This document shows, one piece after another, positions 1 to 64,000 of a stretch of DNA of 64,000 nt. A model generated the notes under the pieces. It made no database searches. It was not told the origin of the DNA and saw nothing but the letters and a program-made list of their open reading frames with translations. Each line of letters opens with the position of its first letter. The first letter of the stretch is position 1. The stretch comes from an uncultured virus (IMG/VR IMGVR_UViG_3300035501_001058). Its lineage: Duplodnaviria > Heunggongvirae > Uroviricota > Caudoviricetes. Location of the stretch: the IMG/VR virus record IMGVR_UViG_3300035501_001058. One strand, written 5' to 3'. Both the position numbers and the translations under genes were made by a program.

Positions 1-56
1 GTAGTGTTTGTTTTTTATATAATAGAAAATTGAATTTTCTACTATATTTTATATAT

Positions 57-127
57 AGGGGATTGGTCAAATGGTATGATAGGGGTCTCCAAAACCTTTG
101 GTGGGAGTTCGATTCTCTCATCCCCTG
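57..127 (+). tRNA. tRNA-Trp(CCA)
   Basis: Full cloverleaf: acceptor AGGGGAT/ATCCCCT, D arm GTCA/TGAT, anticodon arm GGGGT-CTCCAAA-ACCTT (anticodon CCA), T arm GGGAG-TTCGATT-CTCTC, discriminator G. No encoded 3' CCA. Confidence 0.95.
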
Positions 128-142
128 TTTGATTAGAAAGTT

Positions 143-186
143 AAAAGTCTGAGAAGTTACTAAAATCAAGCTTCTCAGACTTTTTT
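143..186 (+). terminator. Intrinsic terminator-like hairpin after the tRNA
   Basis: AAAAGTCTGAGAAG-14 nt-CTTCTCAGACTTTT followed by T run. Confidence 0.75.
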
Positions 187-353
187 ATTTTTACACAAAT
201 TTTAAGGTAATCAAAAGAGTAATCAAGATAGTTTTAATAGTTAAGAAAGGAGATTTTCTAGTGATGTAGGTTATCTTGATTAAAAATAAACCGAATATAG
301 GTAACAGCTGCTTTATTAATAACTATTATGAATAGAGTTCAGGAGGAATAGCT

Positions 354-626
354 ATGAACGAGCAAAAGTTTAGATATAGCATCTATGTATATGAAGAATT
401 CTCAAAAGAGGAGATACTTGCTCAAATAAATGTAAATAAGTCTACAGCTTTATTTAGTATGGCCAGGCAAGTGCTTACATTTTATGATGGATGCAGATAT
501 GAGATTGTGGACAATGAACTTAGTAAGACTATTTCTGGTGGTATCTTTACAGGAAAATCTTTAGTGCTACTAAAAGAGCTTCTCGGAATGAATAATAGGA
601 GGGAAATTTATGGGGGTAAGAACTGA
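354..626 (+). CDS. Hypothetical protein
   Basis: ORF with AGGAGG RBS; no recognised motif. Confidence 0.75.
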   Translation: MNEQKFRYSIYVYEEFSKEEILAQINVNKSTALFSMARQVLTFYDGCRYEIVDNELSKTISGGIFTGKSLVLLKELLGMNNRREIYGGKN

Positions 627-987
627 ACACAGTAGTCATAAAGCCATAAGATTAATTCATGAACTAGAAGATGGTGTGTTAATTGAAAGATTGGATATCC
701 ATTTAGGAGCTAATGAAACTATAAGTACGCTTAATAGTTATATTAGTACTTTAAGAGGTCTAATTAGTGAATTAGATAAGGTTTTATATGAGGGAGCATC
801 GATTACGGGTAGTATATGGCATAAGTTAAATGGTTTTTCTGTCAGTGCTTCAGAATTAACAGAAAAACAGCTTCTTGAGGTTATAGCAGAATGCAGATAT
901 TATTTGCAGATACTATTAGACAAAGTTATTGATGAAAAGATTGAACGTACATGGGTTAGAACTGTATACACTGGACCATTATACTGA
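610..987 (+). CDS. Hypothetical protein
   Basis: ORF overlapping the previous gene, GGAGG RBS. Confidence 0.75.
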   Translation: MGVRTEHSSHKAIRLIHELEDGVLIERLDIHLGANETISTLNSYISTLRGLISELDKVLYEGASITGSIWHKLNGFSVSASELTEKQLLEVIAECRYYLQILLDKVIDEKIERTWVRTVYTGPLY

Positions 988-999
988 TTGGAGAAAATT

Positions 1000-1335
1000 A
1001 TGAGTATAGAAGTTGTAAAAAGATACCGAACATTCTTAGCGCTCTTACAAGAATTGGGTAGCGTCGATTTTGAAGTTGTTGTATGTAATCAAGAAGTACC
1101 GTACACAATTACTTGGGATACAGATACTAAATTTACAGAAGTTTGCATGAAAAGATTTGGTAATCTACTTAAAAGTCCTATAAAGGTTACTATCGATACA
1201 TACAACAAGCAACCAGTACATGTTGTAGTTCTAAATGATAAATTAGATTATGCAGAGTGCTGTAGGTACTTTGAGATTTTGTGTGGATACTGTAGTGAAG
1301 AAGTTTTTGAAGAGATAACTGGTATCAAAGATTAG
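1000..1335 (+). CDS. Hypothetical protein
   Basis: ORF; start moved to ATG 1000 after GGAG. Confidence 0.7.
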   Translation: MSIEVVKRYRTFLALLQELGSVDFEVVVCNQEVPYTITWDTDTKFTEVCMKRFGNLLKSPIKVTIDTYNKQPVHVVVLNDKLDYAECCRYFEILCGYCSEEVFEEITGIKD

Positions 1336-1390
1336 GTAGTAGCCATTAGAGTAAATTTTAATGGCTACTTTTATGTATGGAGGTAAAATA

Positions 1391-1645
1391 GTGGATAAAA
1401 ATCTAATAGTGGAGAAAGCACTTGATAATATTGCTACTATAAATTGTTTTATTGATTTAATGGAGAAAAATGGTTTTGTAGTGGAAAATAACGCAATCTT
1501 TAGTTTGATTGACAATTCAATACAAATAATTTTTGAAACTTTGGAGATTCCAGAAGATGAGCAAGAATTACTGAGAGCTAAATTAGGTGCTGTAGATAAA
1601 ACACATAAAGAAAATGAATTGCTATATTTAGTAACAAGATATTAG
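1391..1645 (+). CDS. Hypothetical protein
   Basis: ORF; GTG 1391 follows GGAGGT. Confidence 0.65.
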   Translation: MDKNLIVEKALDNIATINCFIDLMEKNGFVVENNAIFSLIDNSIQIIFETLEIPEDEQELLRAKLGAVDKTHKENELLYLVTRY

Positions 1646-1693
1646 GAGGTATAGAAAAATGAATAAAGTAGTTTCAAAAGAGAAGGCTGTGAT

Positions 1694-2404
1694 GTGATGA
1701 AAAGTTTAGAATATAGAAGGCATTTGATTTACAGGGCAGTATTGAAAAAATTTTTTAATATGATGTGTGCCTTGTGTATAATATCTTTTGTGTTTTGTAG
1801 TTGCGATTATAGCCTAAATATAAAGGAAGAAAAAATTCTTTTTTCTAAATTTACGCAGGATGAAAGAAAAGAGTACATAGCAGATTATTTGATGACAAAT
1901 TATCATGAGAGTTATGACATATCTGAAGTGAAAAAGAGACAAATAGATGCTATTAGAAATGAAGAAGATTATTATGCAATAGCTACTGACCCAAATGGAA
2001 ATATGATAGATATTTGGGTAAGTAATTATGGAGAAATAACAGATGATAAATTTCTCTTAGATGTACAGAATAAAATAGAAACAAAATTTACAGAAATCAT
2101 AAAAAAGGAATTTACAGAATGTGATATTTCATGTTCAGCATATCTAGATAGCCCCCCAAGCAGAAAATGGGATAACAGTAGTGATATCGATGATATATTT
2201 GATGTAGAAGATGTATACATTTATGTTAGAGTATTTATTAGTGATGCTTACAATAGAATAAATGAGAATTTGCTTAATGAAATAAAGAATCAATTAAATT
2301 TCTGTAATGGCAGATTGTTCATATATGAATGTAATAATACATCAGATATGGAAGAGTTTGATTATTCTGATTATAGTTTCTATGTTGATTTTACAAAGGA
2401 ATAA
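1694..2404 (+). CDS. Putative lipoprotein or exported acidic protein (start uncertain)
   Basis: Hydrophobic stretch ending FCSC (lipobox-like), then an acidic domain. Confidence 0.6.
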   Translation: MMKSLEYRRHLIYRAVLKKFFNMMCALCIISFVFCSCDYSLNIKEEKILFSKFTQDERKEYIADYLMTNYHESYDISEVKKRQIDAIRNEEDYYAIATDPNGNMIDIWVSNYGEITDDKFLLDVQNKIETKFTEIIKKEFTECDISCSAYLDSPPSRKWDNSSDIDDIFDVEDVYIYVRVFISDAYNRINENLLNEIKNQLNFCNGRLFIYECNNTSDMEEFDYSDYSFYVDFTKE

Positions 2405-2408
2405 GAAT

Positions 2409-2843
2409 ATGAGGCTAAGGAAAATGCTTAATGTAATATTTTCATTATTTTTTGTTATGGCAATTATTTTATTAGCTATAACTGCAATTTTATATGGTGT
2501 AGAAATAAAGAAGAAAGAATCATATAAGGAATATATTGGTGTTATAACAGATTTTTATAAAGACACCAATATAGCAATGCTCAATGACTATGATAATACT
2601 TTAATATCGCCAGTCATTGAATATGAAGTCGATGGTGAGAAATATAAATTCAAAGGAAATTATTATAATACAAACATGAAAAAAGGTGATGAAATTACTA
2701 TTTTATATGATGTAAATGATTACTCGAAAGCAATAATAGAGAGTGGTTTATTTTTTGCCCCTATTGTAACTGGCGTTATAGGAATAACTTTTTTAATTAT
2801 CGCAGGAGCTTATTTTATAGTGAAAGCAGTAGGGATAATATAA
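2409..2843 (+). CDS. DUF3592-like membrane protein
   Basis: TM, beta domain (PVIEYEVDGEKY...GDEITILYD), TM; pattern typical of DUF3592. Confidence 0.7.
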   Translation: MRLRKMLNVIFSLFFVMAIILLAITAILYGVEIKKKESYKEYIGVITDFYKDTNIAMLNDYDNTLISPVIEYEVDGEKYKFKGNYYNTNMKKGDEITILYDVNDYSKAIIESGLFFAPIVTGVIGITFLIIAGAYFIVKAVGII

Positions 2844-2863
2844 TAATATAGGAGGTATAAAAA

Positions 2864-3277
2864 ATGAATAAAGTAATTTTAATTGGGCGGTTAACAAGAG
2901 ACCCTGAAATAAGGTATTCGCAGGGGAGTGAACAGATGTGTATTGCCCGCTACACATTAGCAGTAGATAGACGTTTTAAGAAAGAAGGAGATCAGCAGGC
3001 TGATTTTATTAACTGCGTTGCTTTTGGTAAAAATGGAGAATTTGCTGAGAAGTATTTAAAGCAAGGTATAAAAATTGCAGTTACTGGTAGAATACAAACT
3101 GGAAGTTATACTAATAGAGAAGGCAATAAGGTATACACTACTGATATTGTAGTCGAGGAACATGAGTTTGTAGAAAGTAAAGCAGCTAGTCAGCAGCATA
3201 CAACTAACACTGGTGTAACACCGGATGGCTTTATGCAGATACCTGAGGGTATCGAAGATGATCTTCCATTTAAGTAA
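2864..3277 (+). CDS. ssb: Single-stranded DNA-binding protein
   Basis: MNKVILIGRLTRDPE start, ADFINCVAFGK, GRIQTGSY and acidic DDLPF tail. Confidence 0.97.
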   Translation: MNKVILIGRLTRDPEIRYSQGSEQMCIARYTLAVDRRFKKEGDQQADFINCVAFGKNGEFAEKYLKQGIKIAVTGRIQTGSYTNREGNKVYTTDIVVEEHEFVESKAASQQHTTNTGVTPDGFMQIPEGIEDDLPFK

Positions 3278-3288
3278 GAGGATTTAGT

Positions 3289-3444
3289 ATGAAAGAAATG
3301 ATATATCGAGATTTTAAGATAAAGCAATATGGCGATACATTGAGAATATTTGATAAATATGATAATTATGTAAAAACCTTAGAGATAGTAAATTGGAATG
3401 CAGCAAAACGTAAGGTCGATTCTATTATTGCAAATAATAAATAA
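3289..3444 (+). CDS. Small hypothetical protein (51 aa)
   Basis: Read by eye: MKEMIYRDFKIK...IIANNK*, GAGG RBS, fills the gap before a terminator. Confidence 0.6.
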   Translation: MKEMIYRDFKIKQYGDTLRIFDKYDNYVKTLEIVNWNAAKRKVDSIIANNK

Positions 3445-3458
3445 AATATTAAATTGTT

Positions 3459-3491
3459 GAGCTATAGTGTAAAAGCTATAGCTCTTCTTTG
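3459..3491 (+). terminator. Conserved-core hairpin (AGTGTAAAAGCT family)
   Basis: GAGCTAT-AGTGTAAAAGCT-ATAGCTC then TTCTTT. Confidence 0.75.
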
Positions 3492-3515
3492 TTAAGCTAA
3501 TTAGGAGGTAATACG

Positions 3516-4235
3516 ATGTATAGAAGAGAAGAACTTTCTGAATGTGAACTAATGATCATGAAGTGCGTTTGGGATGCTAACAAACCAATATCATGTTATG
3601 AAATAATGGAACAATTAAGAATAAAATATGGGCTTGAATATAAGGATACAACAGTATACACTTTCTTGAGTAATTTAAAAAAGAAAGGTTTTGTAAAATC
3701 TTTCCGTAAGGGAGTTACTTTTTATGAACCTGCGAGGGATATGGAAGAGTTTAGAGATACCCAGATTGAAAAAATGGAAGAGTTTTGGGGAATCGAGATA
3801 GAAGATGCAAGTTCCGGTAAAGACCGTAATAAAATTAAGCCTGTAAAAAACACATTTAACAATCAGCTAGGTCATAGTGAGGCAGATATACGACATATAC
3901 AAAAAGCAGTAGACTATCTTGTTTCTCTAGAGGGTAAACTACAGCATGGTCTGCTTTGTAATTTCCCTATTAAAGTAGGAGACAAGGTACAACTTGATTT
4001 ACAGTGTAAGCAGATATTAAGAAATATGAATAGCTCAGATGGTGCTCTTTCCTGCCCATTTAGTGAAGAATGCAATTACGAATGCGATTGTGATAACCAT
4101 ACACAAACATTTATAGGAACTGTTGAATGTATTATGAATGAGGGTTACGGATGGTATTTCACTATTAAAGAGTCAACAGAGCTATATTCTATGGAATCAG
4201 TTGGGGTAACTATTAAAGTAATTAGGGAGGAATAG
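3516..4235 (+). CDS. BlaI/MecI/CopY-family wHTH regulator fused to a Cys-rich domain
   Basis: LSECELMIMKCVW...TTVYTFLSNLKKKGFV is the BlaI pattern; C-terminal half has PIKVGDKV and CPF...C.Y.C.C. Confidence 0.8.
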   Translation: MYRREELSECELMIMKCVWDANKPISCYEIMEQLRIKYGLEYKDTTVYTFLSNLKKKGFVKSFRKGVTFYEPARDMEEFRDTQIEKMEEFWGIEIEDASSGKDRNKIKPVKNTFNNQLGHSEADIRHIQKAVDYLVSLEGKLQHGLLCNFPIKVGDKVQLDLQCKQILRNMNSSDGALSCPFSEECNYECDCDNHTQTFIGTVECIMNEGYGWYFTIKESTELYSMESVGVTIKVIREE

Positions 4236-4237
4236 AA

Positions 4238-4840
4238 ATGCAGCTTATAAGGCGAGTACTAACAATACTGTACTTGATTGTTAATGCCTTTATAATTAGT
4301 ATATTATGGCTTTTACTATGCAATAATGTTTTTAATTGCACAACGAATAGAATAGTCTTTAGTTTAATGTTGATTGTATTTTTTATCATAATCACATTTA
4401 TTTTTTCTAAATATTATGATTATATTAAAGGTAGTTATTACTTAGAAGATTCTATTGATAGTACAAGAGATAGCTTACATTTAGAAAATGAAGATCCTTC
4501 AGCTTTAGACAAAGAGTTATGGAATTCATGTAGACTATATCTTTCGAGGATATTATACAATAATGAAGGTAATTTAGCAGGAATGGAGTACTTCAAGTTA
4601 GGTGCCTTTGAACAAGATGAAGCAGAGTGCCCTTTTGAGATTTCAACATCTAAAGAGTTCTTAACCGGATGGTTAATTTTTGATTTGCAATCAGAAAAGG
4701 TTATAATAGAGGGTGAATACAGTAGTGAAGAGCTAAAAACTATTGCAAAAGAGTTTACTGCATATTGTGTAGCTAATTCTATTGGTAGAAATGAATTAGA
4801 TTTCAAACATTTAGATGAAGCCGCTGAAGATGAAAGATAA
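4238..4840 (+). CDS. Membrane protein (two N-terminal TM helices)
   Basis: Two hydrophobic segments then an acidic soluble domain. Confidence 0.7.
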   Translation: MQLIRRVLTILYLIVNAFIISILWLLLCNNVFNCTTNRIVFSLMLIVFFIIITFIFSKYYDYIKGSYYLEDSIDSTRDSLHLENEDPSALDKELWNSCRLYLSRILYNNEGNLAGMEYFKLGAFEQDEAECPFEISTSKEFLTGWLIFDLQSEKVIIEGEYSSEELKTIAKEFTAYCVANSIGRNELDFKHLDEAAEDER

Positions 4841-4854
4841 GGAGGAAAACGCTA

Positions 4855-5202
4855 ATGGCAGAGAATAACTATAAGAAACTTATTCATTTCAATAAGTGGG
4901 TCGATTATTTCATTTGTAGGCAACATTATTTTGATTATGATGAATGGACACATAAGCATTACATAAAGTGTAAAGCTAAAGGCATAGATATTCAGGACGC
5001 TGACTCCTATTCTGTCTTATCAAAATATTTTGGTGTTGAACTTACGAAAAAGGAGTTTAATACTATTATGGCATGCCTAGAAGAAAATGATAGATGTGCT
5101 TTTGACGTGAATGAGCGAGATTGTGAAGAAGTACTACTTAATTGTATAGTAGATAATAACTTACCGTTACTTACGCAGGAAGAAATGTTAGAAGTAATAT
5201 AA
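4855..5202 (+). CDS. Hypothetical protein
   Basis: ORF with AGGAGG RBS. Confidence 0.75.
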   Translation: MAENNYKKLIHFNKWVDYFICRQHYFDYDEWTHKHYIKCKAKGIDIQDADSYSVLSKYFGVELTKKEFNTIMACLEENDRCAFDVNERDCEEVLLNCIVDNNLPLLTQEEMLEVI

Positions 5203-5210
5203 AGTTTTTA

Positions 5211-5239
5211 TTGAAATGCACTTAAGTGTATTTTATAAT
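5211..5239 (+). promoter_or_regulatory. SigA-like promoter of the AbiEii-like module
   Basis: TTGAAA-17 bp-TATAAT, 20 bp upstream of ATG 5259. Confidence 0.6.
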
Positions 5240-5258
5240 CTCAGACAGGAGGTATAAT

Positions 5259-6122
5259 ATGTTTAAGGATTTAGACACAATGGATTTATTTGGTTCAGTT
5301 GAGCATGCTGATGATAATTCAGATTTGGAGTTACCTAATATAGTGCAAGGTGCTACAAACACCGAAATTTTAAATTACTTAGCTTTGGTAACTGCTCGTA
5401 ATCTGGAAATAAAGAAAGCATTTAAGGGTGGATATATGCTAAATCAGTTACTTGGTGCTGATAGTAGAATGACGCATGATATTGACTTTTCTATAATGAA
5501 TGACGAATATTATAGTAAAGTTAAAGCTATTCTTGAAGCTATTGCGGAAAAGTTTATGAGTGCTAATATAATCGCTTCTTATAAAATTAAAGACAGTATC
5601 AGTCCCACATCATCAGGAGGCATAGATATGTATGATGCAACGGGTAAAAAGATATTTGGTGTTGATGTTGGGTTGCATAATTTACTATACGGAACCACTA
5701 ATTATAAGATAGATATTGGAGAAGTAGAGGCCTTTAGTATAGAACGTATGTTATCAGATAAACTATTAGCTATACTATCAAGAAAACGCTTTAGACGAAC
5801 TAAGGATTTATACGATTTTTATGTAATAACGAACCATTTTGATTTTGATTATGAAAAATTATTATACTGTATTAATAATAGAGATAACTATGATCCTTCT
5901 GTGTGGAATAATATACCTTTTTCTGATACAGTTTTAGTTGAATATGAGAAAGCCTGGGACAAGTTAAATCTAATGAATGGTATAAATGGAGCAGGTATAC
6001 TTAAACCTCCATTTTCAAATTGTGTAGCACGGGTTACACTAATAGCTTTAGCAATAAAAAATGGTGAAAAGCATGGTTATTGGAGTCATACAGATTATGG
6101 ATGGTGTAGCTATGAATGGTGA
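5259..6122 (+). CDS. AbiEii/AbiGii-family nucleotidyltransferase (type IV TA toxin-like)
   Basis: FKGG...R.T.DIDF motif, E.MLSDKL.A and R.KDLYD motifs; AGGAGG RBS. Confidence 0.85.
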   Translation: MFKDLDTMDLFGSVEHADDNSDLELPNIVQGATNTEILNYLALVTARNLEIKKAFKGGYMLNQLLGADSRMTHDIDFSIMNDEYYSKVKAILEAIAEKFMSANIIASYKIKDSISPTSSGGIDMYDATGKKIFGVDVGLHNLLYGTTNYKIDIGEVEAFSIERMLSDKLLAILSRKRFRRTKDLYDFYVITNHFDFDYEKLLYCINNRDNYDPSVWNNIPFSDTVLVEYEKAWDKLNLMNGINGAGILKPPFSNCVARVTLIALAIKNGEKHGYWSHTDYGWCSYEW

Positions 6123-6546
6123 TTATATTTATGATAATGAAATAAAAGAAACTCGTGTAATGTGTGCACAATGTGCTTTTGCAAGGCAGGGGCTAATATA
6201 TTGGATAGGCCCACATTTAGACTTATGGACATATTATTCATCTATAGATGGGCTTAACACTAGTGCAGTGAGATACTTATATAATAAAAATATAGATTAT
6301 GAATATGAGGTACAGCCATACTTCACAAATCCTAATCTTTTGCTTCCGTCAAAAGAACGTGCAATTGTGGAGTACATAAAGTGTGAACGTTGGTGCGATG
6401 AAGGCACATTAATTGAGGGCTTGAAAACATACTTAGATCAATTTTGCGATATGGAGCATCTATACGAAGTCGCAGAATTCTTCAAATTAGATAAACCTAT
6501 ACTTGATTATTGGATTAAGGAAGCACTTGAAGATGAAGAGATTTAA
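6112..6546 (+). CDS. Putative partner or antitoxin (AbiEi C-terminal-like)
   Basis: Overlaps the toxin gene; PSKERAIVEYI resembles the AbiEi ERTxxD motif. Confidence 0.55.
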   Translation: MNGDYIYDNEIKETRVMCAQCAFARQGLIYWIGPHLDLWTYYSSIDGLNTSAVRYLYNKNIDYEYEVQPYFTNPNLLLPSKERAIVEYIKCERWCDEGTLIEGLKTYLDQFCDMEHLYEVAEFFKLDKPILDYWIKEALEDEEI

Positions 6547-6616
6547 GAAGAATACTACAGTAGAATAGCAGCCGGTGAGACTGTAATTCCAGTAAAACCG
6601 AAATTAGAATTGATAG

Positions 6617-6646
6617 ATAAAAGGTGAGTCTTTACTCACCTTTTAT
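6617..6646 (+). terminator. Intrinsic terminator-like hairpin
   Basis: ATAAAAGGTGAGT-CTTT-ACTCACCTTTTAT. Confidence 0.7.
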
Positions 6647-6670
6647 TATGCAAAAAAAAGGAGAAGATTA

Positions 6671-7276
6671 ATGAAGAAGAGAATGATAGTTGTTAGTTCA
6701 ATTATAGCACTGTTAAGCCTTACAGCATGTTTGGGTAAAGTAAATCCCGATAAATATAAAGATGATGTTAATAGTTTCCTCGAATCAAATTATGATGAAG
6801 CTTTTACATGCACAGGAAGTGAGGTTGTTGATAGTGATAAGGAGCAATATCGATACTATTACAGTACCACCGATAGAGATTTAGATTTTGAAGTTGTGAC
6901 ATACGAAACTGATGATAATAAAATAGCATGTTCTACTACATACTATGATGCTATCTCTAAGCTTTATCAGGAAGATATTGAAAATACTATTAGTGAATGT
7001 AATCTTGATTATAATTCATCCACAAAAAAGTTAGTTGTTAGAGATTATGATAAGGTTGCATCAGCATTAGCAGCATGTAATGCTATTTATAGCGTAGAGA
7101 ACCAATACCATAGTGGAGGAATTTACACAGAAGCACACAGTGCTCTAGATATAGCATTATACAAACCTGACTCAGAAGAATGTATTTTCACGTATAGTAT
7201 TAATGGAACTGATACGGAGGAAGATATTTTATACTATATAGATTTAATGTTTAATGCTAGTGAGGGCAATGAATAA
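6671..7276 (+). CDS. Putative lipoprotein
   Basis: MKKR, hydrophobic helix, LTAC lipobox. Confidence 0.8.
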   Translation: MKKRMIVVSSIIALLSLTACLGKVNPDKYKDDVNSFLESNYDEAFTCTGSEVVDSDKEQYRYYYSTTDRDLDFEVVTYETDDNKIACSTTYYDAISKLYQEDIENTISECNLDYNSSTKKLVVRDYDKVASALAACNAIYSVENQYHSGGIYTEAHSALDIALYKPDSEECIFTYSINGTDTEEDILYYIDLMFNASEGNE

Positions 7277-7833
7277 TGTTGATAAAAAGATTAAAAGCAA
7301 TTGGGTTTATGGTCTTAGGATACTCGCCAATCATAGCAGGAATAATAGTTTTGCTATATATTTGGTGTATTAGATTGCCATATCAAAGCTCATTTTATTA
7401 CTATGATAGCTATGTATACTGTAGTGACTGCCAAGTATCTCTTGGTGCTGATAATAAATTTTGTCCACAGTGTAGTAAAACAATAGAAGAAATTGCATCT
7501 GTTATGGAATACAAGCATTGTTCATTCTGCAATTCAAATGTATTGTACAAGAACGATAGTACTAATTATTGTAAAGAGTGCGGGAAGGAGCTGACAGGAG
7601 GGAATCCAGTAAAGTTAAGCAATCTCGGATTTAGTTCAGTCAAGGACTTTAGAAATGCGAAAACTGAAGATAACACTTATAGATTGATTTCAAATAAGTT
7701 TATTGCAAGTATTATTACAATAATTGTAGTGATAATAGTTTATGGTACAATAAAGCAATCTATGATCAACGCTTTAAATAAAAAGATCATTAAACAGGGA
7801 ATTGCTAATAGTAAAAAAATAAAAGACTACTAG
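7276..7833 (+). CDS. Membrane protein with double zinc-ribbon domain
   Basis: Four CxxC pairs (CSDC, FCPQC, CSFC, YCKECG) between two TM helices. Confidence 0.75.
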   Translation: MLIKRLKAIGFMVLGYSPIIAGIIVLLYIWCIRLPYQSSFYYYDSYVYCSDCQVSLGADNKFCPQCSKTIEEIASVMEYKHCSFCNSNVLYKNDSTNYCKECGKELTGGNPVKLSNLGFSSVKDFRNAKTEDNTYRLISNKFIASIITIIVVIIVYGTIKQSMINALNKKIIKQGIANSKKIKDY

Positions 7834-7919
7834 ACAGAAGATGGAAGTAGGAAATTTAAAAGTTTCCTACTTTATTTATTGTATTGTGAATAGAAAAATG
7901 ATACAAGGAGGAAACATAA

Positions 7920-8081
7920 ATGAAAGCAGTAAAGATAGAATGGGTAGAAAGCAATTCTTATAATGTAAAAGATTTACCAACTGAGATAGTTTTACCTGAT
8001 AATATTGCTGATAAGGATGAAGCTATTGATTATATTTCGGATAATTTCGAGTATGGTTTTTATGATTTTAAATTAGTATAG
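7920..8081 (+). CDS. Small hypothetical protein (53 aa)
   Basis: Read by eye: MKAVKIEW...DLPTEIVLP...AIDYISDNFEYGFYDFKLV*, AGGAGG RBS. Confidence 0.7.
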   Translation: MKAVKIEWVESNSYNVKDLPTEIVLPDNIADKDEAIDYISDNFEYGFYDFKLV

Positions 8082-8226
8082 AAGATGTTCTCAAATTTTT
8101 AAGAGATGATGAAAGTACAAATTTATCCATTTAGAAGGAATGCAATGGAAATATTTGCGGCAGACAAATATCTATAAATTCAGAAATGAAAATATTAAAA
8201 AAACATAATATTATAAGGAGGAAATA

Positions 8227-8442
8227 ATGATAAAAGCAAAAGTGCAGTTATCACTTACTGTTACACTGAATGTAGAAGCTGAAAACGAAGAAAGGCTAGG
8301 AGAGTGGTTAAGTGAAAATACACCAGCTGATGTTATAAAACTTCTTGCTGAAAATGGAAAAAATTATTCATCTAAATGTAGTTATGATGAAGAAATTCTC
8401 CAATTTTTAAGAGATGATAGAGGTGTAGATTTAGTCATTTAG
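8227..8442 (+). CDS. Small hypothetical protein
   Basis: ORF with AAGGAGG RBS. Confidence 0.75.
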   Translation: MIKAKVQLSLTVTLNVEAENEERLGEWLSENTPADVIKLLAENGKNYSSKCSYDEEILQFLRDDRGVDLVI

Positions 8443-8489
8443 AAGGAACACAGTAGAGATATTTGTCTACGACAAATAGTTAAGGTGGC

Positions 8490-8518
8490 TTGCTTTAGAA
8501 AAATACATATGCTAAGAT
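8490..8518 (+). promoter_or_regulatory. SigA-like promoter of the DUF3791/DUF3990 module
   Basis: TTGCTT-17 bp-TAAGAT with extended TG. Confidence 0.5.
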
Positions 8519-8555
8519 ATGTTACATAAATTTGCGATGGAGGTGCTATGATTAG

Positions 8556-8774
8556 GTGAGTAAAGAAACTGAAATAACATTTATGCAAGTAAGATTATTA
8601 AGAATTGCAATTGAAGAGTTACATAAACCTATGCAAGAAGTTCTTGAACTATTTAATCATTATAATATCTTCAATCTTATAGATAATTGCTATGAAATTT
8701 TTCATGTTGAGGGGGATTATGCCATTTTTGAAGAAATTACATCTGTTTTAAAGTGTAAGGGGGCTATTAAATGA
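8556..8774 (+). CDS. DUF3791-like small protein
   Basis: F..Y.I..LI..CYE.FH.EG pattern, adjacent to a DUF3990 gene. Confidence 0.7.
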   Translation: MSKETEITFMQVRLLRIAIEELHKPMQEVLELFNHYNIFNLIDNCYEIFHVEGDYAIFEEITSVLKCKGAIK

Positions 8775-9334
8775 TTCAATTGGAGGAAGGTATGTTACTA
8801 TATCATGGAAGCTATTGTAAGGTTGAGATTCCTGATTTATCAGAATGTAAAGAGCAAAAGGATTTTGGTAAAGGATTTTATTTAACATCATCAGAGGAGC
8901 AAGCAAGACGTTTTATTGTTTCTGCTTTAAATAAGGCAAAAGCTTCTAATAAAATACAGCAAGATCAGAGTTATGGCTTTGTATCTATTTTTCAGTATCA
9001 TGAGGATACAGAAATGCTTAAACATTATTTTAAAACAGCTAATACGAATTGGGTACATTGTATTGCAGGACACAGAAAAAAAGGGATTTTTCCGGAAATA
9101 GTAAGTTCCATGCAAAAGTATGATATAATAGGCGGTAAAATTGCAGATGATGCTACTAATTTTACTTTATTAACTTATCTTGCAGGAGCATATGGTCCAG
9201 TAGGGAGCGTAAACGCGGATAAGATCTGTATAAGTTTATTAAAACCAGAACGCCTAAAAGACCAATTTTGTTTTAGAACAACAGAGAGCTTAAAAAGTTT
9301 AACATTTATAAGGAGTGAACAAATTGATGTATGA
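8771..9334 (+). CDS. DUF3990-family protein (putative ADP-ribosyltransferase-fold toxin)
   Basis: LYHGS, DFGKGFYLT, YDIIGGKIADD and QFCFRT motifs. Confidence 0.85.
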   Translation: MIQLEEGMLLYHGSYCKVEIPDLSECKEQKDFGKGFYLTSSEEQARRFIVSALNKAKASNKIQQDQSYGFVSIFQYHEDTEMLKHYFKTANTNWVHCIAGHRKKGIFPEIVSSMQKYDIIGGKIADDATNFTLLTYLAGAYGPVGSVNADKICISLLKPERLKDQFCFRTTESLKSLTFIRSEQIDV

Positions 9335-9584
9335 TACTGAATTGACTGAAGAACAAAAGAGTTATGCAGTAGATTTAGCTATTACATTGGTGATAGACGA
9401 ATTATCTAAATCATTAAATGGAGATACATCTACTATTTTGACAAATTTTATGTCTTCTAATGTTGGTAAGTTACTATATGATGAGTCCTCAAAATTATGG
9501 TGTGAGGGACCTTCTTATATAGCTAATATGTATAAAGAAGAACTCGCAAGAGCAGATCAGAATCCAGAAATGAAAATATTTTAA
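9327..9584 (+). CDS. DUF3791-like partner protein
   Basis: F..S..GKLLYDESSKLW.EGP.YI pattern, typical downstream of DUF3990. Confidence 0.7.
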   Translation: MYDTELTEEQKSYAVDLAITLVIDELSKSLNGDTSTILTNFMSSNVGKLLYDESSKLWCEGPSYIANMYKEELARADQNPEMKIF

Positions 9585-9650
9585 AAAACGGAATGATAAG
9601 GAAGCAAAAGCTTCCTTATTTTATTGCAGTAAACAAGGAGGAATTTAATA

Positions 9651-10460
9651 ATGGAATCTAATAAAACTAAAATCGGTGTATATTTAGATTATACTGAAGA
9701 AATTAATGAAACTGTAAAAGCATCAGTATCAATAGATGAATATATTTTTGGAGGTTTTGAAGTAAACACTACCACAGGAGAGTGGGATAATCCTTTATTT
9801 AAGGCTAAAACTGATGCAGCTAAAAAGATACTAAAAGATTTATTTGAAAATGCTCTTACAAATGGTACTAGACAATATTCTATACTTATACCAAATAATT
9901 TAAGAATAAATATAGATGCTGAGCCACTTACACTTGCAGTGTTTAGTGTATTGCTATCTTTTATAATTGGGAAATATAAGTTTGACGTATCTCACTGGCT
10001 TAAAGGTCAGCAAGATGGATCTTTTACAGAGCTTTATAATCCTAAAGCGAAAGGTTTACTAGGTGCAGATAAGACACCTTTATGGAGTAAGATGATTAAA
10101 GCTTGTGAAATAAAAGATAATGGTGAAATAAAACGTTACTATGAAGAATCTATGCGTTTTCAGAACATGAATGCATTTAGCACGGATGAAGAATCACAGG
10201 GTTTTGGAATATTTGGGCTTAGTGCAGATGAAAAATCACAGAGTTTTGAAAGATTACTTACAACAATCCGTGATGATATCGCTTTGCCATCCAAAGAAGA
10301 ATTAATAAGTAGACAGGCAGTTTTAGATATACTAGAAGGTGCCAGTAATTATTTGGGTTGCTATGATATGATGCAGGATCTTATACACAGAATTAAAGCT
10401 TTGCCAATAAAGGGTACAGCATTAGTAAGGGCTGACATGAAGAAAGGAAATAACAAATGA
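9651..10460 (+). CDS. Hypothetical protein
   Basis: AAGGAGG RBS; C-terminal ELISRQAVLD segment resembles small phage proteins. Confidence 0.75.
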   Translation: MESNKTKIGVYLDYTEEINETVKASVSIDEYIFGGFEVNTTTGEWDNPLFKAKTDAAKKILKDLFENALTNGTRQYSILIPNNLRINIDAEPLTLAVFSVLLSFIIGKYKFDVSHWLKGQQDGSFTELYNPKAKGLLGADKTPLWSKMIKACEIKDNGEIKRYYEESMRFQNMNAFSTDEESQGFGIFGLSADEKSQSFERLLTTIRDDIALPSKEELISRQAVLDILEGASNYLGCYDMMQDLIHRIKALPIKGTALVRADMKKGNNK

Positions 10461-10696
10461 GCAAAACAGTAGATGTAATTGTAAACAAACAACTATATGA
10501 GGAGGTATTACGCGGTATTTGGTCCTACATAGTTTTAGGAACAAAAAATATTACAGCTGATGATAATATTTGTTTAAGGGAAATTGATTTTGATGGTGAG
10601 CCTACAGGTAGATTTATAAGTAAAAAGCTTAAAACTGTGCTAACATCAGATAATTGTCCTGCCTTAAAGCCCGGAAATTCAATAGTTAGTTGGTAA
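10457..10696 (+). CDS. DUF3850/ASCH-like small protein
   Basis: D.ICLRE.D...PTGR and LKPG..I.S pattern. Confidence 0.55.
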   Translation: MSKTVDVIVNKQLYEEVLRGIWSYIVLGTKNITADDNICLREIDFDGEPTGRFISKKLKTVLTSDNCPALKPGNSIVSW

Positions 10697-10861
10697 ATAA
10701 TGAAAATAAATTATGATAGTTTCATGAAAATGATACAAGATACTTTAGAGTTGTTACGGAATAGTCGGAAATGAATAAATTCCCTTGAAAAATAAAACCA
10801 TAAATAATAGCTTTTTAAACTATAATTAAGTACTTGTTAAGAAGCTGAAATTTTCATTTGT

Positions 10862-11285
10862 ACATCGTAAGATGTCTCCTCCGTAGCAGGAAAGATACCC
10901 CTTTCCTGTGTTAAAAGTTTTAGCCTTTGTTAGTGTCAAAGCTAACAAAGGTTTTTGTAAGTATGCACAGTAACCCGTGTGTATTTACATGAGATGTCAG
11001 TCTCAAAATCCCCGCCAATAACTTTGGTAAAGTAACAGAGGAAGGTATCCTCCTTTCTCGCTCATCTAGTGAATTCCCCTATTTACTAGAGGGATAAGTA
11101 GCTTAACTGGGAAAGCATCGGCAGAGTCATTGGTTCAAGTCCAATCTTATCCCATGGTGATTTTAATCACCTTTCTTTCCATTGAGGATCCAGGGCAGCT
11201 AAAAGGCTGCCCATCCTTTAACGCAATTAACTTTTTTACTTTTTCCTTCCTGAGATGGCTTAGTTTTTGAACTAAGCCATCTTTA
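10862..11285 (+). ncRNA. Putative multi-hairpin regulatory RNA cluster
   Basis: About 10 consecutive stems with G-U pairs only on the + strand, C-rich loops and linkers, upstream TATAAT at 10821, no credible ORF. Confidence 0.6.
11091..11154 (+). ncRNA. tRNA-like element lacking the anticodon arm
   Basis: GGGATAAG/CTTATCCC acceptor, TA, D arm GCTT-AACTGGGA-AAGC, T arm ATTGG-TTCAAGT-CCAAT; only 12 nt between D and T arms. Confidence 0.8.
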
Positions 11286-11322
11286 AAAGTGTAATAATTA
11301 CATAGAAGGATTAGTAACACAC

Positions 11323-11350
11323 TTGCATTTTATTTACTTGTGCATATAAT
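11323..11350 (+). promoter_or_regulatory. SigA-like promoter of the MNT-HEPN module
   Basis: TTGCAT-16 bp-TATAAT. Confidence 0.55.
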
Positions 11351-11378
11351 AGAATTATGAGAAAGATGAAAATAAATT

Positions 11379-11693
11379 ATGTGGAAAATTGTTTCAGAAA
11401 ATTTTAAAAATGCATGTCTAATCTTTCCAACACAACAAAAAGATGTTGCTACTCTGTTAAAAGTTGCTCCATTATCTAAGATTAAGAAGGTGGTTATTTT
11501 TGGCAGTTCGGTTACATCAGCATGCAATCCTTGGAGTGATTTAGACGTGTACATTGATTTTGGCACAAATCCAGAGCAACATTTTAGCACTAGTACATTG
11601 GAAAATCCTGTAGATTTATGGAGTAATTATGATGTCGATGATAGATTACTGCATGAAATAAATGAGAAAGGTGTAATAGTTTATGGAGAATGA
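11379..11693 (+). CDS. Minimal nucleotidyltransferase (MNT) antitoxin
   Basis: VVIFGS...SDLD motif, PVDL and EINEKGVIVY end. Confidence 0.9.
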   Translation: MWKIVSENFKNACLIFPTQQKDVATLLKVAPLSKIKKVVIFGSSVTSACNPWSDLDVYIDFGTNPEQHFSTSTLENPVDLWSNYDVDDRLLHEINEKGVIVYGE

Positions 11694-12106
11694 AACTTTA
11701 CTAGATATTGCGAAAGTTAATTTTAGATTAGCTTTAAAAACTTATAAGTATTCTACTGGAGATGAACGTGAGTTAAATTACGTTGGATATTTTTATAGCA
11801 AGCGACTGAACTTTGTATAAAGCATGTTCTTGAAATTAATGGTATTAAATATCCTGGAACACATTCAATAGACGATTTATTAGATTTAGGACAGGGAATA
11901 GTTAAATACTCTGACGAGTTTTATAATTTTTCTCCGGCAATAACTAAGTGGGAATCTAAGTCTCGTTATATTAAAAATATTTATTGGCAGATAAACAAGT
12001 ACAAAACGGGTTTGTCTTAATAAAAAAGTTTCTTATTGATAATGGCTGTACTCAAGATGAATTGGAGTTGCCTAAAGTCACAGAACGAAAAATGGATTTA
12101 TTTTAA
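11683..12106 (+). pseudogene. HEPN-domain toxin, disrupted
   Basis: Manual translation gives GYF/*QATELCIKHVL...YPGTHSIDDL...ITKWESKSRY/...ERKMDLF*; needs a frameshift near 11794, has TAG at 11796 and needs a second frameshift near 11978. Confidence 0.8.
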
Positions 12107-12122
12107 TGTTAATAGATACACA

Positions 12123-12443
12123 GGAGAATAAGGTACAACAGCTTTATTCTCTTTTTCGATGTAGTGAAATAACTCAGTGTTATTCTGTTGCATCTTGTAG
12201 CCATTTATTAAATTCTATTACTACAACATTTCCTTTCAATTAAAATGTAATAGTTTTGTGTACTCACACAATTTGTAAATAAAATATGATGGCATGTGAT
12301 AGAGTTTAATAAATGGCCTAAATTAAGAAAGAGTTAGTGTTTACTAGATTATTAAATGCAAAAGTTTATGATTTATTTATCGTCGATGTTTTGAAGTCCT
12401 TCCTGTGGGTAGTAGTTTTCTACTACCCGCAATTTGCATTTAG
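12123..12443 (+). other. Structured non-coding region (terminator plus long stems)
   Basis: Hairpin 12123-12156, 22-bp stem 12200-12221/12296-12317, GTGGGTAGTAG-TTTT-CTACTACCCGC. Confidence 0.5.
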
Positions 12444-12509
12444 TGGATATAGCACTTTAGATATTAAATTTAGTTAGAGTAAATTTTCGGAGCAGTATAG
12501 TAATAAGAG

Positions 12510-12767
12510 GTGATTAAAGTGACAGAAAATAGTTCTTTTGAAAATCTAGATACACAGCAAGCCACAGTTGATGAAATGCGAGCAATAGCCAAAAATCTTA
12601 TCGATAATGTACCAGAGAATGATTTGTGTGAAATGCTAGTGTCATTAAAAGCTATCTCAGAATGCACAATAGAAGGTTTATACAAGGTTGAGATACGCAG
12701 ACTGAAAGGTACTGCAGGAGAGTACTCAGATAACAGAGGAGGTATAGGTAATGAAAAATGTTTATAG
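12510..12767 (+). CDS. Hypothetical protein
   Basis: ORF; start codon uncertain (GTG after GAGG). Confidence 0.6.
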   Translation: MIKVTENSSFENLDTQQATVDEMRAIAKNLIDNVPENDLCEMLVSLKAISECTIEGLYKVEIRRLKGTAGEYSDNRGGIGNEKCL

Positions 12768-12849
12768 AATAATAGCATTAGTTTTCATGGGATTAGTAGT
12801 AATGGCATCTGCCAGTGCTATTGTAAACTTGAATAATTTACATGATTAA
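12751..12849 (+). CDS. Small membrane peptide (32 aa)
   Basis: MKNVYRIIALVFMGLVVMASASAIVNLNNLHD*, GAGGAGGT RBS. Confidence 0.6.
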   Translation: MKNVYRIIALVFMGLVVMASASAIVNLNNLHD

Positions 12850-12853
12850 ATTA

Positions 12854-12886
12854 GGAGCGAATAGTATAAAAGCTATTTGCTCTTTT
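12854..12886 (+). terminator. Conserved-core hairpin
   Basis: GGAGCGAAT-AGTATAAAAGCT-ATTTGCTCT then TTT. Confidence 0.75.
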
Positions 12887-12929
12887 GACAAAACAAAAGA
12901 GAGCTCATGTCAGGCTCTCTTCTGTGTTT

Positions 12930-13037
12930 TTAAAGAAGACTCAATAAACCGAGAATTATTCCAATTACAGTTGCCATTGTGAGTATGATGAATAATCCAC
13001 TGTTTATGAGAAGTTTAATTATTTCTTTTAAATCCAT
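12930..13037 (-). CDS. Small hydrophobic peptide (35 aa), type I toxin-like
   Basis: MDLKEIIKLLINSGLFIILTMATVIGIILGLLSLL*, GAAAGGT RBS, own consensus promoter. Confidence 0.65.
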   Translation of the reverse strand: MDLKEIIKLLINSGLFIILTMATVIGIILGLLSLL

Positions 13038-13081
13038 AAGTTTACCTTTCCGGAGAAAGTATGGCAGATACTAATGATTTA

Positions 13082-13109
13082 ATTATAGCATAGGAAATTG
13101 TTTTGTCAA
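13082..13109 (-). promoter_or_regulatory. Consensus SigA promoter
   Basis: Minus strand TTGACA-16 bp-TATAAT with extended TG. Confidence 0.7.
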
Positions 13110-13334
13110 TAGCTACTAGAAGCATAATAACTTCTGGTAGCTTTAGAAAATAGTAGGCTATAAGTCTTTAAACTATTTGACAATTCTCCCCCAGAAGTTT
13201 AAATTAGAGGTAGAGGGCACAAAATAATAACTTGAAATAGAAAATAAAACCGAAATGAAGAGATTTCGTTATTATCTTAAATTAAGGTAACAAAATAGAA
13301 ATCTTTGTTTATAAATGGAAAGGAAGGAAGAATT

Positions 13335-15347
13335 ATGAAGATTAAAAGTTTAATTATTGGAGCAGTTATAGCATTAGCTGTTATCACAGGAATTAGCACC
13401 ATGCCAAGCACACAGGCAGCGAGCACACAGGAGCAGAGCAGTAACTCAGCGGAATTAATGGGTAATACTTACAAGGTTAAAAGTAAAGATGACGGTAAGG
13501 TGTACGTATTCAAGAATGGTAAGGTAATTACTAAAAAGGGTTGGTACAAGGTTGGTGGATACTATTACTATGTAACAAACAATAAAGGTCAGATAACAAA
13601 AAAATACGGTAGTAAACATTACTACAATTACAGTAAGGGCTCTTGGGTTAAGGTTACATCTGGAATAGCACAAAAGAAAAACGGAAAATACTATTATTAC
13701 AACAGCAATGGTAACATAGCTACAAAAGCAGGTTGGAAGTTAAATAGCAAGGGGAGCTATACATACTATGTAAAGAATAAGACAGGTGTAGTAACAGCAA
13801 GAATTTACAAGAAGAGTTATCAGAAATGGAATAATAACAAAGGTACCTGGAAAACGTTTAGAAAACTTACAAAGACACCAACAAAATACAATGGAAGATA
13901 CTTTGCTGTAATTAGTAATAAGGTAGTTTCAGGTAAAAATAAAACCACTTTAGTTAGTAAAGTTACAACTAAGAAGGTTAACGGTAAGTCAATAACAATA
14001 AAGAAAGCTACACAGAATGGTAACAGTGTTACTATTTACACAGGTGACAAGGATGACAGAACAACAACAGTTGCTTCTGATGGCACAGTTACTATTAAAG
14101 ATGGTGGTAAAACTACTAAAGTGCAGACTAACACAGCCTACAGCATTGGTGGTGAGATTAAGCTTGTTGATGAAGATGGTAAGGTTGTGAGCGAAAAAAA
14201 TCCAAGTAAAAAGCTTCATGTAGCACCTTTAGAGAGTACCGATGATGATACAACATACTATCTGTTTGATAAGACTGGTAATGTTCAGACTCTGAAAATC
14301 TTAACAGCGTTTACAGCTAATGTAGAAACTTACGCAAAGTTGCAGAGTATTGGAAGTGCTAATACAGAAACTGTACAGTTATACAATGCATCTGATGAGA
14401 CTATTCTTATTTTTGATGAAACAGGAAAACAGATAGATGCTGAAGAGCTCGAAGCAAACGTAGCAATTTGCACTATGAGACTACTTTCAAACGGAAAGTA
14501 CTATTACTATGGCGCTGACTTAAAGAAAGACACAACTAAAGGCTGGAAAGTTAGTACACAGGGAGAAGACACTTGGTACGTAGGTGGCAATGGATACATT
14601 ACTTACAGAATTCTCAAGGGTTATTTACAGCAGTTTAGTAATGGTAAATGGGTTAGTGTAGAAACCAAGAGTGGCTCTAAGAATGTAGGCGGTAAAACTG
14701 TAAAGACAAAGAAGTCTGAGAAGGAGCCTGACACAACTGAAGCAACAACAGAGCAGAGTACAGTATCAACAGAAGTTGACAGCAATTGTAAGCATTCATG
14801 GGATGATGGTTGGAATAGTTATTCTATACTCCACAAGGCTGTGACTGAGACTGAAGAGTACACAATAGATGCAGTATACAATCCAGTAAAAACAGATGGA
14901 TACTGCTGTAATAGCTGTACCAGATCAGGTCTGTCTGATGATGATGCGTGGTTCGAAACTACTACAGAATTACATGCTCACTGGGATGCGACAAACCATG
15001 GTGGATATCATGCATACGAGAAAGTCACATCATACGAGTTGGTAACTCCAGAAAGGAAAGAAACCAGAGAAGTTGTAGTCTCAGGTAAGGATGCATGGGT
15101 TGAAGAGCATGCTTATTACAAGTGTACTAAGTGTAATGCAACAAAAGAAAAACGTGTATATGTAGACCCAGATACTGATGCTCGATACTCAAGTGGTACC
15201 GTAGTACAGAGTTATTATTACAGTTCAGCTGGAGTTTTGCGTGAGAAAACTATATATGATGGTGGTTACAAGAGTGTAGTGGATTGGAGTGATCCAGACG
15301 CTTTCATAGCTAGTTATACTACATCAACTGTATACGATGAAAGATAA
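13335..15347 (+). CDS. Secreted or surface protein with aromatic cell-wall-binding-like repeats and a Cys/His C-terminal domain
   Basis: Signal peptide; repeated GW.K..G.YYY motifs; T/E linker; CCNSC...H...H and CTKC. Confidence 0.75.
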   Translation: MKIKSLIIGAVIALAVITGISTMPSTQAASTQEQSSNSAELMGNTYKVKSKDDGKVYVFKNGKVITKKGWYKVGGYYYYVTNNKGQITKKYGSKHYYNYSKGSWVKVTSGIAQKKNGKYYYYNSNGNIATKAGWKLNSKGSYTYYVKNKTGVVTARIYKKSYQKWNNNKGTWKTFRKLTKTPTKYNGRYFAVISNKVVSGKNKTTLVSKVTTKKVNGKSITIKKATQNGNSVTIYTGDKDDRTTTVASDGTVTIKDGGKTTKVQTNTAYSIGGEIKLVDEDGKVVSEKNPSKKLHVAPLESTDDDTTYYLFDKTGNVQTLKILTAFTANVETYAKLQSIGSANTETVQLYNASDETILIFDETGKQIDAEELEANVAICTMRLLSNGKYYYYGADLKKDTTKGWKVSTQGEDTWYVGGNGYITYRILKGYLQQFSNGKWVSVETKSGSKNVGGKTVKTKKSEKEPDTTEATTEQSTVSTEVDSNCKHSWDDGWNSYSILHKAVTETEEYTIDAVYNPVKTDGYCCNSCTRSGLSDDDAWFETTTELHAHWDATNHGGYHAYEKVTSYELVTPERKETREVVVSGKDAWVEEHAYYKCTKCNATKEKRVYVDPDTDARYSSGTVVQSYYYSSAGVLREKTIYDGGYKSVVDWSDPDAFIASYTTSTVYDER

Positions 15348-15349
15348 AT

Positions 15350-15399
15350 AATAAATAGATAGATAAGACCAGAGAGTGTAAAAGCTTTCTGGTCTTTTT
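15350..15399 (+). repeat. Direct repeat A1 containing a conserved-core terminator
   Basis: 48/50 identical to 18970-19019. Confidence 0.9.
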
Positions 15400-15913
15400 A
15401 GGTGAAAGAATAAATATCAAGTGTCCTAGCATAAGGTAGAGCATTATACTGTATGCATTGATAAGTAATACTCATAAGAAATTTAAACAGATTATTGCAG
15501 ATGGTCATGTACTTTTCTAGAGATTTATGCTTCTTAGCATACTCAAACACTACCTTTAGGCGATAGATATAGGTAGGTTCTGGATGTTCGTTATGCAAGA
15601 TGAATGTATCTTTCAGGCATTTAGTGCAATCAAGAAATCTCATTTCAGAGTTTTCTTTAAGAGAACCAATAGAATTTATTGGGGCTAAAATAAATTGTAC
15701 TGTGCTGGATAATTTATTGCATAATTGCTTATTATAATTTCGCATAGGATTATTCTCTGTGTAGCTACTAAGGTAATTCAGTGTGTTGAGATTTAGGTAA
15801 TAGCAGATTACTTCTTCTTTATTGCAGTAGTTTTTTGCTAAGAGCGTTGTAAAAAAGTCCTCTTCTTTACTATACAGATCTTTTATTTTATCTTTATCTT
15901 TATCTGTTAGCAT
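15398..15913 (-). CDS. Hypothetical protein
   Basis: 171-aa ORF with GAAAGGA RBS and no competing plus-strand ORF. Confidence 0.75.
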   Translation of the reverse strand: MLTDKDKDKIKDLYSKEEDFFTTLLAKNYCNKEEVICYYLNLNTLNYLSSYTENNPMRNYNKQLCNKLSSTVQFILAPINSIGSLKENSEMRFLDCTKCLKDTFILHNEHPEPTYIYRLKVVFEYAKKHKSLEKYMTICNNLFKFLMSITYQCIQYNALPYARTLDIYSFT

Positions 15914-16064
15914 GGTATCATTCCTTTCATCATAGTTTATAGGTGATTTGCTAGAATCACCTATAAACTATATAACATAAAAATTTTAAATTGTCAATCA
16001 ATAAAGAAATAATTATAGAATAATCAGAATTTAAAAACAATTGTCAAGAAAGGAAATTAAAACA

Positions 16065-16352
16065 ATGGAAATTAACAAAATGAACAGAAATGATTTAATC
16101 AAAATGATTAAAAAACACCCACACAGAGTTATGCATCTCGATAAGCAGGATGCTGAGATATGCAAAGTAGCTTTGGATAGCAACTTTAGAGTTTTGTGTG
16201 TTATTAGAGAGCAGACAGAAGAATTGTGTCTTTATGCTGTGCGAAAGAATTGGGAAGCAATTCAGTACGTTAGAGAACAAACACCTGCTATAATACAGGA
16301 AGCGTTAAAGCAGTCTAGTAATGCAAGCTACTATGTAGATGCAACAGCATAA
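16065..16352 (+). CDS. DUF4116-like helical repeat protein
   Basis: Repeats of QT.E.C..A...N..A..Y. Confidence 0.65.
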   Translation: MEINKMNRNDLIKMIKKHPHRVMHLDKQDAEICKVALDSNFRVLCVIREQTEELCLYAVRKNWEAIQYVREQTPAIIQEALKQSSNASYYVDATA

Positions 16353-16355
16353 AAT

Positions 16356-16390
16356 AGGACCAGAGAGTATAAGAGCTCTCTGGTCTTTTT
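16356..16390 (+). terminator. Conserved-core hairpin, copy A2 (probably bidirectional)
   Basis: GACCAGAG-AGTATAAGAGCT-CTCTGGTC between convergent genes. Confidence 0.8.
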
Positions 16391-16395
16391 AGGGT

Positions 16396-16893
16396 TTAAT
16401 TACTACGGGTAATGCAAGGGTAAGCATAATAATTAAGGTCGACAACTCTTATTTCTTTGCTATAACCCAAGCGTGCACTATTTCTAGTAGTAACATTATA
16501 AAGTACAGACAGAAACAGACAGATGGTTTGTAACTTAGTAATTTCAGCTATGAGCTGCATGTTGTTTGTTTTGTATCTTAAGTTAACTAGACTAGTTTCA
16601 ATTTCATTTAATTTCTTGGGACAGAAATTAATATCTTTGTAGTAATAAGCATTAAATCCTTTTCTAAGTGATGTTGCTCTGTCGGACTTACTGTAGCAAT
16701 AATGAGTCTCTGTGTTTTTAAACAGTTCAGTGTTTAGTAGATAAGCGCAAGGCGAAGCAACAGCACTCCACTCATTAGAGTTATTCTGGATATTCTGATT
16801 ATACTGAATGTTGAGTAAGTAACCTTTTATGTATGCTATGTTAAAATATTCGGATAATAATTTATAGTAGTATGTAGTGATTGTATTTTCCAT
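16396..16893 (-). CDS. Hypothetical protein
   Basis: ORF with GAGGTG RBS before ATG 16893; upstream TTGAAT...TGtTATACT on the minus strand. Confidence 0.7.
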   Translation of the reverse strand: MENTITTYYYKLLSEYFNIAYIKGYLLNIQYNQNIQNNSNEWSAVASPCAYLLNTELFKNTETHYCYSKSDRATSLRKGFNAYYYKDINFCPKKLNEIETSLVNLRYKTNNMQLIAEITKLQTICLFLSVLYNVTTRNSARLGYSKEIRVVDLNYYAYPCITRSN

Positions 16894-16996
16894 TAGGTTC
16901 ACCTCATTTGTTGATTGATTATAATGAGTATAACAGAATTGAGTAATAATTCAATGAATTTTATGAAAAAATCATTGAATTGGATGAGTGGAAATT

Positions 16997-17031
16997 AGGA
17001 CCAGAGAGTGTAAAAGCTTTCTGGTCTTTTT
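16997..17031 (+). terminator. Conserved-core hairpin, copy A3
   Basis: GACCAGAG-AGTGTAAAAGCT-TTCTGGTC then T run. Confidence 0.8.
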
Positions 17032-17213
17032 GATGAAAGAATATTATTTGGATATATGTTGAGCATCTCAAATATGTTCTTTAAAGAATTATTAAAAGTG
17101 AAATTTAGTAAACTATGTTAGTTAAAATGAGAAACAGGGTTAAAAAGCGTAGAAGTTTTTAGTATTTTAAGTATTTACTGAAAATAAAAATTGTAGTAGA
17201 ATGGAGAAAAAAG

Positions 17214-18974
17214 ATGGATTGGAGTAGTAGAAGTGTGACTAAAGAGTTAAGAGTAGATAGATACAGAATTAGTGATATAATAATTCGCTATATCGATGAT
17301 GAATTTTTTGTTAACAGAAGATACCAAAGAAAGTTAGTTTGGAGTCTTGATGAAAAACGTCTATTAATTGATTCTATTTTGAGGCAGATACCTTTACCGG
17401 CAATAATGTTAGTTGGCTTTAAAGTGCCTGTAGATAATGGTACTAAAGAGATTCTAGAAATTGTAGATGGTTTACAACGTCTAAATGCTATTATAGAGTT
17501 TGTTATGGGAAAATACGGAGTTGAATATCAGGGAAAGATATGTTATTTTGACCCATTAACTTTTAATGAGACATTTCAATTATGCCAAGATGGAAAAATT
17601 GCAAAGCAGGAATTGACATTACCAAAAGAGATTTGTCGAGATTTCATTAATTATGAGTTACCTGCTATTATTACAGGACAAGATGATAAAGCAATAGAGA
17701 CTATCTTTAGTAGAATTAATTCAACAGGAAGAAAGATCTCTCCACAGGATTTAAGGCAATCAAAAGCAATTGGTGAATTTCCTGATTTAGTACGTCGTAT
17801 AGCTAGCAGAGTTAGAGGTGATTACACATACGATAATAGAGTATGTCTAAGTGATGTCCCTAAGATTAGTATAGGTTCAAGTAAATACGGTTATGGCATT
17901 GATGTGAGTACTGTATTTTGGAGAAAGCATGATCTTGTTACAGAACGTAATCTTAAAGATTCTAAGGATGAAGAAATAATAGAATCTTTATTAGCTTCAA
18001 CATTATTAGGAAATAAGTTCAAAAAGAGTAAAATTTTTCTGGATGATTTATACGATAGAGAAACAGAACTAGGCAGATGTATAGAACAGGAAGTAGCTAA
18101 TGTCGGAAAAGAAAAACTGGAGAACAATTTTGCAAATGTTTTTAATACAATTGATGCTATTTTTACTGAATCTAACACTGATTTTTCTACACTGATGTTT
18201 GAGTCCAAAAGAATTAGTAATAAAGATGAATGCTTTAAGATAGTATTTAGAGCATTTTATAAACTTATGTCAGAGGGATACGTAGTAACAGATTATTGTA
18301 CTGTAGCATCAGAATTAAAAAAAGCTAGAAGTATTTTTGATAGATTTATTACAAAAGACAGAGTTAATTTTAGTGAAGCAGAAGATACAATAGTTAGTTT
18401 ATACAAAATTCTGAAACCATCGTTTTCTAAAATGATTAGCAGAAGTGTAAGTGATCTTGAAAAAGAGATTGATAAACGATTAAGTTACTCAAAAATAGAA
18501 AGTCAACTGACAGAATTTAAGATAGGCGTTTCCATACATAGTAGCAACAAGATTTGTTCTCAGTGCATACATAAAATAGCTAAAACTCTTGTAGCAATGG
18601 CTAATATAAGTAATGCTAAAGAATTAGGTATGGTAATAGTTGGTATAGCTGATAGTAATGAAGCTTATAAAGATTGGAAAGCTAATTATAATGGTACTGC
18701 TGATATTATAAGTAATCATTATGTAACAGGAATAGAAGATGAAGCCAAAAAGCTTACTGGTTCAACAGATAACCTATACCGTCAGATTAGACAGTGTATT
18801 GATAAGGAACCTATAACTGATAAATTAAAAAATTATGTGCTGGAGACTTTCGAGGTAATAAATTATCATGATAAAGAGCTACTGATTTTCTATAGTAAGA
18901 ATGTAGATGAGATTAGTTTATACGATGGGGAAAAATATGTAAGGCACGCAAATGAAACTGTATTAGTAAAATAA
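17214..18974 (+). CDS. DUF262 (GmrS/ParB-like) domain fused to a C-terminal Schlafen/AlbA_2 domain; putative defence protein
   Basis: YQRKLVW, LIDSIL, IVDGLQRL and IFSRINSTG (DUF262); ESQLTEFK, VAMAN, GMVIVGIAD and YVR (Schlafen/AlbA_2). Confidence 0.85.
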   Translation: MDWSSRSVTKELRVDRYRISDIIIRYIDDEFFVNRRYQRKLVWSLDEKRLLIDSILRQIPLPAIMLVGFKVPVDNGTKEILEIVDGLQRLNAIIEFVMGKYGVEYQGKICYFDPLTFNETFQLCQDGKIAKQELTLPKEICRDFINYELPAIITGQDDKAIETIFSRINSTGRKISPQDLRQSKAIGEFPDLVRRIASRVRGDYTYDNRVCLSDVPKISIGSSKYGYGIDVSTVFWRKHDLVTERNLKDSKDEEIIESLLASTLLGNKFKKSKIFLDDLYDRETELGRCIEQEVANVGKEKLENNFANVFNTIDAIFTESNTDFSTLMFESKRISNKDECFKIVFRAFYKLMSEGYVVTDYCTVASELKKARSIFDRFITKDRVNFSEAEDTIVSLYKILKPSFSKMISRSVSDLEKEIDKRLSYSKIESQLTEFKIGVSIHSSNKICSQCIHKIAKTLVAMANISNAKELGMVIVGIADSNEAYKDWKANYNGTADIISNHYVTGIEDEAKKLTGSTDNLYRQIRQCIDKEPITDKLKNYVLETFEVINYHDKELLIFYSKNVDEISLYDGEKYVRHANETVLVK

Positions 18975-19019
18975 ATAGATAGACAAGACCAGAGAGTATA
19001 AAAGCTTTCTGGTCTTTTT
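18970..19019 (+). repeat. Direct repeat A4 containing a conserved-core terminator
   Basis: 48/50 identical to 15350-15399. Confidence 0.9.
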
Positions 19020-19124
19020 GTTTACCTAATTAATGGTAAACCATCTCGATTTCTTTTTTTGTAATTTGGGAACTTAAAGTAATTTAAGAAAAATAATTTA
19101 TGCAAAGACAAGGAGGAAGAGGCT

Positions 19125-22100
19125 TTGAAAGAGAAACGAGATAAAATTATTGTTTTTATGCTGATCGCTATGATCTTAGCAGCTTTACCTTTAATCTTGC
19201 TTAAGGACGTTGTTTTCCCTAAAGCAGATAACAAAGCTACACCGGGCGATGCGGCAGCTGAGGGATGGGTCTTGCCAGAGGTAAGTCTTCCTGATAATGT
19301 GAATCCTGCAGGAATAGAATACGGGGTATACTCTGATTCTGATTGCAAGGACGAGGACAAAGTAGAAACTTTTGTACTGTCATGGGACGGTAAAGCCTAT
19401 GTTAATAAGGAAGATGAATCAATAGTGATTCAGAATGAAGAAAGCATAGGTGTAGGTGAGATAGAGCAGCTCTTACAGCTTGAACCAGCTACTTACTATT
19501 TACGTATGGAAGAGAAGCTGTTTAAGAGTGAAGACTCTGTTGAAACCACCGGCATAGCTTGGGATGACTCTATAATTGTCTTCTTAGTAGAGGATAATAG
19601 TACAGAGAAGAATCCACAGAAGCTTAAAATTACTTTGACAGATTTAGACGGTAACACAGCAACAGAGGATAGTATTACAGCTACAGCAGGAGATGCTAGT
19701 GCTGATGAGAGTGCGGACACACCTATTATGGCAGACATTTGGGAGGCTGTTAATGTAACACAGTATTTTGCTGCAAACACAGTTTTTGATAAGACTGCTA
19801 GTGGATATACATATGTTAAAGAAAAGAATTCAGCGGGTAAAGATATAACTTGGACTGGAATCTATTATGCTTATGGTTCAAGTAAGAATCTTAAGTCAAC
19901 AGAGATAAGTAATTACCACATTTGGAACACAGACGGTGATGATCTAGGTTTGGCATACTGCGGTGATCACAATAAAGCATCACCTACATGGCATGGGAGT
20001 GGTAGCTATAACTATGGTACAACATCATGGGACACTATTCCAGTTAATAAATACATTGTATTTGGAAACGAAAATAGTGACGATGATAGAGATTTTGGTG
20101 CAACATGTGCAGCAATTATCAAATACGGTGAAGACAACGAGTTGGATAATAGTGATATTGCATTAATGCTTAATTATGCAAGAAATGGTGGTTCAAAACC
20201 TTCAGGTTACGATACTGCTGTAGCAACAACAGTTTATAGTAAGGGTGCTGCTAGTCCTACTGTATCTAAGGTAGGTAGCAGTTCTACAACAACAGTCACT
20301 AGTAGTACTAGTAACAATAAAACCAAGTATGTTGTCACAGTAAATGAAACTTCTTCTACTAGTGCAACAGTAACTACGTCTAAATTTAAGATTACTGGTA
20401 CAACAAACACAGCTACTTTTAAAGTACCTACAAATATGACCTTACATCAGAGTCATACAGTAAACGGTGAAACTGTATCTGGTACAGTAAGTGCTGGTAA
20501 TACTGCAACATTAAGAAACGGTTATACTTACTGGTTTACTTGGAAAAGAACAGATAGTATAAAAAGTAGTGTATCAGCAACATTTGCAAACAAGGGTTAT
20601 CAAGTATACGAGTTTTCTCCTGTATATTATCTCAAGAATGATAACACAGAATATCATTTCCAGAATTTGTTCCAGCTTGGCGATGCTCAGTCATACGCAA
20701 TAACTATTAAGTTTAAAGCAACTGAAAACTCAGATGGAATGATTAAAATACAGAAGAAATCTACTAGTACAAAAATTTCCAATGCAAATAGTGCATACAA
20801 TATGGCTGGTATCAAATACAGCGTTTACTCAAATAGTGCAGCTACCACATACGCCAGCGTTACGTCTGTTGCCTGGGAATGTGAGTGTGGAGAAACTATT
20901 ACACCTCAAGCAAAGCGAACTATCGTATTGTCATATAATGGTTATGCTTATATGGACCATGATGGTAAAAATGTTATCTTTACTAGTGAGGCAGCTAAGA
21001 ATAGATTTGAAGAAGAAGAAGGTTATCTTCATTGGTACAGATACACATTTTTAATACCAGGTGGTGCAGATTCTGCGACATACTATTTACAAGAGGATAA
21101 AACTCTTGCACTGGATGAGCGTGACTCTGGTACAAGACCTTACTACTATTATAATGAAGATGGTAAAAATAGATACAGTCTTCATGGAGAATCAGTAAGT
21201 AAGTCCGGATATGCATACAACAGCAAGATTTACACATGTAATGTAGATGCAAATGAAGCAGAATGGGTTTATCCAAAAGACAATCCAGAAACAGGAAAAG
21301 TCAGAGTAGATAAAGCTATTTCTAATGATGGCGCTACAGCTTTAGCAAAAGGCTTAAAGATCCAGCTTCAAAGATCTACATCTAACACCGATGCTAATTA
21401 TGTTACAGTAGCAGAATGGACAGTTAACAGCAGCGGTAAGGGTATACCTACATCTGTTAATAGTACTGGTAAAGCACTTGGTATTTACACTAATTATGAT
21501 GGTGAAGATATTGATGAGGCATCCCAGCGTAATTTCCTTGGGTTACCATATGGTTACTATAAGATTGTGGAGGATACCACGTCAGCTACCAACTTAGGTT
21601 TGACAAAAGTTTCACCATCTAGTGGTGAATACAAATTCACAATTAGTGCAGCTAATTTCAGTAGCACTGGTAATAATATAGGTGAATTCATAGGTGGACT
21701 TGCTGGAGCAGTGGCTGCAGATAGTGAAGATAGTTACACATACCGATATGTATTCACTAATAGTGCTACAAAGGTAAAGGTGACAAAGCAGTACAATGGA
21801 ACAAGTAATAATGCAGCTCATATGAAGGGACTTAAGTTTACACTTTACAAGGAGGATAGCGCTACAGGTACTGATACTTCTAAAAATAGAGTAGTGGCAA
21901 CATTCACCCATAATGGTACTAAGGTAGTTCCATCTAGTATAGGCTCTGACTTTAGCAGCACATACAAAACAAAGATTAGCGGAGATTATGTAATCAATAT
22001 ACCAGCAGGATACTACTATCTTGTGGAAGATGCAAATACAGCGAAATCTTTAGGATTTACACCAGCAACAGGTAAAACAGTTAAGATTACTTCAACAACT

Positions 22101-25100
22101 ACGGAGATAACTCTTAATAACACAGCACCAAGAATTTCATTTAAGAAGATTTTTGGAGATACTAATCTGTGCAATAATGGAACAAACCCTAACTACAGCT
22201 TAGAAGGTGCTGAGTTCTCTATTTATGCAGTATCAGCTAAGGGCGATACAACTGATGACGCTACTAAGAGGATTTGTGATTTTACAACAAATGCAGATGG
22301 TGTTGGCGTTATGAAGAATCTTAACACAACTAATTACAGTAATCTGTGGACAGAGCCAGCTTCAATTGACAGTAAAACTGTTTCAGGTGCAAATCTTGCA
22401 GGTATACCAATTGATACATGGTTATACGTCGTAGAGACTAAAGCTTCTGAAGGTTGTGATTTAGCAGACCCTATGTGGATTCAGTTCACATCAGATCTTG
22501 GTACAAAGACCTACACAGTTAAGGAGCCATTAGTAAATGACCCATTTAGTTTACAGATTCAGAAGGTTGATTCATTAACAGGAGAAGCAGTATCAACAGG
22601 AGATAGTAGTCTTGCAGGTGCTGAATTTACTGTTAAGTACTATGCCGTTGATGTAGATAAATATACAACCTTAAGTTCAATAGCTGGACTTAAAGCAACA
22701 AGGACTTGGGTATTAGTAACTGATGAAGATGGTAAGATTTATGGTGATACTGCAAGCTACTACAAAGCAGGCTCTGATGAAGTGTACACGAGAGATTCTG
22801 GTATTATCGTAATACCTAGAGGTGTAATCACCATTGAAGAAACTAAATCTCCAGAAGGTTACACAACAAGTGGTTCATACGTTAATCAGGAGACTGGTGA
22901 AACAATAAGTGGAGGTTCAACAATCTTTGCTGTTATTAAACAGAAAGATGACTTGATTAGTTATCTTGGTACAGAAACAGTAAACAAGACAGAAGTACCA
23001 AACCGTGGTGACATAGTATTCAGAAAGATTACTTTGGATACAAAAGAGTCCATGGCAGGCGTTCCATTTAGAATTACAGCCTCAACAGGTGAAAGTCACA
23101 TAGTAGTTACCGATGAAAACGGTATAGTTGACACATCAGCTATAGCTCATAGTCAGAATACAAACGCTAATGATGACGCAGCAGACGGTGAGTACACTGA
23201 ATGTGGTGTTTGGTTCTATGGTAATGCAGAGGGCACAGGTACAATAGATGATGCACAGGGTGCTTTAGCATTTGATACATACACAATCGAAGAATTACCT
23301 TCAGCTGCTAATGAAGGCTACAGATTAGTAGCAACAGCAACTGTTACAGAGCTTGGTTCTACAGTTAATTATGTGGATGGCTACTATAAGTATGATTTAG
23401 GTGATATAACAAACGTTCTTGAGCCTAAGATTTACACACAGGTTTACTGCAAGGACACAGATAGTCAGTTAGTTCCTGCCGATAGTATCACAGACTTCAC
23501 TGATACTGTTAATTACGAGTGGTTAACAGCTGGTGAAACATATACTGTTAAGGGTGTTGTAATTGATAAGACAACAGAAAAGCCATACGTAAATGCAGAT
23601 GGTACTTACTGTTTAGGAAAGACAACATTTACTGTTGATTCTGAATACAGTGAATCACCTTACGAGAAGTTTGGTTCTGTAGTTGTTGATTACAAGATAG
23701 ACACAACAGGTATAGATTCTGATAAAGAATTAGTAGTATACGAATACTTATACGAAGGAGCATCTGATGAAGATTTAGTAATTTCAGAAGATGGTACAAT
23801 TGACACTACAGGTGTTCTTGAGACCAACAAGGGTAATCAGGTATATCACGCTGATATTACAGACGAGAAGCAGACATTATACGTGCCAACAATTGGAACT
23901 CAGTTAACAGATGATACTTATCACAAAGAGACACAGTATTGCGAAAGCGTTACTCTGATTGATACTGTTTCATATAATAATCTGATACCTGGTAAATCTT
24001 ACGAGATGAAGGGTACACTTTACAATAAAGAGACAGAAAAAGCACTTCTTGATGCTGATGGAAATGAAATCACAGCATCAACATCTTTTGTTGCATCTGC
24101 AAAGGCAGGTACAGTAGAAGTGAAGTTTACATTTAATGCAACAATAGCATTAGATTGGAGCGAACATGTAGTTGCTTTCGAGGACTGCTATGATGAATCT
24201 GGTAAAATAAAAATCGCAACACATGCTGATATAAATGATGATGATCAGACTATTGAATTTCCTCATATAAGTACACAGCTTACAGGTAAAACATCAAAAG
24301 ATCATTTTGAATTATACAGTGACACTATGGAACTTGTAGATACAATTTCATACACAAATCTTCCTACAGATGAAGAACTTAAATTTGTGGGTAAGTTATA
24401 TAATGCAAAAACAGGAAAAATACTTAAGGACAGCACTGGCGAAATAACAGTAGAGGAAGCAGTTACGCTTAAGGATTCTGATGCTACATATGATATGACC
24501 TACAAATTCAATGCTTTAGAGGCACTTCCAATGAATGCTGATGGTACAGTTGATAGTGTCGTATGTTTTGAGTATGTATACGGTTCAGATGGAAGATTAC
24601 TTGCTAAGCATGAAGATTTAACTGACGCATCTCAGACAATAGATGTTCCTACAATTGGTACTACTTTAGTTGATTCAGAAACTGACGACCATGTTGCTTA
24701 CTATGATTCTAGTATAGTCTTAGTAGATACTATTGATTACAAGAATCTTGTAGTAGGTAAAGAATACAGTGTTGAAGGTGTTCTTATGAATCAGGATACC
24801 GAGTCACCTGTATTAGTTGATGGTAAAGAAGTTACTGCAACAGGTACTTTTGTGCCAGAAAATACAAGTGGTACAACACAGGTTACATTTACATTTGATG
24901 CAACTAAGTCAGATTTAATTAAAGATGATGGAACAATTTCATCAGTAGTTGCTTTTGAATCAGTTTACTTAAAAGGAGTTCTTATCGCAGAGCATAAAGA
25001 TCTGACAGATGGAGACCAGACGGTTGATATCCCTACAGGACATACAGAAGCTCTTGATGATAAGACAGGTACACATACTTCAAAAGCTGAGAAGAAGTGT

Positions 25101-25898
25101 TCTATAACAGATACAGTATTCTACGAGAATCTGCTAGTTGGAAAAGAATACACAGTTGAAGGTAAACTTATGGTACAGGGTACAGGTAAGGTATTAAAGG
25201 TAAATGGCGAACCTGTAACCGCTTCTGCAACTTTCACACCTAAGAAGTCTACTGGTACTGTAAAATTAACATTTACATTCGATGCTTCAGCTCTTGAAGG
25301 CAAGAGTGTTGTAGTATTTGAAGATTGCTACAAAAATGGAATAAAGGTATTTACTCATGCTGATCTTTCAGATGAGGCACAGACAGTACATTTCCCTAAG
25401 ATTGGAACAACAGCTACTAACGGTGCTAATGGTTCTAAGACATTAGATTTAGGCACAGAAATTTCATTAATAGACACAGTAAAGTTCAGTAATCTTACTA
25501 CTGGTGACAAGTACTTAATCAAGGGTAAAGTCATGGATAAAGAAACAGGTAAGATTGTAAAAGTAACAGCTGGTAGTGCTAATAGTGAATTAGAATTTGT
25601 AGCTGAAACATCAGATGGAAGTGTAGATGTTGAATTTAACTTTAACACAACAGGATTAGGCGGAAAGACTTTAGTCGTATTTGAGGAAGTATACACTTAC
25701 TCACCTGAAGGAGACTTAGTCCTTGTAGCTACACATGATGACCTTGACGACGAGGGACAGTCTGTTGATATACCAGATAAACCACATACACCTAAGACAG
25801 GTGACACAATGAGGGTTGGTATTATGTTAGCAATTCTTCTGCTTTCATTAGCAGGTATGACAGGATTGATAATTTATAAAAAGAAATCGAACAATTAA
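19125..25898 (+). CDS. Giant sortase-anchored adhesin (SpaA/CnaB-type domains and about six VaFE-type repeats)
   Basis: N-terminal hydrophobic signal; L.GAEF...Y..ETKA/SP.G motifs; repeats DTV.Y.NL..G..Y...G...VVxFE...H.D..D..QT; PKTGD, TM and KKK tail. Confidence 0.9.
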   Translation: MKEKRDKIIVFMLIAMILAALPLILLKDVVFPKADNKATPGDAAAEGWVLPEVSLPDNVNPAGIEYGVYSDSDCKDEDKVETFVLSWDGKAYVNKEDESIVIQNEESIGVGEIEQLLQLEPATYYLRMEEKLFKSEDSVETTGIAWDDSIIVFLVEDNSTEKNPQKLKITLTDLDGNTATEDSITATAGDASADESADTPIMADIWEAVNVTQYFAANTVFDKTASGYTYVKEKNSAGKDITWTGIYYAYGSSKNLKSTEISNYHIWNTDGDDLGLAYCGDHNKASPTWHGSGSYNYGTTSWDTIPVNKYIVFGNENSDDDRDFGATCAAIIKYGEDNELDNSDIALMLNYARNGGSKPSGYDTAVATTVYSKGAASPTVSKVGSSSTTTVTSSTSNNKTKYVVTVNETSSTSATVTTSKFKITGTTNTATFKVPTNMTLHQSHTVNGETVSGTVSAGNTATLRNGYTYWFTWKRTDSIKSSVSATFANKGYQVYEFSPVYYLKNDNTEYHFQNLFQLGDAQSYAITIKFKATENSDGMIKIQKKSTSTKISNANSAYNMAGIKYSVYSNSAATTYASVTSVAWECECGETITPQAKRTIVLSYNGYAYMDHDGKNVIFTSEAAKNRFEEEEGYLHWYRYTFLIPGGADSATYYLQEDKTLALDERDSGTRPYYYYNEDGKNRYSLHGESVSKSGYAYNSKIYTCNVDANEAEWVYPKDNPETGKVRVDKAISNDGATALAKGLKIQLQRSTSNTDANYVTVAEWTVNSSGKGIPTSVNSTGKALGIYTNYDGEDIDEASQRNFLGLPYGYYKIVEDTTSATNLGLTKVSPSSGEYKFTISAANFSSTGNNIGEFIGGLAGAVAADSEDSYTYRYVFTNSATKVKVTKQYNGTSNNAAHMKGLKFTLYKEDSATGTDTSKNRVVATFTHNGTKVVPSSIGSDFSSTYKTKISGDYVINIPAGYYYLVEDANTAKSLGFTPATGKTVKITSTTTEITLNNTAPRISFKKIFGDTNLCNNGTNPNYSLEGAEFSIYAVSAKGDTTDDATKRICDFTTNADGVGVMKNLNTTNYSNLWTEPASIDSKTVSGANLAGIPIDTWLYVVETKASEGCDLADPMWIQFTSDLGTKTYTVKEPLVNDPFSLQIQKVDSLTGEAVSTGDSSLAGAEFTVKYYAVDVDKYTTLSSIAGLKATRTWVLVTDEDGKIYGDTASYYKAGSDEVYTRDSGIIVIPRGVITIEETKSPEGYTTSGSYVNQETGETISGGSTIFAVIKQKDDLISYLGTETVNKTEVPNRGDIVFRKITLDTKESMAGVPFRITASTGESHIVVTDENGIVDTSAIAHSQNTNANDDAADGEYTECGVWFYGNAEGTGTIDDAQGALAFDTYTIEELPSAANEGYRLVATATVTELGSTVNYVDGYYKYDLGDITNVLEPKIYTQVYCKDTDSQLVPADSITDFTDTVNYEWLTAGETYTVKGVVIDKTTEKPYVNADGTYCLGKTTFTVDSEYSESPYEKFGSVVVDYKIDTTGIDSDKELVVYEYLYEGASDEDLVISEDGTIDTTGVLETNKGNQVYHADITDEKQTLYVPTIGTQLTDDTYHKETQYCESVTLIDTVSYNNLIPGKSYEMKGTLYNKETEKALLDADGNEITASTSFVASAKAGTVEVKFTFNATIALDWSEHVVAFEDCYDESGKIKIATHADINDDDQTIEFPHISTQLTGKTSKDHFELYSDTMELVDTISYTNLPTDEELKFVGKLYNAKTGKILKDSTGEITVEEAVTLKDSDATYDMTYKFNALEALPMNADGTVDSVVCFEYVYGSDGRLLAKHEDLTDASQTIDVPTIGTTLVDSETDDHVAYYDSSIVLVDTIDYKNLVVGKEYSVEGVLMNQDTESPVLVDGKEVTATGTFVPENTSGTTQVTFTFDATKSDLIKDDGTISSVVAFESVYLKGVLIAEHKDLTDGDQTVDIPTGHTEALDDKTGTHTSKAEKKCSITDTVFYENLLVGKEYTVEGKLMVQGTGKVLKVNGEPVTASATFTPKKSTGTVKLTFTFDASALEGKSVVVFEDCYKNGIKVFTHADLSDEAQTVHFPKIGTTATNGANGSKTLDLGTEISLIDTVKFSNLTTGDKYLIKGKVMDKETGKIVKVTAGSANSELEFVAETSDGSVDVEFNFNTTGLGGKTLVVFEEVYTYSPEGDLVLVATHDDLDDEGQSVDIPDKPHTPKTGDTMRVGIMLAILLLSLAGMTGLIIYKKKSNN

Positions 25899-25921
25899 GT
25901 AATTCCCAAATTACAAAATCA

Positions 25922-25955
25922 GGAAAGGGTAGTATAAAAGCTACCCTTTCTTTTT
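25922..25955 (+). terminator. Conserved-core hairpin
   Basis: GGAAAGGGT-AGTATAAAAGCT-ACCCTTTCT then T run. Confidence 0.8.
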
Positions 25956-26037
25956 AAATAGAAATAAGATATAATTAGTAAAGATAATAAAGATGGCAAG
26001 AATAATAGGATAAAACAATTGATAGGTATTCCGTAGT

Positions 26038-26808
26038 ATGATAAATAGGGTGATTAATGTGGAAAATATGACTTTGTTTAATGAAAATAATAATTCTGTT
26101 GATAAACCGAGTGATTTAGTTAAGCACAAAGATAGTCTATTAGCACAGCAAGCTTTAAATGCAAAAATTTTATTTCATGGAAATAAAAATAATAATATGA
26201 TTCCAAGTGCAACATATGTCAATGATGATAATGATTTTGGTTCTGGTTTTTATACAACTCCTGATTATAAAGCAGCATGCGAATGGGCATTTTCGGATTA
26301 TAGTAAAGGTGAAAATGGTTTCGTACATTCTTATGAAATAGATTATGGTGAACTGCATGGTATAGATTTTACAAAGGAGTTTACAGAAGTTTGGGTTGCA
26401 ACTATAATAAAGCATAGATTTAAATTAGATAAAGATGTCTCAGCAATAGTCAAAGAGAGAACATCTAATTTTACTAATAGGTTTGCAGTAGATATGAAGC
26501 AATACGATTTTGCTATAGCTTATAGAGCAGATGATAATTTCTATAGATATATTGCAGATTTTGTTAGTGCTGATACTTCTATGGAGTGTATTAAGGAAGC
26601 TGTTCATCTAGGTCATCTCGGTATTCAGGTATTTTTTAGAGGCGACAAAGCTATAAAAATGTTAAATACCGGAAAACATACATGTGATTTTGTTGATAAA
26701 AAATATAAAGGTTTATACAAAAAGACTCAGGAAGCTGCTAACAAACAATACGAAATACTTAGAGATACAAAAAGACCTGTTAATACTATGATATACAATT
26801 ACGAGTGA
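26038..26808 (+). CDS. DUF3990-family protein (second, divergent copy)
   Basis: LFHG, NDFGSGFYTT, A.EWA, YRADD and LG.LG.Q motifs. Confidence 0.8.
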   Translation: MINRVINVENMTLFNENNNSVDKPSDLVKHKDSLLAQQALNAKILFHGNKNNNMIPSATYVNDDNDFGSGFYTTPDYKAACEWAFSDYSKGENGFVHSYEIDYGELHGIDFTKEFTEVWVATIIKHRFKLDKDVSAIVKERTSNFTNRFAVDMKQYDFAIAYRADDNFYRYIADFVSADTSMECIKEAVHLGHLGIQVFFRGDKAIKMLNTGKHTCDFVDKKYKGLYKKTQEAANKQYEILRDTKRPVNTMIYNYE

Positions 26809-26817
26809 GGTGCAACT

Positions 26818-27267
26818 ATGCTAGGTTCAATTTATTATTGGGATAAAAAATTGCTGCCTTTGATCTTTGAACAATGTTCTTCGATAGTTTGTGATAAATA
26901 TAATATAAATAATTTGGATACTGTACAGTTTTTGACAGATTTTATGAAATCTAAGCTACGTAAGGAGATGGATGAACAATTTTATGGCCTTCTTAATGAT
27001 AGAGCAACAATAGTAATACAAAAATATATTACAGTAGATTTAGACAGTAATTTAGATTTAATTAAATCAGCATCTAATGAGTTTGAAGGACAATACACTT
27101 TACATTGGTGCGGATTGTTATATGCATACATTAGAGAAGAGTCTAGAATGTATTCAAGTGAAATTATTGAGAGATTTCCTATAGAAAGGGCCATTCAATT
27201 TTATACGATAGGACATGAGATGTCTTTAGCAAATTGTTGGAATAAAATAAAGAATTTGTTTAGTTAG
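26818..27267 (+). CDS. Putative antitoxin or partner of DUF3990
   Basis: F...FMKS..R..MD, W.G.LYAY and Y...HE pattern; adjacent gene. Confidence 0.6.
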   Translation: MLGSIYYWDKKLLPLIFEQCSSIVCDKYNINNLDTVQFLTDFMKSKLRKEMDEQFYGLLNDRATIVIQKYITVDLDSNLDLIKSASNEFEGQYTLHWCGLLYAYIREESRMYSSEIIERFPIERAIQFYTIGHEMSLANCWNKIKNLFS

Positions 27268-27300
27268 TAGAGAGTAGTGTAAAAGCTACTCTCTATTTTT
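27267..27300 (+). terminator. Conserved-core hairpin
   Basis: GTAGAGAGT-AGTGTAAAAGCT-ACTCTCTAT then T run. Confidence 0.8.
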
Positions 27301-27376
27301 ATACATAAAATGAGAGGAGGAATAACATTATTAAGTGGATAATAATTAAATTTATGAATTCTGAGGAGGTATAAAA

Positions 27377-28786
27377 ATGAATGAATTCAATCCATATGGT
27401 GATAATGCACCACCACAAAATTTAAATAGTGCACAACAAGAGTTATATGGTAATATGCAAAATTACAATCAGTCACAGTTCAATCAAAATCAGCAAGTTC
27501 AGCAAACATACTATGGTAATTCACCAAATGTTCCACAGCAGAATATGAATAATGGAAGTCCTAAAAAGTCTAAAGCAGGTTTAATTATAGGGATAATAGT
27601 AATTGCCATAGCTTTAATTATTGCAGCAATTGCAGTTATCATAATTAAAGCACAAAAGCTGAATAATGGTTTTAGTGCAAGAGATGATGCAATTATTTCT
27701 ATGTTCACTGCAATAAATAGTAAAGATTCTGATGGGATATATAAATGTTTCCCTGATAAAAAGCTATTAACATCTGAAAGTGAAGCACAAATAGATGAAC
27801 TAATTGATATGTTTACATCAGATGAATTAGATTTTACCGTTGATTATGAAAATCGTACTATACAGTCTGAAGCAAATCTATCAAGCAGTGATATAAAAAC
27901 CGCATATAGCCTTAGAGCAGATAGTGGATATGAGGTAACTTACACTGTACCTTTTACACAGATAGTAGACGGTAGTACTTACACAGGTACAGAAGATTTC
28001 AGTATAGTATTAGCTTATACACAAAAGAAATGGGTAATCCTTGCATTTAGTGCTGACCAAGATTCTGTTGTTATCAATGATTATGTTACTGTAGACGATA
28101 ACAATAATTTAGATGAGTTAAATGACTCAGAGGAAGTTATTCCAGAATACGCAACAGAAGCTTCTGAAGATATCACTAATTCAGAGGAATTAGGTGGCTC
28201 AGAAAATGCTATAGAGAGTGAAGAAGAAAACACATCTGTGACAAATACAGCAAATGTGGATATTACATCAGGTGAAATATCTATTAACAGCAAGAGCTAT
28301 GTAATTCCATTCAAATATTCTGAAATTAAAGATGAATACTCGTTTAATGTCACAGACTATAGTAATGGCGATACTGAATATGATGAAAACTATGTATTAA
28401 ATCAAGGTAATGAGATTTACGGTATTACACTTGATTCAGTTAAGAATCCTGATTCTTACTTATATTTAAGTGTACACTTGTGTAACCCTACTAGTGAAAT
28501 CTTAACTATTTATGATGCGTATATTAATAATATAAGTTGCTATACAGACTCAAGGTATCCTGATGATCCAGTTATAGTTGTACCAGGTGGAGGTACATGG
28601 AATATGACACAGGAAGAAGTCGTTGCAATATATGGTACGCCTGAAGATGATAATCTTTATGTAAGTGAAGATGAGGATTATGCAAGTTACACATATGAAC
28701 AAATTGATGAATCTAATAGATACTGGACTCTCAGATTTATATTTTCTGGTAATAAAGTGACAGATATAGATTACTATTACTATTAA
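27377..28786 (+). CDS. Membrane-anchored protein (Q/N-rich N-terminus, one TM, acidic extracellular domains)
   Basis: Composition and PKKSKAGLIIGIIV TM; MTQEEVVAIYGTP near the C-terminus. Confidence 0.8.
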   Translation: MNEFNPYGDNAPPQNLNSAQQELYGNMQNYNQSQFNQNQQVQQTYYGNSPNVPQQNMNNGSPKKSKAGLIIGIIVIAIALIIAAIAVIIIKAQKLNNGFSARDDAIISMFTAINSKDSDGIYKCFPDKKLLTSESEAQIDELIDMFTSDELDFTVDYENRTIQSEANLSSSDIKTAYSLRADSGYEVTYTVPFTQIVDGSTYTGTEDFSIVLAYTQKKWVILAFSADQDSVVINDYVTVDDNNNLDELNDSEEVIPEYATEASEDITNSEELGGSENAIESEEENTSVTNTANVDITSGEISINSKSYVIPFKYSEIKDEYSFNVTDYSNGDTEYDENYVLNQGNEIYGITLDSVKNPDSYLYLSVHLCNPTSEILTIYDAYINNISCYTDSRYPDDPVIVVPGGGTWNMTQEEVVAIYGTPEDDNLYVSEDEDYASYTYEQIDESNRYWTLRFIFSGNKVTDIDYYYY

Positions 28787-28804
28787 ATAATGGAGGTTAA
28801 ATTT

Positions 28805-29815
28805 ATGAAAATAAAAAGAATTATTGCAGGAGTATTATCTGCCATATTGCTGTTGTGTATTGTTCCGCAAATATCTGTTAAAGCTGCTAGTACAACAACA
28901 ATAAACTTTGCAGAGCTTAAAGTTACTGAACTTAGTGATATGGACGACATTGGCATGAAAGCCGAGGGTTCTTGGTCAGTCGCCTGGAATTTTACTGATT
29001 CAAAAGATGGAGAAGAACAGTATAGCTATGGCAAATTTACCATTCCCAAGGATAGTATAGTGTGTATAAGTGCTTCAGTTGAAAATCCAGGCACCTTTCC
29101 AACTTATAAATACTATTTATATGGGACAGAAAGTATGGGTACAGAAATAGACCATCAGCATAATGGAACAGGTGTATTTGATACTAATTATACTGATGTA
29201 AGATATACTTACTATGAATTAAAAGCTGGTACTTATTATGTAAAGTCAGTGTGTAATTCAGAATTTTCTGACTATGTAAAAGATGCTTATTCTAAATTAA
29301 CAATTGCTTATGTACCTACTGATAAATCTGTTAAGTTTTCTAAAAAAGTTAATAAGACTAAAACAAAGACAACTGTTACTGTTAATGAAAAGTTTATTTT
29401 TGGAGAAGCTTATAGCTTACAATATGTAAAAGGTAGAGTTGGTGCTAATGATAGTAGCTGGAAATCTGCTAAAGATATTTCAACTGCAACTAATTCTTTT
29501 ACGGTAAGTAAGAATGGTTGGTATACAATAAAAATAAAGGATAAACAGAACGGTACATATTGGTATAGATATGTAAAAATCACAGGTATAGATAAAACTA
29601 AGCCAACAGTAACAGGTGTCAAAAATGGAAAAAAGTACAAAAAGACTGTCACCATCAAATTCAAAGACAACAAAAAGGGTAGTGGTATCAAGAAAGCTAC
29701 ATTAAATGGCAAGAAGATTAAATCAGGGAAGAAAGTATCAAAGAAGGGTAAGTATACTTTAGTAGTAACAGATAAAGCAGGAAACAAAAAGACTATTAAG
29801 TTTACTATTAAATAA
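28805..29815 (+). CDS. Secreted protein with Ig-like and basic C-terminal domains (paralogue 1)
   Basis: Signal peptide ending VKA; DKTKPTVTGVKNGKKY...GKYTLVVTDKAGN. Confidence 0.8.
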   Translation: MKIKRIIAGVLSAILLLCIVPQISVKAASTTTINFAELKVTELSDMDDIGMKAEGSWSVAWNFTDSKDGEEQYSYGKFTIPKDSIVCISASVENPGTFPTYKYYLYGTESMGTEIDHQHNGTGVFDTNYTDVRYTYYELKAGTYYVKSVCNSEFSDYVKDAYSKLTIAYVPTDKSVKFSKKVNKTKTKTTVTVNEKFIFGEAYSLQYVKGRVGANDSSWKSAKDISTATNSFTVSKNGWYTIKIKDKQNGTYWYRYVKITGIDKTKPTVTGVKNGKKYKKTVTIKFKDNKKGSGIKKATLNGKKIKSGKKVSKKGKYTLVVTDKAGNKKTIKFTIK

Positions 29816-29829
29816 TGGAGGTTATATTT

Positions 29830-30813
29830 ATGAAAATAAAAAGAATTATAGCAGGAGTATTAGCAGTTATATTACTTTTAGGTATTGTTCCATTATCATC
29901 GGTTAAAGCCGCAACTAGTTTTGAGACTTTAAGGGTAACTGAACTCAGTGATATGGACGATTTTAGTGTAAAAGCAGAGAAGTCATGGGAGATTAAGTGG
30001 AATTTTACTGAAGAGCAGACTACAGAACAATCATATTATGGTAAGTTTACCATAACTAAGGACAGTAGAGTCTGTATAAGTGCTAATGTAGAAAACCCAG
30101 GAAGTGTTCAAAAGTATACATATTATTTATATGGTACTGAAAGTATGGGAACAGATTTAGACAGTCAGGAATATGGATGCTGGGTTCTTTACGAAGATGA
30201 AGTAAGATATACATATTACGACTTAAAGGCTGGTACTTATTACATAAAGAATACATGCAAGCTTAATGGAAAGAGTTCTATAAGTGGTGCAACATCAAAG
30301 ATGATTATTGCTACAGTACCAAGTAATAAAGATACTAGTTTTTCTCAGAAGGCTAATAAAACTAAAACAAAAGTAACAGTTAATGTTAATGAAAAGCTTC
30401 TTATTGGTGAACCATACAGGATACAGTATTTAGAGGGTAAGGTAAGCAGTAATGGTAATTGGAATTATTCTACCAATATAACAGCAACTAAATCCTTTAC
30501 AGTAAATAAAAATGGTTGGTATACCGTTAGATTTGAAGATAAAGAATGGGGAACATATTGGTATAGATATGTAAAAGTAACGGGAATAGACAAAACCAAA
30601 CCAACAGTGACAGGCGTTAAGAATGGTAAGAAGTATAAGAAAGCTGTTACGATAAAATTCAAAGATAATAAAGGTGGTAGTGGTATTAAGAAAGCCACTC
30701 TTAATGGCAAGAAAATAAAGTCCGGTAAGAAAGTATCCAAAAAGGGCAAATACACTTTAGTTGTAAAGGATAAGGCAGGTAACAAAAAGACAATTAAGTT
30801 TACAATAAAGTAG
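29830..30813 (+). CDS. Secreted protein with Ig-like and basic C-terminal domains (paralogue 2)
   Basis: Tandem paralogue of 28805-29815. Confidence 0.8.
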   Translation: MKIKRIIAGVLAVILLLGIVPLSSVKAATSFETLRVTELSDMDDFSVKAEKSWEIKWNFTEEQTTEQSYYGKFTITKDSRVCISANVENPGSVQKYTYYLYGTESMGTDLDSQEYGCWVLYEDEVRYTYYDLKAGTYYIKNTCKLNGKSSISGATSKMIIATVPSNKDTSFSQKANKTKTKVTVNVNEKLLIGEPYRIQYLEGKVSSNGNWNYSTNITATKSFTVNKNGWYTVRFEDKEWGTYWYRYVKVTGIDKTKPTVTGVKNGKKYKKAVTIKFKDNKGGSGIKKATLNGKKIKSGKKVSKKGKYTLVVKDKAGNKKTIKFTIK

Positions 30814-30818
30814 TTAGA

Positions 30819-30851
30819 GGAGAGGGCAGAATAAAATCTGCTCTTTCTTTT
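30819..30851 (+). terminator. Intrinsic terminator (variant core)
   Basis: GGAGAGGGC-AGAATAAAATCT-GCTCTTTCT then T run. Confidence 0.7.
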
Positions 30852-30885
30852 AGTAGTATTTTCAGAAATATATCTTTAAGAAAGG

Positions 30886-31158
30886 GTGAGCTTAATGGAT
30901 AAAAGAACGTTAGTAAAAAATTTTGTAGATGAGTGTGGTAAAATAAGAGAACTCTCTGTAACAGAAAAGGACGCTAGAGAAGAAAGAAGTTTTTCTTTTA
31001 ATGGACTTCGTAGAGAAGCAAATACTGAAAATGCTAATAATCTTTATGCAATCCTTATGATTATGGAGACTATGGAATTAACTCATACAGAGTGTGAAGA
31101 TTTATTGCATGATATAGAATTTGTAATAAATAATAAAGTTACAATGAAACTCACATAA
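30886..31158 (+). CDS. Hypothetical protein
   Basis: ORF with AAGGGTGA RBS (ATG 30895 likely start). Confidence 0.65.
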   Translation: MSLMDKRTLVKNFVDECGKIRELSVTEKDAREERSFSFNGLRREANTENANNLYAILMIMETMELTHTECEDLLHDIEFVINNKVTMKLT

Positions 31159-31340
31159 ATCCTGTGCAGTACTTAGTTTTGATTGAAAATTCAGCAAACT
31201 AAGATGAAAATGTTAATAAATGGTTAAAAATCTTGATAGTTTGTTGGGTGAAAAACCTTAAAATGTTACTGTTGAAATTATTATAATATAAGATAAAAGT
31301 AAATAGATAAACAAGATGATAAGCAAAGAGCTTTATTATA

Positions 31341-31612
31341 AATAACCGTTTTGGTGATTCTTCCTTTAGGTGTGACTAGTGTAACAGCTAGTCACATTTT
31401 TTGTTGCTAAAAATATAGCAACAGTACAGTATCTATAGAGTTTGTTACACCTTTTTCCCATTCCTCTAATGGATACTGTAAGTACAGCTAGTATAGTAGC
31501 TAGCTGTATTTTCACCTCTCTTTTATTTGGGTAGCTGGTAAAACAGCTACCTATTTGTATTTAAGATGATTATTACTGGGCAGTTAGTCTACAAACGGTC
31601 TTCCTGTCTTTT
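31341..31612 (+). ncRNA. Second putative multi-hairpin RNA cluster
   Basis: Five or six stems separated by CU-rich tracts; G-U pairs favour the + strand; no ORF. Confidence 0.5.
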
Positions 31613-31653
31613 AAGTTTTTTAACTTAAAATAATTAAAGAAGGAGTGACTAAT

Positions 31654-32688
31654 ATGAAGAATTACTTGAAAAGACTAATTGCTGTGATTATAGCAGCATG
31701 CATAGCAATCGGTTGTGTAGGTGCTAATAATGTTGATGTTTTTGCTGCATCATCAACAAAAATTTTTGAAGAAACTATAAAAGGTGCTACTGCTTGGTCA
31801 GTCTGTAATCTTAAGATTTATGAATCTGGTTCTACAACTTCCAAAGTAGTTAAGACAATCAGCCCTGGAACTAGAATGAAGATTACATCATCTGATGAAA
31901 GTTCTAAAACATGGTGGACAGTTAGTTGCACTGTAGGTGGAAAGACTTATAAAGGTTGGGTACAGCATGCTTACTGTATGATAAATCTTCCAGATGTCGA
32001 AACATCTATTGTGTATAATATCACTAATAATTCTAGCTCAATATACAAATCATCAGGATATAACTTGGCAGGAGTTACAGGTAAAAATTTATACAGTAGC
32101 AGTAAAGTCTATAGCAGCAAGTCATACAAAGGAAGAAGTATTTGTCCAGTAACATACAGTACAGCAAAGAAGATAGCTAAGGCAGAAAAATCTGCATTGA
32201 AAGATGGATACTGTTTAAAGATTTATGATGCTTACAGGCCTTATAGTGTTTCCAAGAAAATCAGAGATTCTCTGAATAATCTGTATAAGAGTAACTCTAC
32301 AGTAAAAGCTGGGATAGATTATAGCTATGGAGCATCTGGAACTAGATACACCTGGGGACAAGGTTGGTTTTTAGCACAGAGTATTTCAAGTCATAATACA
32401 GGTTCTGCTATTGATGTTACATTATGTAATAGCAAGACAAAGAAAGAGTCCACTATGCCTACTAAAATGCACGAGTTATCTACAAAAGCTATAAAGTATT
32501 ATAGTGGCTCTTGTAGCAAATCATCTACTAATTATTCAAAAGAAATGAATGCAGTAGCTAAGAAAATGGATAAGTACTTTACAGATGCAGGGATGACAAC
32601 ACTAGCATCTGAATGGTGGCATTTTCAGGATCAGAGTTCACATAATTTAATAAAGAATATAAGTGGATTTACAAGTTTTAATTTCTAA
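31654..32688 (+). CDS. Secreted SH3-like plus M15 (VanX-type) D-Ala-D-Ala peptidase
   Basis: Signal peptide; WW.V...GWV SH3-like segment; IYDAYRP, SSHNTGSAIDVT and EWWHF. Confidence 0.88.
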   Translation: MKNYLKRLIAVIIAACIAIGCVGANNVDVFAASSTKIFEETIKGATAWSVCNLKIYESGSTTSKVVKTISPGTRMKITSSDESSKTWWTVSCTVGGKTYKGWVQHAYCMINLPDVETSIVYNITNNSSSIYKSSGYNLAGVTGKNLYSSSKVYSSKSYKGRSICPVTYSTAKKIAKAEKSALKDGYCLKIYDAYRPYSVSKKIRDSLNNLYKSNSTVKAGIDYSYGASGTRYTWGQGWFLAQSISSHNTGSAIDVTLCNSKTKKESTMPTKMHELSTKAIKYYSGSCSKSSTNYSKEMNAVAKKMDKYFTDAGMTTLASEWWHFQDQSSHNLIKNISGFTSFNF

Positions 32689-32709
32689 TTAATATTAATT
32701 AAAATTCAC

Positions 32710-32745
32710 GGGAGAACCTAGTGTAAAAGCTAGGTTCTTTCTTTT
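32710..32745 (+). terminator. Conserved-core hairpin
   Basis: GGGAGAACCT-AGTGTAAAAGCT-AGGTTCTTTC then TTTT. Confidence 0.8.
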
Positions 32746-32837
32746 GCTATGGCGATAGAGAGAAAGGAGGTTAAAAATGGAAGGGGATTAAATTATTTTT
32801 TGTAACAAATAACATAGTTTAGGAAAGGATGGTTTTA

Positions 32838-35800
32838 ATGTTAAGAATTAAGAAAATAGCAACTAAATTGATTGCTAGTATGCTTACAGTAGTTATGCTC
32901 ATAACCACACCTGTAAGTACAACTATGGATTTAAGTTTTGGCTCTAATGTAGATACTGTTGAGGCAGCAACAACGGATTATAGTGGTACAATACCTTGTT
33001 CCGAAGGTTCATTATCGTGGAAGTTTACAGCTTCCACGGGTGTATTGTCATTTAGTGGAACGGGTACACCGTCATTGACTAATGCAGCATATTCTACCGC
33101 ATGGTCTAGTATTTATACAGATGCTGGGTGGGGTAATTACTTAAATGAAGTTACTTCTATTGATACATCAGGTGCAACTATTAAATTGGTAGCTCAGAAT
33201 GGTATGTATATGTTTAATAATTTTACGCACGTTACTTCAATAGATGTAAGTGGTATCGACACTAGTAAAGCTACTAATTTAAGTAGCATGTTTCAAAATT
33301 GTCTGTATTTAACAGAGATTAAAGGGTTAACAAATTTTAACACATCTAAAGTTGGTTGGATGACAAAAATGTTTTATGGCTGCCCTATGCTTTCAACAAT
33401 TGATGTAAGTAGCTTTGACACTTCTAATGTGTATGAGATGGATTATATGTTTTCTAAAACTGGTATAACAGATATAAAACTAATTAGTGCCTTTAATTGG
33501 GATAATGTTACTAATTGTTCATATATGTTTCAGGGGTGCAATAGCATAAATGGTGGTGTTGATTTTAAAGCTAATTTACCAAATGTTACGGATATGGATG
33601 GAATGTTTTCACAATGTGCACAGATTTCTATAATATGGTTTAATATTACTGCCCCTAAGCTAAATAGTTTAAGAAATTGTTTTTCCGGATGTGTAGGGTT
33701 AGCGACTGGTGTAATAACCATTAATACAGATTCTGATAGTGTAGATTATTATGCATTATTTTATGGAGATAGTGAATTAAGTGCAGTTGGTTTTACAGGT
33801 AATGTAGACATGACTGATTCAACTTATGTATATTATGGATGTTCAAATCTAGGTACTGTTAATGTAAATTCTAATATTGAAAAGGTTATAATGCCTACAT
33901 ATAGTAGATTTAATAGTTTAGGTTATTCTGGTTCAACAGCATGGATATGTAGTTCAGATAATTTAGTTTATTCTGCTGGAGCTATAGCACAAGCAAGTAA
34001 GTCAACTATGCCATACTTCGTGCCAATAGCGCCTCAGGTTACTTTTAATGTGTATGGTTTGGACAAGACTACCTGTACAAAAGTTGTTTATTATCAGAAT
34101 AAAGGATGCCTTGTAGATTCATCAAAGGCAGCAACAAGTGGTAACTTTACCTCTACAGTTATAGATTTACCTGCAACTCCGACGGGATACACTTTGAATG
34201 GTTACTATGAAGATTCAAGTTACACCAAGGAAAATACTTATGGTTTAACAACAAAAGGTACAATTATTCCTAGTAGTTTTGTAACTTCAACAAGTGCTTA
34301 CACAGATGGTATAGATATTTATGCTAAATATACACCAATAGAGTATAAAATCACATATAAGTTGGATGGAGGTACTAACAATAGTGCTAACCCTAGTACC
34401 TATACCATAGAAGACCACTATACTCTTGCAGAACCAACAAAAGAGGGGTATACATTTGCAGGTTGGTATGGAGACTCTTCTTTTACAACTAAGTTTGTAA
34501 ATACTACATATGGTAGTTTAGTTGTATATGCAAAATGGGAAAAGGATGCTTGTATTCATACTACGACAACAGTTAAGAATGCAGTAACGGCTACATGTGG
34601 CACAGCAGGTTACACAGGTGACACATACTGTTCAGATTGTGGAGAATTAGTAAGTTCAGGCTCGACCATTAATGCTACAGGAAATCATACATGGAATTCA
34701 GGAGTAGTTACTACAGCAGCAACTTGTAAAGCTACAGGTGTTAAGACTTACACATGTTCAGTATGTGGTACAACAAAGACAGAAGCAATCGCAAAGTTAA
34801 CAACTCATACATGGAATTCAGGAGTAGTTACTACAGCAGCTACTTGTGCAAAAGCAGGTATAAAAACCTATACATGTACAGTATGTGGTGAAACAAAGAC
34901 TGAAACAATTGCTAAGACAACAGAACACACCTTAAAGCAGACATCAATAGACAAAGAAGCAACATGTTCGACAACAGGTAAAGCTACTTACACATGTACA
35001 GTGTGTGGTACTACTCAGACATCAACAATTGCTATAGACTCAAGTAATCATGATTGGGTATTAAAAGAGACTATTACTGAAGCAACATGTTCAACAACAG
35101 GTGTAGGCTATTATGTATGCTCTTATTGTGGTAAGTCTAAGAAAGATGAAATTGCTGAAGATTCTACTAATCACAATTGGGAATTAAATAAAACTGTTGA
35201 GGAAGCTACTTGTAAAACTGAAGGAACAGGAATATATGTATGTTCTTATTGTGGTAAGTCTAAGAAAGATGTGATTGCTAAAGATTCATCTAAACATAAC
35301 TGGGAATTAGATTACACTGTTGAAGAAGCTACATGTATTTCAGCAGGTACAGGAATTTATGTATGTTCTGTATGTGGCGAAGATAAAGAAGGCTCTATTG
35401 ATAAACTTAGCCATACAGCAAAGAAGGAATATTCACAAGTTGCTACATGTTCTCAGCAGGGTAAGTACACTACAACATGTTCTGTATGTGGTACTTGGAT
35501 TAACTCCGGAACAGAGGTTAAGAATAAAAATAATCATGTAAACACTGCTATAGAAAATACAGTAGAAGCTACATGTACTACTAGTGGATACACAGGAGAT
35601 ACAGTATGCCAGGATTGTGGAACTGTAATATCAGAGGGTAGTGTAGTAGATGCAACTGGACATACATGGGATTCAGGTATAGTTAAAACTCAGGCAACAA
35701 CTACTTCAACAGGTATTAAGTTATATACCTGTAAGACTTGTGGTGAGACTAAGGAGACTGTTATTCCAAAGTTAAGTTCTACTGAAACAACAGAAAAGAC

Positions 35801-36668
35801 TACTGAAACAACAGAAAAGTCAACTGAAGAAACAACAGAAAAGACTACTGAGAAGGTAACAACTGAAGAAACAACAGAAAAGACTACTGAGAAATCAACT
35901 GAAGAAACCACAGAAAAGTCTACCGAGAAGTCAACAGAGGCTTCAACGGAGAAGTCAACAGAAAAAGTAACTGAAGAGGCAACAGAGGCTTCAACAGAAA
36001 ATACTACAGAAAAAGCTACTGAATCTAGTACAGAAACATTAACTGAAGCTGATAAAGAAATATCAACTGAGAAGACTACTGAAAAGGTAATTTCAGAAAA
36101 AGATACCAACAAAGGTACAACAAGTACAAAGAAGACTCAGAAGATTACAGGTGTTAAGTCTAAGTACACTAAAGTTTATGGTAGTAAAGCATTTACCTTA
36201 AAAGCTAAATCAAATGGCAACGGGGTAATTACTTATAAATCCTCAAATAAGAAAGTTCTTACTGTTAACAAAGTAGGAAAAGTAACAATCAAGGGTACAG
36301 GAAAAGCTACTATAACAATAAAAGCTAGTGTTACTTCAACTTACAAAGCTACTTCTAAGAAGATAACAGTAATTGTAAAACCTAAGAAAGAAAAGATTAG
36401 TAAAGTATCCTCTACTAAGGGTAAATTAAGTATTTCTTGGAAGAAGGATAAAAAGGTTAGTGGTTATCAGGTAGTGGTTGCTACAAATAAGAAGTTTACT
36501 AAAAATGTAAGCAAATACACAGTAAAGTCAAGTAAGAAAGTTAAATTAACTATATTAAAATTAGCCTCTGGTAAAACATACTATGTCAAGATCAGAGGTT
36601 ACAAAACTATAAACGGTAAAAAGGTTTATGGTAAATACAGTAAAGTTAAAAAAGTTACAATTAAATAA
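32838..36668 (+). CDS. Large surface protein: BspA/DUF285-type LRR, InlB B-type repeat, CxxC repeats, T/E/K linker, Ig-like and FN3 domains
   Basis: FDTSNV..M..MF repeats; PTKEGYTFAGWY; about 11 ATC...G..Y.C..CG repeats; TTEK repeats; YKSSNKKV.TV and SGYQV...YYVKIR. Confidence 0.88.
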   Translation: MLRIKKIATKLIASMLTVVMLITTPVSTTMDLSFGSNVDTVEAATTDYSGTIPCSEGSLSWKFTASTGVLSFSGTGTPSLTNAAYSTAWSSIYTDAGWGNYLNEVTSIDTSGATIKLVAQNGMYMFNNFTHVTSIDVSGIDTSKATNLSSMFQNCLYLTEIKGLTNFNTSKVGWMTKMFYGCPMLSTIDVSSFDTSNVYEMDYMFSKTGITDIKLISAFNWDNVTNCSYMFQGCNSINGGVDFKANLPNVTDMDGMFSQCAQISIIWFNITAPKLNSLRNCFSGCVGLATGVITINTDSDSVDYYALFYGDSELSAVGFTGNVDMTDSTYVYYGCSNLGTVNVNSNIEKVIMPTYSRFNSLGYSGSTAWICSSDNLVYSAGAIAQASKSTMPYFVPIAPQVTFNVYGLDKTTCTKVVYYQNKGCLVDSSKAATSGNFTSTVIDLPATPTGYTLNGYYEDSSYTKENTYGLTTKGTIIPSSFVTSTSAYTDGIDIYAKYTPIEYKITYKLDGGTNNSANPSTYTIEDHYTLAEPTKEGYTFAGWYGDSSFTTKFVNTTYGSLVVYAKWEKDACIHTTTTVKNAVTATCGTAGYTGDTYCSDCGELVSSGSTINATGNHTWNSGVVTTAATCKATGVKTYTCSVCGTTKTEAIAKLTTHTWNSGVVTTAATCAKAGIKTYTCTVCGETKTETIAKTTEHTLKQTSIDKEATCSTTGKATYTCTVCGTTQTSTIAIDSSNHDWVLKETITEATCSTTGVGYYVCSYCGKSKKDEIAEDSTNHNWELNKTVEEATCKTEGTGIYVCSYCGKSKKDVIAKDSSKHNWELDYTVEEATCISAGTGIYVCSVCGEDKEGSIDKLSHTAKKEYSQVATCSQQGKYTTTCSVCGTWINSGTEVKNKNNHVNTAIENTVEATCTTSGYTGDTVCQDCGTVISEGSVVDATGHTWDSGIVKTQATTTSTGIKLYTCKTCGETKETVIPKLSSTETTEKTTETTEKSTEETTEKTTEKVTTEETTEKTTEKSTEETTEKSTEKSTEASTEKSTEKVTEEATEASTENTTEKATESSTETLTEADKEISTEKTTEKVISEKDTNKGTTSTKKTQKITGVKSKYTKVYGSKAFTLKAKSNGNGVITYKSSNKKVLTVNKVGKVTIKGTGKATITIKASVTSTYKATSKKITVIVKPKKEKISKVSSTKGKLSISWKKDKKVSGYQVVVATNKKFTKNVSKYTVKSSKKVKLTILKLASGKTYYVKIRGYKTINGKKVYGKYSKVKKVTIK
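35780..36095 (+). repeat. Low-complexity tandem repeats encoding the T/E/K/S linker
   Basis: Repeated ACAGAAAAG/ACTGAAGAA units (TTEK, STEE). Confidence 0.8.
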
Positions 36669-36709
36669 AACAATTAGCAGGCCTCTGTAGAAATACAGAG
36701 GTTTGTTTT

Positions 36710-37588
36710 ATGGAGAAAAATATGAAAAGGAAATTACTTATAGTTTTGAGCATAATTATTATATTGATAAATGCTCAAGGAAGGTACATGATTTCAGAGG
36801 CAGCAGATAATTACACAGAGTTAAGGTATGATCAAACTAACTTAACTAAAGGCAAGTATGAAAAAAGATGTAGTATGAAATGGAAAATAGAAGTGTACTA
36901 CGATGATCAATCTTTGGAGGCTTTTACTCCAACTAAGAAAGAATTTAGCCAAGCTGCACAATTGTGGAAAAGGTTTTGCAGTTTAAAATCTAATCAAACT
37001 TTACATCTTAACTCAAAAAGGGATTATAAAAACTTATCACATCTTATGGGTATAATAAATGCAAAATACTTAGCATACATAGGACTAGTTTATGCTGGAG
37101 GTGAGAGCGACGGTATAGTTACTATTAGCGTTAAAGGAAAAAATGTACAAAAAGCAATTAAGCAGAATAATAAATTTAAAAAGAAATGTGAAGCTGTAGT
37201 TCAAAGTTTAGGTATAAACAAGAAAACAACAGAGCATGATGCAGCATTACTAATAAATAATTACCTTATAGATAGAATAGAATATGAAGAGAATACCATT
37301 GATGATTATAAAAAGTATGAAGATTTTGTTGCAATTTATACAGGAAAAGGGATTTGTGAGGATTATGCAAGAGCTTTTTATTTTCTCACTAAAACATGTG
37401 GAATTAAATGTGGCTTAATCTATGACAATGTAATTTCAGGTGGGCATGCCTACAATGTTGTTAACATAGGAAGAAGAAATTTCTACATAGATGTCACTTG
37501 GAGTGATTCTGTCAATAATAATTCTTACTTTATGGTAAGTAAGAATTATATTTTAAGAGAACATACTATTTCTATTTTATATTGGTAA
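36710..37588 (+). CDS. Secreted transglutaminase-like domain protein
   Basis: GICEDYARAF, HAYN and YIDVTW give the Cys-His-Asp triad; signal peptide. Confidence 0.85.
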   Translation: MEKNMKRKLLIVLSIIIILINAQGRYMISEAADNYTELRYDQTNLTKGKYEKRCSMKWKIEVYYDDQSLEAFTPTKKEFSQAAQLWKRFCSLKSNQTLHLNSKRDYKNLSHLMGIINAKYLAYIGLVYAGGESDGIVTISVKGKNVQKAIKQNNKFKKKCEAVVQSLGINKKTTEHDAALLINNYLIDRIEYEENTIDDYKKYEDFVAIYTGKGICEDYARAFYFLTKTCGIKCGLIYDNVISGGHAYNVVNIGRRNFYIDVTWSDSVNNNSYFMVSKNYILREHTISILYW

Positions 37589-37602
37589 AGAAAGGAGATA
37601 AT

Positions 37603-37821
37603 ATGGAGGATTTAAAATCTTTTAATGGCAACAGCGATGTTGCAAGAAAAATGGCAGCACAGATGAGCTATTGTAAGGAGAACCACGCACCTTATTTTGT
37701 ACCTAGTAGTGGTACTTGCTATAATTGCGGAATACAGATCTATGACAATTATGATTTAGAATACTGTGGTAAAAATTTAATAACTGGGTGTCCCCGTTGT
37801 CATATAAGCTACTGTGAATAA
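37603..37821 (+). CDS. Small zinc-finger protein
   Basis: CYNC and ITGCPRCH.SYC. Confidence 0.75.
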   Translation: MEDLKSFNGNSDVARKMAAQMSYCKENHAPYFVPSSGTCYNCGIQIYDNYDLEYCGKNLITGCPRCHISYCE

Positions 37822-37859
37822 TTTAGGGAAATCTAGTGTAAAAGCTAGGTTTCTTTTTT
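37822..37859 (+). repeat. Direct repeat B1 (conserved-core terminator)
   Basis: 38/38 identical to 39027-39064. Confidence 0.92.
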
Positions 37860-37887
37860 TAAAAGTTTATGCTATAGTGAAGTAGAG

Positions 37888-38721
37888 GTGATAGATGTGA
37901 ATAGCATGGATTGTTTCAGTAACAGAAAAGTTTTTAATACAAATAATTTAATAGAATTGCAAACAAACACTTCATCAAAAGGTAATCAAAAGAAATGGTA
38001 TGATCCTATTAATAAAATCTATGTTAAAGAGAGATTTTTATATCAAGATGTTTTTTGGAAAGATGATTTGGTTGAGATTATTGGCTCTAATATAGGTAAT
38101 CAATTAATGTTGAAAAATACCATAGTAATAAATCAAGAGTTAGCTGAAATTGTAGGTGAGGGTTATCATAGATTTGGTGTTTGCTCTAGGGATTTTAATA
38201 AAGATGGTTTTCGTTTTATTTCATTTGCTAAATTATCAAATATTGTAGGTGAAGAATTTCCTGAACATATTAGTTTAGAAGGCATGTGGGAGTTTATTTT
38301 AGACTTTTATGAAAGACACACTAAATTAGATTTACGGGAATATTTTATAGCTATGAGCATAATAGATTTTATAGTAGGAAATGAAGACAGACATTTTGGT
38401 AATTTTGGATGTTTAACTAATGATAAAGAATACAAAGTAGCTCCATTATTCGATTTCGGTTTAGGATTATTTGAACATGATAGAAGATATTTAGACATTC
38501 CTTTTATAATAGCAAAAAGAAAAATGTCATTTTTACCTTTCACAGTAGATGAAAAAAAAGTAATTGAATATCTTTCTAAAAGATATAATGTAGAGGATTT
38601 CCTGCCAAAATTTTTTGATTGTACTGATTTGGTTTTTCCGTCGGCAAATGCAATAGAATATTTTAAATATGCATCCAGTTATCTTGGGATAGAATTGAGG
38701 AATTTAAATGATAAGATATAA
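37888..38721 (+). CDS. HipA-like (HipA_C/CtkA-type) kinase toxin
   Basis: SSKGNQKKW; DFIVGNEDRHFGNFG; APLFDFG. Confidence 0.85.
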   Translation: MIDVNSMDCFSNRKVFNTNNLIELQTNTSSKGNQKKWYDPINKIYVKERFLYQDVFWKDDLVEIIGSNIGNQLMLKNTIVINQELAEIVGEGYHRFGVCSRDFNKDGFRFISFAKLSNIVGEEFPEHISLEGMWEFILDFYERHTKLDLREYFIAMSIIDFIVGNEDRHFGNFGCLTNDKEYKVAPLFDFGLGLFEHDRRYLDIPFIIAKRKMSFLPFTVDEKKVIEYLSKRYNVEDFLPKFFDCTDLVFPSANAIEYFKYASSYLGIELRNLNDKI

Positions 38722-39025
38722 TGATGTTGGTGGTATTATTATGAAAAATGATACACCATTAGTGGAGTTTAAATATAGGCAAAGCAGATTAATTAAAGTC
38801 AAGCTACTTACTGATGTAAACAACTTGCCTATAGAATATAAAGGTGTACTTAATAAATATCGTGCTACAGATTTATTTCTGCGGGATAGAATTACACCAC
38901 CTACTAGGCAGTTCATTAATGAAGATTTAAAAAAAGTTGGAATAGCATACTATGATCCTGATGCTATGTTAAAATTGAATAAAGGTAGAAACATGGAAGA
39001 TCAATATTGGGTTGATATGAAATGA
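38708..39025 (+). CDS. Putative partner resembling the HipA N-terminal (HipS-like) subdomain
   Basis: FL.DRI.P..R...L...G...D.YW pattern; overlaps the kinase gene. Confidence 0.6.
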   Translation: MIRYNDVGGIIMKNDTPLVEFKYRQSRLIKVKLLTDVNNLPIEYKGVLNKYRATDLFLRDRITPPTRQFINEDLKKVGIAYYDPDAMLKLNKGRNMEDQYWVDMK

Positions 39026-39026
39026 C

Positions 39027-39064
39027 TTTAGGGAAATCTAGTGTAAAAGCTAGGTTTCTTTTTT
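39027..39064 (+). repeat. Direct repeat B2 (conserved-core terminator)
   Basis: 38/38 identical to 37822-37859. Confidence 0.92.
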
Positions 39065-39099
39065 ATGCGTAAATAAACATTAGGAAGGAGGCACATTCA

Positions 39100-39660
39100 A
39101 TGACAGGAAAAACGCATGTATTAGGTGGTATGACATTTGCATTAGGAGGATTTCTCTGTATGAAAGCTGGAGGAATGCTTATACCAGATGTTGCAGAACC
39201 ACTTCAGTTAGGTATTATAATGCCATATGCGATTTGGTCTAGCACTTTACCAGACCTAGATCAAGCAAAAGAGTCTGTAGCACAATCAAGTCCTATCAAT
39301 TTAGTAATTCAAAAGATATTCACCCTAGTAGGAGCTGGACATAGAAGTGTGAAATCTCATGTTATCCCAATGTTAATTAGTTTGGTATTATATCTTGCTA
39401 TAGGATTTGGCTATTTATTACATGGATTTAATGGGACTGAGATAACTATTATAGGTTTAATGACATTAGGTATATTCTTAGGACTACTTAGTCATTTCAT
39501 CTTAGATATCATGACAAGAAAAGGTATTAAAGTTGGAGGTATTATAGTACGAGTTGTTCCAGATACAGATTTATTTGGAACAGGGACACTATATGAAAAT
39601 ATAGTTAGGAAGTGCTTATACATAATTGTTTGCATTTTCATAGTATTTTTATTTTTATAG
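39100..39660 (+). CDS. YdjM-like membrane metal-dependent hydrolase
   Basis: MTGKTH, LPDLD, HR...H and SHFILD..T..GI. Confidence 0.85.
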   Translation: MTGKTHVLGGMTFALGGFLCMKAGGMLIPDVAEPLQLGIIMPYAIWSSTLPDLDQAKESVAQSSPINLVIQKIFTLVGAGHRSVKSHVIPMLISLVLYLAIGFGYLLHGFNGTEITIIGLMTLGIFLGLLSHFILDIMTRKGIKVGGIIVRVVPDTDLFGTGTLYENIVRKCLYIIVCIFIVFLFL

Positions 39661-39671
39661 GAGGATAAAAC

Positions 39672-39971
39672 ATGGGATTTATTCCAAAGTTGGTACAAAT
39701 ACAAATATTACAATATTTATACGATAACAAAAAGGATTTGATACTAAAATCGGTATCTATAGGTGATTTAGTAACAGCCTTTGAAACAGACGAAGGTTTA
39801 ATAACTTTTAATTATAATGTAGTAAGAGCAGGAATATATGAGCTGGTTGATGTAGGACTTATAGCTGATGGAGTAAAAGTAGGTAATACATATACTTATT
39901 ATATTACTGAGAATGGAAAGAAGTATTTGTCTTTAGCTACAGGTACAGCAAATAGAAAGGGGTCTAAATAA
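39672..39971 (+). CDS. Winged-helix DNA-binding protein (TubR-like candidate)
   Basis: L...GLI..G.K......YYITENG wHTH pattern; stop overlaps the start of the tubulin-like gene. Confidence 0.65.
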   Translation: MGFIPKLVQIQILQYLYDNKKDLILKSVSIGDLVTAFETDEGLITFNYNVVRAGIYELVDVGLIADGVKVGNTYTYYITENGKKYLSLATGTANRKGSK

Positions 39972-41077
39972 TGAATAATGATTTTGGGTTTTTGTGTGTT
40001 GGACAAGCTGCTGGAAATATAGGCAGCTTGTTTGAGGAATTAGGTTATAATGTTTTGTTTATAAACACCTCACAGGAGGATTTAGATTTATTAAAAGATG
40101 CAAAGCATAAGTATCATGTTGAAGGAGGAGAAGGATGTGCAAAAGATAGAGATAAAGCAAAATCCTTGCTTGCTAATGATGTAGATACACTTGTACAACT
40201 AGTAAGAGATAAATTACCGCAGAAAATGATTTTTGCAATTTTTGCAAGTGGTGGAGGAACAGGTTCCGGTTTATCTCCTTTTCTTCTTAGTATTTTAAAT
40301 GATGAATTTAATAATGATGAATATAATCCAGAAAAGAGATTTTCCGCTATAACTATATTACCAAGTGATACAGAGCCTCTACAGCCAGCAATTAATAGTT
40401 ACAATTGTTGCAAGGAGCTGTTAGATATTGAAGGCTTAGGTAGTATTTTCTTTCTAGATAATAATAGTAGACTTGATAGATTTGCTATAAATAAGGCTTT
40501 TGTTAAGGGCTTGCATACAATTCTTTCTATACCTGAGGAGCATAAAAGTACAAAAGGTAATGTTGATAAAGCAGAAATAAAGAAGGTTCTTTTTGAAACT
40601 TCAGGTATGGCTTCTTTTGTCGTAACGAAAAGAGAAAGAGGAAGCGCACCAGAATTGATAAATGCTATGAAAGATACTATTTTTGCACCAGTCGATACCA
40701 GCGGGTCTGTTTTATACTATGTATTTAGTACAACACAGGAAATAGACAAGCAGGCAATAATGACAGAGTTCGGTGAGCCATTAGATACATTTTCAACATA
40801 CAATGATAAAGAAAATATTATGCTGATGACAGGTATGCAACCACCATACAATAGAATGAATGGTATTGCTGCTAGGGTTAAAAACAAGACAAATAAAATG
40901 GAGAATACATTAGATAATTTGTTAGATAATAAGCTTAGTGAAAGTATTGGTATTTCTACAAAGCCAAGAAGAAGAAAGAATGTCGTAGAGAAAATTGATA
41001 GTAGTACAGGTGAAGTAGTAAAGAAGAGCTCACCAAAACCAAATGCTAGAGATTTACTACAGCAGTATAGACGATAG
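39971..41077 (+). CDS. Tubulin/FtsZ-family GTPase (TubZ/PhuZ-like)
   Basis: GQAAGNI, INTS..D, GCAKDR, GGGTGSG signature, LDN and NVD.AE; basic C-terminal tail. Confidence 0.9.
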   Translation: MNNDFGFLCVGQAAGNIGSLFEELGYNVLFINTSQEDLDLLKDAKHKYHVEGGEGCAKDRDKAKSLLANDVDTLVQLVRDKLPQKMIFAIFASGGGTGSGLSPFLLSILNDEFNNDEYNPEKRFSAITILPSDTEPLQPAINSYNCCKELLDIEGLGSIFFLDNNSRLDRFAINKAFVKGLHTILSIPEEHKSTKGNVDKAEIKKVLFETSGMASFVVTKRERGSAPELINAMKDTIFAPVDTSGSVLYYVFSTTQEIDKQAIMTEFGEPLDTFSTYNDKENIMLMTGMQPPYNRMNGIAARVKNKTNKMENTLDNLLDNKLSESIGISTKPRRRKNVVEKIDSSTGEVVKKSSPKPNARDLLQQYRR

Positions 41078-41079
41078 AG

Positions 41080-41475
41080 GTGCTTATAATGGATGATACG
41101 GAATTTAAAAAACTACAGGATGGTTTACATGAGTATAACAAAGCTTGTATTGTTGTAAGAATTGGTGCAATAATTTTATTTGCAGTTATAGGTTACTGTA
41201 TTTGGATAATTGCTCAAAAGTCTGTTGATGCAAGCGATTTTACAGTTAAAAATCTATTTGTTGATTTCATACTGTGTGGAATTTTTATGATACTTGAGTT
41301 AATTTTTGCTATAGTTAATTTTATCAAGGCTTACTTTATAAATACATTAAAAGCAAATAGAGTAAAGGTATATAATGGAAAAAATCCTGAGAATTTGCTT
41401 CTTTTACCAGAAATTCATTCAGGGCAAGTACATTATGTTAATGGACCAGGTTTCAAGAAATATTTTATTTATTAA
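41080..41475 (+). CDS. Membrane protein (two TM helices)
   Basis: Two hydrophobic segments. Confidence 0.7.
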   Translation: MLIMDDTEFKKLQDGLHEYNKACIVVRIGAIILFAVIGYCIWIIAQKSVDASDFTVKNLFVDFILCGIFMILELIFAIVNFIKAYFINTLKANRVKVYNGKNPENLLLLPEIHSGQVHYVNGPGFKKYFIY

Positions 41476-41484
41476 AGAGGTATT

Positions 41485-42099
41485 ATGGAAGATAAAGATA
41501 CATTAAAATTATTAAAACTTATTGCTAGCGACAACTATAGATTGTCAGAGCAGATAGTAAATGGCTATATAGAGGTCACGCATAAGAAATGTGGTCATAA
41601 GTTTAGTTGTAGTATAAAGGATGCATCTTTATTTGGTTTTCATTGTAAACGCTGTGAAGACGCTAAGAAAAATATACTACTGAACAATTACCAGGAGATA
41701 GAGTCTATGGATTTATATAATAAGTGTATAGAACACTTACCAGATGATTATGTAATTTATGGTGATACTAATAGTCTTGAATCAGAGATAAGAGTTAGCT
41801 GGCCAGGTGGTGCAGATTTTAACATTGTGATTGGTGACTTACTGAGTAATAGGAATTTGCCAGATTGTTTATTACATAGAGATAGTGCTTTAAGCACTAG
41901 CATTCAACTTCAGATACTTGATAAACTTATAGATGATAAATTGGAAATACTAGATGATTTTAAAGAATTAACTGATGAAATTCGTATTAAGGATAATAAA
42001 AACGGAACTGTTACAAAAGAGACTGTTGCAGAATTAGTAGCAAATTTGCGAGAAAAAATTGATAAGAATAACGAGCAAAAAATCCAGCAATTCTTCTAA
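41485..42099 (+). CDS. Zinc-ribbon-containing protein
   Basis: HKKCGHKF...CKRC followed by degenerate repeats. Confidence 0.7.
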   Translation: MEDKDTLKLLKLIASDNYRLSEQIVNGYIEVTHKKCGHKFSCSIKDASLFGFHCKRCEDAKKNILLNNYQEIESMDLYNKCIEHLPDDYVIYGDTNSLESEIRVSWPGGADFNIVIGDLLSNRNLPDCLLHRDSALSTSIQLQILDKLIDDKLEILDDFKELTDEIRIKDNKNGTVTKETVAELVANLREKIDKNNEQKIQQFF

Positions 42100-42271
42100 T
42101 AACACATTAGAAGTCACAACAGTCTCAAGAGATAGTGTGTGCGATACTACTGTATCAATAGTTTCATATAAGGGGATTCAAAAAATAAGCACACAAACAG
42201 ATAGTTTTCGGGATATAAACGATATGAATAATCTTCACGATAGTGTCATAGCTAAGATATTAAAATCATTT

Positions 42272-42307
42272 AAGGGAGATAACTTTTAAAAGAGTTATCT
42301 CTTTTTT
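42272..42307 (+). terminator. Intrinsic terminator
   Basis: AAGGGAGATAACT...AGTTATCTCTTTTTT. Confidence 0.7.
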
Positions 42308-42371
42308 GTAAAAATCTCTAATCAAGTTGTAATCGGACTCGATTACAATAATTTTTAGAGGAGGTTAATCC

Positions 42372-44054
42372 ATGAGAGATTACCATGAAATTTTTTACAA
42401 GTGGAGACATGCATCTAACGAAGAATTAATGCAGTCTGATAATGCAGGAGCTAGAGTAGAACTTGCATTAAGAACAAATGAACCATCACTTAAAGCAGCA
42501 GCTATAGAGCAGATGGATTATGATTCCTACAACATTATAAGTGCAATTGAGCTACTGAAAGGAGACGACTTTAAAGAGAAAGTAATGTTATACGAATCAA
42601 TGCTTTTACCAGCTATAACTTTTAATTTGCAATTAGATCTAAAGTCTGAATTAGATGTTTTGCAATATGCGGTAAAGACATTATTACCTGTAGCAAATGG
42701 TTACTTAGAAAGCGTTATAAAACATTTAAACTTGCTAAGTACAAAAGTTCTTGTTAGAAATTCAAAAAATTATTTAAATCTTTTGAGATTACATTACACT
42801 GATTTCCAGATTTGCTACATAAATTACATGTGGTTTAAAGAAAAGGCAAGTGAAAGTAATTTACGTAAGCTTCAAAATAATTTACTTTATGTTTTATTTT
42901 GTCAAGAAAGTGAATTCACTAATGCGGAAAAAAATCTGATATTGGAAGTACTCTCAGAACATCCTAGATTTTATAGTGCATTAAAATGGTCAAGCTCATT
43001 CACAGAATTAGACGTCATTAACGATGAAAATTGGAAATGGTTATATTCACTGTGTTCTGAAGGAAAGCTGTCATATAGTTGTATTGCAGTAAATCCTATA
43101 CTTACATTTGAGGCACCAAGATTCAGATGTTTAGATTTCACAGAAAAACTTGAAGCAATAGATAGAAACTTGCCATGTGTAAATAACAAAATACAGCTTC
43201 ACACAATGTTAGCTGACTTAGAGTTTGAGGAATATCTAGATAATTTTGATAGAAAGTTGCCACTGGATACTATAACAGCTGCAATCAAGTTAGAAATTCT
43301 TACATTAGATGACTTAGATGAGAGTCAAAGAGAGTCTTACTTACAAGGAATAAAAACACATGAAGCTTTTGAATATCTTGTTACACATGAAGAATATCAG
43401 TCATTAAAAATAATACATGACACCAGTAGCTATTACTATTATGGTTTAAAGGATTCTGAAATGCGTAAGAGTTTTCTTAATGACGAAGAGTCAAGGCAAT
43501 TAATCACAATGATTCTGGATGCAGCTTATAAGGAAGATGATGGTAAGTTTTTAAGTTATCTTCTTACAATTTTAAGTGATCAGGATTGTACTAGATTATA
43601 TAGTAATGAATTATTACAAGAGATATTAGATAAATTACAAGAGATACCTAATCTAACTATAGGAAAGTACTACTTAACTAATATGTTTAATAATATACTA
43701 GGAGAGGAAGAAGCAAATATAAGATTAGCTAAGCTAGCAGAGCAGGCTGAACAAGAGAGATTAAAACGACTTGAGGAAAAAGCAGCTAAAGATATTAAGG
43801 AATTACATGACAATTTTGATAATACTATATCATTTGCAAATTTATGGAATAATTACAAGGATTTGCCTAGTTGGAAATATGAGGATTCTTTAAAATTAAA
43901 AGTATTAAAAGATACTCTTTATGCAAAATTAGCAATTTGGAAACCAGATGAATTCAGTGCGAAACTCATTGGTATTTTGATGAGCGAAGACGCACTCTCT
44001 TATGATGAATTCAAAGAGATAGTAATTAATTTACAGGAGGTTTGTAATGAATAA
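42372..44054 (+). CDS. Hypothetical helical protein
   Basis: 560-aa ORF, GAGGAGG RBS. Confidence 0.8.
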   Translation: MRDYHEIFYKWRHASNEELMQSDNAGARVELALRTNEPSLKAAAIEQMDYDSYNIISAIELLKGDDFKEKVMLYESMLLPAITFNLQLDLKSELDVLQYAVKTLLPVANGYLESVIKHLNLLSTKVLVRNSKNYLNLLRLHYTDFQICYINYMWFKEKASESNLRKLQNNLLYVLFCQESEFTNAEKNLILEVLSEHPRFYSALKWSSSFTELDVINDENWKWLYSLCSEGKLSYSCIAVNPILTFEAPRFRCLDFTEKLEAIDRNLPCVNNKIQLHTMLADLEFEEYLDNFDRKLPLDTITAAIKLEILTLDDLDESQRESYLQGIKTHEAFEYLVTHEEYQSLKIIHDTSSYYYYGLKDSEMRKSFLNDEESRQLITMILDAAYKEDDGKFLSYLLTILSDQDCTRLYSNELLQEILDKLQEIPNLTIGKYYLTNMFNNILGEEEANIRLAKLAEQAEQERLKRLEEKAAKDIKELHDNFDNTISFANLWNNYKDLPSWKYEDSLKLKVLKDTLYAKLAIWKPDEFSAKLIGILMSEDALSYDEFKEIVINLQEVCNE

Positions 44055-44184
44055 AGTATTAGAAAGATTAGAAATTATAAAATTAAGTAGAGAAGTAGTA
44101 GAAGCTGACACAGCTGGTGAGGATTCATCATTAGACTATGAGGATTTAGACTATGATGATGACTACGACGACTATGAAGAGTAA
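44047..44184 (+). CDS. Small acidic protein (45 aa)
   Basis: Read by eye: MNKVLERLEIIK...DYDDDYDDYEE*, AGGAGG RBS. Confidence 0.65.
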   Translation: MNKVLERLEIIKLSREVVEADTAGEDSSLDYEDLDYDDDYDDYEE

Positions 44185-44202
44185 ATAGAATGGAGGGATA
44201 CT

Positions 44203-44538
44203 ATGCTTAAGTATTCAGAAGAATATAAAAATAACTTGCAGTATGATTATGATAACTTGTGCGCATTAAGAGAACTCGTTTTAGAACGAGCTGGTGCAGG
44301 ACCTTATAACGATGAAGAGTTATTAATACTTGCAGATTATGAAGATGTTTGTAAAGAATATAGAAAAGTTTTTGAAAATAAAAAGTCTAGTGTCCCACTT
44401 TTCGAAAAGATAAAAAGTAAACGAAGGCTCCCAGCTAGTAAACGGGAGCCTGTTTACTGCGATACATGTGTACAAAATCTAAGACATTTAGACGCTTTAG
44501 ATTATGTTAGGATTGGTGGTGAAAATGATGCAGAATAA
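44203..44538 (+). CDS. Hypothetical protein
   Basis: ORF with GGAGG RBS. Confidence 0.7.
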   Translation: MLKYSEEYKNNLQYDYDNLCALRELVLERAGAGPYNDEELLILADYEDVCKEYRKVFENKKSSVPLFEKIKSKRRLPASKREPVYCDTCVQNLRHLDALDYVRIGGENDAE

Positions 44539-45076
44539 AAATATGCATATATTTGGAGACGATAACGAGGAAGCTCTATACGAGGAGCAGTCTTCTAATG
44601 CAGAGGGGTCAATATTTTTTTCCGATCGAGTAGCTGCTGATAAGCCACGAGCTAGAAAGGAAGAAACTAATACTTCTTACAAAGCAAATGCTAACAGTAA
44701 AAAAAGAACATACGGCTATGCTCCTAGAGAAGAAAAGAAATCAAGTGGAAATATTTTTTATTGTGACGGTGATGATTTAAGAGACTATCAAGATGTTAAA
44801 CATGAGAACAAGGTTAAACAACCGATAGCACAGCAACGTAATGTAATGCACAAGGTAGATAATCGTGAAACAGTTCAGAAGCCACCGGAATTTTCAAAAG
44901 AGCAAAATAGAAATTTTGCTCAACAGGTAACCATTTTAGTGCTAATTATTTTATGTATAGTTTTTATCTGTAGAAAAAATTATGCGTTTTCTGCAGTAGT
45001 ATCATTAGTAATAATAATGTGGATACTTAATTTCTTTACAGCAAAAAGAGGAAAGGATAATAAGAAAAGTGATTGA
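44525..45076 (+). CDS. Protein with a disordered N-terminus and two C-terminal TM helices
   Basis: Composition and hydrophobic segments. Confidence 0.7.
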   Translation: MMQNKNMHIFGDDNEEALYEEQSSNAEGSIFFSDRVAADKPRARKEETNTSYKANANSKKRTYGYAPREEKKSSGNIFYCDGDDLRDYQDVKHENKVKQPIAQQRNVMHKVDNRETVQKPPEFSKEQNRNFAQQVTILVLIILCIVFICRKNYAFSAVVSLVIIMWILNFFTAKRGKDNKKSD

Positions 45077-45905
45077 TAAAATAATTACGGGTTTGATCAT
45101 AATAATTGCTATAGTCATAGTTGTTACAATAATTATGATTATATCTGATTATAGAAAAAAGAAAAACAAAGTAGAGGAAGAATCTCCTCAAGGAATAGTA
45201 GTACCAGAGGAACCAATACAGCCACAAAGTTTACCATTTGGCAGTGTTGTTAATGCAACTGAACAAGATACAAAGAATGAAGCTATAATTGATTATGAGG
45301 CAGAAACCGATGTTTTGGTTGGGACAGACCCATCAATAATAGCAACAGCACAAAATGATGATTCTGTAATAGAAGTTTCATCACAAGTTGATACACAAAT
45401 AGCACAAACACAGATTAATGAAACTAGTTCAGAGATTGGATTTGTTGAAGATAAGACTAGTAATGCTAACACATACATAATGCTTTTAGAACGAATTGCA
45501 GATGAAATGAGTAAGCAAGCTATTGAAGAGGGTAGACTATTTATAAATTATCTTATTGACGAAATGCCTAATTTAAAGCAAGTAGATAACGTTTTTTATC
45601 TTCGCAATGAAGATGTTATTAGTACAGACGGTAATGTGCCATATATTGATGATAAGTTCATGATCAGAGCAGATTCAGATATTTTAATAAGATTTTGTGT
45701 AAATTTTTATTTACCTTTAGGAGTAATGCTTAAAGTATTAGCAGATGATAATTCGCTTACAGTTAAGGGTTTACAATTAATTGATATTATTGATAGTAAC
45801 AGTAACGTTACAAGTATTCGAGCTAAACTTCATGCAACTAAAGATACAGTTATTAGAAAAGATGAAGAATTATTTAGTGCAATCTTAGAAAAGGAGGAAA
45901 CATAA
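45069..45905 (+). CDS. Membrane-anchored protein with a possible degenerate dUTPase-like C-terminal domain
   Basis: N-terminal TM, acidic linker, LP.G..L...KGL...IIDS...I.K.E pattern. Confidence 0.55.
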   Translation: MIDKIITGLIIIIAIVIVVTIIMIISDYRKKKNKVEEESPQGIVVPEEPIQPQSLPFGSVVNATEQDTKNEAIIDYEAETDVLVGTDPSIIATAQNDDSVIEVSSQVDTQIAQTQINETSSEIGFVEDKTSNANTYIMLLERIADEMSKQAIEEGRLFINYLIDEMPNLKQVDNVFYLRNEDVISTDGNVPYIDDKFMIRADSDILIRFCVNFYLPLGVMLKVLADDNSLTVKGLQLIDIIDSNSNVTSIRAKLHATKDTVIRKDEELFSAILEKEET

Positions 45906-46280
45906 ATGACTACAGTAACTATAAAAGGAAAAAATTATAATGTAACCAAATTAATAAGAAGTGTTAACAATTACTTTAAACAATTTAATGTGAAGTACAA
46001 ATTAACTCAAATTGGCAGCTCATGGGCGGGTTCTAATGTGACAATAATACTAGATGTTTATGAATCCTCTAAAGAGCTATTGAAATTATTTGGTGATAAT
46101 ACTTCTTGCGTTGAGATAGTTGAAGAGACTCTCGACGCAATTTTAATTTATAAATCTGATATTGGAACTTTTTCATTTTGTTTAAGTGTAAGAGAATTCC
46201 CATTAGATACTGATTATGATTCATTTGAAGATAGTGAGTCATATCAGATGCGTATGCAGGAGGCAGGTGTTTTACTTTAA
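45906..46280 (+). CDS. Hypothetical protein
   Basis: AAGGAGG RBS. Confidence 0.75.
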   Translation: MTTVTIKGKNYNVTKLIRSVNNYFKQFNVKYKLTQIGSSWAGSNVTIILDVYESSKELLKLFGDNTSCVEIVEETLDAILIYKSDIGTFSFCLSVREFPLDTDYDSFEDSESYQMRMQEAGVLL

Positions 46281-46396
46281 TGTCAAATAAGGTTAGATAC
46301 TTAATAATGGTTTTAATAATCTTAATTCTAATTTTAATGGTTGTGTTACTTATTCAGTTTAAACTAGAGTCCTCACAACTTGTATACGTATCATAA
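46280..46396 (+). CDS. Small membrane peptide (38 aa)
   Basis: MSNKVRYLIMVLIILILILMVVLLIQFK...; TAATG coupling. Confidence 0.55.
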   Translation: MSNKVRYLIMVLIILILILMVVLLIQFKLESSQLVYVS

Positions 46397-46441
46397 GATT
46401 AATTAAAGTGTTTGCAAATAAATTAATTTTAGGAGATAGAA

Positions 46442-46990
46442 ATGAAAGATATAATTACGGAGTACATTAAGAGTTTACAACTAAAAGTTGTTTTAAGGTA
46501 CAAAATAATAAAAGGTGAATTAAGTTTATACCAGTGTGACGCAATTGATTATAATGATAAATATCACTCTATCCTAGTGGCATATAATTCTACTAGAATT
46601 TTCAGTATTAGTTCTAATAATTTAATAGGAGAGAAGCTTGATAATGCTGCTCTAGGGTGCTTAGAAAAGAATCATAGAGTCTTTGATAATCGTGAGGACT
46701 GGCTAAATGGTAGGTTTCCAGCAGTTACAGAACAAACATTAAAAAGATTTTGTAAAGGATTGTGTATAGAGAATAACCCCCTAGTTTATAATAAGTTTTC
46801 GTTAGATAGGATTATGATAACTCTTAATCCTATCTTTTCTTATGTAGTTTTCTATAAATTTAATAAAGTTGAACAACAACCTTTAATACTTGTAGATGGG
46901 CAGCTAACAGATTGTTCTAAGCTGTGGGATAAGGAAAGTGATTTTTATTATTTTATAGAACTTGTAGGTTTAAAACATTTAATTTCGTAA
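46442..46990 (+). CDS. Hypothetical protein
   Basis: AGGAG RBS. Confidence 0.75.
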   Translation: MKDIITEYIKSLQLKVVLRYKIIKGELSLYQCDAIDYNDKYHSILVAYNSTRIFSISSNNLIGEKLDNAALGCLEKNHRVFDNREDWLNGRFPAVTEQTLKRFCKGLCIENNPLVYNKFSLDRIMITLNPIFSYVVFYKFNKVEQQPLILVDGQLTDCSKLWDKESDFYYFIELVGLKHLIS

Positions 46991-47002
46991 TGGAGAAAAA
47001 GT

Positions 47003-48235
47003 ATGACAGTTCAAGAAATGTTTAATAATGGAAGAATAATAGATTGCTGGATCTTGGCAAGATATTATTATCGGGTAGGCTGGGAACCAATTTTTACAGA
47101 CCAAGACTATGATAAAGTCACAGCTGTATTAAAGAAGAAGTGCTATGAAAGAGTTAAAGAATACTTAGAGAGAACTTATGATGATGACCCTGTACCAGAG
47201 AGATTGCTTAAAGAAGTTGGTAAAGAGCCAGTAGAGTTTACAAATTTTGCTGATAGATTGCAATATGCTAATGCACTAGATGAAGATAAATCTTTATCTA
47301 TTAATAGTGTAACTTCATACGAAGAAGCATTTGAATTTTGTAAAGATAAAAAAGCACAGGGACTAGATTTGGTAGCGTCGCTTAAAATGGATGGTGTAAA
47401 TCATAAAGATTTATATGTGAAAGATAGACTTAAGATATCTATGAGTAGAGGAAGAGCTGGTAACGGTTTTGATTATACAGAGCAGATATATAATTGTTTA
47501 CCTTTTCAGATAACTACAGGTTTAGCAGAACTAAAAATAACAGGTGAGTGCTATGTCACTAAAACTGGTGTAAATTACTTAAGAGATAAATACAGGAATG
47601 ATAAGTATAAAACATCAAAATCAGCAGCTATAAGCATGCTTAGAGTGAAACATGCTAGTGAAGATTATAAATATCTTAGAGCTAAAGTATTTGCTGCAGA
47701 TGGCTTAGATATTACTCTAGAAGGAACATTTAAAAAATTACAAGAAATGGGTTTTGATGTAGTGCCTTATTTAGTAATTAAAAGCTCTGAAATTCCTGAT
47801 AATTTCGATGAATTTAAATCATGGTTTAAAGAAAGCATAATGTTCCCTATCAGAGAAAAACAATTGGAAGACGATATGCCGGCAGATGGTTTAGTTTTAG
47901 AAGTAAATGACTTATTGTGGAATGACTCTATTAATGGACAGTATTCCAATAAACAGCTGGCATGTAAATTTGAATACTGGGGATTTCAGATATATGAAGC
48001 TATAGTCACTGATATAGTAACTACACAGCGTAGAGTCAATAGTTCTATACGTATAAGGATAGAGCCAATGAAAACTGATGATGATTGCACTGCACAATGG
48101 ATAAATGGTTTTAACCCAGAAATTTTATTTAGGAATGATATTAGGGTTGGAACTAAAGTATACTTTGAGCGTAATAGTGGTGCGGTTAATATTCTTATAC
48201 ATGGTAAGAGATTAAATGAGATAATAAGTGAATAA
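47003..48235 (+). CDS. ligA: Minimal NAD+-dependent DNA ligase
   Basis: Domain Ia YYY...P..TD.DYD; KMDG motif I; SRG..G.G.D.T; ITGE; DGLV; ACKF; OB fold; no Zn finger, HhH or BRCT. Confidence 0.85.
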   Translation: MTVQEMFNNGRIIDCWILARYYYRVGWEPIFTDQDYDKVTAVLKKKCYERVKEYLERTYDDDPVPERLLKEVGKEPVEFTNFADRLQYANALDEDKSLSINSVTSYEEAFEFCKDKKAQGLDLVASLKMDGVNHKDLYVKDRLKISMSRGRAGNGFDYTEQIYNCLPFQITTGLAELKITGECYVTKTGVNYLRDKYRNDKYKTSKSAAISMLRVKHASEDYKYLRAKVFAADGLDITLEGTFKKLQEMGFDVVPYLVIKSSEIPDNFDEFKSWFKESIMFPIREKQLEDDMPADGLVLEVNDLLWNDSINGQYSNKQLACKFEYWGFQIYEAIVTDIVTTQRRVNSSIRIRIEPMKTDDDCTAQWINGFNPEILFRNDIRVGTKVYFERNSGAVNILIHGKRLNEIISE

Positions 48236-48246
48236 GGAGGGGTTGC

Positions 48247-49176
48247 ATGAGCGACAAAATTAATGAGTTGCAAAATTGCAACCCTATTTTTATTACAAAT
48301 ACAAATGATAGTTATGAGGATACTACAATTCTTTTAGATATTTATTTAAATGATAAAAAGAATTATGAATATTATTATGATGTAGAAAGACTATTAAAGC
48401 AGTATAAAAGCTTGTGTTGTCTATATACTGAAATAAGTAATGCAGATTTAGACATGAATATGTTTACACAAAGGTTCAATGATTTACTTAATGAGTTAGA
48501 AAATAGCACAGATGATTCAGCATTTTGGAGAAATATTAACATACTAGATAATCTTATTTTAAAAGTATCATCTGTTAGAGAATGCAGACAACTGATCATG
48601 ATAAATCTTAATAAAATACTTACATTATTGAAAACAGCAAGTGTTAAAGCAAAAGAAGTGAATTCAACAGATTTTTTCAAATGGCAAATAGTGTACTATT
48701 ATGTTTCAAATAAGTTTAAAGAGAATTCATCAGTCTCAGATGAAGCATTATTTACTGAGATTTTAAAAAGATGCTTTTCTTTTGAAAAACCAGATGTAGA
48801 GATATTTATACTTTTATCTACTTATAAGAATTGCAACAAATTTGATTTAACTTGGCAAGATTTACTTAGTTTATTTGACAAAGAAAAATCTAAAAATTCG
48901 TTAGATAATTTCTGGATTTATATTCCTTATGTATTGAAATATAAGTTAATTATAAGAAATGAACTCTTTCAATTTAATGGAGATAAGTTATATGATAATT
49001 GGTTCTCATATTGTCTAAGTGAGAGCTTTATGCAGGAGTGTATAGGTGCAAGTGACACGCAAATAAAAGTGCTATTAGAAAATCAGATAGCTTCTTTTAA
49101 TGATAATGATATATTCACGTATGATAGTTCAAAATTAATAAACAAAGTTTTAAAGGAAAGGAGAGTTACTAAATGA
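48247..49176 (+). CDS. Hypothetical protein
   Basis: AAGGAGG RBS. Confidence 0.75.
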   Translation: MSDKINELQNCNPIFITNTNDSYEDTTILLDIYLNDKKNYEYYYDVERLLKQYKSLCCLYTEISNADLDMNMFTQRFNDLLNELENSTDDSAFWRNINILDNLILKVSSVRECRQLIMINLNKILTLLKTASVKAKEVNSTDFFKWQIVYYYVSNKFKENSSVSDEALFTEILKRCFSFEKPDVEIFILLSTYKNCNKFDLTWQDLLSLFDKEKSKNSLDNFWIYIPYVLKYKLIIRNELFQFNGDKLYDNWFSYCLSESFMQECIGASDTQIKVLLENQIASFNDNDIFTYDSSKLINKVLKERRVTK

Positions 49177-49379
49177 TACGAAAAAAAGTTGGTACAACGA
49201 TAGCAGATTTGAAATGTATTGATATACCTAATGGCACAAATAGGTTTTATATCAATAAAGCTAGTTTAAATAGGAGTGACCCTTTCGATACCCCATTAGA
49301 TAGTAATATAACTAGCTCTAGAGAAATAAATAATATGAATGTTTTTGGAGGTGATCAAAATGATGTGCATGCTAACTGA
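49173..49379 (+). CDS. Small hypothetical protein
   Basis: ATGA overlap, AAGGAG RBS. Confidence 0.65.
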   Translation: MIRKKVGTTIADLKCIDIPNGTNRFYINKASLNRSDPFDTPLDSNITSSREINNMNVFGGDQNDVHAN

Positions 49380-49644
49380 TGGATATAATATAACTAGGGT
49401 ACATGGAGAACCTGACATTTATTTAGAAAATAACGATTTTGTGAAATTTTTACATAATCCCGGTATGGTTATAGAAATTATTGACTACTTAGGAAGAGAG
49501 AAATTTCCTAGGGGTATACTTGTTGGAAGACTAGGTAGTAAGGAAGATGATATTTTTGTTGAGCATTCAAAAAATATAAAAATTTCAGCAGACGATAAAC
49601 GAAAGGAGTTACATTTCTATGAAATTATTAATGGAGCTATTTGA
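49360..49644 (+). CDS. Hypothetical protein
   Basis: GGAGGTG RBS before ATG 49360. Confidence 0.7.
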   Translation: MMCMLTDGYNITRVHGEPDIYLENNDFVKFLHNPGMVIEIIDYLGREKFPRGILVGRLGSKEDDIFVEHSKNIKISADDKRKELHFYEIINGAI

Positions 49645-49864
49645 TTATGCAAGTAAGTTAACTCCTTCAAAAATAGATAAACAATTAATTAGATATGAAA
49701 GCGAATCTATAAGTTCAGACATGTTAATAGCACATGTTAAATATTGTATAGAAACAGGAGATAGGTCTGATTATGAATTAGTATGCAAACTTCTTGAGAA
49801 AAAATATGGTTTTTATGAGGTAAGTATACTAATTAGGCAACTAAAACAGGTAGCTAAAAAATAA
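49619..49864 (+). CDS. Hypothetical protein
   Basis: Overlapping ORF immediately upstream of the RNAP gene. Confidence 0.65.
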   Translation: MKLLMELFDYASKLTPSKIDKQLIRYESESISSDMLIAHVKYCIETGDRSDYELVCKLLEKKYGFYEVSILIRQLKQVAKK

Positions 49865-49881
49865 AACACCGGAGGTAAGAA

Positions 49882-52800
49882 ATGAGTAATATTAACATTA
49901 TGGATAAGCAAAGAGCTGCTTATCAGGAATTACTGGATAGATTAATACCGGAATGGTTAAATAGTGCTGGTTACACAAAAGATAATAGATATAAAGTTTC
50001 GTTTAAAATGTATCCTATAGATACCATAAATTATATTGAAGAAGGCGGAACTATTTTCACTATACTCAAAACTTTCTGCACAATAAAAGATCTGTATACA
50101 GATGAACAGCAAGAAATTATAATAGATCTTTTAAAGATTCCTGTATTTCAAGAGCTTGGATTTAAAATAAGAGGAAATTATCGTCAGGTATTGGATTTGT
50201 ACGATAAACCAGCTGGTTGGTCTTTTAAGCAGGAAACTAGGATAGCTAATACTGAGCCTTACCAATACAATGAAGCACGTTTGGTTTCAGCAAATTATAA
50301 AACTATAGTTTTTGTTAAAGATAAGCAGGCACCATATTTTTATTGTTCAAAGAATGTCGGTGATAATAAAACAGAAAAGTCACAGATTCTAATATCAGTA
50401 TTTTTCCGTGCTCTCACTGGTTATACAAATGCGGAATTGCTGGAATTATTTGGTTATGATAACCCATATAATACATTAACTTTTTCTGACAATGAGTATA
50501 TAGCAACAAGTAACGCAAGTAGGAAAAATATTAAGTCTTGTAAAACCCGTTCCGATTGTATAGAAATGTTATATAATGCTTTGTTTAGCCATACTGAAGA
50601 GATGAACATAGAAGAGAAATTACATAATGTAAAGAATTGGTTTTTTAAGAAATCATACTTAGATCTTGGAGCAGGAAATGGTAAGAGATTTGAATACATA
50701 CAATCATTTAAGAATCGTGCATTAAATAGAACCTTAGCCGAGGATGTACAATTGCTTGATGAATTATTACAATCTGGTACAACCTTGACTGCAGATACAT
50801 TAGACAAGATTGATAATTCTCCGGTGACTTGTATTAAAGTTAATTATGATGGAAAAGTGCATAGCCTAATGAAATTTTCTACACTTACATTTAGGGCTTT
50901 AGGATACACTTTAGTAGAAGACGTAAATGTTGAAAATGGTATTATAAAAGCAGGTACAAAATTAACAATTACTGATTTAAAGGAATTAAATGAATCTAAT
51001 CTAGATAAAATAACAGTAACAGCTGGTAAATCTAATAAAGATGCCAAAATTATTATGGCAAGAACAGTTGATGCATCAGTACTTACAATAGAAGATTTAT
51101 TTACTGCATACAGTATATTTGCTAATAATATTAATGGGTATGATTATGTAAGTGATATTGATGAGTTGACTGATAAAATTGTTGTGCCGCTTGACAAAAA
51201 AGTTTTATCCAGATTAAGTACAAATATTAATAATTTTATTAATAAACTTAATGTGCGATTAGATTTACTTAAACATAAAGATTCTGGAAGGATAATTGAT
51301 GCACTGACTGATTTCAGTGATGCAATTAATAAGGACGGTTTACTCTCTGATTTAGCTAATGTCGATACAAAAGAATCTCAGATGTCTGATATAAATAATG
51401 TCATGTCATTTATTGCAAAAGATTTTAAAGTAACAAATCAGAGTGGTGGAAAAAATGCTACTGATAGCTTAATTGGTGTACATGGCTTAGAGTTTGGTCG
51501 TCTAGACCCTTATGATTCACCAGAATCTGGAAAAATAGGCATAGTTCATCATAGAACATTATTAGCGAAAGAGGACGAAGATGGCTATTTAACTGTACCT
51601 TACACAGCAGTATCTAATGGAGAAATACTTGATAGAGTTGATTATTTATCAGCTACTGATGAAAAAGATTTATATATTGCTGCTTGGGATGAAACTTTTT
51701 TAAACGAAGATGGTACTAAGAAAGACAGAGTGTTGTGTAGATATAAAGGTGAATTGACAAATGTAGATGTTTCTGCTGTACATTATAAGGAATATAGCTC
51801 ACTACAGAATTTATCTCCTACAACAGCAAGTATACCTTTCTTAAATTTTGCAGCCGGTAAACGTTTACAAATGTCTGATAATCAGATAAAGCAGGCAGTA
51901 AATACGCCTGGAGCAGAAAGAGCACGTGTGTGTACAGGTGTAGAAAGCTTGTTAAATACAGGTGTATATCGGGCAAAAGAGATACTTAGTAATTATTATA
52001 ATGAGCAAGTTTATAATGTGCCAGAAATAGCTTCTTACAAAGAGCAGATTTTAAATAGTGATTTGCAGTTGATAAGAATTAATTCTGAAAAAGAATTACG
52101 AAAACTAACTATGTTAGTAGTTGAAGCAACTAAGCTTAATTTGGAAAACCTTGTTGTTGAAACTTCTATTTCAATACCTTTTGCTCAGCATACTATGAAG
52201 AGTGATATGTTTTCATATAGAATTAATGCAGGTACAGGCGGTCTATACAGTTGTAATGACATAGTTGCATATAATACATCATATGATATGACAGATTATA
52301 ATATTGATGGTGTAATTAACTATGGTGATTACAAAATAGATGACGAGCAATTAAAGGGAAGTTTAGCCCTTGGTCATAATTATTGTGTCGCATTTAAAAC
52401 AATGGAAAGCTCTTCCATTGATGATGGTATTGTTATTTCATCAGCTATTGTTGCAGATGATACAATAACATCGATAATGATTTATAAAGAGTCTGTAGAA
52501 TTATTTGATAAAGATACGGAATCTTTTGAGGCACCTAGAGAGAAAGCAAATGGCCAGGTTATAGAACGTTTTAATGAAAATGGGTTACCTAAAATTGGCA
52601 CATACTTGTACCCTGGTGATATTGTAGTATGGAAAAAGATTATAAAAACTGGACCTGTTAAAGGTGAACATTCTTCTGAGAGATTTGAACCTAAATCATT
52701 AGGAAAATACACAGAAGGTCAAGTTATACATACTGCTATTGTAAAGAAAAGTGATGGAAAGGTTGTTGCAGAGGTATACTTAGCTTATAGAGCTTCTGGT

Positions 52801-55800
52801 GAAGTGGCAGATAAATTTGCTGGAAGAATAGGTAATAAGGGTGTTGTTGCAAAAATTATTCCAGAAGAAATGATGCCATATGACCCAGAAACAGGTAGAA
52901 CAGTTGATTTCATTTTAAATCCTTTAGGAGTTCCTAGTAGAATGAATATTACACAGTTGCTTGAGGTTACTCTTGCAGCGGCAGCTACTAAGAACAATGA
53001 AATAGCTATAGTAAGTCCTTTTCACCCAGATAGTTTATCTTATGTAATTGAAAAAGCTGGACAGGCTAATATACATCCTAAAAAATTAATTGATGGAAGA
53101 ACAGGTGAATACTTTGAGCGAGAAATCAATGTAGGATACCAATATATGTATAAGCTTGTGCATATGGCAAGAAAGAATATACATGCTGTTGGTTTACATC
53201 ATGGTGTTAATGCTGTTACTTTACAAGCTAAATCTTCCGCAAAGTTAAATGGTGGTCAGAGTATCGGTGAAATGGAATCTTGGTGTTTTGAGGGTGTAGG
53301 AGCTAATAAGGTATTACAGGAGCTACAATCTACTCTTTCTGATGATAGAGATGCAAGAAAGGAATTAGAGGGTACTATTAATCGTAATCCTTATTACATA
53401 AATGTAAAAGGTACAAATCATAATGATGTTATGATGACTACATTATTGCGATTGCTTGGGTGTGAGGTAACTAATGGTATCGATGCTAGTGGTGAGACAT
53501 ATTACGAGTTTAATCCTTTAACGGATAAATTTATAAAGTCATTTTGTCCTAAAAGTGTAGGAAAAGATAGCTTACATAATGTAGATGTATTTGGAAGTAA
53601 TACTCCACAATCTAAGATGGATGATAGATACAAATGGGGTTGGATAGATTTAAACACTGAAATCGTTCACCCTATTTGGATAGAGAGAGGAAATCTATCT
53701 AAGCTATTTCTAGTATCTACAGCAAAAGAGGTTAAAGATAAAACATTTACACCTCCTGCTCAGTGGGATAAAAATAATATAACAGAAGAAGAATGCAGGA
53801 TACAATGGAAAAAGGTATGTGGTGCAGGAAAATGGCTTTTAAGAGATATTAAAGACTGTAAATTATATGTCCGTTGCATTGAAGGCGATAACATGTCTAT
53901 ACTTTACACTATAAGGAATGATGAGAAATCATCGTTTGCTTTTGATTTTCTCTCTGATGAAGGTAAGCAACATTACAAAACAGGTTTTGAAGCTATTAGT
54001 TATATATTTACCCATTATGATCTTAATAATGCATTATCTGAACTTAGTGCTATTATTAATAAACGTGATATTAATGCACGTGAATTATCGTATGAGGAAT
54101 TAAAGGCTATTAGAAATGGAAGTAGCTTTGCAGAAGTAAGAGCAAATACACTGCAAGAAGCTATGAGTGATAAAATAGATGATTATGATTATAATGATCC
54201 AACAGCAGCTTATAATTATAAGGAAGCTAACTCTACTTTAATAAAGAATAAGAGTAGATATAATTATATTAAAGAGTTTATTGCCTCTGGATCACGGTTA
54301 TCTGATTATCTTATTACATCATATCCTGTAATGCCTGCAATTTATAGACCAACTCTTGATAACGACATCAGAAGTATTAATGACTTTGATGCAAGATACT
54401 GTGAAATACTAGAGCAGGCCTCAAAGGTTAATGATGTAGAATCGCAATCATCAAGATTAGCTGTATACAACGCAATTAGTGATTTTGTAGGTATAAATTC
54501 TAATGCTACATCTGGTAAGAAATCTTACGCAACTGTTTTATCATGGTTTACTGGAAAAGATCAGAAATCTTCTAATGCAAAACATCATGGAAAAATAAGA
54601 GAAACTGTACAGAAGAAGATTGTTGGTAGATCTGGAAGATCAATCATTATCCCTTCTGATGATCCTAAAAGAGGACCAATGTATATTGGTTTACCTTTTA
54701 CAATGGCTACTGATATGTATGCTGAGCAATTACGTGTACATTTAGAAAATTATATTGTGGAAAGACCAGAAGAATTAAAGCTTACGGTAAAGGATTATCG
54801 TATGTTATTCTTAGCTCTTTCTACAGATAACACTGCAAAATTTATAGAGATTTATAATAGTACTTTTGCACCTTTTTATCAGATGCAATGGTATAAAGCA
54901 AAACAAAAATTTATGCAGTGGATAACTGAGTTTGTAGAGGGAACAGATGGAAAACCTATAGGACCAAATGGAATGGTTTTAGAACCACAGGTTGTACTTT
55001 TTGGTAGACAGCCTTCTCTTCATAGATACAGTATCAGAGCTTTTTATCCAAAAATTGTTTTTACAAAAGCTTTACAAGTGCACCCTATTGTGTGTAGTGG
55101 ATACAATGCTGACTTTGATGGTGACCAGATGTGGGTTGTTGCTTTGATATCAGAAGAAGCTAAAAGTGAAGCTATTGAGAAAATGAGTGCTAAATCTGAC
55201 ATAGTAAATCCAAAAAATGGCGAGATAATTTTGACGCATAGTCAGGATATCGCATTGGGATTATATGTAATGACCATGCTAAAGGACAATAAGTTAGAAT
55301 TAGAGGATAAAGCTATAAAATACTATTATAGTAGTATAGATTTATTGAAGTCTGACATACTTGATGGAATAATACATTCATGGGATTTAGTAGCATACAC
55401 AGAAGACTCTAAACATTTTGTCAGTACAGCAGGTAGAATTTTATTTAACTCTATAATCCCTGGAGGATTTTCTGCAGAGAATGGAACATTTACAAATAAA
55501 TGGGGTATAGATATTAGGAAGCCAGAACGCTATGCTGAATTACTATATGATGGATTAATTACATCTGGTAAAAGTGCTGATAATTACAAATCTTTTAAAT
55601 TATCAAAGATTTGTAAGGATTTGTATGATAGATGTATTGATGACGATTGGTTTAAAAATATGTATGGTACAGCAGGACTTTTAGATGTATATCAGAATTT
55701 AACAGAGATTGGATTTAAAATGTCTGACCGTCATTCTGTTTCTATTTCTATCTTTGACCTAAAGGCAATTAGCGATAAATCAAATAAGAAAGAGATTCTT

Positions 55801-58575
55801 GCTAATGCTGAAAATGTACAGAAGCTTATAGAAAAAGATTATCAAGATGGATTACTTTCTGAGGAAGATAAAGTTGCTGTTGCCAATGAAGTATACAAGC
55901 AAGCATTTAATGATATTGAAGTTGATATATTTGGAAATGGTGCTGATAAAAATGGAATTATTGATAGAAATAATAATTTATTTATCATGTTTGATTCCGG
56001 TGCAAGAGGTAGTAAGGGACAGATAATGCAATCAATTGGTGCAGTTGGATTTTTGCAGAAGACCAAAGACGAGAATCTCAAGCTACCAGTATTAGGCAAT
56101 TATTCTGAGGGATTATCCAGTTTTGATTTCCAGATGCTTGCGTACTCTACAAGAACTGGTATGGCATCTACACAGAATGAAACTAGTAATTCAGGTTATG
56201 CAACAAGAAGAGCTGTACATTGTACATCAGGATTAGAGATAGTAAAGCTTGATTGCGGTAAAACTGATTGGTGGTATGATATTACTTGGGGACAAAGAAT
56301 TGATTCTTACAGTAATTTCACACCAACTCGTGCTTGGTTTAATGATTGTCTTCTTGGTGAATCTGTAGATACTAATGATGTTAATACAATGAATTTATTT
56401 GGGGAAACATTAGAGAATGGTAAAATAACAGAAAGATCATTTGATTGCTTACAAAATGGTTTTAATACAATAAAACTTGAAACACAAACAATTAAGGTTA
56501 ATCCAGAAATGTTAATTGGTACAAAACCTATAGATGATGAAAGTATAAAATATCTCAAATATTTTACTAAAGATGGCTTATTAACAAGAAGTTCAAAGAA
56601 TGTTATTGATAAAAGGCATTTAAAGCATCTTGAGACTGATATAGGTGTATTCGAGTTCAGATACAAGGTATCTGATTTGAGTAGATCACTATTAAAAAAT
56701 CGTGAAGCTAGAAATCTACCAGGATTGCATAAATATAAAGGCCCATTACATGATAGATTATCATCAGATATGTATATTATGACTGATGAAACTATTAAAT
56801 GGATTGAGCAGTCAGGTAAGGAAAGGATAGAAGCACGAATTTTATTAGATTGCAGAATAGGTTGGTCTGATAATGGTGAACCAAATAAGACTCTTCATGG
56901 ATGTTGTGCTAGATGTTATGGTTTAAAATATACTTCAAACACTTTACCAGAGTTACATGAAAATGTAGGCATAGAGGCTGCACAGGCTATTGGAGAGCCT
57001 GCGGCACAGCTGACATTGTCTTTAGTAAATAAAGGTGGTGCTACTGGAGAATCAGTTGCGAGTGGAGTTGATATTTTACATAAAATTCTTGATGGTTCTA
57101 ATATGTATACAGATGCATACAAGATGACTCCTTTAGTTGCAAAGGAAAGTGGATATCTAAATGTTGAAACTCTTGATAAGAAAACTTCTGTTTCAATAAC
57201 TTTAGTTGATAAAGATGGAAATAATTCTGTTGTTGTATCAGGTCAAGATGCCTATGCGGGTGCAAAAGGAAGCATTAGAATTAATGCACAGAGTTTGGTT
57301 TGTAAGGATAAAGAATGGATTAATGCAGGTGAACCTATAACAAAAGGTTATGTTATACCAGCAAATATTATTAAGATCCCTTCAAACAGTGAAGAAGAAC
57401 TCATTAGAGCTAAACAAATAGTCTGGCTTAGTAATTGGTTTAAGACATTTGATGATTCCGGTATCACTATTAATGCTAGACATTTTGAGTTATTCACCAT
57501 AGCACAGATGTCTGATATGCTAGTTGTAAAGTCAAATAATCCAGATTATGTTGTCGGAAAGCGTTATAAAATGAGCGATGTTATGACAGCTTCAGGGGTT
57601 ATTGCAACTCTAGACATCAATAAGTGCAGCGAAACGATTTTAAATAGTAGTGGCGCATTAGCAGTTTTGTCTTATGAAAATATTATGTCTTCCTTACCAG
57701 ATATGGCACAACAGCACTATAGGAGCTATAAAAATTCTCCTACAGGTGCATTAAATCTTGGTGAAAGTCTTGTTACAAAAGAAAAGAAGATACTTACAAA
57801 ACCAATACTTAATTATCGACGTTCTGATGATGATTTTAATGAAATAGATATTAAGTATGATGAACCAGCTCCTGTAAACTTTGAAGATTTAAATCCTTTT
57901 GAGGCATTTGATTCATTAGATGGAATGGATTTATTTGCAGATGTTACAACTTCTGAAGAAGCTATTAGTAAACAAGAAAATACAGAATCAGAAGATGATG
58001 GCATGATTAATTTATTAGACGAGATTGATACAAATTATCAGAGCAAAGAACCTGAAATCATTGAGAATGATACTATACTTAATGACATGGCATTGTTTGA
58101 TGATGTAACAGAAAAAAGTGAAGAGGTTGATAGTGATAGTGAGAATAAATTATGCAATCTTACATTTGCTATTTTAGATAAAGAAACATTCATGCCATAC
58201 GAGGGATATGATGTTATTTTATCTAAAGAGAATAAGCCTTTAGCTAGTTCTGTTTCAGACTCTTTTGGAAATGTCACTTTTGCTGATGTTAAACCAGGTA
58301 ATTACAGTGTTAGCTTACCATCAGATGAATTGATTGGTGACACTATGCTTGAAATTGCGGTAAATCCTGATGACATAATAAATAAAGAATTATTAGTCAC
58401 AAAGATTATTAATGATGCAGAGCAGGTTTTACCAGAGGAATCTTCTTATTTAGAAGATACTGATGAGGATATCGAAGATTATGATTTTGATGACGATGAT
58501 TACGATTACTCTGAAGATTTTATAAGAAAAGATAAGAAGAGATACAAGAATGTAAAATTTAGTGATATTTTTTGA
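49882..58575 (+). CDS. rpoBC: Fused beta-beta' DNA-directed RNA polymerase (divergent, single polypeptide)
   Basis: Beta motifs GRLDPYDSPESGKIG, DKFAGRIGNKGVV, LNPLGVPSRMN, YMYKL.H and GGQSIGEME; beta' motifs GRSGRSII, RQPSLH, YNADFDGDQM, SGARGS, SGYATRR, CCARCYG, AAQAIGEP and INARHFE. Confidence 0.96.
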   Translation: MSNINIMDKQRAAYQELLDRLIPEWLNSAGYTKDNRYKVSFKMYPIDTINYIEEGGTIFTILKTFCTIKDLYTDEQQEIIIDLLKIPVFQELGFKIRGNYRQVLDLYDKPAGWSFKQETRIANTEPYQYNEARLVSANYKTIVFVKDKQAPYFYCSKNVGDNKTEKSQILISVFFRALTGYTNAELLELFGYDNPYNTLTFSDNEYIATSNASRKNIKSCKTRSDCIEMLYNALFSHTEEMNIEEKLHNVKNWFFKKSYLDLGAGNGKRFEYIQSFKNRALNRTLAEDVQLLDELLQSGTTLTADTLDKIDNSPVTCIKVNYDGKVHSLMKFSTLTFRALGYTLVEDVNVENGIIKAGTKLTITDLKELNESNLDKITVTAGKSNKDAKIIMARTVDASVLTIEDLFTAYSIFANNINGYDYVSDIDELTDKIVVPLDKKVLSRLSTNINNFINKLNVRLDLLKHKDSGRIIDALTDFSDAINKDGLLSDLANVDTKESQMSDINNVMSFIAKDFKVTNQSGGKNATDSLIGVHGLEFGRLDPYDSPESGKIGIVHHRTLLAKEDEDGYLTVPYTAVSNGEILDRVDYLSATDEKDLYIAAWDETFLNEDGTKKDRVLCRYKGELTNVDVSAVHYKEYSSLQNLSPTTASIPFLNFAAGKRLQMSDNQIKQAVNTPGAERARVCTGVESLLNTGVYRAKEILSNYYNEQVYNVPEIASYKEQILNSDLQLIRINSEKELRKLTMLVVEATKLNLENLVVETSISIPFAQHTMKSDMFSYRINAGTGGLYSCNDIVAYNTSYDMTDYNIDGVINYGDYKIDDEQLKGSLALGHNYCVAFKTMESSSIDDGIVISSAIVADDTITSIMIYKESVELFDKDTESFEAPREKANGQVIERFNENGLPKIGTYLYPGDIVVWKKIIKTGPVKGEHSSERFEPKSLGKYTEGQVIHTAIVKKSDGKVVAEVYLAYRASGEVADKFAGRIGNKGVVAKIIPEEMMPYDPETGRTVDFILNPLGVPSRMNITQLLEVTLAAAATKNNEIAIVSPFHPDSLSYVIEKAGQANIHPKKLIDGRTGEYFEREINVGYQYMYKLVHMARKNIHAVGLHHGVNAVTLQAKSSAKLNGGQSIGEMESWCFEGVGANKVLQELQSTLSDDRDARKELEGTINRNPYYINVKGTNHNDVMMTTLLRLLGCEVTNGIDASGETYYEFNPLTDKFIKSFCPKSVGKDSLHNVDVFGSNTPQSKMDDRYKWGWIDLNTEIVHPIWIERGNLSKLFLVSTAKEVKDKTFTPPAQWDKNNITEEECRIQWKKVCGAGKWLLRDIKDCKLYVRCIEGDNMSILYTIRNDEKSSFAFDFLSDEGKQHYKTGFEAISYIFTHYDLNNALSELSAIINKRDINARELSYEELKAIRNGSSFAEVRANTLQEAMSDKIDDYDYNDPTAAYNYKEANSTLIKNKSRYNYIKEFIASGSRLSDYLITSYPVMPAIYRPTLDNDIRSINDFDARYCEILEQASKVNDVESQSSRLAVYNAISDFVGINSNATSGKKSYATVLSWFTGKDQKSSNAKHHGKIRETVQKKIVGRSGRSIIIPSDDPKRGPMYIGLPFTMATDMYAEQLRVHLENYIVERPEELKLTVKDYRMLFLALSTDNTAKFIEIYNSTFAPFYQMQWYKAKQKFMQWITEFVEGTDGKPIGPNGMVLEPQVVLFGRQPSLHRYSIRAFYPKIVFTKALQVHPIVCSGYNADFDGDQMWVVALISEEAKSEAIEKMSAKSDIVNPKNGEIILTHSQDIALGLYVMTMLKDNKLELEDKAIKYYYSSIDLLKSDILDGIIHSWDLVAYTEDSKHFVSTAGRILFNSIIPGGFSAENGTFTNKWGIDIRKPERYAELLYDGLITSGKSADNYKSFKLSKICKDLYDRCIDDDWFKNMYGTAGLLDVYQNLTEIGFKMSDRHSVSISIFDLKAISDKSNKKEILANAENVQKLIEKDYQDGLLSEEDKVAVANEVYKQAFNDIEVDIFGNGADKNGIIDRNNNLFIMFDSGARGSKGQIMQSIGAVGFLQKTKDENLKLPVLGNYSEGLSSFDFQMLAYSTRTGMASTQNETSNSGYATRRAVHCTSGLEIVKLDCGKTDWWYDITWGQRIDSYSNFTPTRAWFNDCLLGESVDTNDVNTMNLFGETLENGKITERSFDCLQNGFNTIKLETQTIKVNPEMLIGTKPIDDESIKYLKYFTKDGLLTRSSKNVIDKRHLKHLETDIGVFEFRYKVSDLSRSLLKNREARNLPGLHKYKGPLHDRLSSDMYIMTDETIKWIEQSGKERIEARILLDCRIGWSDNGEPNKTLHGCCARCYGLKYTSNTLPELHENVGIEAAQAIGEPAAQLTLSLVNKGGATGESVASGVDILHKILDGSNMYTDAYKMTPLVAKESGYLNVETLDKKTSVSITLVDKDGNNSVVVSGQDAYAGAKGSIRINAQSLVCKDKEWINAGEPITKGYVIPANIIKIPSNSEEELIRAKQIVWLSNWFKTFDDSGITINARHFELFTIAQMSDMLVVKSNNPDYVVGKRYKMSDVMTASGVIATLDINKCSETILNSSGALAVLSYENIMSSLPDMAQQHYRSYKNSPTGALNLGESLVTKEKKILTKPILNYRRSDDDFNEIDIKYDEPAPVNFEDLNPFEAFDSLDGMDLFADVTTSEEAISKQENTESEDDGMINLLDEIDTNYQSKEPEIIENDTILNDMALFDDVTEKSEEVDSDSENKLCNLTFAILDKETFMPYEGYDVILSKENKPLASSVSDSFGNVTFADVKPGNYSVSLPSDELIGDTMLEIAVNPDDIINKELLVTKIINDAEQVLPEESSYLEDTDEDIEDYDFDDDDYDYSEDFIRKDKKRYKNVKFSDIF

Positions 58576-58577
58576 TA

Positions 58578-58612
58578 GGAAAGTAGGTGTTAATAGCACC
58601 TACTTTCTTTTT
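58578..58612 (+). terminator. Intrinsic terminator after the RNAP gene
   Basis: GGAAAGTAGGTG-TTAATAG-CACCTACTTTCT then T run. Confidence 0.75.
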
Positions 58613-58633
58613 ATGAGGTGGAGGTGATCATAA

Positions 58634-59152
58634 ATGAACAATAGGCAATATCAATACAGTGGAAGGCATTCTTCTAATACTCAGCACATGTCTAAAAGTC
58701 AGAAGAAGCGAGATGCTTTTAATTATAGAGCAGCTTACTTTAGAAAGAATCCAGGATTATTCGGTTGTATCTGGTTTTGCTCACAGTGTGGTATCCCATT
58801 GTTTGGTCGCGATAGCGTTCAGGTAGATCATATAATACCTCTGGCTGGTGTAGGGATAAATAGAACTATTAATACAGTTGCAATTTGTCCGAAATGTAAT
58901 AGAGAGAAGAGTGACAAGGGTGGAAAGTATATAGTTAAGGGAGCTTTTGCAAAGATAATAGAAGTAGCTCTGTTTACTATACAGAAGTTTTTCTTAAAAT
59001 TATTAGTTTTCATTTTACGTATACTTCATGCAATTATCACAGGTATTTTAGGAATACTAGAACTTTTTCTATCTTTCTTTAGCTCTGATAAGAAGATAGC
59101 AATTATGATAATTGCAATTATTTTGATTATATACTTTATTATTAGGAGGTAA
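58634..59152 (+). CDS. HNH endonuclease domain with a C-terminal hydrophobic region
   Basis: CSQCG...VDHIIP...N....CPKCNREK then long hydrophobic helices. Confidence 0.85.
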   Translation: MNNRQYQYSGRHSSNTQHMSKSQKKRDAFNYRAAYFRKNPGLFGCIWFCSQCGIPLFGRDSVQVDHIIPLAGVGINRTINTVAICPKCNREKSDKGGKYIVKGAFAKIIEVALFTIQKFFLKLLVFILRILHAIITGILGILELFLSFFSSDKKIAIMIIAIILIIYFIIRR

Positions 59153-59158
59153 GAAATC

Positions 59159-61846
59159 ATGATATCGGATTATGTATCTAGCACTTTGTCTTTTGATGAG
59201 GTGCAATTTGCTGTATCTATAGCATTAGATAACTTAGGTGCTGAAAAAGCAGCTAAGAAGGTATTGCGATTGTTTCAGAGTGATAGTCCTACAGAAGTAT
59301 TAGAAATACGAGATTATGTAATAAAAAATTCTATTACAATAGTAAAAGATTTTATAGCAATGCTTTTTACTAAAAAAGTAATACCAACAAAGAAAAACCG
59401 TATGTATAGTGTGTATGAATATGGTGTTATAACTGATGTATTAGATGAAGTTATTTTAACAGAAAAGCAGATATATAATAGCACAATGCAAATTATTGCA
59501 CTACATGATAAAACAGATTTCATTATTTTATATCAGGATACTAATATGTGGTTGAGCTTCTTTAAACCCCGTATTAAACAGCGAGGCCCAACTATAACGG
59601 ATGATATTAAAAATGATATTGTTAGCGCTTTTAAGGATTTTACCCGTAAGTACTCAGCAAATGGTTCTTACTCAGTTAGTTCTAAGACACCTGAAGCTTT
59701 TCTTATTAATACATATAATCAATACTTCAGTAAGAGCAGAGAATACTTTAATACTATGAATAGAAGAGGTGTGCTGGATTCAATCAACGATGAAAGTAAA
59801 GCTTCTTTAGTTGATATTCGTATGGATGATGCTGTAGATGATAGTGATTTACCGATATATTCTAGGGATAATGGTATTGATTTTCTGAATATTGCTAATA
59901 AGATATATGATGCTTCTAAAAGTTTATTTAAGCATGGCTCAGAGAACAAACCTTTAGACTGTGACATTTTCTCTTGGTATAAATTTGATAGAGCTAAAAA
60001 TGCAATTAAGGCACATTCTGTAGCTCTAGGAAAATTGAAGGAGGTCTATACTGTAGATTATAGTGCAACCCCATTTGATATAGATAATCCCACAGAAAAA
60101 ACTAAGTTTCAAAAACGTTTTCCTGTATGTGAGAAGTATATGGGGATAGTTAATAGTAGTTTTAGTTCGGAGGATATTTATAATATTTATGAAGAAATGT
60201 ATAGATTTCAGGCAACTGTTGCTGGGAGAGACCGTGAAGGTTTATACATATTTCGTAATAAGATAGGTGAAAACTCTTTAAATTTTCAAAAGCATTTAGA
60301 GGGTTTTGCTGCACTTAAAGACTTGGTGAACTTTCTAGAATCCTCTAGAAACAATACAGGAATTTCAGTTAGTAATTTTCCTGTTAACATATTCAGAGAT
60401 GCAAAACTTTTAAATAGATTTCAGAGTTTAGAAGAATACTTAATGTTGTGTCATGATACTGAAAAACTTATTAAAGAAGTTGATACTGATTCTATACGAT
60501 CATCTGCGATAGGTGAGGGAAATTTGCAGAAAAATGAAGTTATAAATTACAAATTACAAACAGCTATAACTAGCAAAAATGATTTCAACACTCTTTATAC
60601 TAAATTCTTGGAATTAAATTTATCAAAGGGTGAATCTGCAATTAAGAAATCTATGTCTGATATTATTAATGAGGAAATCGTGCAACCTATTTATAAGTTT
60701 AACCGTAATTTAGATGTGCATCAGGTTTTACATTATAAAGAACAGCTCAGTCAGGAAACAACAAATAGGAGCCTTGGTAGTCAGCTATTACAGTTAACTA
60801 CTAAAGCTATACGTGTACTGAATGGTTTAAAGGCTGAAAATCTTTCAAGGCAGGCTAAGGCCAATTTAGCATTATCATACATTATGCTATTAGATAATTT
60901 TCTAGAAGCGGCGGATTGTCCTATTGATAATGCTGCAATTTCAACAATTAATAATAGGAATATTTCTGAGTTACTTAGAGATGCAGGCGTAAAGGAGCGG
61001 GAAAAGTTTATTATAGCTAGTAAAAATGGTCCTATAATTAAAGAGAATTTTCCTTATATTGATTATCTGACAGCAGCTTTTAATGATTCAGTAAATATTA
61101 TTTTCGAAGATGATGCTTCTGATGCTGATTTAGAAACAGTATTTAATGTATCAAGAATTAATAATGGAATCTTACAAAAGCTTTTAGCTTTTAGTGATGA
61201 AGCCCTGCAATTATTAAAAAGCTTTGAAAATAAAGATATTACTAAAGAGGGGTATTATTTATATTTTGCCAAATTATTAAGCTGTCATAAAATTATTAAA
61301 CTTGGATTTCCAATTAATTCAGTATCATCGGTAATTAATTTTATGTATAAAAGCTATGTTATACAACAAAGTTTTAACTTCGATTTGTCATATGGTGAAA
61401 GACAACAAAAAAGATCAAAAATTGTTTTAAAAGCAGTTAATGATTTTTTGTTGACTTATAAAGACCTTTTTATGATAATGAAAAATTTTAATAGGTTAAC
61501 TAATGATGTTTTGAGAACTTCTGGATACGCCACAGGTATTTCTAGTGCAGAATATAATCGTCTAGTTAAAATGAATGCACGACTTGTAGCCAATGAACCA
61601 GATTTAGGTAAAGTTGGCGAAATCATGCGTATAACAGCTAATCATAATTGTTATTTTGGAGAAGATGGTTATCTTATGCGATACAATGACTATGTTAAAT
61701 TAGGTGAGCAATACTATATTCATAAGCAGGGATACAAGGTAGATACTGGATTGCGTGCTAATACTGATTTAGAATACAAACCAGCTTTCAAAGCTTTGAC
61801 AGATACAGATTTATATAACTTAGAAATTAGGGTGATGATGTTTTAA
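59159..61846 (+). CDS. Large hypothetical protein
   Basis: 895-aa ORF, AGGAGG RBS; no motif recognised. Confidence 0.8.
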   Translation: MISDYVSSTLSFDEVQFAVSIALDNLGAEKAAKKVLRLFQSDSPTEVLEIRDYVIKNSITIVKDFIAMLFTKKVIPTKKNRMYSVYEYGVITDVLDEVILTEKQIYNSTMQIIALHDKTDFIILYQDTNMWLSFFKPRIKQRGPTITDDIKNDIVSAFKDFTRKYSANGSYSVSSKTPEAFLINTYNQYFSKSREYFNTMNRRGVLDSINDESKASLVDIRMDDAVDDSDLPIYSRDNGIDFLNIANKIYDASKSLFKHGSENKPLDCDIFSWYKFDRAKNAIKAHSVALGKLKEVYTVDYSATPFDIDNPTEKTKFQKRFPVCEKYMGIVNSSFSSEDIYNIYEEMYRFQATVAGRDREGLYIFRNKIGENSLNFQKHLEGFAALKDLVNFLESSRNNTGISVSNFPVNIFRDAKLLNRFQSLEEYLMLCHDTEKLIKEVDTDSIRSSAIGEGNLQKNEVINYKLQTAITSKNDFNTLYTKFLELNLSKGESAIKKSMSDIINEEIVQPIYKFNRNLDVHQVLHYKEQLSQETTNRSLGSQLLQLTTKAIRVLNGLKAENLSRQAKANLALSYIMLLDNFLEAADCPIDNAAISTINNRNISELLRDAGVKEREKFIIASKNGPIIKENFPYIDYLTAAFNDSVNIIFEDDASDADLETVFNVSRINNGILQKLLAFSDEALQLLKSFENKDITKEGYYLYFAKLLSCHKIIKLGFPINSVSSVINFMYKSYVIQQSFNFDLSYGERQQKRSKIVLKAVNDFLLTYKDLFMIMKNFNRLTNDVLRTSGYATGISSAEYNRLVKMNARLVANEPDLGKVGEIMRITANHNCYFGEDGYLMRYNDYVKLGEQYYIHKQGYKVDTGLRANTDLEYKPAFKALTDTDLYNLEIRVMMF

Positions 61847-62097
61847 TGGAATTATTATTAAATGGTATAGGATGGGTCACCATCCTATACAAAGATGGCT
61901 CATTAAGGGTTATTCACACAACTCTTAATGAAGATATACTTGCCAGCTATGGTGTAAAACCCAGAGTTGGCTTTATTTTTGATGTGGATAGGGGAGAGTT
62001 TGTTGCATTTAGGGAGGATGCAACAGATATAAATGTCTCCTCAGATAAACCAGTTTTTACTGATGAGGTGATTAATTTTGCGAATAGATTTATTTAA
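61846..62097 (+). CDS. Small SH3-like barrel protein (WYL_2/DUF2693-like)
   Basis: KDGSLR....TL...FDVDRGEF.AFR resembles the phage DUF2693 pattern. Confidence 0.5.
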   Translation: MELLLNGIGWVTILYKDGSLRVIHTTLNEDILASYGVKPRVGFIFDVDRGEFVAFREDATDINVSSDKPVFTDEVINFANRFI

Positions 62098-62866
62098 AGA
62101 TAGAGAACTTTTAAAAGAAGAAAATAGATTACTAGCATACACAGAACAAAGAACATTTACTTTAGCTAGTTCCAAAGAAGAATTAGAAAATGTATGTGGT
62201 GATGATAGTGCATTTCTTGATGAATTGCTTGTTACAGCAGCATCACCAAGAGTCTACAATTCTATTTTTGGAAATGCATACGATTCTCATTTTATTCTTG
62301 AGGCTATGGGATTAGAAAAGAATACCAAAGAGAATATTATAGTTGTAGATTTAAGTAATAGCCTTGATTATGTTTTACATAGATTAACTGGTTGCTCAGT
62401 TGAGAGTGTACATAAACTAAATAATTATGAAGCTGTAAGTAGACATATTATGAATTATAATTTTTCTGCTTTAAGTAATGTAAAAATAAAAGATTTGGCG
62501 GCGTTAGATTTAAATATAGCTGAATGGATTGCTAGTTTATTAATCAGTGTTTCTAATAATCAGCTAAGTGATACTGAGATTTTGAATATGCTTATAACTA
62601 AGTTTTATAGAGCAATAACTATAGAAGCACAAAAGATACGAAATTACATCATGTTCTATCTTAGGAGTACATGTAATGACACTTTTATAATAAAAAGTCG
62701 TTCTTTATGTAGTATACTGGCGACTACAGATGCTGAAATAGATGATGTATGTACCTTATTTGAGTCAGGTAGAGATGATGTTGAGTATGATTTGCATATA
62801 TTAAAATTTAAAAAGTATGAGTTTTACAGAGGAGGTGCTTACAATGTTCTTAACTGGAAGCATTAA
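62078..62866 (+). CDS. Hypothetical protein
   Basis: TTG start after GAGGTG; overlaps both neighbours. Confidence 0.7.
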   Translation: MRIDLFKDRELLKEENRLLAYTEQRTFTLASSKEELENVCGDDSAFLDELLVTAASPRVYNSIFGNAYDSHFILEAMGLEKNTKENIIVVDLSNSLDYVLHRLTGCSVESVHKLNNYEAVSRHIMNYNFSALSNVKIKDLAALDLNIAEWIASLLISVSNNQLSDTEILNMLITKFYRAITIEAQKIRNYIMFYLRSTCNDTFIIKSRSLCSILATTDAEIDDVCTLFESGRDDVEYDLHILKFKKYEFYRGGAYNVLNWKH

Positions 62867-64000
62867 GTTTGATGATCAGGAATACTTTATTGCATGGAAG
62901 GATATTAAATCATCAGAGGTTCTTTGGTGTTTTTCTCCATATCACAAAGATGATAATATTGAAGTACAGATGGGTGGTGCACCTAAAAATCCTATAATTG
63001 TAGATAAATATGTTTTGAAAAATTTCTATAATGAGAACTATGTTATCGAAATAATGAAAAGATTGAAGGTCTCAGGTGAAGTAAGTGTATATGGGCAACC
63101 ACAAATAATCGAAACTTTTATGGATACATTAGCTTTTGCAAGAAATTATAAATTTGCAAAAGATGACGTAAAAAGAGATTTAGTATCACAGATGTGTGGA
63201 ATGACAACGCAGGATTTTATAGGATCTGATAATCATATTTCTATGTCTTTTACTAAAGAAGATTTATTTTTCACAAGGCTGGATATTGAATATTCTGGTG
63301 TTTCTATACATATGGAAAAGGCTCCATTTTCTTTAAAGGAAAAAGTATTTACATTAGTTGATGCTGATAGGTTATACAAGAAACGTATTCTTACTAAAAC
63401 TATTAAGGATATTGACTATGCAGCGTTATGTGACAGCTTAGATATGACTTGGTATAGAGATGGTGATGTTCTGAAAAAAGATTATTGGAGTATTAAGTCT
63501 GTATTTGAGTTTGAGACTAAAATAATGACACCTATGCTAAAAAAGATTAAGGAATGCTATGATGAAGGCAAAAAGTTTTATGTCTCAGTCGATACGGAAA
63601 CAACAGGCTTGAACGTATATAACTTAGATAAAAATAATCCTGATAAAGATCATGTAGTAGCTATACCGATTACATGGACACCGGATGCAGGTTTCGTAAT
63701 ATTTACCGATATGGAGCATTTTGCTAATGTAGATAATGACTATTGCGTAAGAAGATTAGCAGAAATTTTCGAGAATTTCAAAGGTGAACGTACAATAGAG
63801 TGTTGGGAACCTTGCTCAGAAGATACAATAAAGTTACAAGAAATGAACGTATTTGATGATAAATCAGTATCAAACGTTATAAATGATAGTGATTTAAGTA
63901 AGTGCAAGAAGACTGCAATAACAATCAATAGAAATACAATAAATTTAATTGGGCATAATGTAATGTTCGATAAAAAGGCTTTTATAGACTCTAATTGCTA
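62844..64000 (+). CDS. Probable family A DNA polymerase, N-terminal part (truncated by window end)
   Basis: Open frame from ATG 62844 (GGAGGTG RBS) to the window end; ExoI VSVDTETTGL and ExoII IGHNVMFD; polymerase domain not visible. Confidence 0.7.
   Translation, partial: MFLTGSIKFDDQEYFIAWKDIKSSEVLWCFSPYHKDDNIEVQMGGAPKNPIIVDKYVLKNFYNENYVIEIMKRLKVSGEVSVYGQPQIIETFMDTLAFARNYKFAKDDVKRDLVSQMCGMTTQDFIGSDNHISMSFTKEDLFFTRLDIEYSGVSIHMEKAPFSLKEKVFTLVDADRLYKKRILTKTIKDIDYAALCDSLDMTWYRDGDVLKKDYWSIKSVFEFETKIMTPMLKKIKECYDEGKKFYVSVDTETTGLNVYNLDKNNPDKDHVVAIPITWTPDAGFVIFTDMEHFANVDNDYCVRRLAEIFENFKGERTIECWEPCSEDTIKLQEMNVFDDKSVSNVINDSDLSKCKKTAITINRNTINLIGHNVMFDKKAFIDSNC

Follow-up and report, generated by a model that had tools for sequence, protein, structure and literature searches.

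Terminator-like hairpins with a conserved GUAAAA loop at gene ends of a giant gut mobile element encoding a fused RNA polymerase

The DNA analysed here (the window) covers 64 kb of a roughly 191-kb contig, which derives from a giant gut mobile element, probably a phage. The element encodes its own RNA polymerase, a fused beta-beta' protein, and carries a tRNA-Trp gene at positions 56-128 of the window. Its host would belong to the Clostridia. A preliminary description of this DNA had reported a family of terminator hairpins sharing one core, an observation that was confirmed overall. The covariance-model scan that it had called for was performed with a model, R1, members that score at least 32 bits being counted as strong. 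It detected 22 members in the window, 18 of them strong and four weaker, and without exception on the + strand. They are listed below, together with one exact copy of the core that has no hairpin.

145..182, + strand: weak member, 16-bp hairpin with a 10-nt loop including CTAAAA, 17 nt past tRNA-Trp (R1 20.1 bits; fold -23.2 kcal/mol)
1338..1369, + strand: weaker member, loop GTAAAT / TAAA, 2 nt past the stop of ORF 988-1335 (R1 26.1 bits)
3456..3487, + strand: AGT-GTAAAA-GCT cap, 10 bp paired (3459-3484) (R1 45.8 bits)
7843..7874, + strand: weaker member, U.G-closed TTAAAA loop, 9 nt past the stop of ORF 7276-7833 (R1 25.8 bits)
10922..10953, + strand: AGT-GTCAAA-GCT cap, 13 bp (R1 42.5 bits)
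12122..12153, + strand: GGT-ACAACA-GCT cap, 13 bp (R1 33.9 bits)
12853..12884, + strand: AGT-ATAAAA-GCT cap, 13 bp (R1 45.0 bits)
15365..15396, + strand: AGT-GTAAAA-GCT cap, GACCAGAG stem, left copy of a 50-nt direct repeat (R1 47.4 bits)
16356..16387, + strand: AGT-ATAAGA-GCT cap, GACCAGAG stem (R1 46.5 bits)
16997..17028, + strand: AGT-GTAAAA-GCT cap, GACCAGAG stem (R1 51.7 bits)
18985..19016, + strand: AGT-ATAAAA-GCT cap, 10 nt past the GmrSD-like gene, right copy of the 50-nt direct repeat (R1 45.5 bits)
25921..25952, + strand: AGT-ATAAAA-GCT cap, after the gene of a 2257-aa surface protein (R1 51.4 bits)
27266..27297, + strand: AGT-GTAAAA-GCT cap, overlapping the stop of ORF 26818-27267 (R1 48.4 bits)
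30818..30849, + strand: AGA-ATAAAA-TCT cap (R1 39.6 bits)
31368..31399, + strand: AGT-GTAACA-GCT cap, first of three in the 486-nt gap 31159-31644 (R1 47.8 bits)
31480..31511, + strand: AGT-ATAGTA-GCT cap (R1 32.8 bits)
31525..31556, + strand: CTG-GTAAAA-CAG cap, 10 bp (R1 32.6 bits)
32710..32741, + strand: AGT-GTAAAA-GCT cap, after the M15 peptidase gene (R1 44.2 bits)
37825..37856, + strand: AGT-GTAAAA-GCT cap, left copy of a 38-nt perfect direct repeat (HipA-like module) (R1 49.1 bits)
39030..39061, + strand: AGT-GTAAAA-GCT cap, right copy of the 38-nt perfect repeat (R1 50.0 bits)
42273..42304, + strand: core-block member, U.G-closed TTAAAA loop, outside the model's training set (R1 35.8 bits)
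48401..48412, + strand: exact 12-mer lacking a hairpin, within ORF 48247-49176, outside the family (10.4 bits)
58577..58609, + strand: TGT-TAATA-GCA hairpin, starting 1 nt past the fused RNA polymerase gene (R1 26.9 bits)

The core sequence AGTRTAAAAGCT was found 11 times in the window, always on the + strand, against 0.07 matches expected from 100 shuffles. Ten of these copies cap hairpins (at 3466, 12863, 15375, 17007, 18995, 25931, 27276, 32720, 37835 and 39040), and they recover, in the same orientation, all ten of the exact-core hairpins listed previously. The eleventh, at 48401-48412, corrects the statement that no exact copy lies beyond 39.1 kb, though it lacks a flanking stem and is probably due to chance. 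The one-base variants (cores at 10932, 16366 and 31378) and the looser variants near 12135, 30831 and 31493 also proved to be hairpins built on the family plan. The family reaches the core block (42273-42304, 58577-58609) and the left end, with weaker members at 145, 1338 and 7843. In the hairpin at 42273..42304, the TAA of the TTAAAA loop is also the stop codon of ORF 42059-42289.

As had been described, the hairpins tend to follow a stop codon and to precede a T run. Fourteen of the 22 members start within -17 to +22 nt of the stop codon of a co-oriented upstream gene (distances taken to mechanically called + strand ORFs), and a T run follows all of them. Two hairpins lie between convergent ORFs: the one at 15365..15396 between ORFs 13305-15347 (+) and 15398-15913 (-), and the one at 16356..16387 between ORFs 16041-16352 (+) and 16396-16902 (-). 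Seven of the 22 come close to, or extend into, the following start codon (distances of -9 to 45 nt). Complete termination at these seven would silence the next gene, and they may therefore be attenuators, or processing or stability elements.

Folding with RNAfold gave stable stem-loops, with dG values of -13.8 to -21.4 kcal/mol for 16-17 window hairpins. Exactly 13 bp and a 6-nt loop were predicted for 14 of 17 of them (13 of the 16 listed by loop position, plus the hairpin at 12135). An ungapped alignment was built from 28 hairpins, 17 from the window and 11 from relatives. As previously claimed, the stems stay paired: 98.4% of the 364 stem cells of the alignment pair, and this value drops to 44-56% when the partner is slid by 1-3 columns. 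Both sides vary at all 13 stem pairs, although part of this covariation arises by construction, since the alignment rows were chosen from hairpins. The claim that the outer stems differ completely was too strong, as four hairpins have GACCAGAG in common and two do not differ at all over 38 nt. Of the 364 stem cells, 72 (about a fifth) are G.U or U.G wobbles, which indicates that the structure works as RNA of the + strand, and not as DNA, on one strand only. The closing pair is U.G in 22 of the 28 hairpins. The six loop columns read R (20 G, 8 A), U (27), A (27), A (27), A (24) and A (28), a pattern that, judged from the letters, would be compatible with a sheared R.A pair followed by a UNR U-turn. 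The loop is GUAAAA or a G-starting one-letter variant of it in 20 of the 28. Past the stem, T occupies columns 34, 36 and 37 in 90% of the rows or more.

The A-rich hairpin of HIV-1, a retroviral element, base-pairs with the anticodon of a tRNA. Its structure (PDB 1BVJ) is said to be the work of Puglisi and Puglisi in 1998. Its six-letter loop, GUAAAA, is identical to that of the present family. This loop is presented as a solved U-turn that looks like an anticodon loop and whose A tract lies on the 3' side (PMC1694020). Here, the six letters are carried by terminator-like hairpins and not by a retroviral element.

The same hairpin plan, with other closing pairs, was found in distant relatives that also encode a fused beta-beta' RNA polymerase, an uncultivated lineage of gut elements of 55-670 kb. 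Their polymerases are 32-38% identical to P0071, the query used to fetch them, which is itself about 33% identical to the polymerase of the window. Their loci, which are partly redundant, contain 22 R1 matches of at least 32 bits in 474,562 bases, all co-oriented with the polymerase gene. A TGT-GTAAAA-GCA hairpin follows the polymerase gene, at the same relative place as the window's hairpin at 58577..58609. In the relatives, a ribosome-binding site lies 2-4 nt past the hairpin, and in some of them the U run is only 3-5 nt long. The preliminary description had considered that relatives might not conserve the core; the loop is kept. Its claim of fixed AGT/GCT closing pairs applies to this genome, where the same three pairs occur in 13 of 17 window hairpins, but not to the relatives, which have TGT/GCA, GGT/GCC, ATG/CAT and other triplets, AGT/GCT being limited to this genome. 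Among distinct hairpins, the stem measures 13 bp in eight of 13 from the window and in nine of 14 from the relatives. The stems of other capped terminators range over 8-18 bp, a comparison biased by the scan settings, in which the T run had a fixed place 7-8 nt behind the cap.

In 3.3 Mb of control DNA, no R1 match reached 30 bits; the bacterial loci (1.52 Mb) gave a best score of 24.3 bits, and other viral contigs encoding an RNAP (1.79 Mb) one of 29.7 bits. Matches with E <= 0.01 occurred in 33 of 151 Clostridia genomes, with a maximum of four per genome. The 12-mer reached at most 12 copies per genome among 401 Clostridia, vs 11 in the 64-kb window alone; the core is thus not equally common in chromosomes of the likely host class, whereas equal frequency is what the preliminary description had named as contrary to its proposal. 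In a census of hexaloops on stems of at least 9 bp, GTAAAA accounted for 8 of 46 in the window, 25 of 340 in the relatives, and 4 of 715 and 2 of 544 in the controls. Among terminator-like hairpins, NTAAAA was present in 9 of 25 in the window vs 2 of 284 and 1 of 192 in the controls; loops were diverse in the 476 control hairpins, three of which had NTAAAA. IMG/VR was scanned for caps with the same T-run anchor throughout, counting the matches that are tips of terminator hairpins. Such tips made up 66 of 111 matches for AGT-RTAAAA-GCT, 45 of 118 for AGC-GTAAAA-GCT, 43 of 114 for ACT-GTAAAA-GGT and 71 of 116 for AGA-GTAAAA-TCT, against 1 of 119 for a permuted and 0 of 120 for a reversed loop. 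The core can consequently no longer be viewed as an element-specific signal, since GTAAAA, closed by any of four triplets, is found at the tips of terminators in bacterial genomes as well as in many unrelated viral contigs. In full-text literature searches, neither this cap nor the terminators of these elements turned up as the subject of a paper, although such papers may exist.

These structures are probably the hairpins of Rho-independent terminators or attenuators, which follow a template shared by the lineage and are tipped by a U-turn loop. They resemble intrinsic terminators in having a GC-containing stem-loop followed by a U run, in being co-oriented with genes just past their stops, and in occurring also between convergent genes. 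They differ from usual ones in that one loop (RUAAAA) and one stem length (13 bp) dominate the genome and its relatives, and from full-stop terminators in that many window hairpins lie too close to the next gene. The hairpins would act as RNA on + strand transcripts. In their template, 5'-AGG would pair with YUU-3' at the base, followed by a middle of free sequence and by two closing pairs, first G-C and then U.G; the loop R-U-A-A-A-A and a U run would complete it, the total stem usually being 13 bp. The loop would adopt the GUAAAA U-turn hexaloop fold solved in another context (PDB 1BVJ). Genes and small operons, chiefly those of the cargo region, would have their ends marked by such hairpins, which would also insulate cargo genes. 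Part of the transcription must pass the hairpin wherever only 24-45 nt separate it from the next ribosome-binding site. The RNA data covered were metatranscriptome contigs of low depth, a kind of data that does not show transcript ends. Transcripts presumably do end at these hairpins, the loop may have been selected as a pre-organised cap and/or as a contact point for the transcription machinery, and the polymerase that reads them could be that of the host or that of the element. As parts of this same explanation, the template would be common to the whole lineage of large elements encoding a fused beta-beta' RNA polymerase, and GUAAAA would be a generally favoured terminator tip of phages and bacteria on which the lineage has become fixed. 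Of the earlier interpretation, terminator-like RNA hairpins with a constrained tip are retained, whereas the element-specific signal is not, and a recombinase site is judged unlikely.

A different role for the loop, which we regard as possible but doubtful, is that a protein of the lineage specifically recognises the cap: the fused polymerase, a termination or antitermination cofactor comparable to N on boxB, or an RNase that measures the hairpin, the 13-bp stem serving as a ruler from loop to U run. The share of NTAAAA loops in the window relative to controls, the three closing pairs fixed within this genome and the frequent 13-bp stems speak for it, although the stem-length comparison carries the bias of the scans mentioned above; so does the retention of the template despite polymerase identities of only about a third between the relatives and the query P0071. 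The same GUAAAA loop, however, tips terminators of many unrelated phages and bacteria in which this polymerase is absent, the closing pairs vary among relatives, and the family searches of the window returned neither an RNA-binding nor an antiterminator family, most ORFs matching no family at all. The lambda boxB has a purine-rich, A-rich loop on a variable stem, read by a small protein that alters termination; it consists of a 5-bp stem with a GNRA-like pentaloop, lies with boxA just past promoters, and occurs about twice per genome. The present hairpins number about 20, lie at gene ends and have 13-bp stems and U runs. A lambda-type nut site was rejected on these boxB features, the window hairpins combining a hexaloop, a 13-bp stem and a U run and lying at gene ends. 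For 14-bp terminators in E. coli, GAAA and UUUC loops are reported to differ in no consistent way (PMC7445774), so that better termination through a better loop is not established; indifference of the E. coli polymerase to the loop on long stems also leaves room for another loop reader. A purely structural cause leaves the same three closing pairs (13 of 17) and the frequent stems of exactly 13 bp unexplained.

The hairpins might instead be intercistronic punctuation for mRNA stability or processing, i.e. protective 3' or 5' hairpins or cleavage sites in long transcripts, which we judge improbable. The seven hairpins nearest to a start codon leave no space for a sigma-70-type promoter, ribosome-binding sites directly follow the hairpin in relatives, and some U runs are short. 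The T run is nevertheless among the most conserved features, whereas a stability hairpin would need none, and hairpins between convergent ORFs recall bidirectional terminators. RNase III processing hairpins, as in phages T7 and SP82, have a long stem of about two turns, often with an internal loop, and are cut at defined bonds; the perfect 13-bp stems of the window are shorter and simpler, without internal loop, and this candidate was set aside. Highly improbable, in our view, is a role at the DNA level, as attC-like recombination sites or cassette-exchange junctions whose core would be the crossover or recognition site of a recombinase. Near-identical hairpin copies do surround cargo modules: segments 15350-15399 and 18970-19019, 96% identical over 50 nt, enclose a 3.6-kb module with the GmrSD-like gene, and segments 37822-37859 and 39027-39064, 100% identical over 38 nt, enclose the HipA-like module. 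Likewise, relative L663 has a 1,095-nt gene insertion right after the post-polymerase hairpin, with a decayed hairpin copy at its right end, and relative L656 has no insertion. Such duplications can, however, arise as a by-product of recombination between similar terminators. The integron attC sites are folded imperfect palindromes with variable sequence but conserved structure, found in one orientation after each cassette gene; their conserved R and L boxes lie at the base, and they have a variable tip and extrahelical bases. Here the tip, not the base, is conserved and the stems are perfect. If crossovers occurred in the tip, arms that are not complementary would be joined, whereas nearly all stem cells are paired; in DNA, moreover, the G.U wobbles would amount to mismatches. 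Of the 63 window ORFs compared with Pfam (64 kb of the roughly 191-kb contig), none matched an integrase or recombinase family, and an integron attC site was discarded as a candidate; the T run and the placement at stop codons fit transcription. In T4-type phages, PeSL (promoter-early stem-loop) cassettes are repeated regulatory stem-loops on either side of accessory genes, located in plastic regions, and seem to mediate the shuffling of modules. The duplicated window hairpins flank cargo modules in a similar way but, unlike PeSL, have no conserved promoter attached; moreover, stems differ between most copies of the family, so that there is little homology for recombination.

A bolder form of the terminator explanation, which we put forward only tentatively and think rather unlikely, would make the GUAAAA U-turn loop a sequence-specific working part of intrinsic terminators. 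It would be read by the transcription machinery, generally by a conserved RNA polymerase surface or NusA, and here by the fused beta-beta' polymerase or a cofactor measuring 13 bp from loop to U run, so that one design would have become obligatory in the lineage; the same hairpins would act as junctions for the insertion and swapping of cargo.

Terminator loops are usually treated as free sequence. As far as can be read from its DNA, the present element seems to end most of its genes with near-identical hairpins tipped by GUAAAA. This loop is far commoner on phage terminator tips than its scrambled controls (43-71 of about 115 matches for each cap vs 1/119 and 0/120), and an uncultivated lineage uses it on a stem of fixed length for most gene ends, which argues against a free loop. 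If the loop is functional, it would add a sequence-specific layer to intrinsic termination and would provide a marker for transcription units in these elements. It would also offer synthetic biology a compact, naturally diversified terminator design, with a fixed tip and base and a free middle.

The window holds 11 copies of the core AGTRTAAAAGCT (the exact AGT-RTAAAA-GCT 12-mer), all on the + strand. This number, against 0.07 copies expected, together with the covariation of the stems, rules out chance or simple duplication as their origin. Complementary arms flank ten of the copies, in agreement with the preliminary description, which also held that no exact copy lay past 39.1 kb; an eleventh is in fact found at 48401, inside an ORF and without a stem. 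Folding showed that the one-base and looser variants proposed at the same time are hairpins of the same plan, and for 14 of 17 window hairpins RNAfold predicted a stem of exactly 13 pairs topped by a 6-nt loop (dG -13.8 to -21.4 kcal/mol). When Rfam was searched for a known RNA family at E <= 1, two tRNA matches only were returned. Outside the family, a terminator-like hairpin at 9596-9619 (+), AAGGAAGC-AAAA-GCTTCCTT, resembles the family cap minus its first two loop letters.

The 17 window hairpins and 11 hairpins of relatives were aligned without gaps over 40 columns. Pairing was observed in 98.4% of the 364 stem cells, with both sides varying in all 13 stem pairs, and was 44-56% when the partner was slid by 1-3 columns; since the aligned sequences had been selected as hairpins, this covariation is partly by construction. 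The closing pair was U.G and the next pair G-C in 22 of 28 sequences each, the pairs at the stem base were A-U, G.U, and G-C or G.U, and the loop columns (n=28) read R (G20/A8), U27, A27, A27, A24 and A28. The covariance model R1 was used for the scans listed here.

Matches of model R1, by target
Window, 64 kb, filters off: 18 matches at or above 32 bits, all +
Window, 42270-42309 (+): one of these 18, new, 35.8 bits
Window, 58574, 1335, 7840 and 142 (+): weaker matches
Loci of relatives, 474,562 bases (22 loci, partly redundant): 22 matches at or above 32 bits, all +
Control loci from bacteria, 1.52 Mb: top score 24.3 bits
Further viral contigs that encode a polymerase, 1.79 Mb: top score 29.7 bits
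Five unrelated viral records, 11-233 kb: 1-4 matches each at E <= 0.1
Clostridia, 151 genomes, E <= 0.01: at least 33 genomes matched, at least 44 matches, at least 4 in the top genome (43 candidates scored per genome, so that the counts are a floor)

The scan of relatives that had been proposed as a check thus recovered the family there. A metagenome scan with P0071, a distant fused beta-beta' polymerase of this family, had given 36 loci, each oriented so that the + strand encodes the polymerase. In relatives, GTAAAA hexaloops cap stems of 12-13 bp on the + strand only, and one such hairpin often lies directly 3' of the polymerase gene. Their closing triplets include TGT/GCA, GGT/GCC, ATG/CAT, AAA/TTT, TGG/CTG and AGT/GCT, and the post-polymerase hairpin of the window itself (58577-58609) is TGT-TAATA-GCA. 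The closing pairs, earlier described as fixed, are fixed as a triplet within this genome but differ among relatives.

With regard to genes, 14 of the 22 members begin -17 to +22 nt from the stop codon of a + strand ORF (ORFs called mechanically). One member is preceded by a tRNA-Trp and two are flanked by convergent ORFs. Three members in a row (31368, 31480 and 31525) occupy a 486-nt ORF-free stretch, 31159-31644, where they may form a multiple stop or mark cassettes that have been lost. In seven members the next start codon lies -9 to 45 nt from the hairpin (overlap or at most 45 nt), too short a distance to fit a sigma-70-type promoter. The hairpins of relatives are often followed, 2-4 nt further 3', by the start of a GGAGG-type ribosome-binding site. 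The idea that the TAA of the loop ends the upstream gene was rejected, since this is so in only one of 102 capped hairpins from IMG/VR and GTDB loci and one of 22 in the window (42273). A priming signal on the lagging-strand template was dropped in view of the clustering in the cargo region and the position at stop codons, and a cis pseudoknot between loop and U run was dropped by reasoning alone, on geometry (13-bp stem, no linker). Four metatranscriptome runs contained contigs 100% identical to parts of 19.1-39.1 kb; these are of low depth and cannot show transcript ends, and none of the pieces listed spans a hairpin.

The loop was also sought beyond the element, by scanning IMG/VR for a cap with a T run 7-8 nt downstream; a match was counted as a hairpin tip when at least 5 further pairs flanked the cap.

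Hairpin tips among the IMG/VR matches listed
AGT-RTAAAA-GCT: 66 of 111, at least 36 distinct stems
AGC-GTAAAA-GCT: 45 of 118, at least 16 distinct stems
ACT-GTAAAA-GGT: 43 of 114, at least 29 distinct stems
AGA-GTAAAA-TCT: 71 of 116, at least 50 distinct stems
AGT-AATGAA-GCT (permuted loop): 1 of 119, 1 stem among them
AGT-AAAATG-GCT (reversed loop): 0 of 120, 0 stems among them

Among the GTDB matches listed, 36 of 120 were hairpin tips, over several phyla. The loop alone is thus generally favoured. In one viral terminator the closing position is T in contig L044 and C in contigs L518 and L551. When hexaloop hairpins (stems of at least 9 bp) were counted without the T-run anchor, GTAAAA made up 8/46 in the window, 25/340 in relatives, and 4/715 and 2/544 in control sets. 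Of the distinct hairpins, 8 of 13 in the window and 9 of 14 in relatives have a 13-bp stem, and stems elsewhere spread over 8-18 bp, a comparison biased by the T-run anchor. What is special to the element is its near-exclusive use of the loop, the fixed stem length and the closing triplet fixed within this genome.

The window has a GC content of 30-37% and a positive GC skew throughout, and its + strand carries nearly all ORFs. Cargo-type genes lie at 1-39 kb and a tightly packed gene block begins at 39 kb.

1-39 kb, cargo region: surface proteins of 2257 aa and 1279 aa; AbiEii-, GmrSD- and HipA-like genes; two DUF3990 genes, an SSB and an M15 peptidase
39971-41077 (+): TubZ/PhuZ-like tubulin (Pfam TubZ_C_3 and Tubulin; phrog_17961), start of the packed core block
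47003-48235: NAD-dependent ligase, packed core block
49882-58575 (+): fused beta + beta' multisubunit RNA polymerase, a single 2897-aa ORF with seven Pfam RNA_pol domains

The fused polymerase shares only about 26% identity with cellular rpoB/rpoC. An identical one is on record in a 191,278-base contig, and 144 related ones are on record in contigs that range from about 8 kb to about 760 kb. Close relatives were not found in phage/plasmid collections, IMG/VR or GTDB representative genomes, two of these searches having used generic peptide patterns that returned mostly ordinary or distant polymerases. In the stretches examined no virion gene was seen, and the element may be a phage or a plasmid. 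A distant relative, L661 (7309-8562, 9857-18007, 22816-26790), has the same gene order as the window, namely NAD ligase, fused polymerase, large unknown protein and DNA polymerase, a sign that replication and transcription genes form a conserved module. Tandem paralogous genes at 28790-29815 and 29815-30813 (+; 341 and 332 aa, with signal-peptide-like starts) are 72-85% identical in DNA, in register about 1 kb apart. A 90-nt direct repeat (8081-8170 and 8389-8478; 77% identical, 308 nt apart) covers two intergenic regions upstream of small ORFs. Rfam scored a tRNA at 11092-11153 (+) with 44 bits; its anticodon arm is mostly missing, ARAGORN made no call, and a truncated tRNA or tRNA-like remnant is possible. 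The same 682-nt gap contains one family hairpin.

Named homologues of the M15 peptidase come from Clostridia and Lachnospiraceae genomes and in some cases carry dockerins, which makes a gut clostridial bacterium the probable host. The core is not equally common in chromosomes of this class: the exact 12-mer reached at most 12 copies per genome in 401 Clostridia genomes, against 11 in the 64-kb window, and a host-wide motif is unsupported for Clostridia by this count and by the R1 scan of 151 genomes. Inspection of 11 of the 12 copies in the 5.7-Mb Clostridium genome that has this number showed two at hairpin tips and one in a tRNA-Ser variable arm. At the Clostridium locus L321 (G006:C42:16891-17102), the 12-mer AGTGTAAAAGCT, read by eye, forms the variable-arm tip of a tRNA-Ser(GCU)-like gene, and the same cap is thus used in a structural RNA.

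Taken together, the hairpins are rather probably intrinsic terminators or attenuators built on a lineage-wide template, the tip of which is a generally favoured, predicted U-turn hexaloop. The GUAAAA hexaloop was solved as the HIV-1 A-rich loop (PDB 1BVJ), with a U-turn resembling an anticodon loop in the description of PMC1694020, and the pattern R-U-A-A-N-A would fit a sheared R.A pair and a UNR turn. The simplest reason for the loop would be a pre-organised cap that speeds hairpin nucleation; set against this, 14-bp terminators with GAAA and with UUUC loops showed no consistent difference in E. coli (PMC7445774). Literature searches found no published work on the GUAAAA cap or on terminators of these elements, and terminators are not mentioned in the passages retrieved from the mReC phage paper and from a jumbo-phage review.

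Recognition by a specific protein could be read into the triplet kept within this genome; with triplets that vary among relatives and a loop common elsewhere, we regard it as doubtful. Hairpins standing so close before the next gene would be leaky stops, or would have a stability or processing role as well, and for some copies such a role is possible. Recombinase sites are unlikely. Some hairpins do flank cargo modules. Wobble pairs make up 72 of the 364 stem cells, and so large a share means that the fold belongs to the + strand RNA; DNA, or the transcript of the other strand, would form it less stably.

As to the junctions, the 50-nt stretches 15350-15399 and 18970-19019 match at 96% identity and enclose a 3.6-kb module with two inner hairpin copies and a GmrSD-like gene. 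The only sizeable minus-strand ORFs of the window, 15398-15913 (-; 171 aa) and 16396-16902 (-; 168 aa), both without an assigned family, each end beside a + strand family hairpin inside this module. A HipA-like module lies between 37822-37859 and 39027-39064, which are identical over 38 nt. In L663, among relatives about 90% identical, a 1,095-nt insertion (18603-19697) that is absent from L656 and L654 directly follows the post-polymerase hairpin. It carries an extended -10-like promoter stretch, a gene for a P-loop (GPNGSGKST) protein and its own hairpin/terminator, with a decayed hairpin copy at its right end. The P-loop protein is zeta-toxin-like by eye, and the insertion is a typical 'moron', located just past the hairpin of the polymerase gene. 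These three cases, which are not a test, suggest that the putative terminators are preferred junctions for the gain of cargo.

What the first reader, a model, noticed from the sequence alone, without database searches (positions are those of the whole stretch)
11091..11154. tRNA-like element with intact acceptor, D and T arms but no anticodon arm
Seen: perfectly paired acceptor (8 bp counting G11091:C11153, like the G-1:C73 pair of tRNA-His), U8-A9, a D loop with GG and a T loop TTCAAGT. The anticodon arm is reduced to TC-GGCA-GA, a 2-bp stem with a GNRA tetraloop. Intact remaining arms and a tidy tetraloop argue against random decay. Known: RNase P and RNase Z recognise the elbow and acceptor, not the anticodon. 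Inference: either a processing signal that cuts the surrounding RNA cluster into pieces, or a decoy for tRNA-targeting toxins. HEPN, AbiEii-like and Schlafen families in this window include tRNA-targeting members.
Basis: partly seen in the sequence, partly recalled or inferred. Interest (0 to 1): 0.8.

Follow-up and report, generated by a model that had tools for sequence, protein, structure and literature searches.

The report
tRNA-shaped gene lacking anticodon arm
A mobile genetic element from a low-GC gut bacterium carries a well-formed transfer-RNA gene that has lost only the arm that reads codons; similar genes recur in phages, and whether they are RNA cutting signals, decoys or fresh relics is still untested.

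Summary
Window 11092-11153 (+) scores 44 bits on Rfam tRNA (threshold 29; E 4.5e-6). The acceptor, D and T stems are fully Watson-Crick paired (16 of 16). A G-1:C73 pair is possible. Six bases stand where the 17-base anticodon arm should be. One detail is wrong: GGCA is not a GNRA tetraloop.

The element lies in a 0.3-kb, highly structured non-coding block (fold z -7.3 to -11.7). The block sits in a defence/toxin-antitoxin island, 225 bases upstream of an MNT gene whose HEPN partner is frameshifted. Contigs from three gut RNA libraries match it exactly, bridge the whole element and share a left end near 10970. So it is not an assembly error and is probably transcribed.

No orthologue was found in any collection, so conservation of this copy cannot be tested.

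At class level I found eight more such genes in IMG/VR contigs, two of them in tandem. In all nine, 143 of 144 stem pairs are intact. Earlier notes of this scan describe three others.

Best reading (about 0.4): a non-decoding tRNA "top half" handled by RNase P and RNase Z, like a t-element. A recent relic (about 0.3) and a decoy (about 0.12) remain open.

The parts
10922..10957 (+). Terminator-like hairpin with the conserved loop AGTGTCAAAGCT and a T run. It closes the upstream gene block and lies just before the left end of the RNA contigs.
   Evidence: (I7). It is one of 15 matches to AGTGTAAAAGCT (one mismatch allowed) in the window, against 0.97 expected.
10956..10964 (+). Possible extended -10 promoter element, TGtAAGTAT (inferred only).
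   Evidence: Read from the sequence. It ends 6 bases before 10970, where the RNA-library contigs of X1 and X3 begin; X2 begins at 10974. The consensus scan did not list it.
10970..11090 (+). Structured 5' leader with four hairpins (10990-11005, 11014-11028, 11038-11059, 11065-11090). The last hairpin abuts G11091.
   Evidence: Fold (331 nt, z -7.28 on the + strand, against -3.99 on the - strand). Covered by RNA-library contigs.
11091..11091 (+). G at position -1, able to pair with C11153 (position 73), as in bacterial tRNA-His.
   Evidence: the predicted acceptor helix has 8 pairs.
11092..11153 (+). tRNA-like gene without an anticodon arm. Acceptor 11092-11098 / 11146-11152. D arm 11101-11116. 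Position 26 plus the 11-base stub and variable region 11117-11128. T arm 11129-11145. Discriminator C11153. No encoded CCA.
   Evidence: Rfam RF00005 at 44 bits. 16 of 16 stem pairs are Watson-Crick. Not called by ARAGORN.
11156..11180 (+). Terminator-like hairpin GGTGAT-TTTA-ATCACC followed by TTTCTTTCC, starting 2 bases after the discriminator.
11184..11283 (+). 3' trailer with two further strong hairpins: 11184-11218 (6 + 8 pairs) and 11252-11283 (14 pairs).
   Evidence: The RNA-library contigs end at 11194, 11224 and 11325.
11379..11693 (+). MNT-type minimal nucleotidyltransferase gene, the next gene downstream. Context, not shown to be linked in function.
   Evidence: Pfam PF18765 (6e-6) and PF01909 (3.5e-5). 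PADLOC PDC-S09 (4e-6).
11683..12017 (+). HEPN partner gene split between two reading frames: N-terminal 45 codons at 11683-11820, C-terminal part at 11799-12017 in another frame.
   Evidence: Pfam HEPN PF05168 at 21.8 bits, E 2.3e-4. The X1 contig 11685-11990 shows the same sequence with 0 gaps.

Best explanation
The element is a tRNA-derived gene that keeps the tRNA 'top half' (acceptor helix, T arm, D arm and the D/T-loop elbow) and has only a one- or two-pair stub in place of the anticodon arm, so it cannot decode.

It is transcribed from about 10970 as part of a 0.2-0.35 kb chain of hairpins. Because RNase P, RNase Z and the CCA-adding enzyme recognise the acceptor/T-arm/elbow half of a tRNA (established knowledge), the most likely mechanism is that they treat it as a pre-tRNA. 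RNase P would cut at 11090/11091 or 11091/11092, and RNase Z after C11153. That would sever the structured leader (10970-11090) from the trailer (11154 onward) and release a 62-63 nt tRNA-shaped RNA, which then receives CCA. In this reading it works like a plant-mitochondrial t-element or mascRNA, placed in a bacterial mobile element just upstream of an MNT-HEPN module.

Shown here: the tRNA homology, the missing arm, the intact stems, the structured context, and presence in RNA libraries. Inferred: the transcription start, every cleavage, CCA addition and any downstream role.
For: - Rfam tRNA at 44 bits over the full model, with the anticodon arm replaced by 6 bases.
- 16 of 16 stem pairs are Watson-Crick. 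The canonical U8, A14, G18-G19, T-loop TTCAAGT and G53:C61 are present.
- The acceptor-T minihelix survives in the MFE and in the centroid of the 451-nt and 331-nt context folds.
- The context is extraordinarily structured: z -11.72 for 10860-11310 and z -7.28 for 10970-11300 on the + strand, against -3.99 on the - strand. One leader hairpin needs a G-U pair that exists only in + strand RNA.
- Contigs of three RNA libraries (X1, X2, X3; study codes P1-P3) match at 100% with 0 gaps and bridge the element: 10970-11325, 10974-11224, 10970-11194.
- No CCA is encoded, and a hairpin plus U-run follows 2 bases after the discriminator. This is the layout of a stand-alone, RNase Z-dependent tRNA gene.
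- Class-level support: eight further tRNA-like genes without an anticodon arm lie in seven IMG/VR loci, each at or above the Rfam threshold (32-48.5 bits). Two of them stand in tandem next to a real tRNA-Gln in L001. One stands 43 bases upstream of two int-alpA small RNAs and has its own terminator. Over all nine elements, 138 of 144 stem pairs are Watson-Crick, 5 are G-U and 1 is a mismatch. Four of the nine have exactly a 9-base linker, which equals position 26 plus a minimal 3-base turn plus a 5-base variable region (my inference). Acceptor and T stems were not part of the search pattern, so their integrity was not selected for.
Against: - No orthologue of this element was found, so there is no covariation or conservation evidence for this copy.
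- The isolated element folds no better than shuffles (z -1.02), and an alternative pairing competes with the D stem.
- All three RNA-library contigs run uninterrupted across both predicted cleavage sites. Uncut molecules, or DNA carried into the library, therefore exist. The tool states that presence in an RNA library does not prove transcription.
- The 10-pair hairpin 11065-11090 abuts position -1 and leaves no single-stranded leader, which is unfavourable for bacterial RNase P (my inference from general knowledge, not tested).
- One 11-base deletion from an ordinary anticodon arm explains the stub, and the neighbouring HEPN gene is frameshifted. Local decay is therefore plausible.
- The nine class members share no linker motif except a 9-mer between the window and L084. 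An exact shared run of 9 or more bases also turned up in one other of 1029 control pairs. They probably arose independently.
Confidence: 0.4

Rival explanations
1. Recent relic. An ordinary tRNA gene of the element (perhaps tRNA-His, given G-1:C73) lost 11 bases (the anticodon loop plus most of the 3' stem strand) in one replication slip. It is still transcribed from its old promoter but has no function, and any processing is incidental.
For: - UCGGC + A + GAGUC is exactly what remains if positions 32-42 are deleted from an arm UCGGC-N7-GCCGA (my reading of the alignment).
- The stub is not a stable capped hairpin, and GGCA is not GNRA.
- The adjacent HEPN gene is frameshifted. A 16-base exact direct repeat brackets the non-coding block (10700 and 11366), which suggests rearrangement.
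- No relatives show conservation.
- Two earlier notes of this scan on other phages (e1-5389135, e1-5898036) reached this verdict for similar genes.
- Linker lengths and sequences differ among the nine elements, as independent deletions would give.
Against: - There is not one mismatch or G-U pair in 16 stem pairs, in a 31% G+C genome.
- 143 of 144 stem pairs are intact across nine such elements. No decayed example appeared among the matches with a shortened gap. All matches that were not clean elements were intron-bearing or other longer tRNAs (L002/L010, L009).
- Two different anticodon-less genes stand in tandem in one phage, which is unlikely for independent accidents.
- Four of nine elements have the same minimal 9-base linker.
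- The long structured leader is not what a plain tRNA gene has.
Confidence: 0.3
2. Decoy or sponge. The released top-half RNA is the active product. It competes with real tRNAs for enzymes that dock on the acceptor end, T arm or elbow. Against nucleases that cut the anticodon arm it would act as an uncleavable competitor. Against enzymes that attack the 3' end it would act as a sacrificial substrate. Either way it would protect the element or tune its own toxin-antitoxin modules.
For: - The element lies in a defence/toxin-antitoxin island: AbiEii/AbiEi at 5226-6543, PDC-M13-like genes at 8556-9584, MNT (PDC-S09-like) plus HEPN at 11379-12017, and an NsnA/GmrSD-Schlafen protein at 17214-18974.
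- Immune effectors that dock on the acceptor stem, tail and T arm are in print. Cas12a3 is described in passages of PMC12851939. MenT nucleotidyltransferases extend tRNA acceptor ends (abstracts listed).
- A type VII HEPN toxin is said to digest tRNA (passage of PMC11586414).
- P2-OLD removes the anticodon arm of tRNAs (abstract and passages of PMC12445682), so an RNA without that arm could not be cut by such an enzyme.
- In L007 the element lies next to two cREC_REC (cyclic-phosphate processing) genes.
Against: - None of the 50 neighbouring ORFs that I scanned in the seven viral loci is an MNT, HEPN or AbiE protein, so the link to such modules is not general.
- The HEPN next door is frameshifted.
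- A single-copy gene must compete with the whole cellular tRNA pool.
- No paper describing a gene-encoded decoy of this kind turned up in my searches.
Confidence: 0.12
3. Non-decoding histidine acceptor. After RNase P leaves G-1 in place and CCA is added, HisRS charges the RNA. This gives a His-carrying RNA that cannot enter decoding. It could titrate HisRS or serve as an aminoacyl donor.
For: - G11091 can pair with C11153, giving an 8-pair acceptor helix.
- A G:C pair at -1:73 is expected by chance in only a few percent of cases at this base composition (my estimate).
Against: - Of the eight other elements none has G-1:C73. Four have some standard pair at -1:73 and four have none, close to the chance rate.
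- No aminoacyl-transferase or related gene was recognised nearby.
- The pair may simply be inherited from a tRNA-His ancestor.
Confidence: 0.05
4. DNA-level site. The tRNA-like sequence and its flanking inverted repeats act as DNA, for example as an attachment site for an integrating element or as an origin or hairpin signal, and not as RNA.
For: - Integrating elements often target tRNA genes (general knowledge).
- A 16-base direct repeat brackets the block.
- The stems are long and perfect (I4 and I7).
Against: - Neither half of the element is repeated anywhere else in the window, even with 3 mismatches allowed.
- No integrase was recognised among the ORFs scanned.
- The GC skew has no turning point here.
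- The fold is stronger on the + strand because of G-U pairs.
- Contigs of RNA libraries carry the sequence.
Confidence: 0.03

Closest known systems
Plant mitochondrial t-elements (PMC1920247; I saw only the search listing and the start of the abstract)
   Same: They are tRNA-shaped sequences that do not decode. RNase P and RNase Z recognise them, and this sets the 5' and 3' ends of neighbouring transcripts. This is the mechanism I propose here.
   Different: They lie in organelle genomes next to mRNAs. This element lies in a bacterial mobile element, between hairpin RNAs and upstream of a toxin-antitoxin pair. No cleavage has been shown here.
mascRNA, the tRNA-like element at the 3' end of MALAT1 (PMC8457004; search listing and start of the abstract only)
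   Same: A tRNA-like module inside a longer non-coding RNA. It is cut out by RNase P and RNase Z and lacks a working anticodon.
   Different: It is a eukaryotic nuclear lncRNA, unrelated in sequence, and mascRNA keeps a (non-canonical) anticodon arm.
Canonical bacterial tRNA (Rfam RF00005), in particular tRNA-His with a genome-encoded G-1:C73
   Same: Full-length match to the model at 44 bits. 7-pair acceptor, 4-pair D stem, 5-pair T stem and canonical loop residues. A possible G-1:C73 pair.
   Different: There is no anticodon stem-loop (6 bases instead of 17), so no anticodon and no decoding. ARAGORN does not call it.
Phage tRNA genes lacking the anticodon arm: earlier notes of this scan (e1-5632663, e1-5389135, e1-5898036) and the eight elements found here in IMG/VR loci L001 (two), L003, L004, L006, L007, L008 and L084
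   Same: The same architecture, with intact acceptor, D and T arms and a 9-18 base linker. They lie on phage or mobile DNA, often beside real tRNAs or small RNAs.
   Different: No shared linker motif and no demonstrable common descent. The window copy is not in a tRNA cluster but in a defence island, and it has a 121-base structured leader.
tRNAs whose anticodon arm was amputated by P2-OLD (PMC12445682; abstract and passages read)
   Same: The resulting shape is a tRNA body without the anticodon stem-loop.
   Different: That is an RNA cleavage product in two pieces that lacks 12 nucleotides. Here the arm-less form is encoded in DNA as one continuous chain. The break points do not fit the CNG cut pattern (my comparison).
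tRNA-like domain of tmRNA
   Same: An acceptor helix plus T arm that does not decode.
   Different: ARAGORN found no tmRNA. There is no tag reading frame, and a full D arm is present. The Rfam clan competition gave tRNA.

Membership tests
tRNA (Rfam RF00005) | Score at or above the curated gathering score over the full model | tested here: met
   44.0 bits against 29, model positions 1-71, E 4.5e-6
tRNA (Rfam RF00005) | Acceptor, D and T helices with the conserved loop residues (U8, A14, G18 G19, T-loop TTCRANY, G53:C61) | tested here: met
   7 + 4 + 5 Watson-Crick pairs. The residues were read.
tRNA (Rfam RF00005) | Anticodon stem of about 5 pairs with a 7-base loop carrying an anticodon | tested here: not met
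   17 model positions are replaced by 6 bases. ARAGORN finds no tRNA here.
Bacterial tRNA-His | Genome-encoded G-1 opposite C73 | tested here: met
   G11091 and C11153. The predicted helix has 8 pairs.
Bacterial tRNA-His | GUG anticodon; histidylation by HisRS | tested here: not met
   There is no anticodon. Charging cannot be tested with these tools.
t-element / mascRNA-type processing module | tRNA-like fold without decoding capacity, embedded in a longer transcript | tested here: met
   RNA-library contigs run through it and both flanks.
t-element / mascRNA-type processing module | Cleavage by RNase P at the 5' side and by RNase Z at the 3' side, defining the ends of flanking RNAs | not testable with these tools
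   Only assembled contigs were available. They show no molecule ends (table 6 is empty).
tRNA pseudogene (relic) | Disabling lesion | tested here: met
   The anticodon arm is missing.
tRNA pseudogene (relic) | Further decay (stem mismatches, loss of conserved residues) and no conservation in relatives | tested here: inconclusive
   No further decay: 16 of 16 pairs are intact. No relatives were found in which to test conservation.
tmRNA | tRNA-like domain plus tag-peptide reading frame | tested here: not met
   ARAGORN reports no tmRNA. There is no tmRNA match in Rfam.
Type III toxin-antitoxin RNA antitoxin | Tandem direct repeats of a short RNA unit next to the toxin gene | tested here: not met
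   No tandem repeat family in 10600-11500. Only six two-copy short direct repeats were found.
Known large or small structured RNAs of phages and Firmicutes (all 4227 Rfam families) | Match of the 10400-11800 block to any family | tested here: not met
   13 matches with E up to 10. Only tRNA is above its gathering score.

The most novel reading that the evidence does not exclude
Phages and mobile elements encode a hitherto undescribed class of 'top-half' tRNAs: an acceptor helix, T arm and D arm joined by a minimal 9-18 base linker. They are matured like tRNAs but are built so that they cannot decode and cannot be cut in the anticodon arm. They would act as competitive decoys for tRNA-directed immune nucleases and nucleotidyltransferases (OLD-, PrrC- or PARIS-type cutters; Cas12a3-, HEPN- or MenT/AbiEii-type enzymes that attack the acceptor end). 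The window copy, with its G-1:C73 pair, could in addition be charged with histidine.
Probability: 0.15. Interest if true: 0.85.

Novelty: new variant of a known kind. Interest (0 to 1): 0.5.

Why it matters
tRNAs are now recognised as a main battlefield between phages, plasmids and bacterial immunity. Published effectors nick anticodon loops, amputate the anticodon arm (P2-OLD, PMC12445682) or attack the acceptor end (Cas12a3, PMC12851939; MenT). The known counter-measures are resistant phage tRNAs and RNA repair.

A gene-encoded tRNA body without an anticodon arm would be a third kind of player. It would be either a purely structural handle that lets the tRNA-processing enzymes cut other RNAs, or a non-consumable mimic that occupies tRNA-binding enzymes.

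Nine such genes have almost perfectly kept stems, and one phage carries two in tandem. Standard tRNA finders such as ARAGORN skip them, so the class is probably under-counted. My literature searches found no description of such genes in bacteria or phages.

If the genes are only relics, the result still matters for annotation. Rfam reports them as tRNA although they cannot decode.

Tried and rejected
**Orthologue searches, all empty**
- blastn of 10700-11400 against phages and plasmids.
- The exact 31-mer in viral contigs.
- A D-arm plus T-arm pattern with a free middle, in metagenome and genome contigs.
- Protein-based locus searches with the upstream 269-aa protein and with the MNT in viral contigs.
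- No whole genome is held for this window.

**Other searches that led nowhere**
- The same D arm with a free gap in viral contigs gave 5 loci, all ordinary tRNAs.
- The motif AAGC..TCGGCAGA..T-loop gave 2 viral, 10 metagenome and 8 genome loci. By my reading, only the 2 viral ones (L083/L084, the same element as L050/L053) are tRNA-like. The rest look like chance matches, and L090 looks like the 3' end of another RNA that ends in CCA.
- blastn of the 70-nt element against phages gave 99 records. None covered more than 43% of the query, and the hits were D or T arms of tRNAs of mixed identity, so no parent tRNA could be named.
- The tRNA-Trp at 56-128 has different stems and is not a paralogue.
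- blastn of the L003 and L008 regions against cultured phages found no orthologous elements, so selection could not be tested at class level either. L001 and L011 are 97% identical. Their three differences inside the element all fall in loops or the linker, which is too few to interpret.

**Shared 9-mer.** The window and L050/L084 share TCGGCAGAG directly after the D stem. Among 1029 control pairs of distinct sequences with different acceptor stems, 2 pairs share 9 or more bases: this pair and one clearly homologous pair. This is suggestive, not decisive. L084 also lacks only 4-5 bases of the arm.

**Parts without read cover.** The three RNA runs have no contig on 9600-10969. X2 and X3 have none on the MNT-HEPN genes. 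X4 covers only 10607-10754 and 10843-10993. X4 and X5 hold only 0.14 of the words, so no habitat is inferred from them.

**Other ideas rejected**
- An attachment-site repeat of either tRNA half within the window: none.
- More copies of the leader hairpin motif AGGAARGNTAYCC: only the one at 10888.
- The consensus promoter scan found nothing upstream of the element, and its overall count was no higher than in shuffles.
- The term 'anticodon-less' occurs in one paper, a review. There it names a cleavage product of a Schlafen-like nuclease, not a gene.

**Not done.** I did not build a covariance model of the arm-less class.
Full report
**1. The observation**

The stretch 11091-11154 reads G | GGATAAG TA GCTT AACTGGGA AAGC A TCGGCAGAGTC ATTGG TTCAAGT CCAAT CTTATCC C | A. 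Rfam's tRNA model matches 11092-11153 over its whole length at 44.0 bits. The gathering score is 29 and E is 4.5e-6 for the 64-kb window. The alignment shows the 17 positions of the anticodon arm replaced by 6 bases.

All 7 acceptor, 4 D-stem and 5 T-stem pairs are Watson-Crick. U8, A14, G18-G19, the T loop TTCAAGT and G53:C61 are canonical. G11091 can pair with C11153, giving an 8-pair helix in every fold.

ARAGORN does not call the element. A permissive Rfam search of the whole window finds no other tRNA-like sequence apart from the tRNA-Trp at 57-127.

- GGCA is not a GNRA loop, because its third base is C.
- The isolated element is not unusually stable (z -1.02; 31 of 200 shuffles fold as well).

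**2. Surroundings**

The window has 28-38% G+C and a positive GC skew in all 32 intervals. Nearly all ORFs lie on the + strand. It carries SSB, TubZ, a ligase-like protein, a 2897-aa fused RpoB-RpoC, giant adhesin-like proteins and an HNH protein. The RNA polymerase is only 25-34% identical to anything in the phage and plasmid collections. The window is therefore an unfamiliar mobile element or huge phage of a low-GC host, and no whole genome is held for it.

Positions 5-19 kb form a defence/toxin-antitoxin island:
- AbiEii/AbiEi
- PDC-M13-like DUF3791/DUF3990 genes
- an MNT nucleotidyltransferase (PDC-S09-like) at 11379-11693
- a HEPN partner split between two frames
- an NsnA/GmrSD-Schlafen protein

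The tRNA-like gene lies in the 682-base non-coding gap 10697-11378. That gap is a chain of perfect hairpins. The MFE is -161 kcal/mol with z -11.72 for 10860-11310. For 10970-11300, z is -7.28 on the + strand against -3.99 on the - strand. A 10-pair hairpin (11065-11090) abuts position -1. A terminator-like hairpin (11156-11171 plus a U run) starts two bases after the discriminator.

**3. Is it real DNA, and is it RNA?**

One search found three gut metatranscriptome runs (three study codes, same year and library type, possibly one campaign) that hold 24-45% of the words of 10700-11400. Laid on 9600-12600, their contigs match at 100% with no gaps and cover 10970-11325, 10974-11224 and 10970-11194.

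All three bridge the entire element, so the missing arm is not an assembly error of the window. The shared left end has no loose ends, and a DNA-run contig of a 95%-identical relative runs across it. It lies 6 bases downstream of a possible extended -10 element (TGtAAGTAT, 10956-10964; my reading) and 17 bases after a terminator hairpin.

Contigs cannot show molecule ends, levels or strand, and DNA can be present in RNA libraries. The contigs also run uncut across both predicted processing sites.

**4. Relatives**

I found none for this copy.
- blastn against phages and plasmids, an exact 31-mer in viral contigs, and a D-arm/T-arm pattern with a free middle in metagenome and genome contigs were all empty.
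- Locus searches with the two flanking proteins were empty as well.

The refuting test 'relatives have a full arm' therefore could not be run, and there is no covariation evidence for this element.

**5. The class**

A pattern that requires only this D arm and a T loop, less than a normal distance apart, gave 11 viral loci. With the gap range widened to 0-23 it gave 66 loci. The gap distribution was 12 (6 loci), 17 (3), 18 (1), 19 (1), 20 (6), 21 (7), 22 (36) and 23 (6), with none at 0-11 or 13-16. The window's own gap is 15.
- The loci with gaps of 20-23 mostly keep a shortened anticodon stem-loop.
- Of those with gaps of 12-19, L002/L010 and L009 belong to longer or intron-bearing tRNAs.
- The rest are clean arm-less elements: L001 (= L005, L011), L003, L004, L006, L007 and L008, each at 38-48.5 bits on Rfam tRNA.

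L001 holds a second, different arm-less element 168 bases upstream (32.1 bits). That phage therefore has two in tandem, followed by a real tRNA-Gln. L008's element sits inside an array of eight tRNAs. L004's has its own terminator and is followed by two int-alpA small RNAs. L084 (44.8 bits) has a stub that shares the 9-mer TCGGCAGAG with the window but lacks only 4-5 bases.

Over the nine elements, 138 of 144 stem pairs are Watson-Crick, 5 are G-U and 1 is a mismatch. Linker lengths are 9, 9, 9, 9, 12, 14, 15, 16 and 18. Acceptor and T stems were not part of the pattern, so their integrity is not an artefact of selection. I infer that nine bases equal position 26, a minimal three-base turn and a five-base variable region.

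In the seven viral loci, none of the 50 neighbouring ORFs that I scanned is an MNT, HEPN or AbiE protein. L007 has two cREC_REC genes beside its element. Earlier notes of this scan record three more phage tRNA genes without an anticodon arm. Their follow-ups judged them to be relics or processing signals. Those notes are leads, not evidence.

**6. Mechanism**

I therefore commit to the following model:
- the element is transcribed within a structured RNA that starts near 10970;
- it is cut on both sides like a pre-tRNA;
- this separates a 121-nt hairpin-rich leader from the trailer and frees a 62-63 nt tRNA body that gets CCA but cannot decode.

That is how plant-mitochondrial t-elements and mascRNA work (listings). 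My confidence is about 0.4.

Arguments against the model:
- there is no conservation data;
- the contigs are uncut;
- the leader is fully paired up to position -1;
- one 11-base deletion from an arm UCGGC-N7-GCCGA would produce the present stub;
- the HEPN gene next door is broken.

**7. Rivals**

*Recent relic (about 0.3).* This is the simplest story for this copy alone. It fits poorly with the spotless stems of nine elements and with the tandem pair.

*Decoy (about 0.12).* The literature now shows effectors that dock on the acceptor stem, tail and T arm (Cas12a3, passages of PMC12851939; MenT, abstracts). It also reports a HEPN toxin implicated in tRNA digestion (passage of PMC11586414) and an OLD nuclease that amputates the anticodon arm (PMC12445682). 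An arm-less mimic could occupy such enzymes. Nothing here tests this, and the association with such genes is not general.

*Histidine acceptor (about 0.05).* The -1:73 pair is the main HisRS determinant and minihelices are charged (PMC4357726 Introduction). None of the eight other elements has G-1:C73.

*DNA-level site (about 0.03).* There is no repeat of either half in the window, no integrase was recognised, and the structure favours the + strand as RNA.

**8. Novelty and verdict**

In my searches I found no paper describing gene-encoded tRNAs without an anticodon arm in bacteria, plasmids or phages. The one use of 'anticodon-less' refers to a cleavage product.

The element cannot be filed as a tRNA, because a defining feature, the anticodon arm, was tested and is absent. 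It works most like a t-element. I rate it a new variant of a known kind, with interest 0.5. The object is real and probably transcribed, and it belongs to a recurring, under-annotated class with suspiciously well-kept stems. The function of this copy remains unproven, and a relic is not excluded.

Noticed in passing
window 3466, 10932, 12863, 15375, 17007, 18995, 25931, 27276, 29965, 31378, 32720, 37835, 39040, 48401 (+) and 33411 (-); viral loci L103-L223: Terminator-like hairpins whose stems differ but whose loop is conserved (stem-AGTGTAAAAGCT-stem, then a T run). The window has 15 matches against 0.97 expected. In viral contigs, 72 of the 121 fetched matches to TAGTGTAAAAGCTA plus TTT are true hairpins. 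A conserved loop on a terminator suggests a protein or RNA-polymerase recognition site. No Rfam family matched.
   Followed up: partly
window 49882-58575 (+): A 2897-aa ORF fuses RpoB-like and RpoC-like domains. It is only 25-34% identical to any RNA polymerase in the phage and plasmid collections. The element may carry its own, very divergent multisubunit-type RNA polymerase.
   Followed up: partly
window 11683-12017 (+): The HEPN partner of the MNT gene is split between two reading frames near 11800-11820. An RNA-library contig (X1, 11685-11990) shows the same sequence, so the shift is not an error peculiar to the window.
   Followed up: partly
window 10700-10715 and 11366-11381: An exact 16-base direct repeat, ATGAAAATAAATTATG, brackets the whole non-coding block. 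The second copy overlaps the MNT start codon. It may be a trace of an insertion or of recombination between two gene starts.
   Followed up: no
L001 2771-2826 and 2994-3058, with tRNA-Gln at 3179-3250: Two different tRNA-like genes without an anticodon arm stand in tandem before a normal tRNA-Gln, between clamp-loader-like genes and a small terminase gene of a 62-kb viral contig. Both are kept in the 97%-identical contig L011.
   Followed up: partly
L004 2799-3048 (-): The arm-less tRNA-like gene, with its own terminator hairpin, is followed within 43 bases by two tandem int-alpA RNAs (Rfam RF02996, 41.1 and 39.9 bits).
   Followed up: no
L007 3507-4359 (-): Two adjacent genes with the cREC_REC domain (cyclic-phosphate processing receiver, PF20274; E 1e-17 and 5e-21) lie just upstream of that contig's arm-less tRNA-like gene, whose stub is UCUU-GAAA-AAGA. 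This hints at a link to RNA damage and repair.
   Followed up: no
viral loci L019, L023, L029, L031, L034, L037, L056-L058, L065, L075, L076, L078 and others: A widespread family of compact phage tRNA-like genes keeps a conserved middle segment (..GCGATAGTTTCCG..) while the acceptor stems differ (for example AGTCAGG, AGTAGGG, ACTCATG). There is no obvious 5-pair anticodon stem.
   Followed up: no
L084 3131-3215: About 85 bases downstream of the L084 element lies a second tRNA-like stretch, with the same kind of D arm, a CTCATAA loop and a long insert before the T arm. Neither ARAGORN nor Rfam at its gathering score calls it.
   Followed up: no
window 8081-8170 and 8389-8478; 28770-30813: There is a 90-base direct repeat (77% identity) around the small ORFs before the DUF3791/DUF3990 genes. 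There is also a tandem duplication of a roughly 1-kb gene (28790-29815 and 29815-30813, 72-85% identity).
   Followed up: no

Follow-up and report, generated by a model that had tools for sequence, protein, structure and literature searches.

A HipA-like kinase module bracketed by a duplicated putative terminator hairpin in an uncultured TubZ-bearing element

In the 64,000-nt stretch of DNA analysed here (the window), part of a large phage- or plasmid-like element, the genes of a HipA-like kinase and its partner protein are enclosed by two identical copies of a 38-bp sequence that folds into a terminator-type hairpin. With moderate confidence, we read this bracket as the footprint of homologous rather than site-specific recombination at repeated terminators, as with promoter-early stem-loops (PeSLs) and morons, and not as an integron.

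The direct repeat and the module between its copies

The features of the site are as follows.

37582..37821, plus strand: upstream gene for a 79-aa Cys-rich protein (phrog_20040), its stop codon abutting the left repeat
37822..37859, plus strand: left repeat copy, with a hairpin at 37825-37856 (13-bp stem, GUAAAA loop) and then a T run
37870..37878, plus strand: extended -10-like motif TGCTATAGT, a consensus match
37888..38721, plus strand: kinase gene, short HipA-homologous Ser/Thr type (HipT/HipJ/CtkA-like), Pfam HipA_C
38708..39025, plus strand: partner gene, 105 aa, HipS-like (fold of HipA N-subdomain-1) by predicted structure
39027..39064, plus strand: right repeat copy, with a hairpin at 39030-39061
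39100..39660, plus strand: downstream gene for a YdjM-family membrane protein, the first gene of a block collinear with relatives

The perfect 38-bp direct repeat claimed in a preliminary description of this DNA was confirmed at 37822-37859 and 39027-39064, both copies lying on the plus strand with 0 mismatches. It is the longest exact direct repeat anywhere in the window, where a search allowing up to 3 mismatches revealed no third copy, and none of 100 shuffled windows contained two matches to the 38-mer. The bases bordering the two copies differ on either side, so that the repeat cannot be extended. The copies begin 0–1 nt past stop codons (at 37821 and 39025), are spaced 1205 bp from copy to copy and enclose 1167 bp of DNA. 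Their lower stems are fully identical, which argues for recent common descent rather than convergence and supports the bracketing terminator hairpin as a recent duplicate.

According to the preliminary description, only an extended -10 element, the kinase and its partner lie between the copies. Both genes were borne out as the sole family-supported ORFs of the interval; the -10 amounts to a consensus match. The position of TGCTATAGT was correct, outside the 38-bp repeat and after the left copy only, but its significance did not hold up, as the frequency of TGNTATAGT was at chance level (8 occurrences in the window versus 5.7 expected, with at least 8 in 19 of 100 shuffles). Sigma-70-like sites in the window numbered 79 versus 78.9 expected. 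Judging from its sequence, the -10-like motif is a candidate module promoter, and the module may have a promoter of its own.

The longest ORF of the kinase comprises 277 aa; public gene calls place the start at 37897, for 274 aa, or at 37906, for 271 aa. It matched Pfam HipA_C at 7.6e-8, above the family cut-off. Furthermore, residues N165, E166, D167, R168, H169, N172 and D189 were invariant across 36 homologues and, in alignments with CtkA and HipT(Lp), fell on the catalytic loops of these kinases; we take them to include the catalytic loop and the Mg-binding Asp. The partner gene overlaps the kinase gene by 14 nt. By sequence, the partner found nothing in Pfam, PHROGs, PADLOC or NCBIfam, and a word-based homologue search returned the protein itself alone. 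Pfam gave no significant match for any of the 54 partner-family members, the partner profile reached E-values of at least 0.59 against PDB sequences, and Foldseek with the partner model yielded no E-value of 0.001 or below. The structure model (pLDDT 95.4) was aligned with VIA-align, where the top seven entries were all HipS or HipA N-domains (Z 7.9 to 3.9, rmsd 3.2–4.1, 90–95 of 105 residues aligned), followed by an entry with Z 2.8. Moreover, the partner profile matched the N-terminus of 20 fused kinases. As modelled, the 105-aa partner is HipS-like.

We infer that kinase and partner form a toxin-antitoxin pair, in which, by analogy, the partner most likely neutralises or regulates the kinase. 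A HTH or HipB-type gene was not present between the repeats, neither of the two family-supported ORFs being of that type. In PADLOC, the module matched only a candidate defence family, and the label 'defence gene' is tentative for this toxin-antitoxin-like module. Its composition is like that of its surroundings (GC z –1.6 for the kinase, –0.6 for the partner); a foreign base composition was thus rejected.

The hairpin family and other bracketed sites

Folding of a repeat copy as RNA gave 13 stem pairs closed by a 6-nt loop, at –13.8 kcal/mol (z –3.68); none of 200 shuffles folded as well. The hairpin starts 4–5 nt past the stop codons and has only 3 G-C pairs in its stem. A consensus terminator scan reported sister hairpins at 32710 and 31368 and missed both 38-bp copies because the T run is partly paired into the lower stem. 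From these sequence features, we assign the 38-bp hairpin as a putative intrinsic terminator; no Rfam family matched it. As a separate observation, the element encodes its own RNA polymerase.

The window holds a family of ~14 hairpins with fixed geometry (13-bp stem, 6-nt loop). The top pairs (A-U/G-C/U-G) and the GUAAAA loop are near-invariant, in the window and in relatives alike, and the lower stems vary from site to site. The core motif gave 6 matches versus 0.13 expected, all on the plus strand and all intergenic. Across 14 sequences, compensating changes occurred at 11 of 13 stem pairs and 98.9% of cells were paired (0 of 500 shuffles), a pairing that is partly by construction, the 14 family hairpins having been chosen with a hairpin finder. 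Same-type copies among these 14 are contiguous, with one group of four (15367, 16358, 16999, 18987) and a second group of two (37825, 39030); 409 of 200,000 label permutations matched the contiguity of both groups.

The group of four comprises near-identical hairpins that bracket three accessory modules at 15.3–19.0 kb:

15367..15399, plus strand: copy 1 of the second hairpin set, with the same 33 bp as copy 3
15398..16902, both strands: three small ORFs (171 aa, minus; 103 aa with DUF4116, plus; 168 aa, minus), bracketed by copies 1–3
16358..16385, plus strand: copy 2, with 3 mismatches in 28 nt, between convergent genes
16999..17031, plus strand: copy 3, identical to copy 1
17214..18974, plus strand: gene lying between copies 3 and 4, with a 586-aa product (GmrSD_N plus Schlafen/AlbA_2)
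18987..19019, plus strand: copy 4, with 1 mismatch, in the loop

The flanks of this set are mosaic: copies 1 and 4 have ~15 nt in common upstream, and copies 1 and 3 ~10 nt downstream. The small ORFs at 15398..16902 show the highest GC3 of the window (z +2.05 to +2.25), and two of the three lie on the minus strand, which is otherwise almost unused in the window. The content between same-type neighbouring hairpins is accessory-type, namely the hipJS-like pair, the GmrSD_N/Schlafen protein and the three ORFs.

We also surveyed brackets around 93 kinase modules from other loci and the window, obtaining a value for 65. The bracketing repeat measured 38 bp in the window versus 10–13 bp in the other 64, which argues that the repeat belongs to the replicon. 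The twelve other modules with the kinase-then-partner order had unrelated flanking hairpins or none. On both counts, a module-borne repeat, that is, a kinase cassette with its own ends, was rejected.

A TubZ search of metagenome contigs revealed relatives at only 12 loci (63–75% identity). Thirteen genes rightward from YdjM (YdjM, TubR-like, TubZ and on to 49173) are collinear between the window and these relatives, with no collinearity left of YdjM; the right repeat is the edge of synteny. In the corresponding slot, relatives carry a HipA-like gene of the fused type, whose identity to that of the window is only 23%, versus 66% for TubZ. Among themselves, the relatives are 92–97% identical across 8–10 kb right of an MNT-HEPN site. 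Here, a ~55-bp hairpin-bearing intergenic element is duplicated in seven of the eight loci covering the site and brackets MNT-HEPN pairs. Two alternative bracketed pairs, in three and four loci respectively, have no mutual nucleotide homology, and in the eighth locus the element is single and stands behind a different gene. Cassettes thus swap at the duplicated ~55-bp element in relatives. This element differs in sequence from the 38-bp hairpin and does not occur in the window.

Origin of the bracket

The preliminary description had proposed a self-contained cassette that moves at terminator hairpins. The self-contained unit and the duplicated hairpin stood. Recurrence of the layout, both at 15.3–19.0 kb and with the ~55-bp element of the relatives, makes gain or loss at the hairpins plausible and, together with the survey that ties the repeat to the replicon, gives good indirect support for exchange there. 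On the reading that we favour, the 38-bp copies would derive from one intrinsic-terminator-type hairpin of the replicon's own terminator family, with transcription of the upstream unit ending at the left copy and that of the module at the right copy. The module itself would be small and complete, made up of a possible promoter, the short kinase and, translationally coupled to it, the HipS-like protein. One route of entry would be a crossover in which a hairpin carried by incoming DNA, be it a circle or the genome of a co-infecting sibling, recombined with the hairpin already present behind the Cys-rich gene; the other would be a double crossover bringing in the module together with both hairpins. 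The direct repeats would now permit loss of the module via recombination or slippage, leaving a single terminator between the two flanking genes and yielding a product of 1205 bp. Against this reading, 38 bp is short for efficient homologous recombination, the -10-like motif lies outside the repeat, the module's composition is not foreign, and this site showed no empty form, alternative occupant or circle in the distant relatives, reads and contig counts described below. In the case of the kinase module, the step from hairpin recombination to the present bracket is one we infer; given only two copies, a single insertion by any mechanism, with nothing more thereafter, fits equally well.

Such a one-off event might have taken place at a stalled hairpin, through illegitimate recombination or through template switching, the terminator being copied at the time or made uniform afterwards by gene conversion. 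If so, the bracket would be a scar rather than a working exchange site. We hold this to be possible, though on balance unlikely. It agrees with the presence of only two copies, with a module composition that already resembles the surroundings, with the lack of a recognised recombinase in the window, and with the fact that no empty site or circle was seen among distant relatives, 151-bp reads or contig counts. Megablast of 36000-41000 against phages and plasmids gave no match, the exact 38-mer was absent from viral contigs, and searches of viral contigs with TubZ and with the kinase alignment found nothing. TubZ was also compared with 401, 401 and 400 genomes, drawn in turn from the order, the family and the class of a genome labelled Lachnospiraceae; the best match had 45% identity, and the last two of these searches gave no TubZ match at E <= 1e-80. 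Two read runs (5–8% of sampled words) yielded only 151-bp records on 30000-46000, with neither a joint spanning the module nor a long piece within it, a result that weighs on neither side. Contigs recorded per protein numbered four each for kinase, partner, YdjM, TubZ and HNH, six for TubR and two plus one for the Cys-rich protein; these per-protein counts, in which contig sharing is not resolved, gave no hint of a module-less form among near-identical public contigs. A single event is at odds, however, with the independent recurrence of the layout at 15.3–19.0 kb, with four copies and mosaic flanks, and with the different cassettes that fill one bracket in relatives. Taken together, these two observations point to repeated use of such elements in the lineage.

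Another account invokes a dedicated recombinase of the tyrosine or serine type, whose gene would lie beyond the window and which would recognise the folded hairpin and excise or insert cassettes as circles. The preliminary description had called the shuffling integron-like, and this part of its proposal was not supported: the 64 kb yielded no recombinase, and the stems are perfectly paired and of terminator type, with lower stems that differ between sites. It had also stated that no transposase or integrase is adjacent; indeed, Pfam detected no integrase, resolvase or transposase in the 63 window ORFs (7 + 56 across the window, many of them without any family). Recombinases of any kind were not recognised in the window, only an SSB. 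The strikingly fixed hairpin geometry, with near-invariant top pairs and loop in window and relatives, and the small cassette-like units would suit such an enzyme, and the 64 kb examined belong to a larger replicon of probably ~191 kb. Recombination across sites with differing lower stems would, however, give mismatched hairpins, yet 98.9% of cells are paired. The T runs are likewise terminator-like, and the element at which cassettes swap in relatives has a different sequence. We therefore consider a recombinase of this kind improbable. Slightly more speculative still is the idea that the fixed-geometry hairpin, which is conserved in this lineage of large elements encoding TubZ and RNA polymerase, is not just a terminator but a dedicated exchange signal, a folded DNA or RNA read by an element-encoded enzyme such as one of the HNH nucleases, in an integrase-free but integron-like manner. 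If so, the element would possess a cassette system collecting toxin-antitoxin and defence genes.

Mis-joining of the module into the contig at a repeated terminator is scarcely credible: although the 38-bp repeat is longer than common assembly word sizes and one public 1227-bp contig carries an identical kinase (1227 = 1167 + 2 × 30, as expected for a segment of a k=31 graph that ends at the repeat), such a short contig would equally arise if the graph broke at a genuine repeat, stop codons abut the repeat at both junctions, which are clean, and the kinase, the partner and both flanking genes have the same longest public contig of 191,278 bp.

Relation to known systems

By analogy, the bracket most resembles the PeSL-mediated modular shuffling of T4-type phages. 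PeSLs are repeated intergenic motifs with a terminator stem-loop that flank non-essential genes of variable regions (Arbiol et al. 2010, PMC2839356; Comeau et al. 2014, PMC4122927), and shuffling involves no dedicated recombinase (PMC2839356; PMC4122927). Recombination deletes the gene between two copies, leaving one copy and a mini-circle, and can run in reverse to insert the gene; each PeSL is a composite of a sigma-70-like promoter and a stem-loop, conserved across ~100 bp (PMC2839356). Compared with PeSLs, the window likewise has a repeated intergenic stem-loop placed after genes, but repeats the 38-bp hairpin only, without a conserved promoter inside. Its hairpin family also differs in having a fixed geometry and a conserved loop, and it resides in an unrelated, TubZ-bearing element that is low in GC and Clostridia-like in affinity.

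Phage morons are promoter-gene-terminator units inserted between phage genes. The present module is similar to them as an autonomous unit with a terminator that sits inside an operon-like array and carries a host-interaction gene. In classical morons, however, a duplicated flanking terminator is not a defining feature, whereas both terminators are identical here. With integron cassettes, the module shares small single-function units, hairpin-forming repeats as ends and a proposed circular intermediate, but no IntI-type recombinase was found in the window, an array beside attI or Pc is absent, and the unit possibly has its own promoter. In addition, attC sites are imperfect hairpins with unpaired bases and conserved core sites, whereas the hairpin of the window is fully paired (13 of 13 stem pairs in the fold) and followed by a T run.

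A literature search listed no specific account of the same layout outside T4-type phages. If our favoured reading of recombination at repeated terminators is true, shuffling at repeated regulatory hairpins would not be confined to T4-type phages of Gram-negative hosts, from which it has been known to date, and would also work in an unrelated lineage of very large extrachromosomal elements from Clostridia-like bacteria of the gut or the environment. In these elements it would move mainly toxin-antitoxin and restriction-like genes (hipJS-like pair, MNT-HEPN pairs, GmrSD-like protein) and offer a simple, recombinase-free route to the turnover of defence and addiction genes. Identical neighbouring terminators would then be a practical marker for accessory cassettes in uncultivated giant elements.

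As for the module itself, hipJS and hipBST likewise combine a short HipA-homologous kinase without N-subdomain-1 and a separate ~100-aa protein of HipS fold (Gerdes et al. 2021, PMC8262856). Structures 7ab3, 8ezr and 7vkb served for comparison. The gene order of the module, kinase then HipS, matches that of hipJS (PMC8262856). Unlike hipBST, the module has no HipB-type HTH gene, is therefore bicistronic and in this respect resembles hipJS. It represents an added phage- or plasmid-borne case of split HipA organisation, with a HipS-like gene downstream of the kinase.

Kinase, partner and their bracket

The module and the repeat that encloses it comprise the following features:
37822-37859, + strand: left copy of the 38-bp repeat
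37888-38721: short kinase of the HipA_C type
38708-39025: 105-aa partner, overlapping the kinase gene by 14 nt
39027-39064, + strand: right copy of the 38-bp repeat

The kinase matched Pfam HipA_C (7.6e-8, above cut-off) and the PADLOC candidate family PDC-M03A (1.9e-15). A large protein collection yielded 72 homologues at E ≤ 1e-3, the best of which, besides the kinase itself, were 46–47% identical. The profile of 36 homologues matched the solved short kinases CtkA (2.7e-9) and Legionella HipT (3.4e-8) and, weakly, E. coli HipT (2e-3). Its alignment to the solved short kinases ran across the catalytic loop as far as the Asp behind it, and residues N165, E166, D167, R168, H169, N172 and D189, which presumably have the catalytic roles known from the HipA literature, were invariant among the 36 homologues.

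The partner had no match in Pfam, PHROGs, PADLOC or NCBIfam, and a word-based homologue search returned only the protein itself, but an exhaustive HMMER search recovered 76 relatives at E ≤ 1e-3. Its predicted structure, modelled from a 54-row alignment (53 relatives plus the partner), reached a pLDDT of 95.4 and a pTM of 0.85. Foldseek gave no significant E-value for the model; in VIA-align, each of the top seven rows was either HipS or a HipA N-terminal domain (7vkb_B, Z 7.9; 8ezr_A, 7.8; 7ab3_B, 7.2; 4pu4_A, 6.3; 3tpd, 5.5; 7czo, 5.1; 4pu5, 3.9), with 90–95 of 105 residues aligned at an rmsd of 3.2–4.1, and the following row had a Z of 2.8. We then located the partner profile relative to 93 kinase ORFs, which came from the window, 9 metagenome loci and 80 genome loci, the latter mainly of Lachnospiraceae and other Clostridia. 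It lay upstream in 53, was N-terminally fused in 20 and lay downstream in 13, including the window; it was not found at the other seven, several of which are at contig ends. The structural matches, with the domain architecture as independent support, indicate that the partner is a HipS-like protein, that is, the detached N-subdomain-1 of a HipA-type kinase. The order of kinase followed by HipS-like gene is that of hipJS, as set out by Gerdes et al. (PMC8262856), and the module contains no HipB-like HTH gene. By homology, it would pair a toxic kinase with a HipS-type protein that neutralises or regulates it, and is predicted to be a toxin–antitoxin of a known kind.

The perfect 38-bp duplication of a hairpin, reported in the preliminary description, was confirmed: TTTAGGGAAATCTAGTGTAAAAGCTAGGTTTCTTTTTT occurs exactly twice in the window, both times on the + strand and with 0 mismatches. 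There was no third copy in the window at ≤3 mismatches, and 0 of 100 shuffles gave two matches. The 38-mer is the longest exact direct repeat of the window, followed by coding repeats within the gene for a 1279-aa surface protein and by a 33-bp hairpin (15367/16999). Because the bases beside the two copies differ on the left and on the right, the repeat measures 38 bp and its period 1205 bp. The left copy begins immediately 3′ of the TAA of a 79-aa Cys-rich ORF, and the right copy one base 3′ of the TGA of the partner. As RNA, the 38-mer forms a stem of 13 pairs capped by the 6-nt loop GUAAAA (–13.8 kcal/mol, z –3.68; equally good folds in 0 of 200 shuffles), and a T run lies 3′ of the hairpin. 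Of the hairpins concerned, a simple terminator scan picked up the sisters at 32710 and 31368 and missed both 38-bp copies, since part of their T run is engaged in G-U/A-U pairs of the lower stem. The extended –10 claimed after the left hairpin is present as the –10-like motif TGCTATAGT, although its frequency is not above chance.

A public short-read assembly contains a 1227-bp contig with the identical kinase (protein P0150; window 37860-39026). Its length is that of the 1167-bp insert with 30 bases on either side (1167 + 2 × 30), which is what a k = 31 assembly graph broken at the 38-bp repeat would give, and we infer this origin. Assemblies of short reads are expected to fragment at this repeat, and linear and circular forms of the module look the same in such a segment.

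A hairpin design of the lineage

The core CTAGTGTAAAAGCTAG gave six matches in the window at ≤2 mismatches (0.13 expected), all on the + strand and all intergenic. In our own hairpin scan, the + strand had 41 T-tailed hairpins and the – strand 18. One design, with a stem of 10–13 pairs and a loop of 6 nt, is common to about 14 hairpins on the + strand; this count includes the copy at 16358, which the scan gave on the – strand only and which was further placed on the + strand. The loops were GTAAAA (eight), ATAAAA (two) and GTAACA, GTCAAA, ACAACA and ATAAGA (one each).
3459, 10922, 12122, 15365, 16358, 16997, 18985, 25921, 27266, 31368, 31528, 32710, 37825 and 39030, + strand: hairpins of the family

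The same design recurs in related elements, for example at 1202, 6877 and 17144 of L003, a metagenome locus. Of the 14 distinct hairpins that we aligned, 11 came from the window and three from L003. In this alignment 98.9% of cells were paired, 11 of 13 pairs showed two-sided, compensatory changes and 0 of 500 shuffles reached the covariation score, the pairing being partly by construction because a hairpin finder had selected the sequences; that the lengths of stem and loop and the loop sequence are constant does not follow from this selection. The loop and the three pairs next to it were near-constant. As the lower stems are free to vary within the family, the 38/38 identity of the bracketing copies implies their recent common descent. 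Rfam has no family for this hairpin. The lineage-wide, terminator-like design may be linked to the element's own RNA polymerase:
49882-58575: fused RNA polymerase beta-like and beta′-like protein, 2897 aa in a single ORF (Rpb2_6, 2.6e-58; Rpb1 domains 2–5)

Three different terminator-like hairpins stand in tandem at 31365-31553, inside a 490-bp gene-free stretch (31158 to 31645).

The longest exact repeat common to both flanks could be given for 65 of the 93 kinase modules, the other 28 having short flanks or no shared 10-mer. It was 38 bp in the window and 10–13 bp in the 64 others, which rules out the bracket as a property of the kinase module; at the 12 other modules with the kinase-then-partner order, neighbouring hairpins were unrelated or absent.

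The kinase site in relatives, and parallel brackets

A TubZ search of metagenome contigs gave 12 loci at 63–75% identity, hereafter the relatives. Nine of these span the region; in them 13 genes, beginning with YdjM and continuing to the right, were collinear with window 39100-49173, and no gene left of YdjM was common to window and relatives. Synteny is thus confined to YdjM and rightwards, and its edge coincides with the right repeat.
Window 39100-41077 and L003 9097-11107: conserved block of a YdjM-family membrane protein, a TubR-like winged-helix protein and TubZ

The corresponding slot of the relatives is occupied by a fused HipA-like gene of 399 aa, together with a Macro-domain gene and two small ORFs. 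A HipA-type kinase therefore lies just upstream of the YdjM/TubR/TubZ block in both lineages, as a split and permuted version in the window and as a fusion in the relatives. The kinases are only 23% identical, whereas TubZ is 66% identical, and the window kinase profile scored ~1e-8 on the relatives' kinases versus 1e-73 to 1e-86 on kinases from Lachnospiraceae genomes. These values argue that the HipA-type gene beside the partition genes was replaced, not inherited. Its position in both lineages would suit a role in plasmid addiction or in abortive-infection defence alike.

A second bracket within the window is formed by four copies of the GACCAGAGAGTGTAAAAGCTTTCTGGTC hairpin, at 15367 and 16999 (exact, 33 bp), 18987 (one mismatch) and 16358 (three mismatches), with no matches in shuffles. 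The copies separate three units:
Unit 1: 171-aa ORF (– strand) and 103-aa DUF4116 ORF
Unit 2: 168-aa ORF (– strand)
Unit 3: 586-aa GmrSD_N/Schlafen protein

The 171-aa and 168-aa ORFs of this region (15367-19019) are two of the very few minus-strand genes in the window, and together with the 103-aa ORF they have its top GC3 values (z +2.05 to +2.25). The hairpin copies have mosaic flanks, with ~15 nt upstream common to copies 1 and 4 and ~10 nt downstream common to copies 1 and 3. Identical or near-identical hairpin copies are always neighbours; both groups were contiguous in only 409 of 200,000 permutations of the 14 labels.

The relatives carry a ~55-bp hairpin-bearing element just upstream of an adhesin gene, at a site covered by eight loci:
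L003, 86-164 and 1217-1294: two copies
L006, 191-257 and 1176-1241: two copies
L012, 16-67 and 999-1050: two copies
L005, 983-1040: single copy

In L006, L009 and L012, two copies ~984 bp apart surround a nucleotidyltransferase and HEPN pair (Pfam 5e-11, 1.5e-7). L002, L003, L004 and L007 have a different such pair upstream of the adhesin gene (5e-9, 2e-6), where L003, L004 and L007 show both copies of the element at a distance of 1131 bp and L002, which begins within the module, shows only the right one. The two pairs share no nucleotide homology inside, whereas their flanks are 89–98% identical. In L005, the single element lies 3′ of another gene, which is unannotated. On the right-hand side of the site, identity among the relatives is 92–97%, with 97.4% over 9.7 kb between L005 and L012. 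The three states amount to replacement of cassettes at a duplicated intergenic element in closely related loci, which is the signature described for promoter-early stem-loops (PeSLs) of T4-type phages (PMC2839356). The ~55-bp element is absent from the window; the lineage thus uses more than one such sequence.

Proposed exchange at terminator hairpins, and the replicon

The best-supported explanation is that the replicon's own terminator hairpins would serve as short portable homologies at which accessory transcription units may enter, leave or swap by general recombination, the HipT/HipS-like pair being one such putative unit. This account fits the phage moron concept. Arbiol et al. (PMC2839356; see also Comeau et al., PMC4122927) showed the same exchange at PeSLs. 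The window differs in that it repeats the hairpin alone, with TGCTATAGT outside the repeat, in that the geometry of its hairpin is fixed and the loop conserved, and in that its replicon is unrelated to T4-type phages.

The proposal that the cassette was gained or lost at terminator hairpins is partly supported, by the parallel brackets in the window and its relatives. For the kinase site itself, a one-off insertion with duplication of the terminator is a serious rival. No empty site was found, nor anything close to the site, in phage, plasmid and viral-contig collections; the sequencing runs, comprising 151-bp records only, showed no joint across the module but carry no weight either way, and no close relative turned up in three additional genome samples. 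Cluster records listed four contigs each for kinase, partner, YdjM, TubZ and HNH, six for TubR and two plus one for the Cys-rich protein, numbers that neither hint at a module-less form nor disprove it. A dedicated recombination enzyme encoded elsewhere on the replicon is a less likely alternative; as the preliminary description stated, no transposase or integrase is adjacent, and no integrase, resolvase or transposase family was found among 63 ORFs of the window. The integron-like shuffling suggested there does not hold on the features examined: no recombinase was recognised in the window, and the stems are perfectly paired and terminator-like, with site-specific lower stems.

Almost all ORFs of the window lie on the + strand. 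It encodes SSB, an NAD-ligase-like protein, HNH nucleases, two giant surface proteins and the YdjM-family protein that precedes the TubR-like/TubZ pair, and its toxin–antitoxin or defence-type genes include AbiEii, two DUF3990 proteins, a nucleotidyltransferase and the GmrSD_N/Schlafen protein.
3516-6122, 8556-9331, 11379-11693 and 26038-26808: BlaI/PadR-like repressor, AbiEii, DUF3791 with DUF3990, second DUF3990, small nucleotidyltransferase
57-127 and 11092-11153: two tRNA genes (Rfam, 59.3 and 44 bits)

The same proteins occur on public contigs, the longest of 191,278 bp, and the nearest TubZ in the plasmid collection (~33% identity) is found on ~185–210-kb Clostridium plasmids. In our reading, the replicon is a large element of a Clostridia-like host, whether phage, phage-plasmid or plasmid. 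At 28790-30813, a tandem pair of paralogues (341 and 332 aa) shares exact repeats of 23–24 bp, ~1 kb apart, both at the gene starts and inside.
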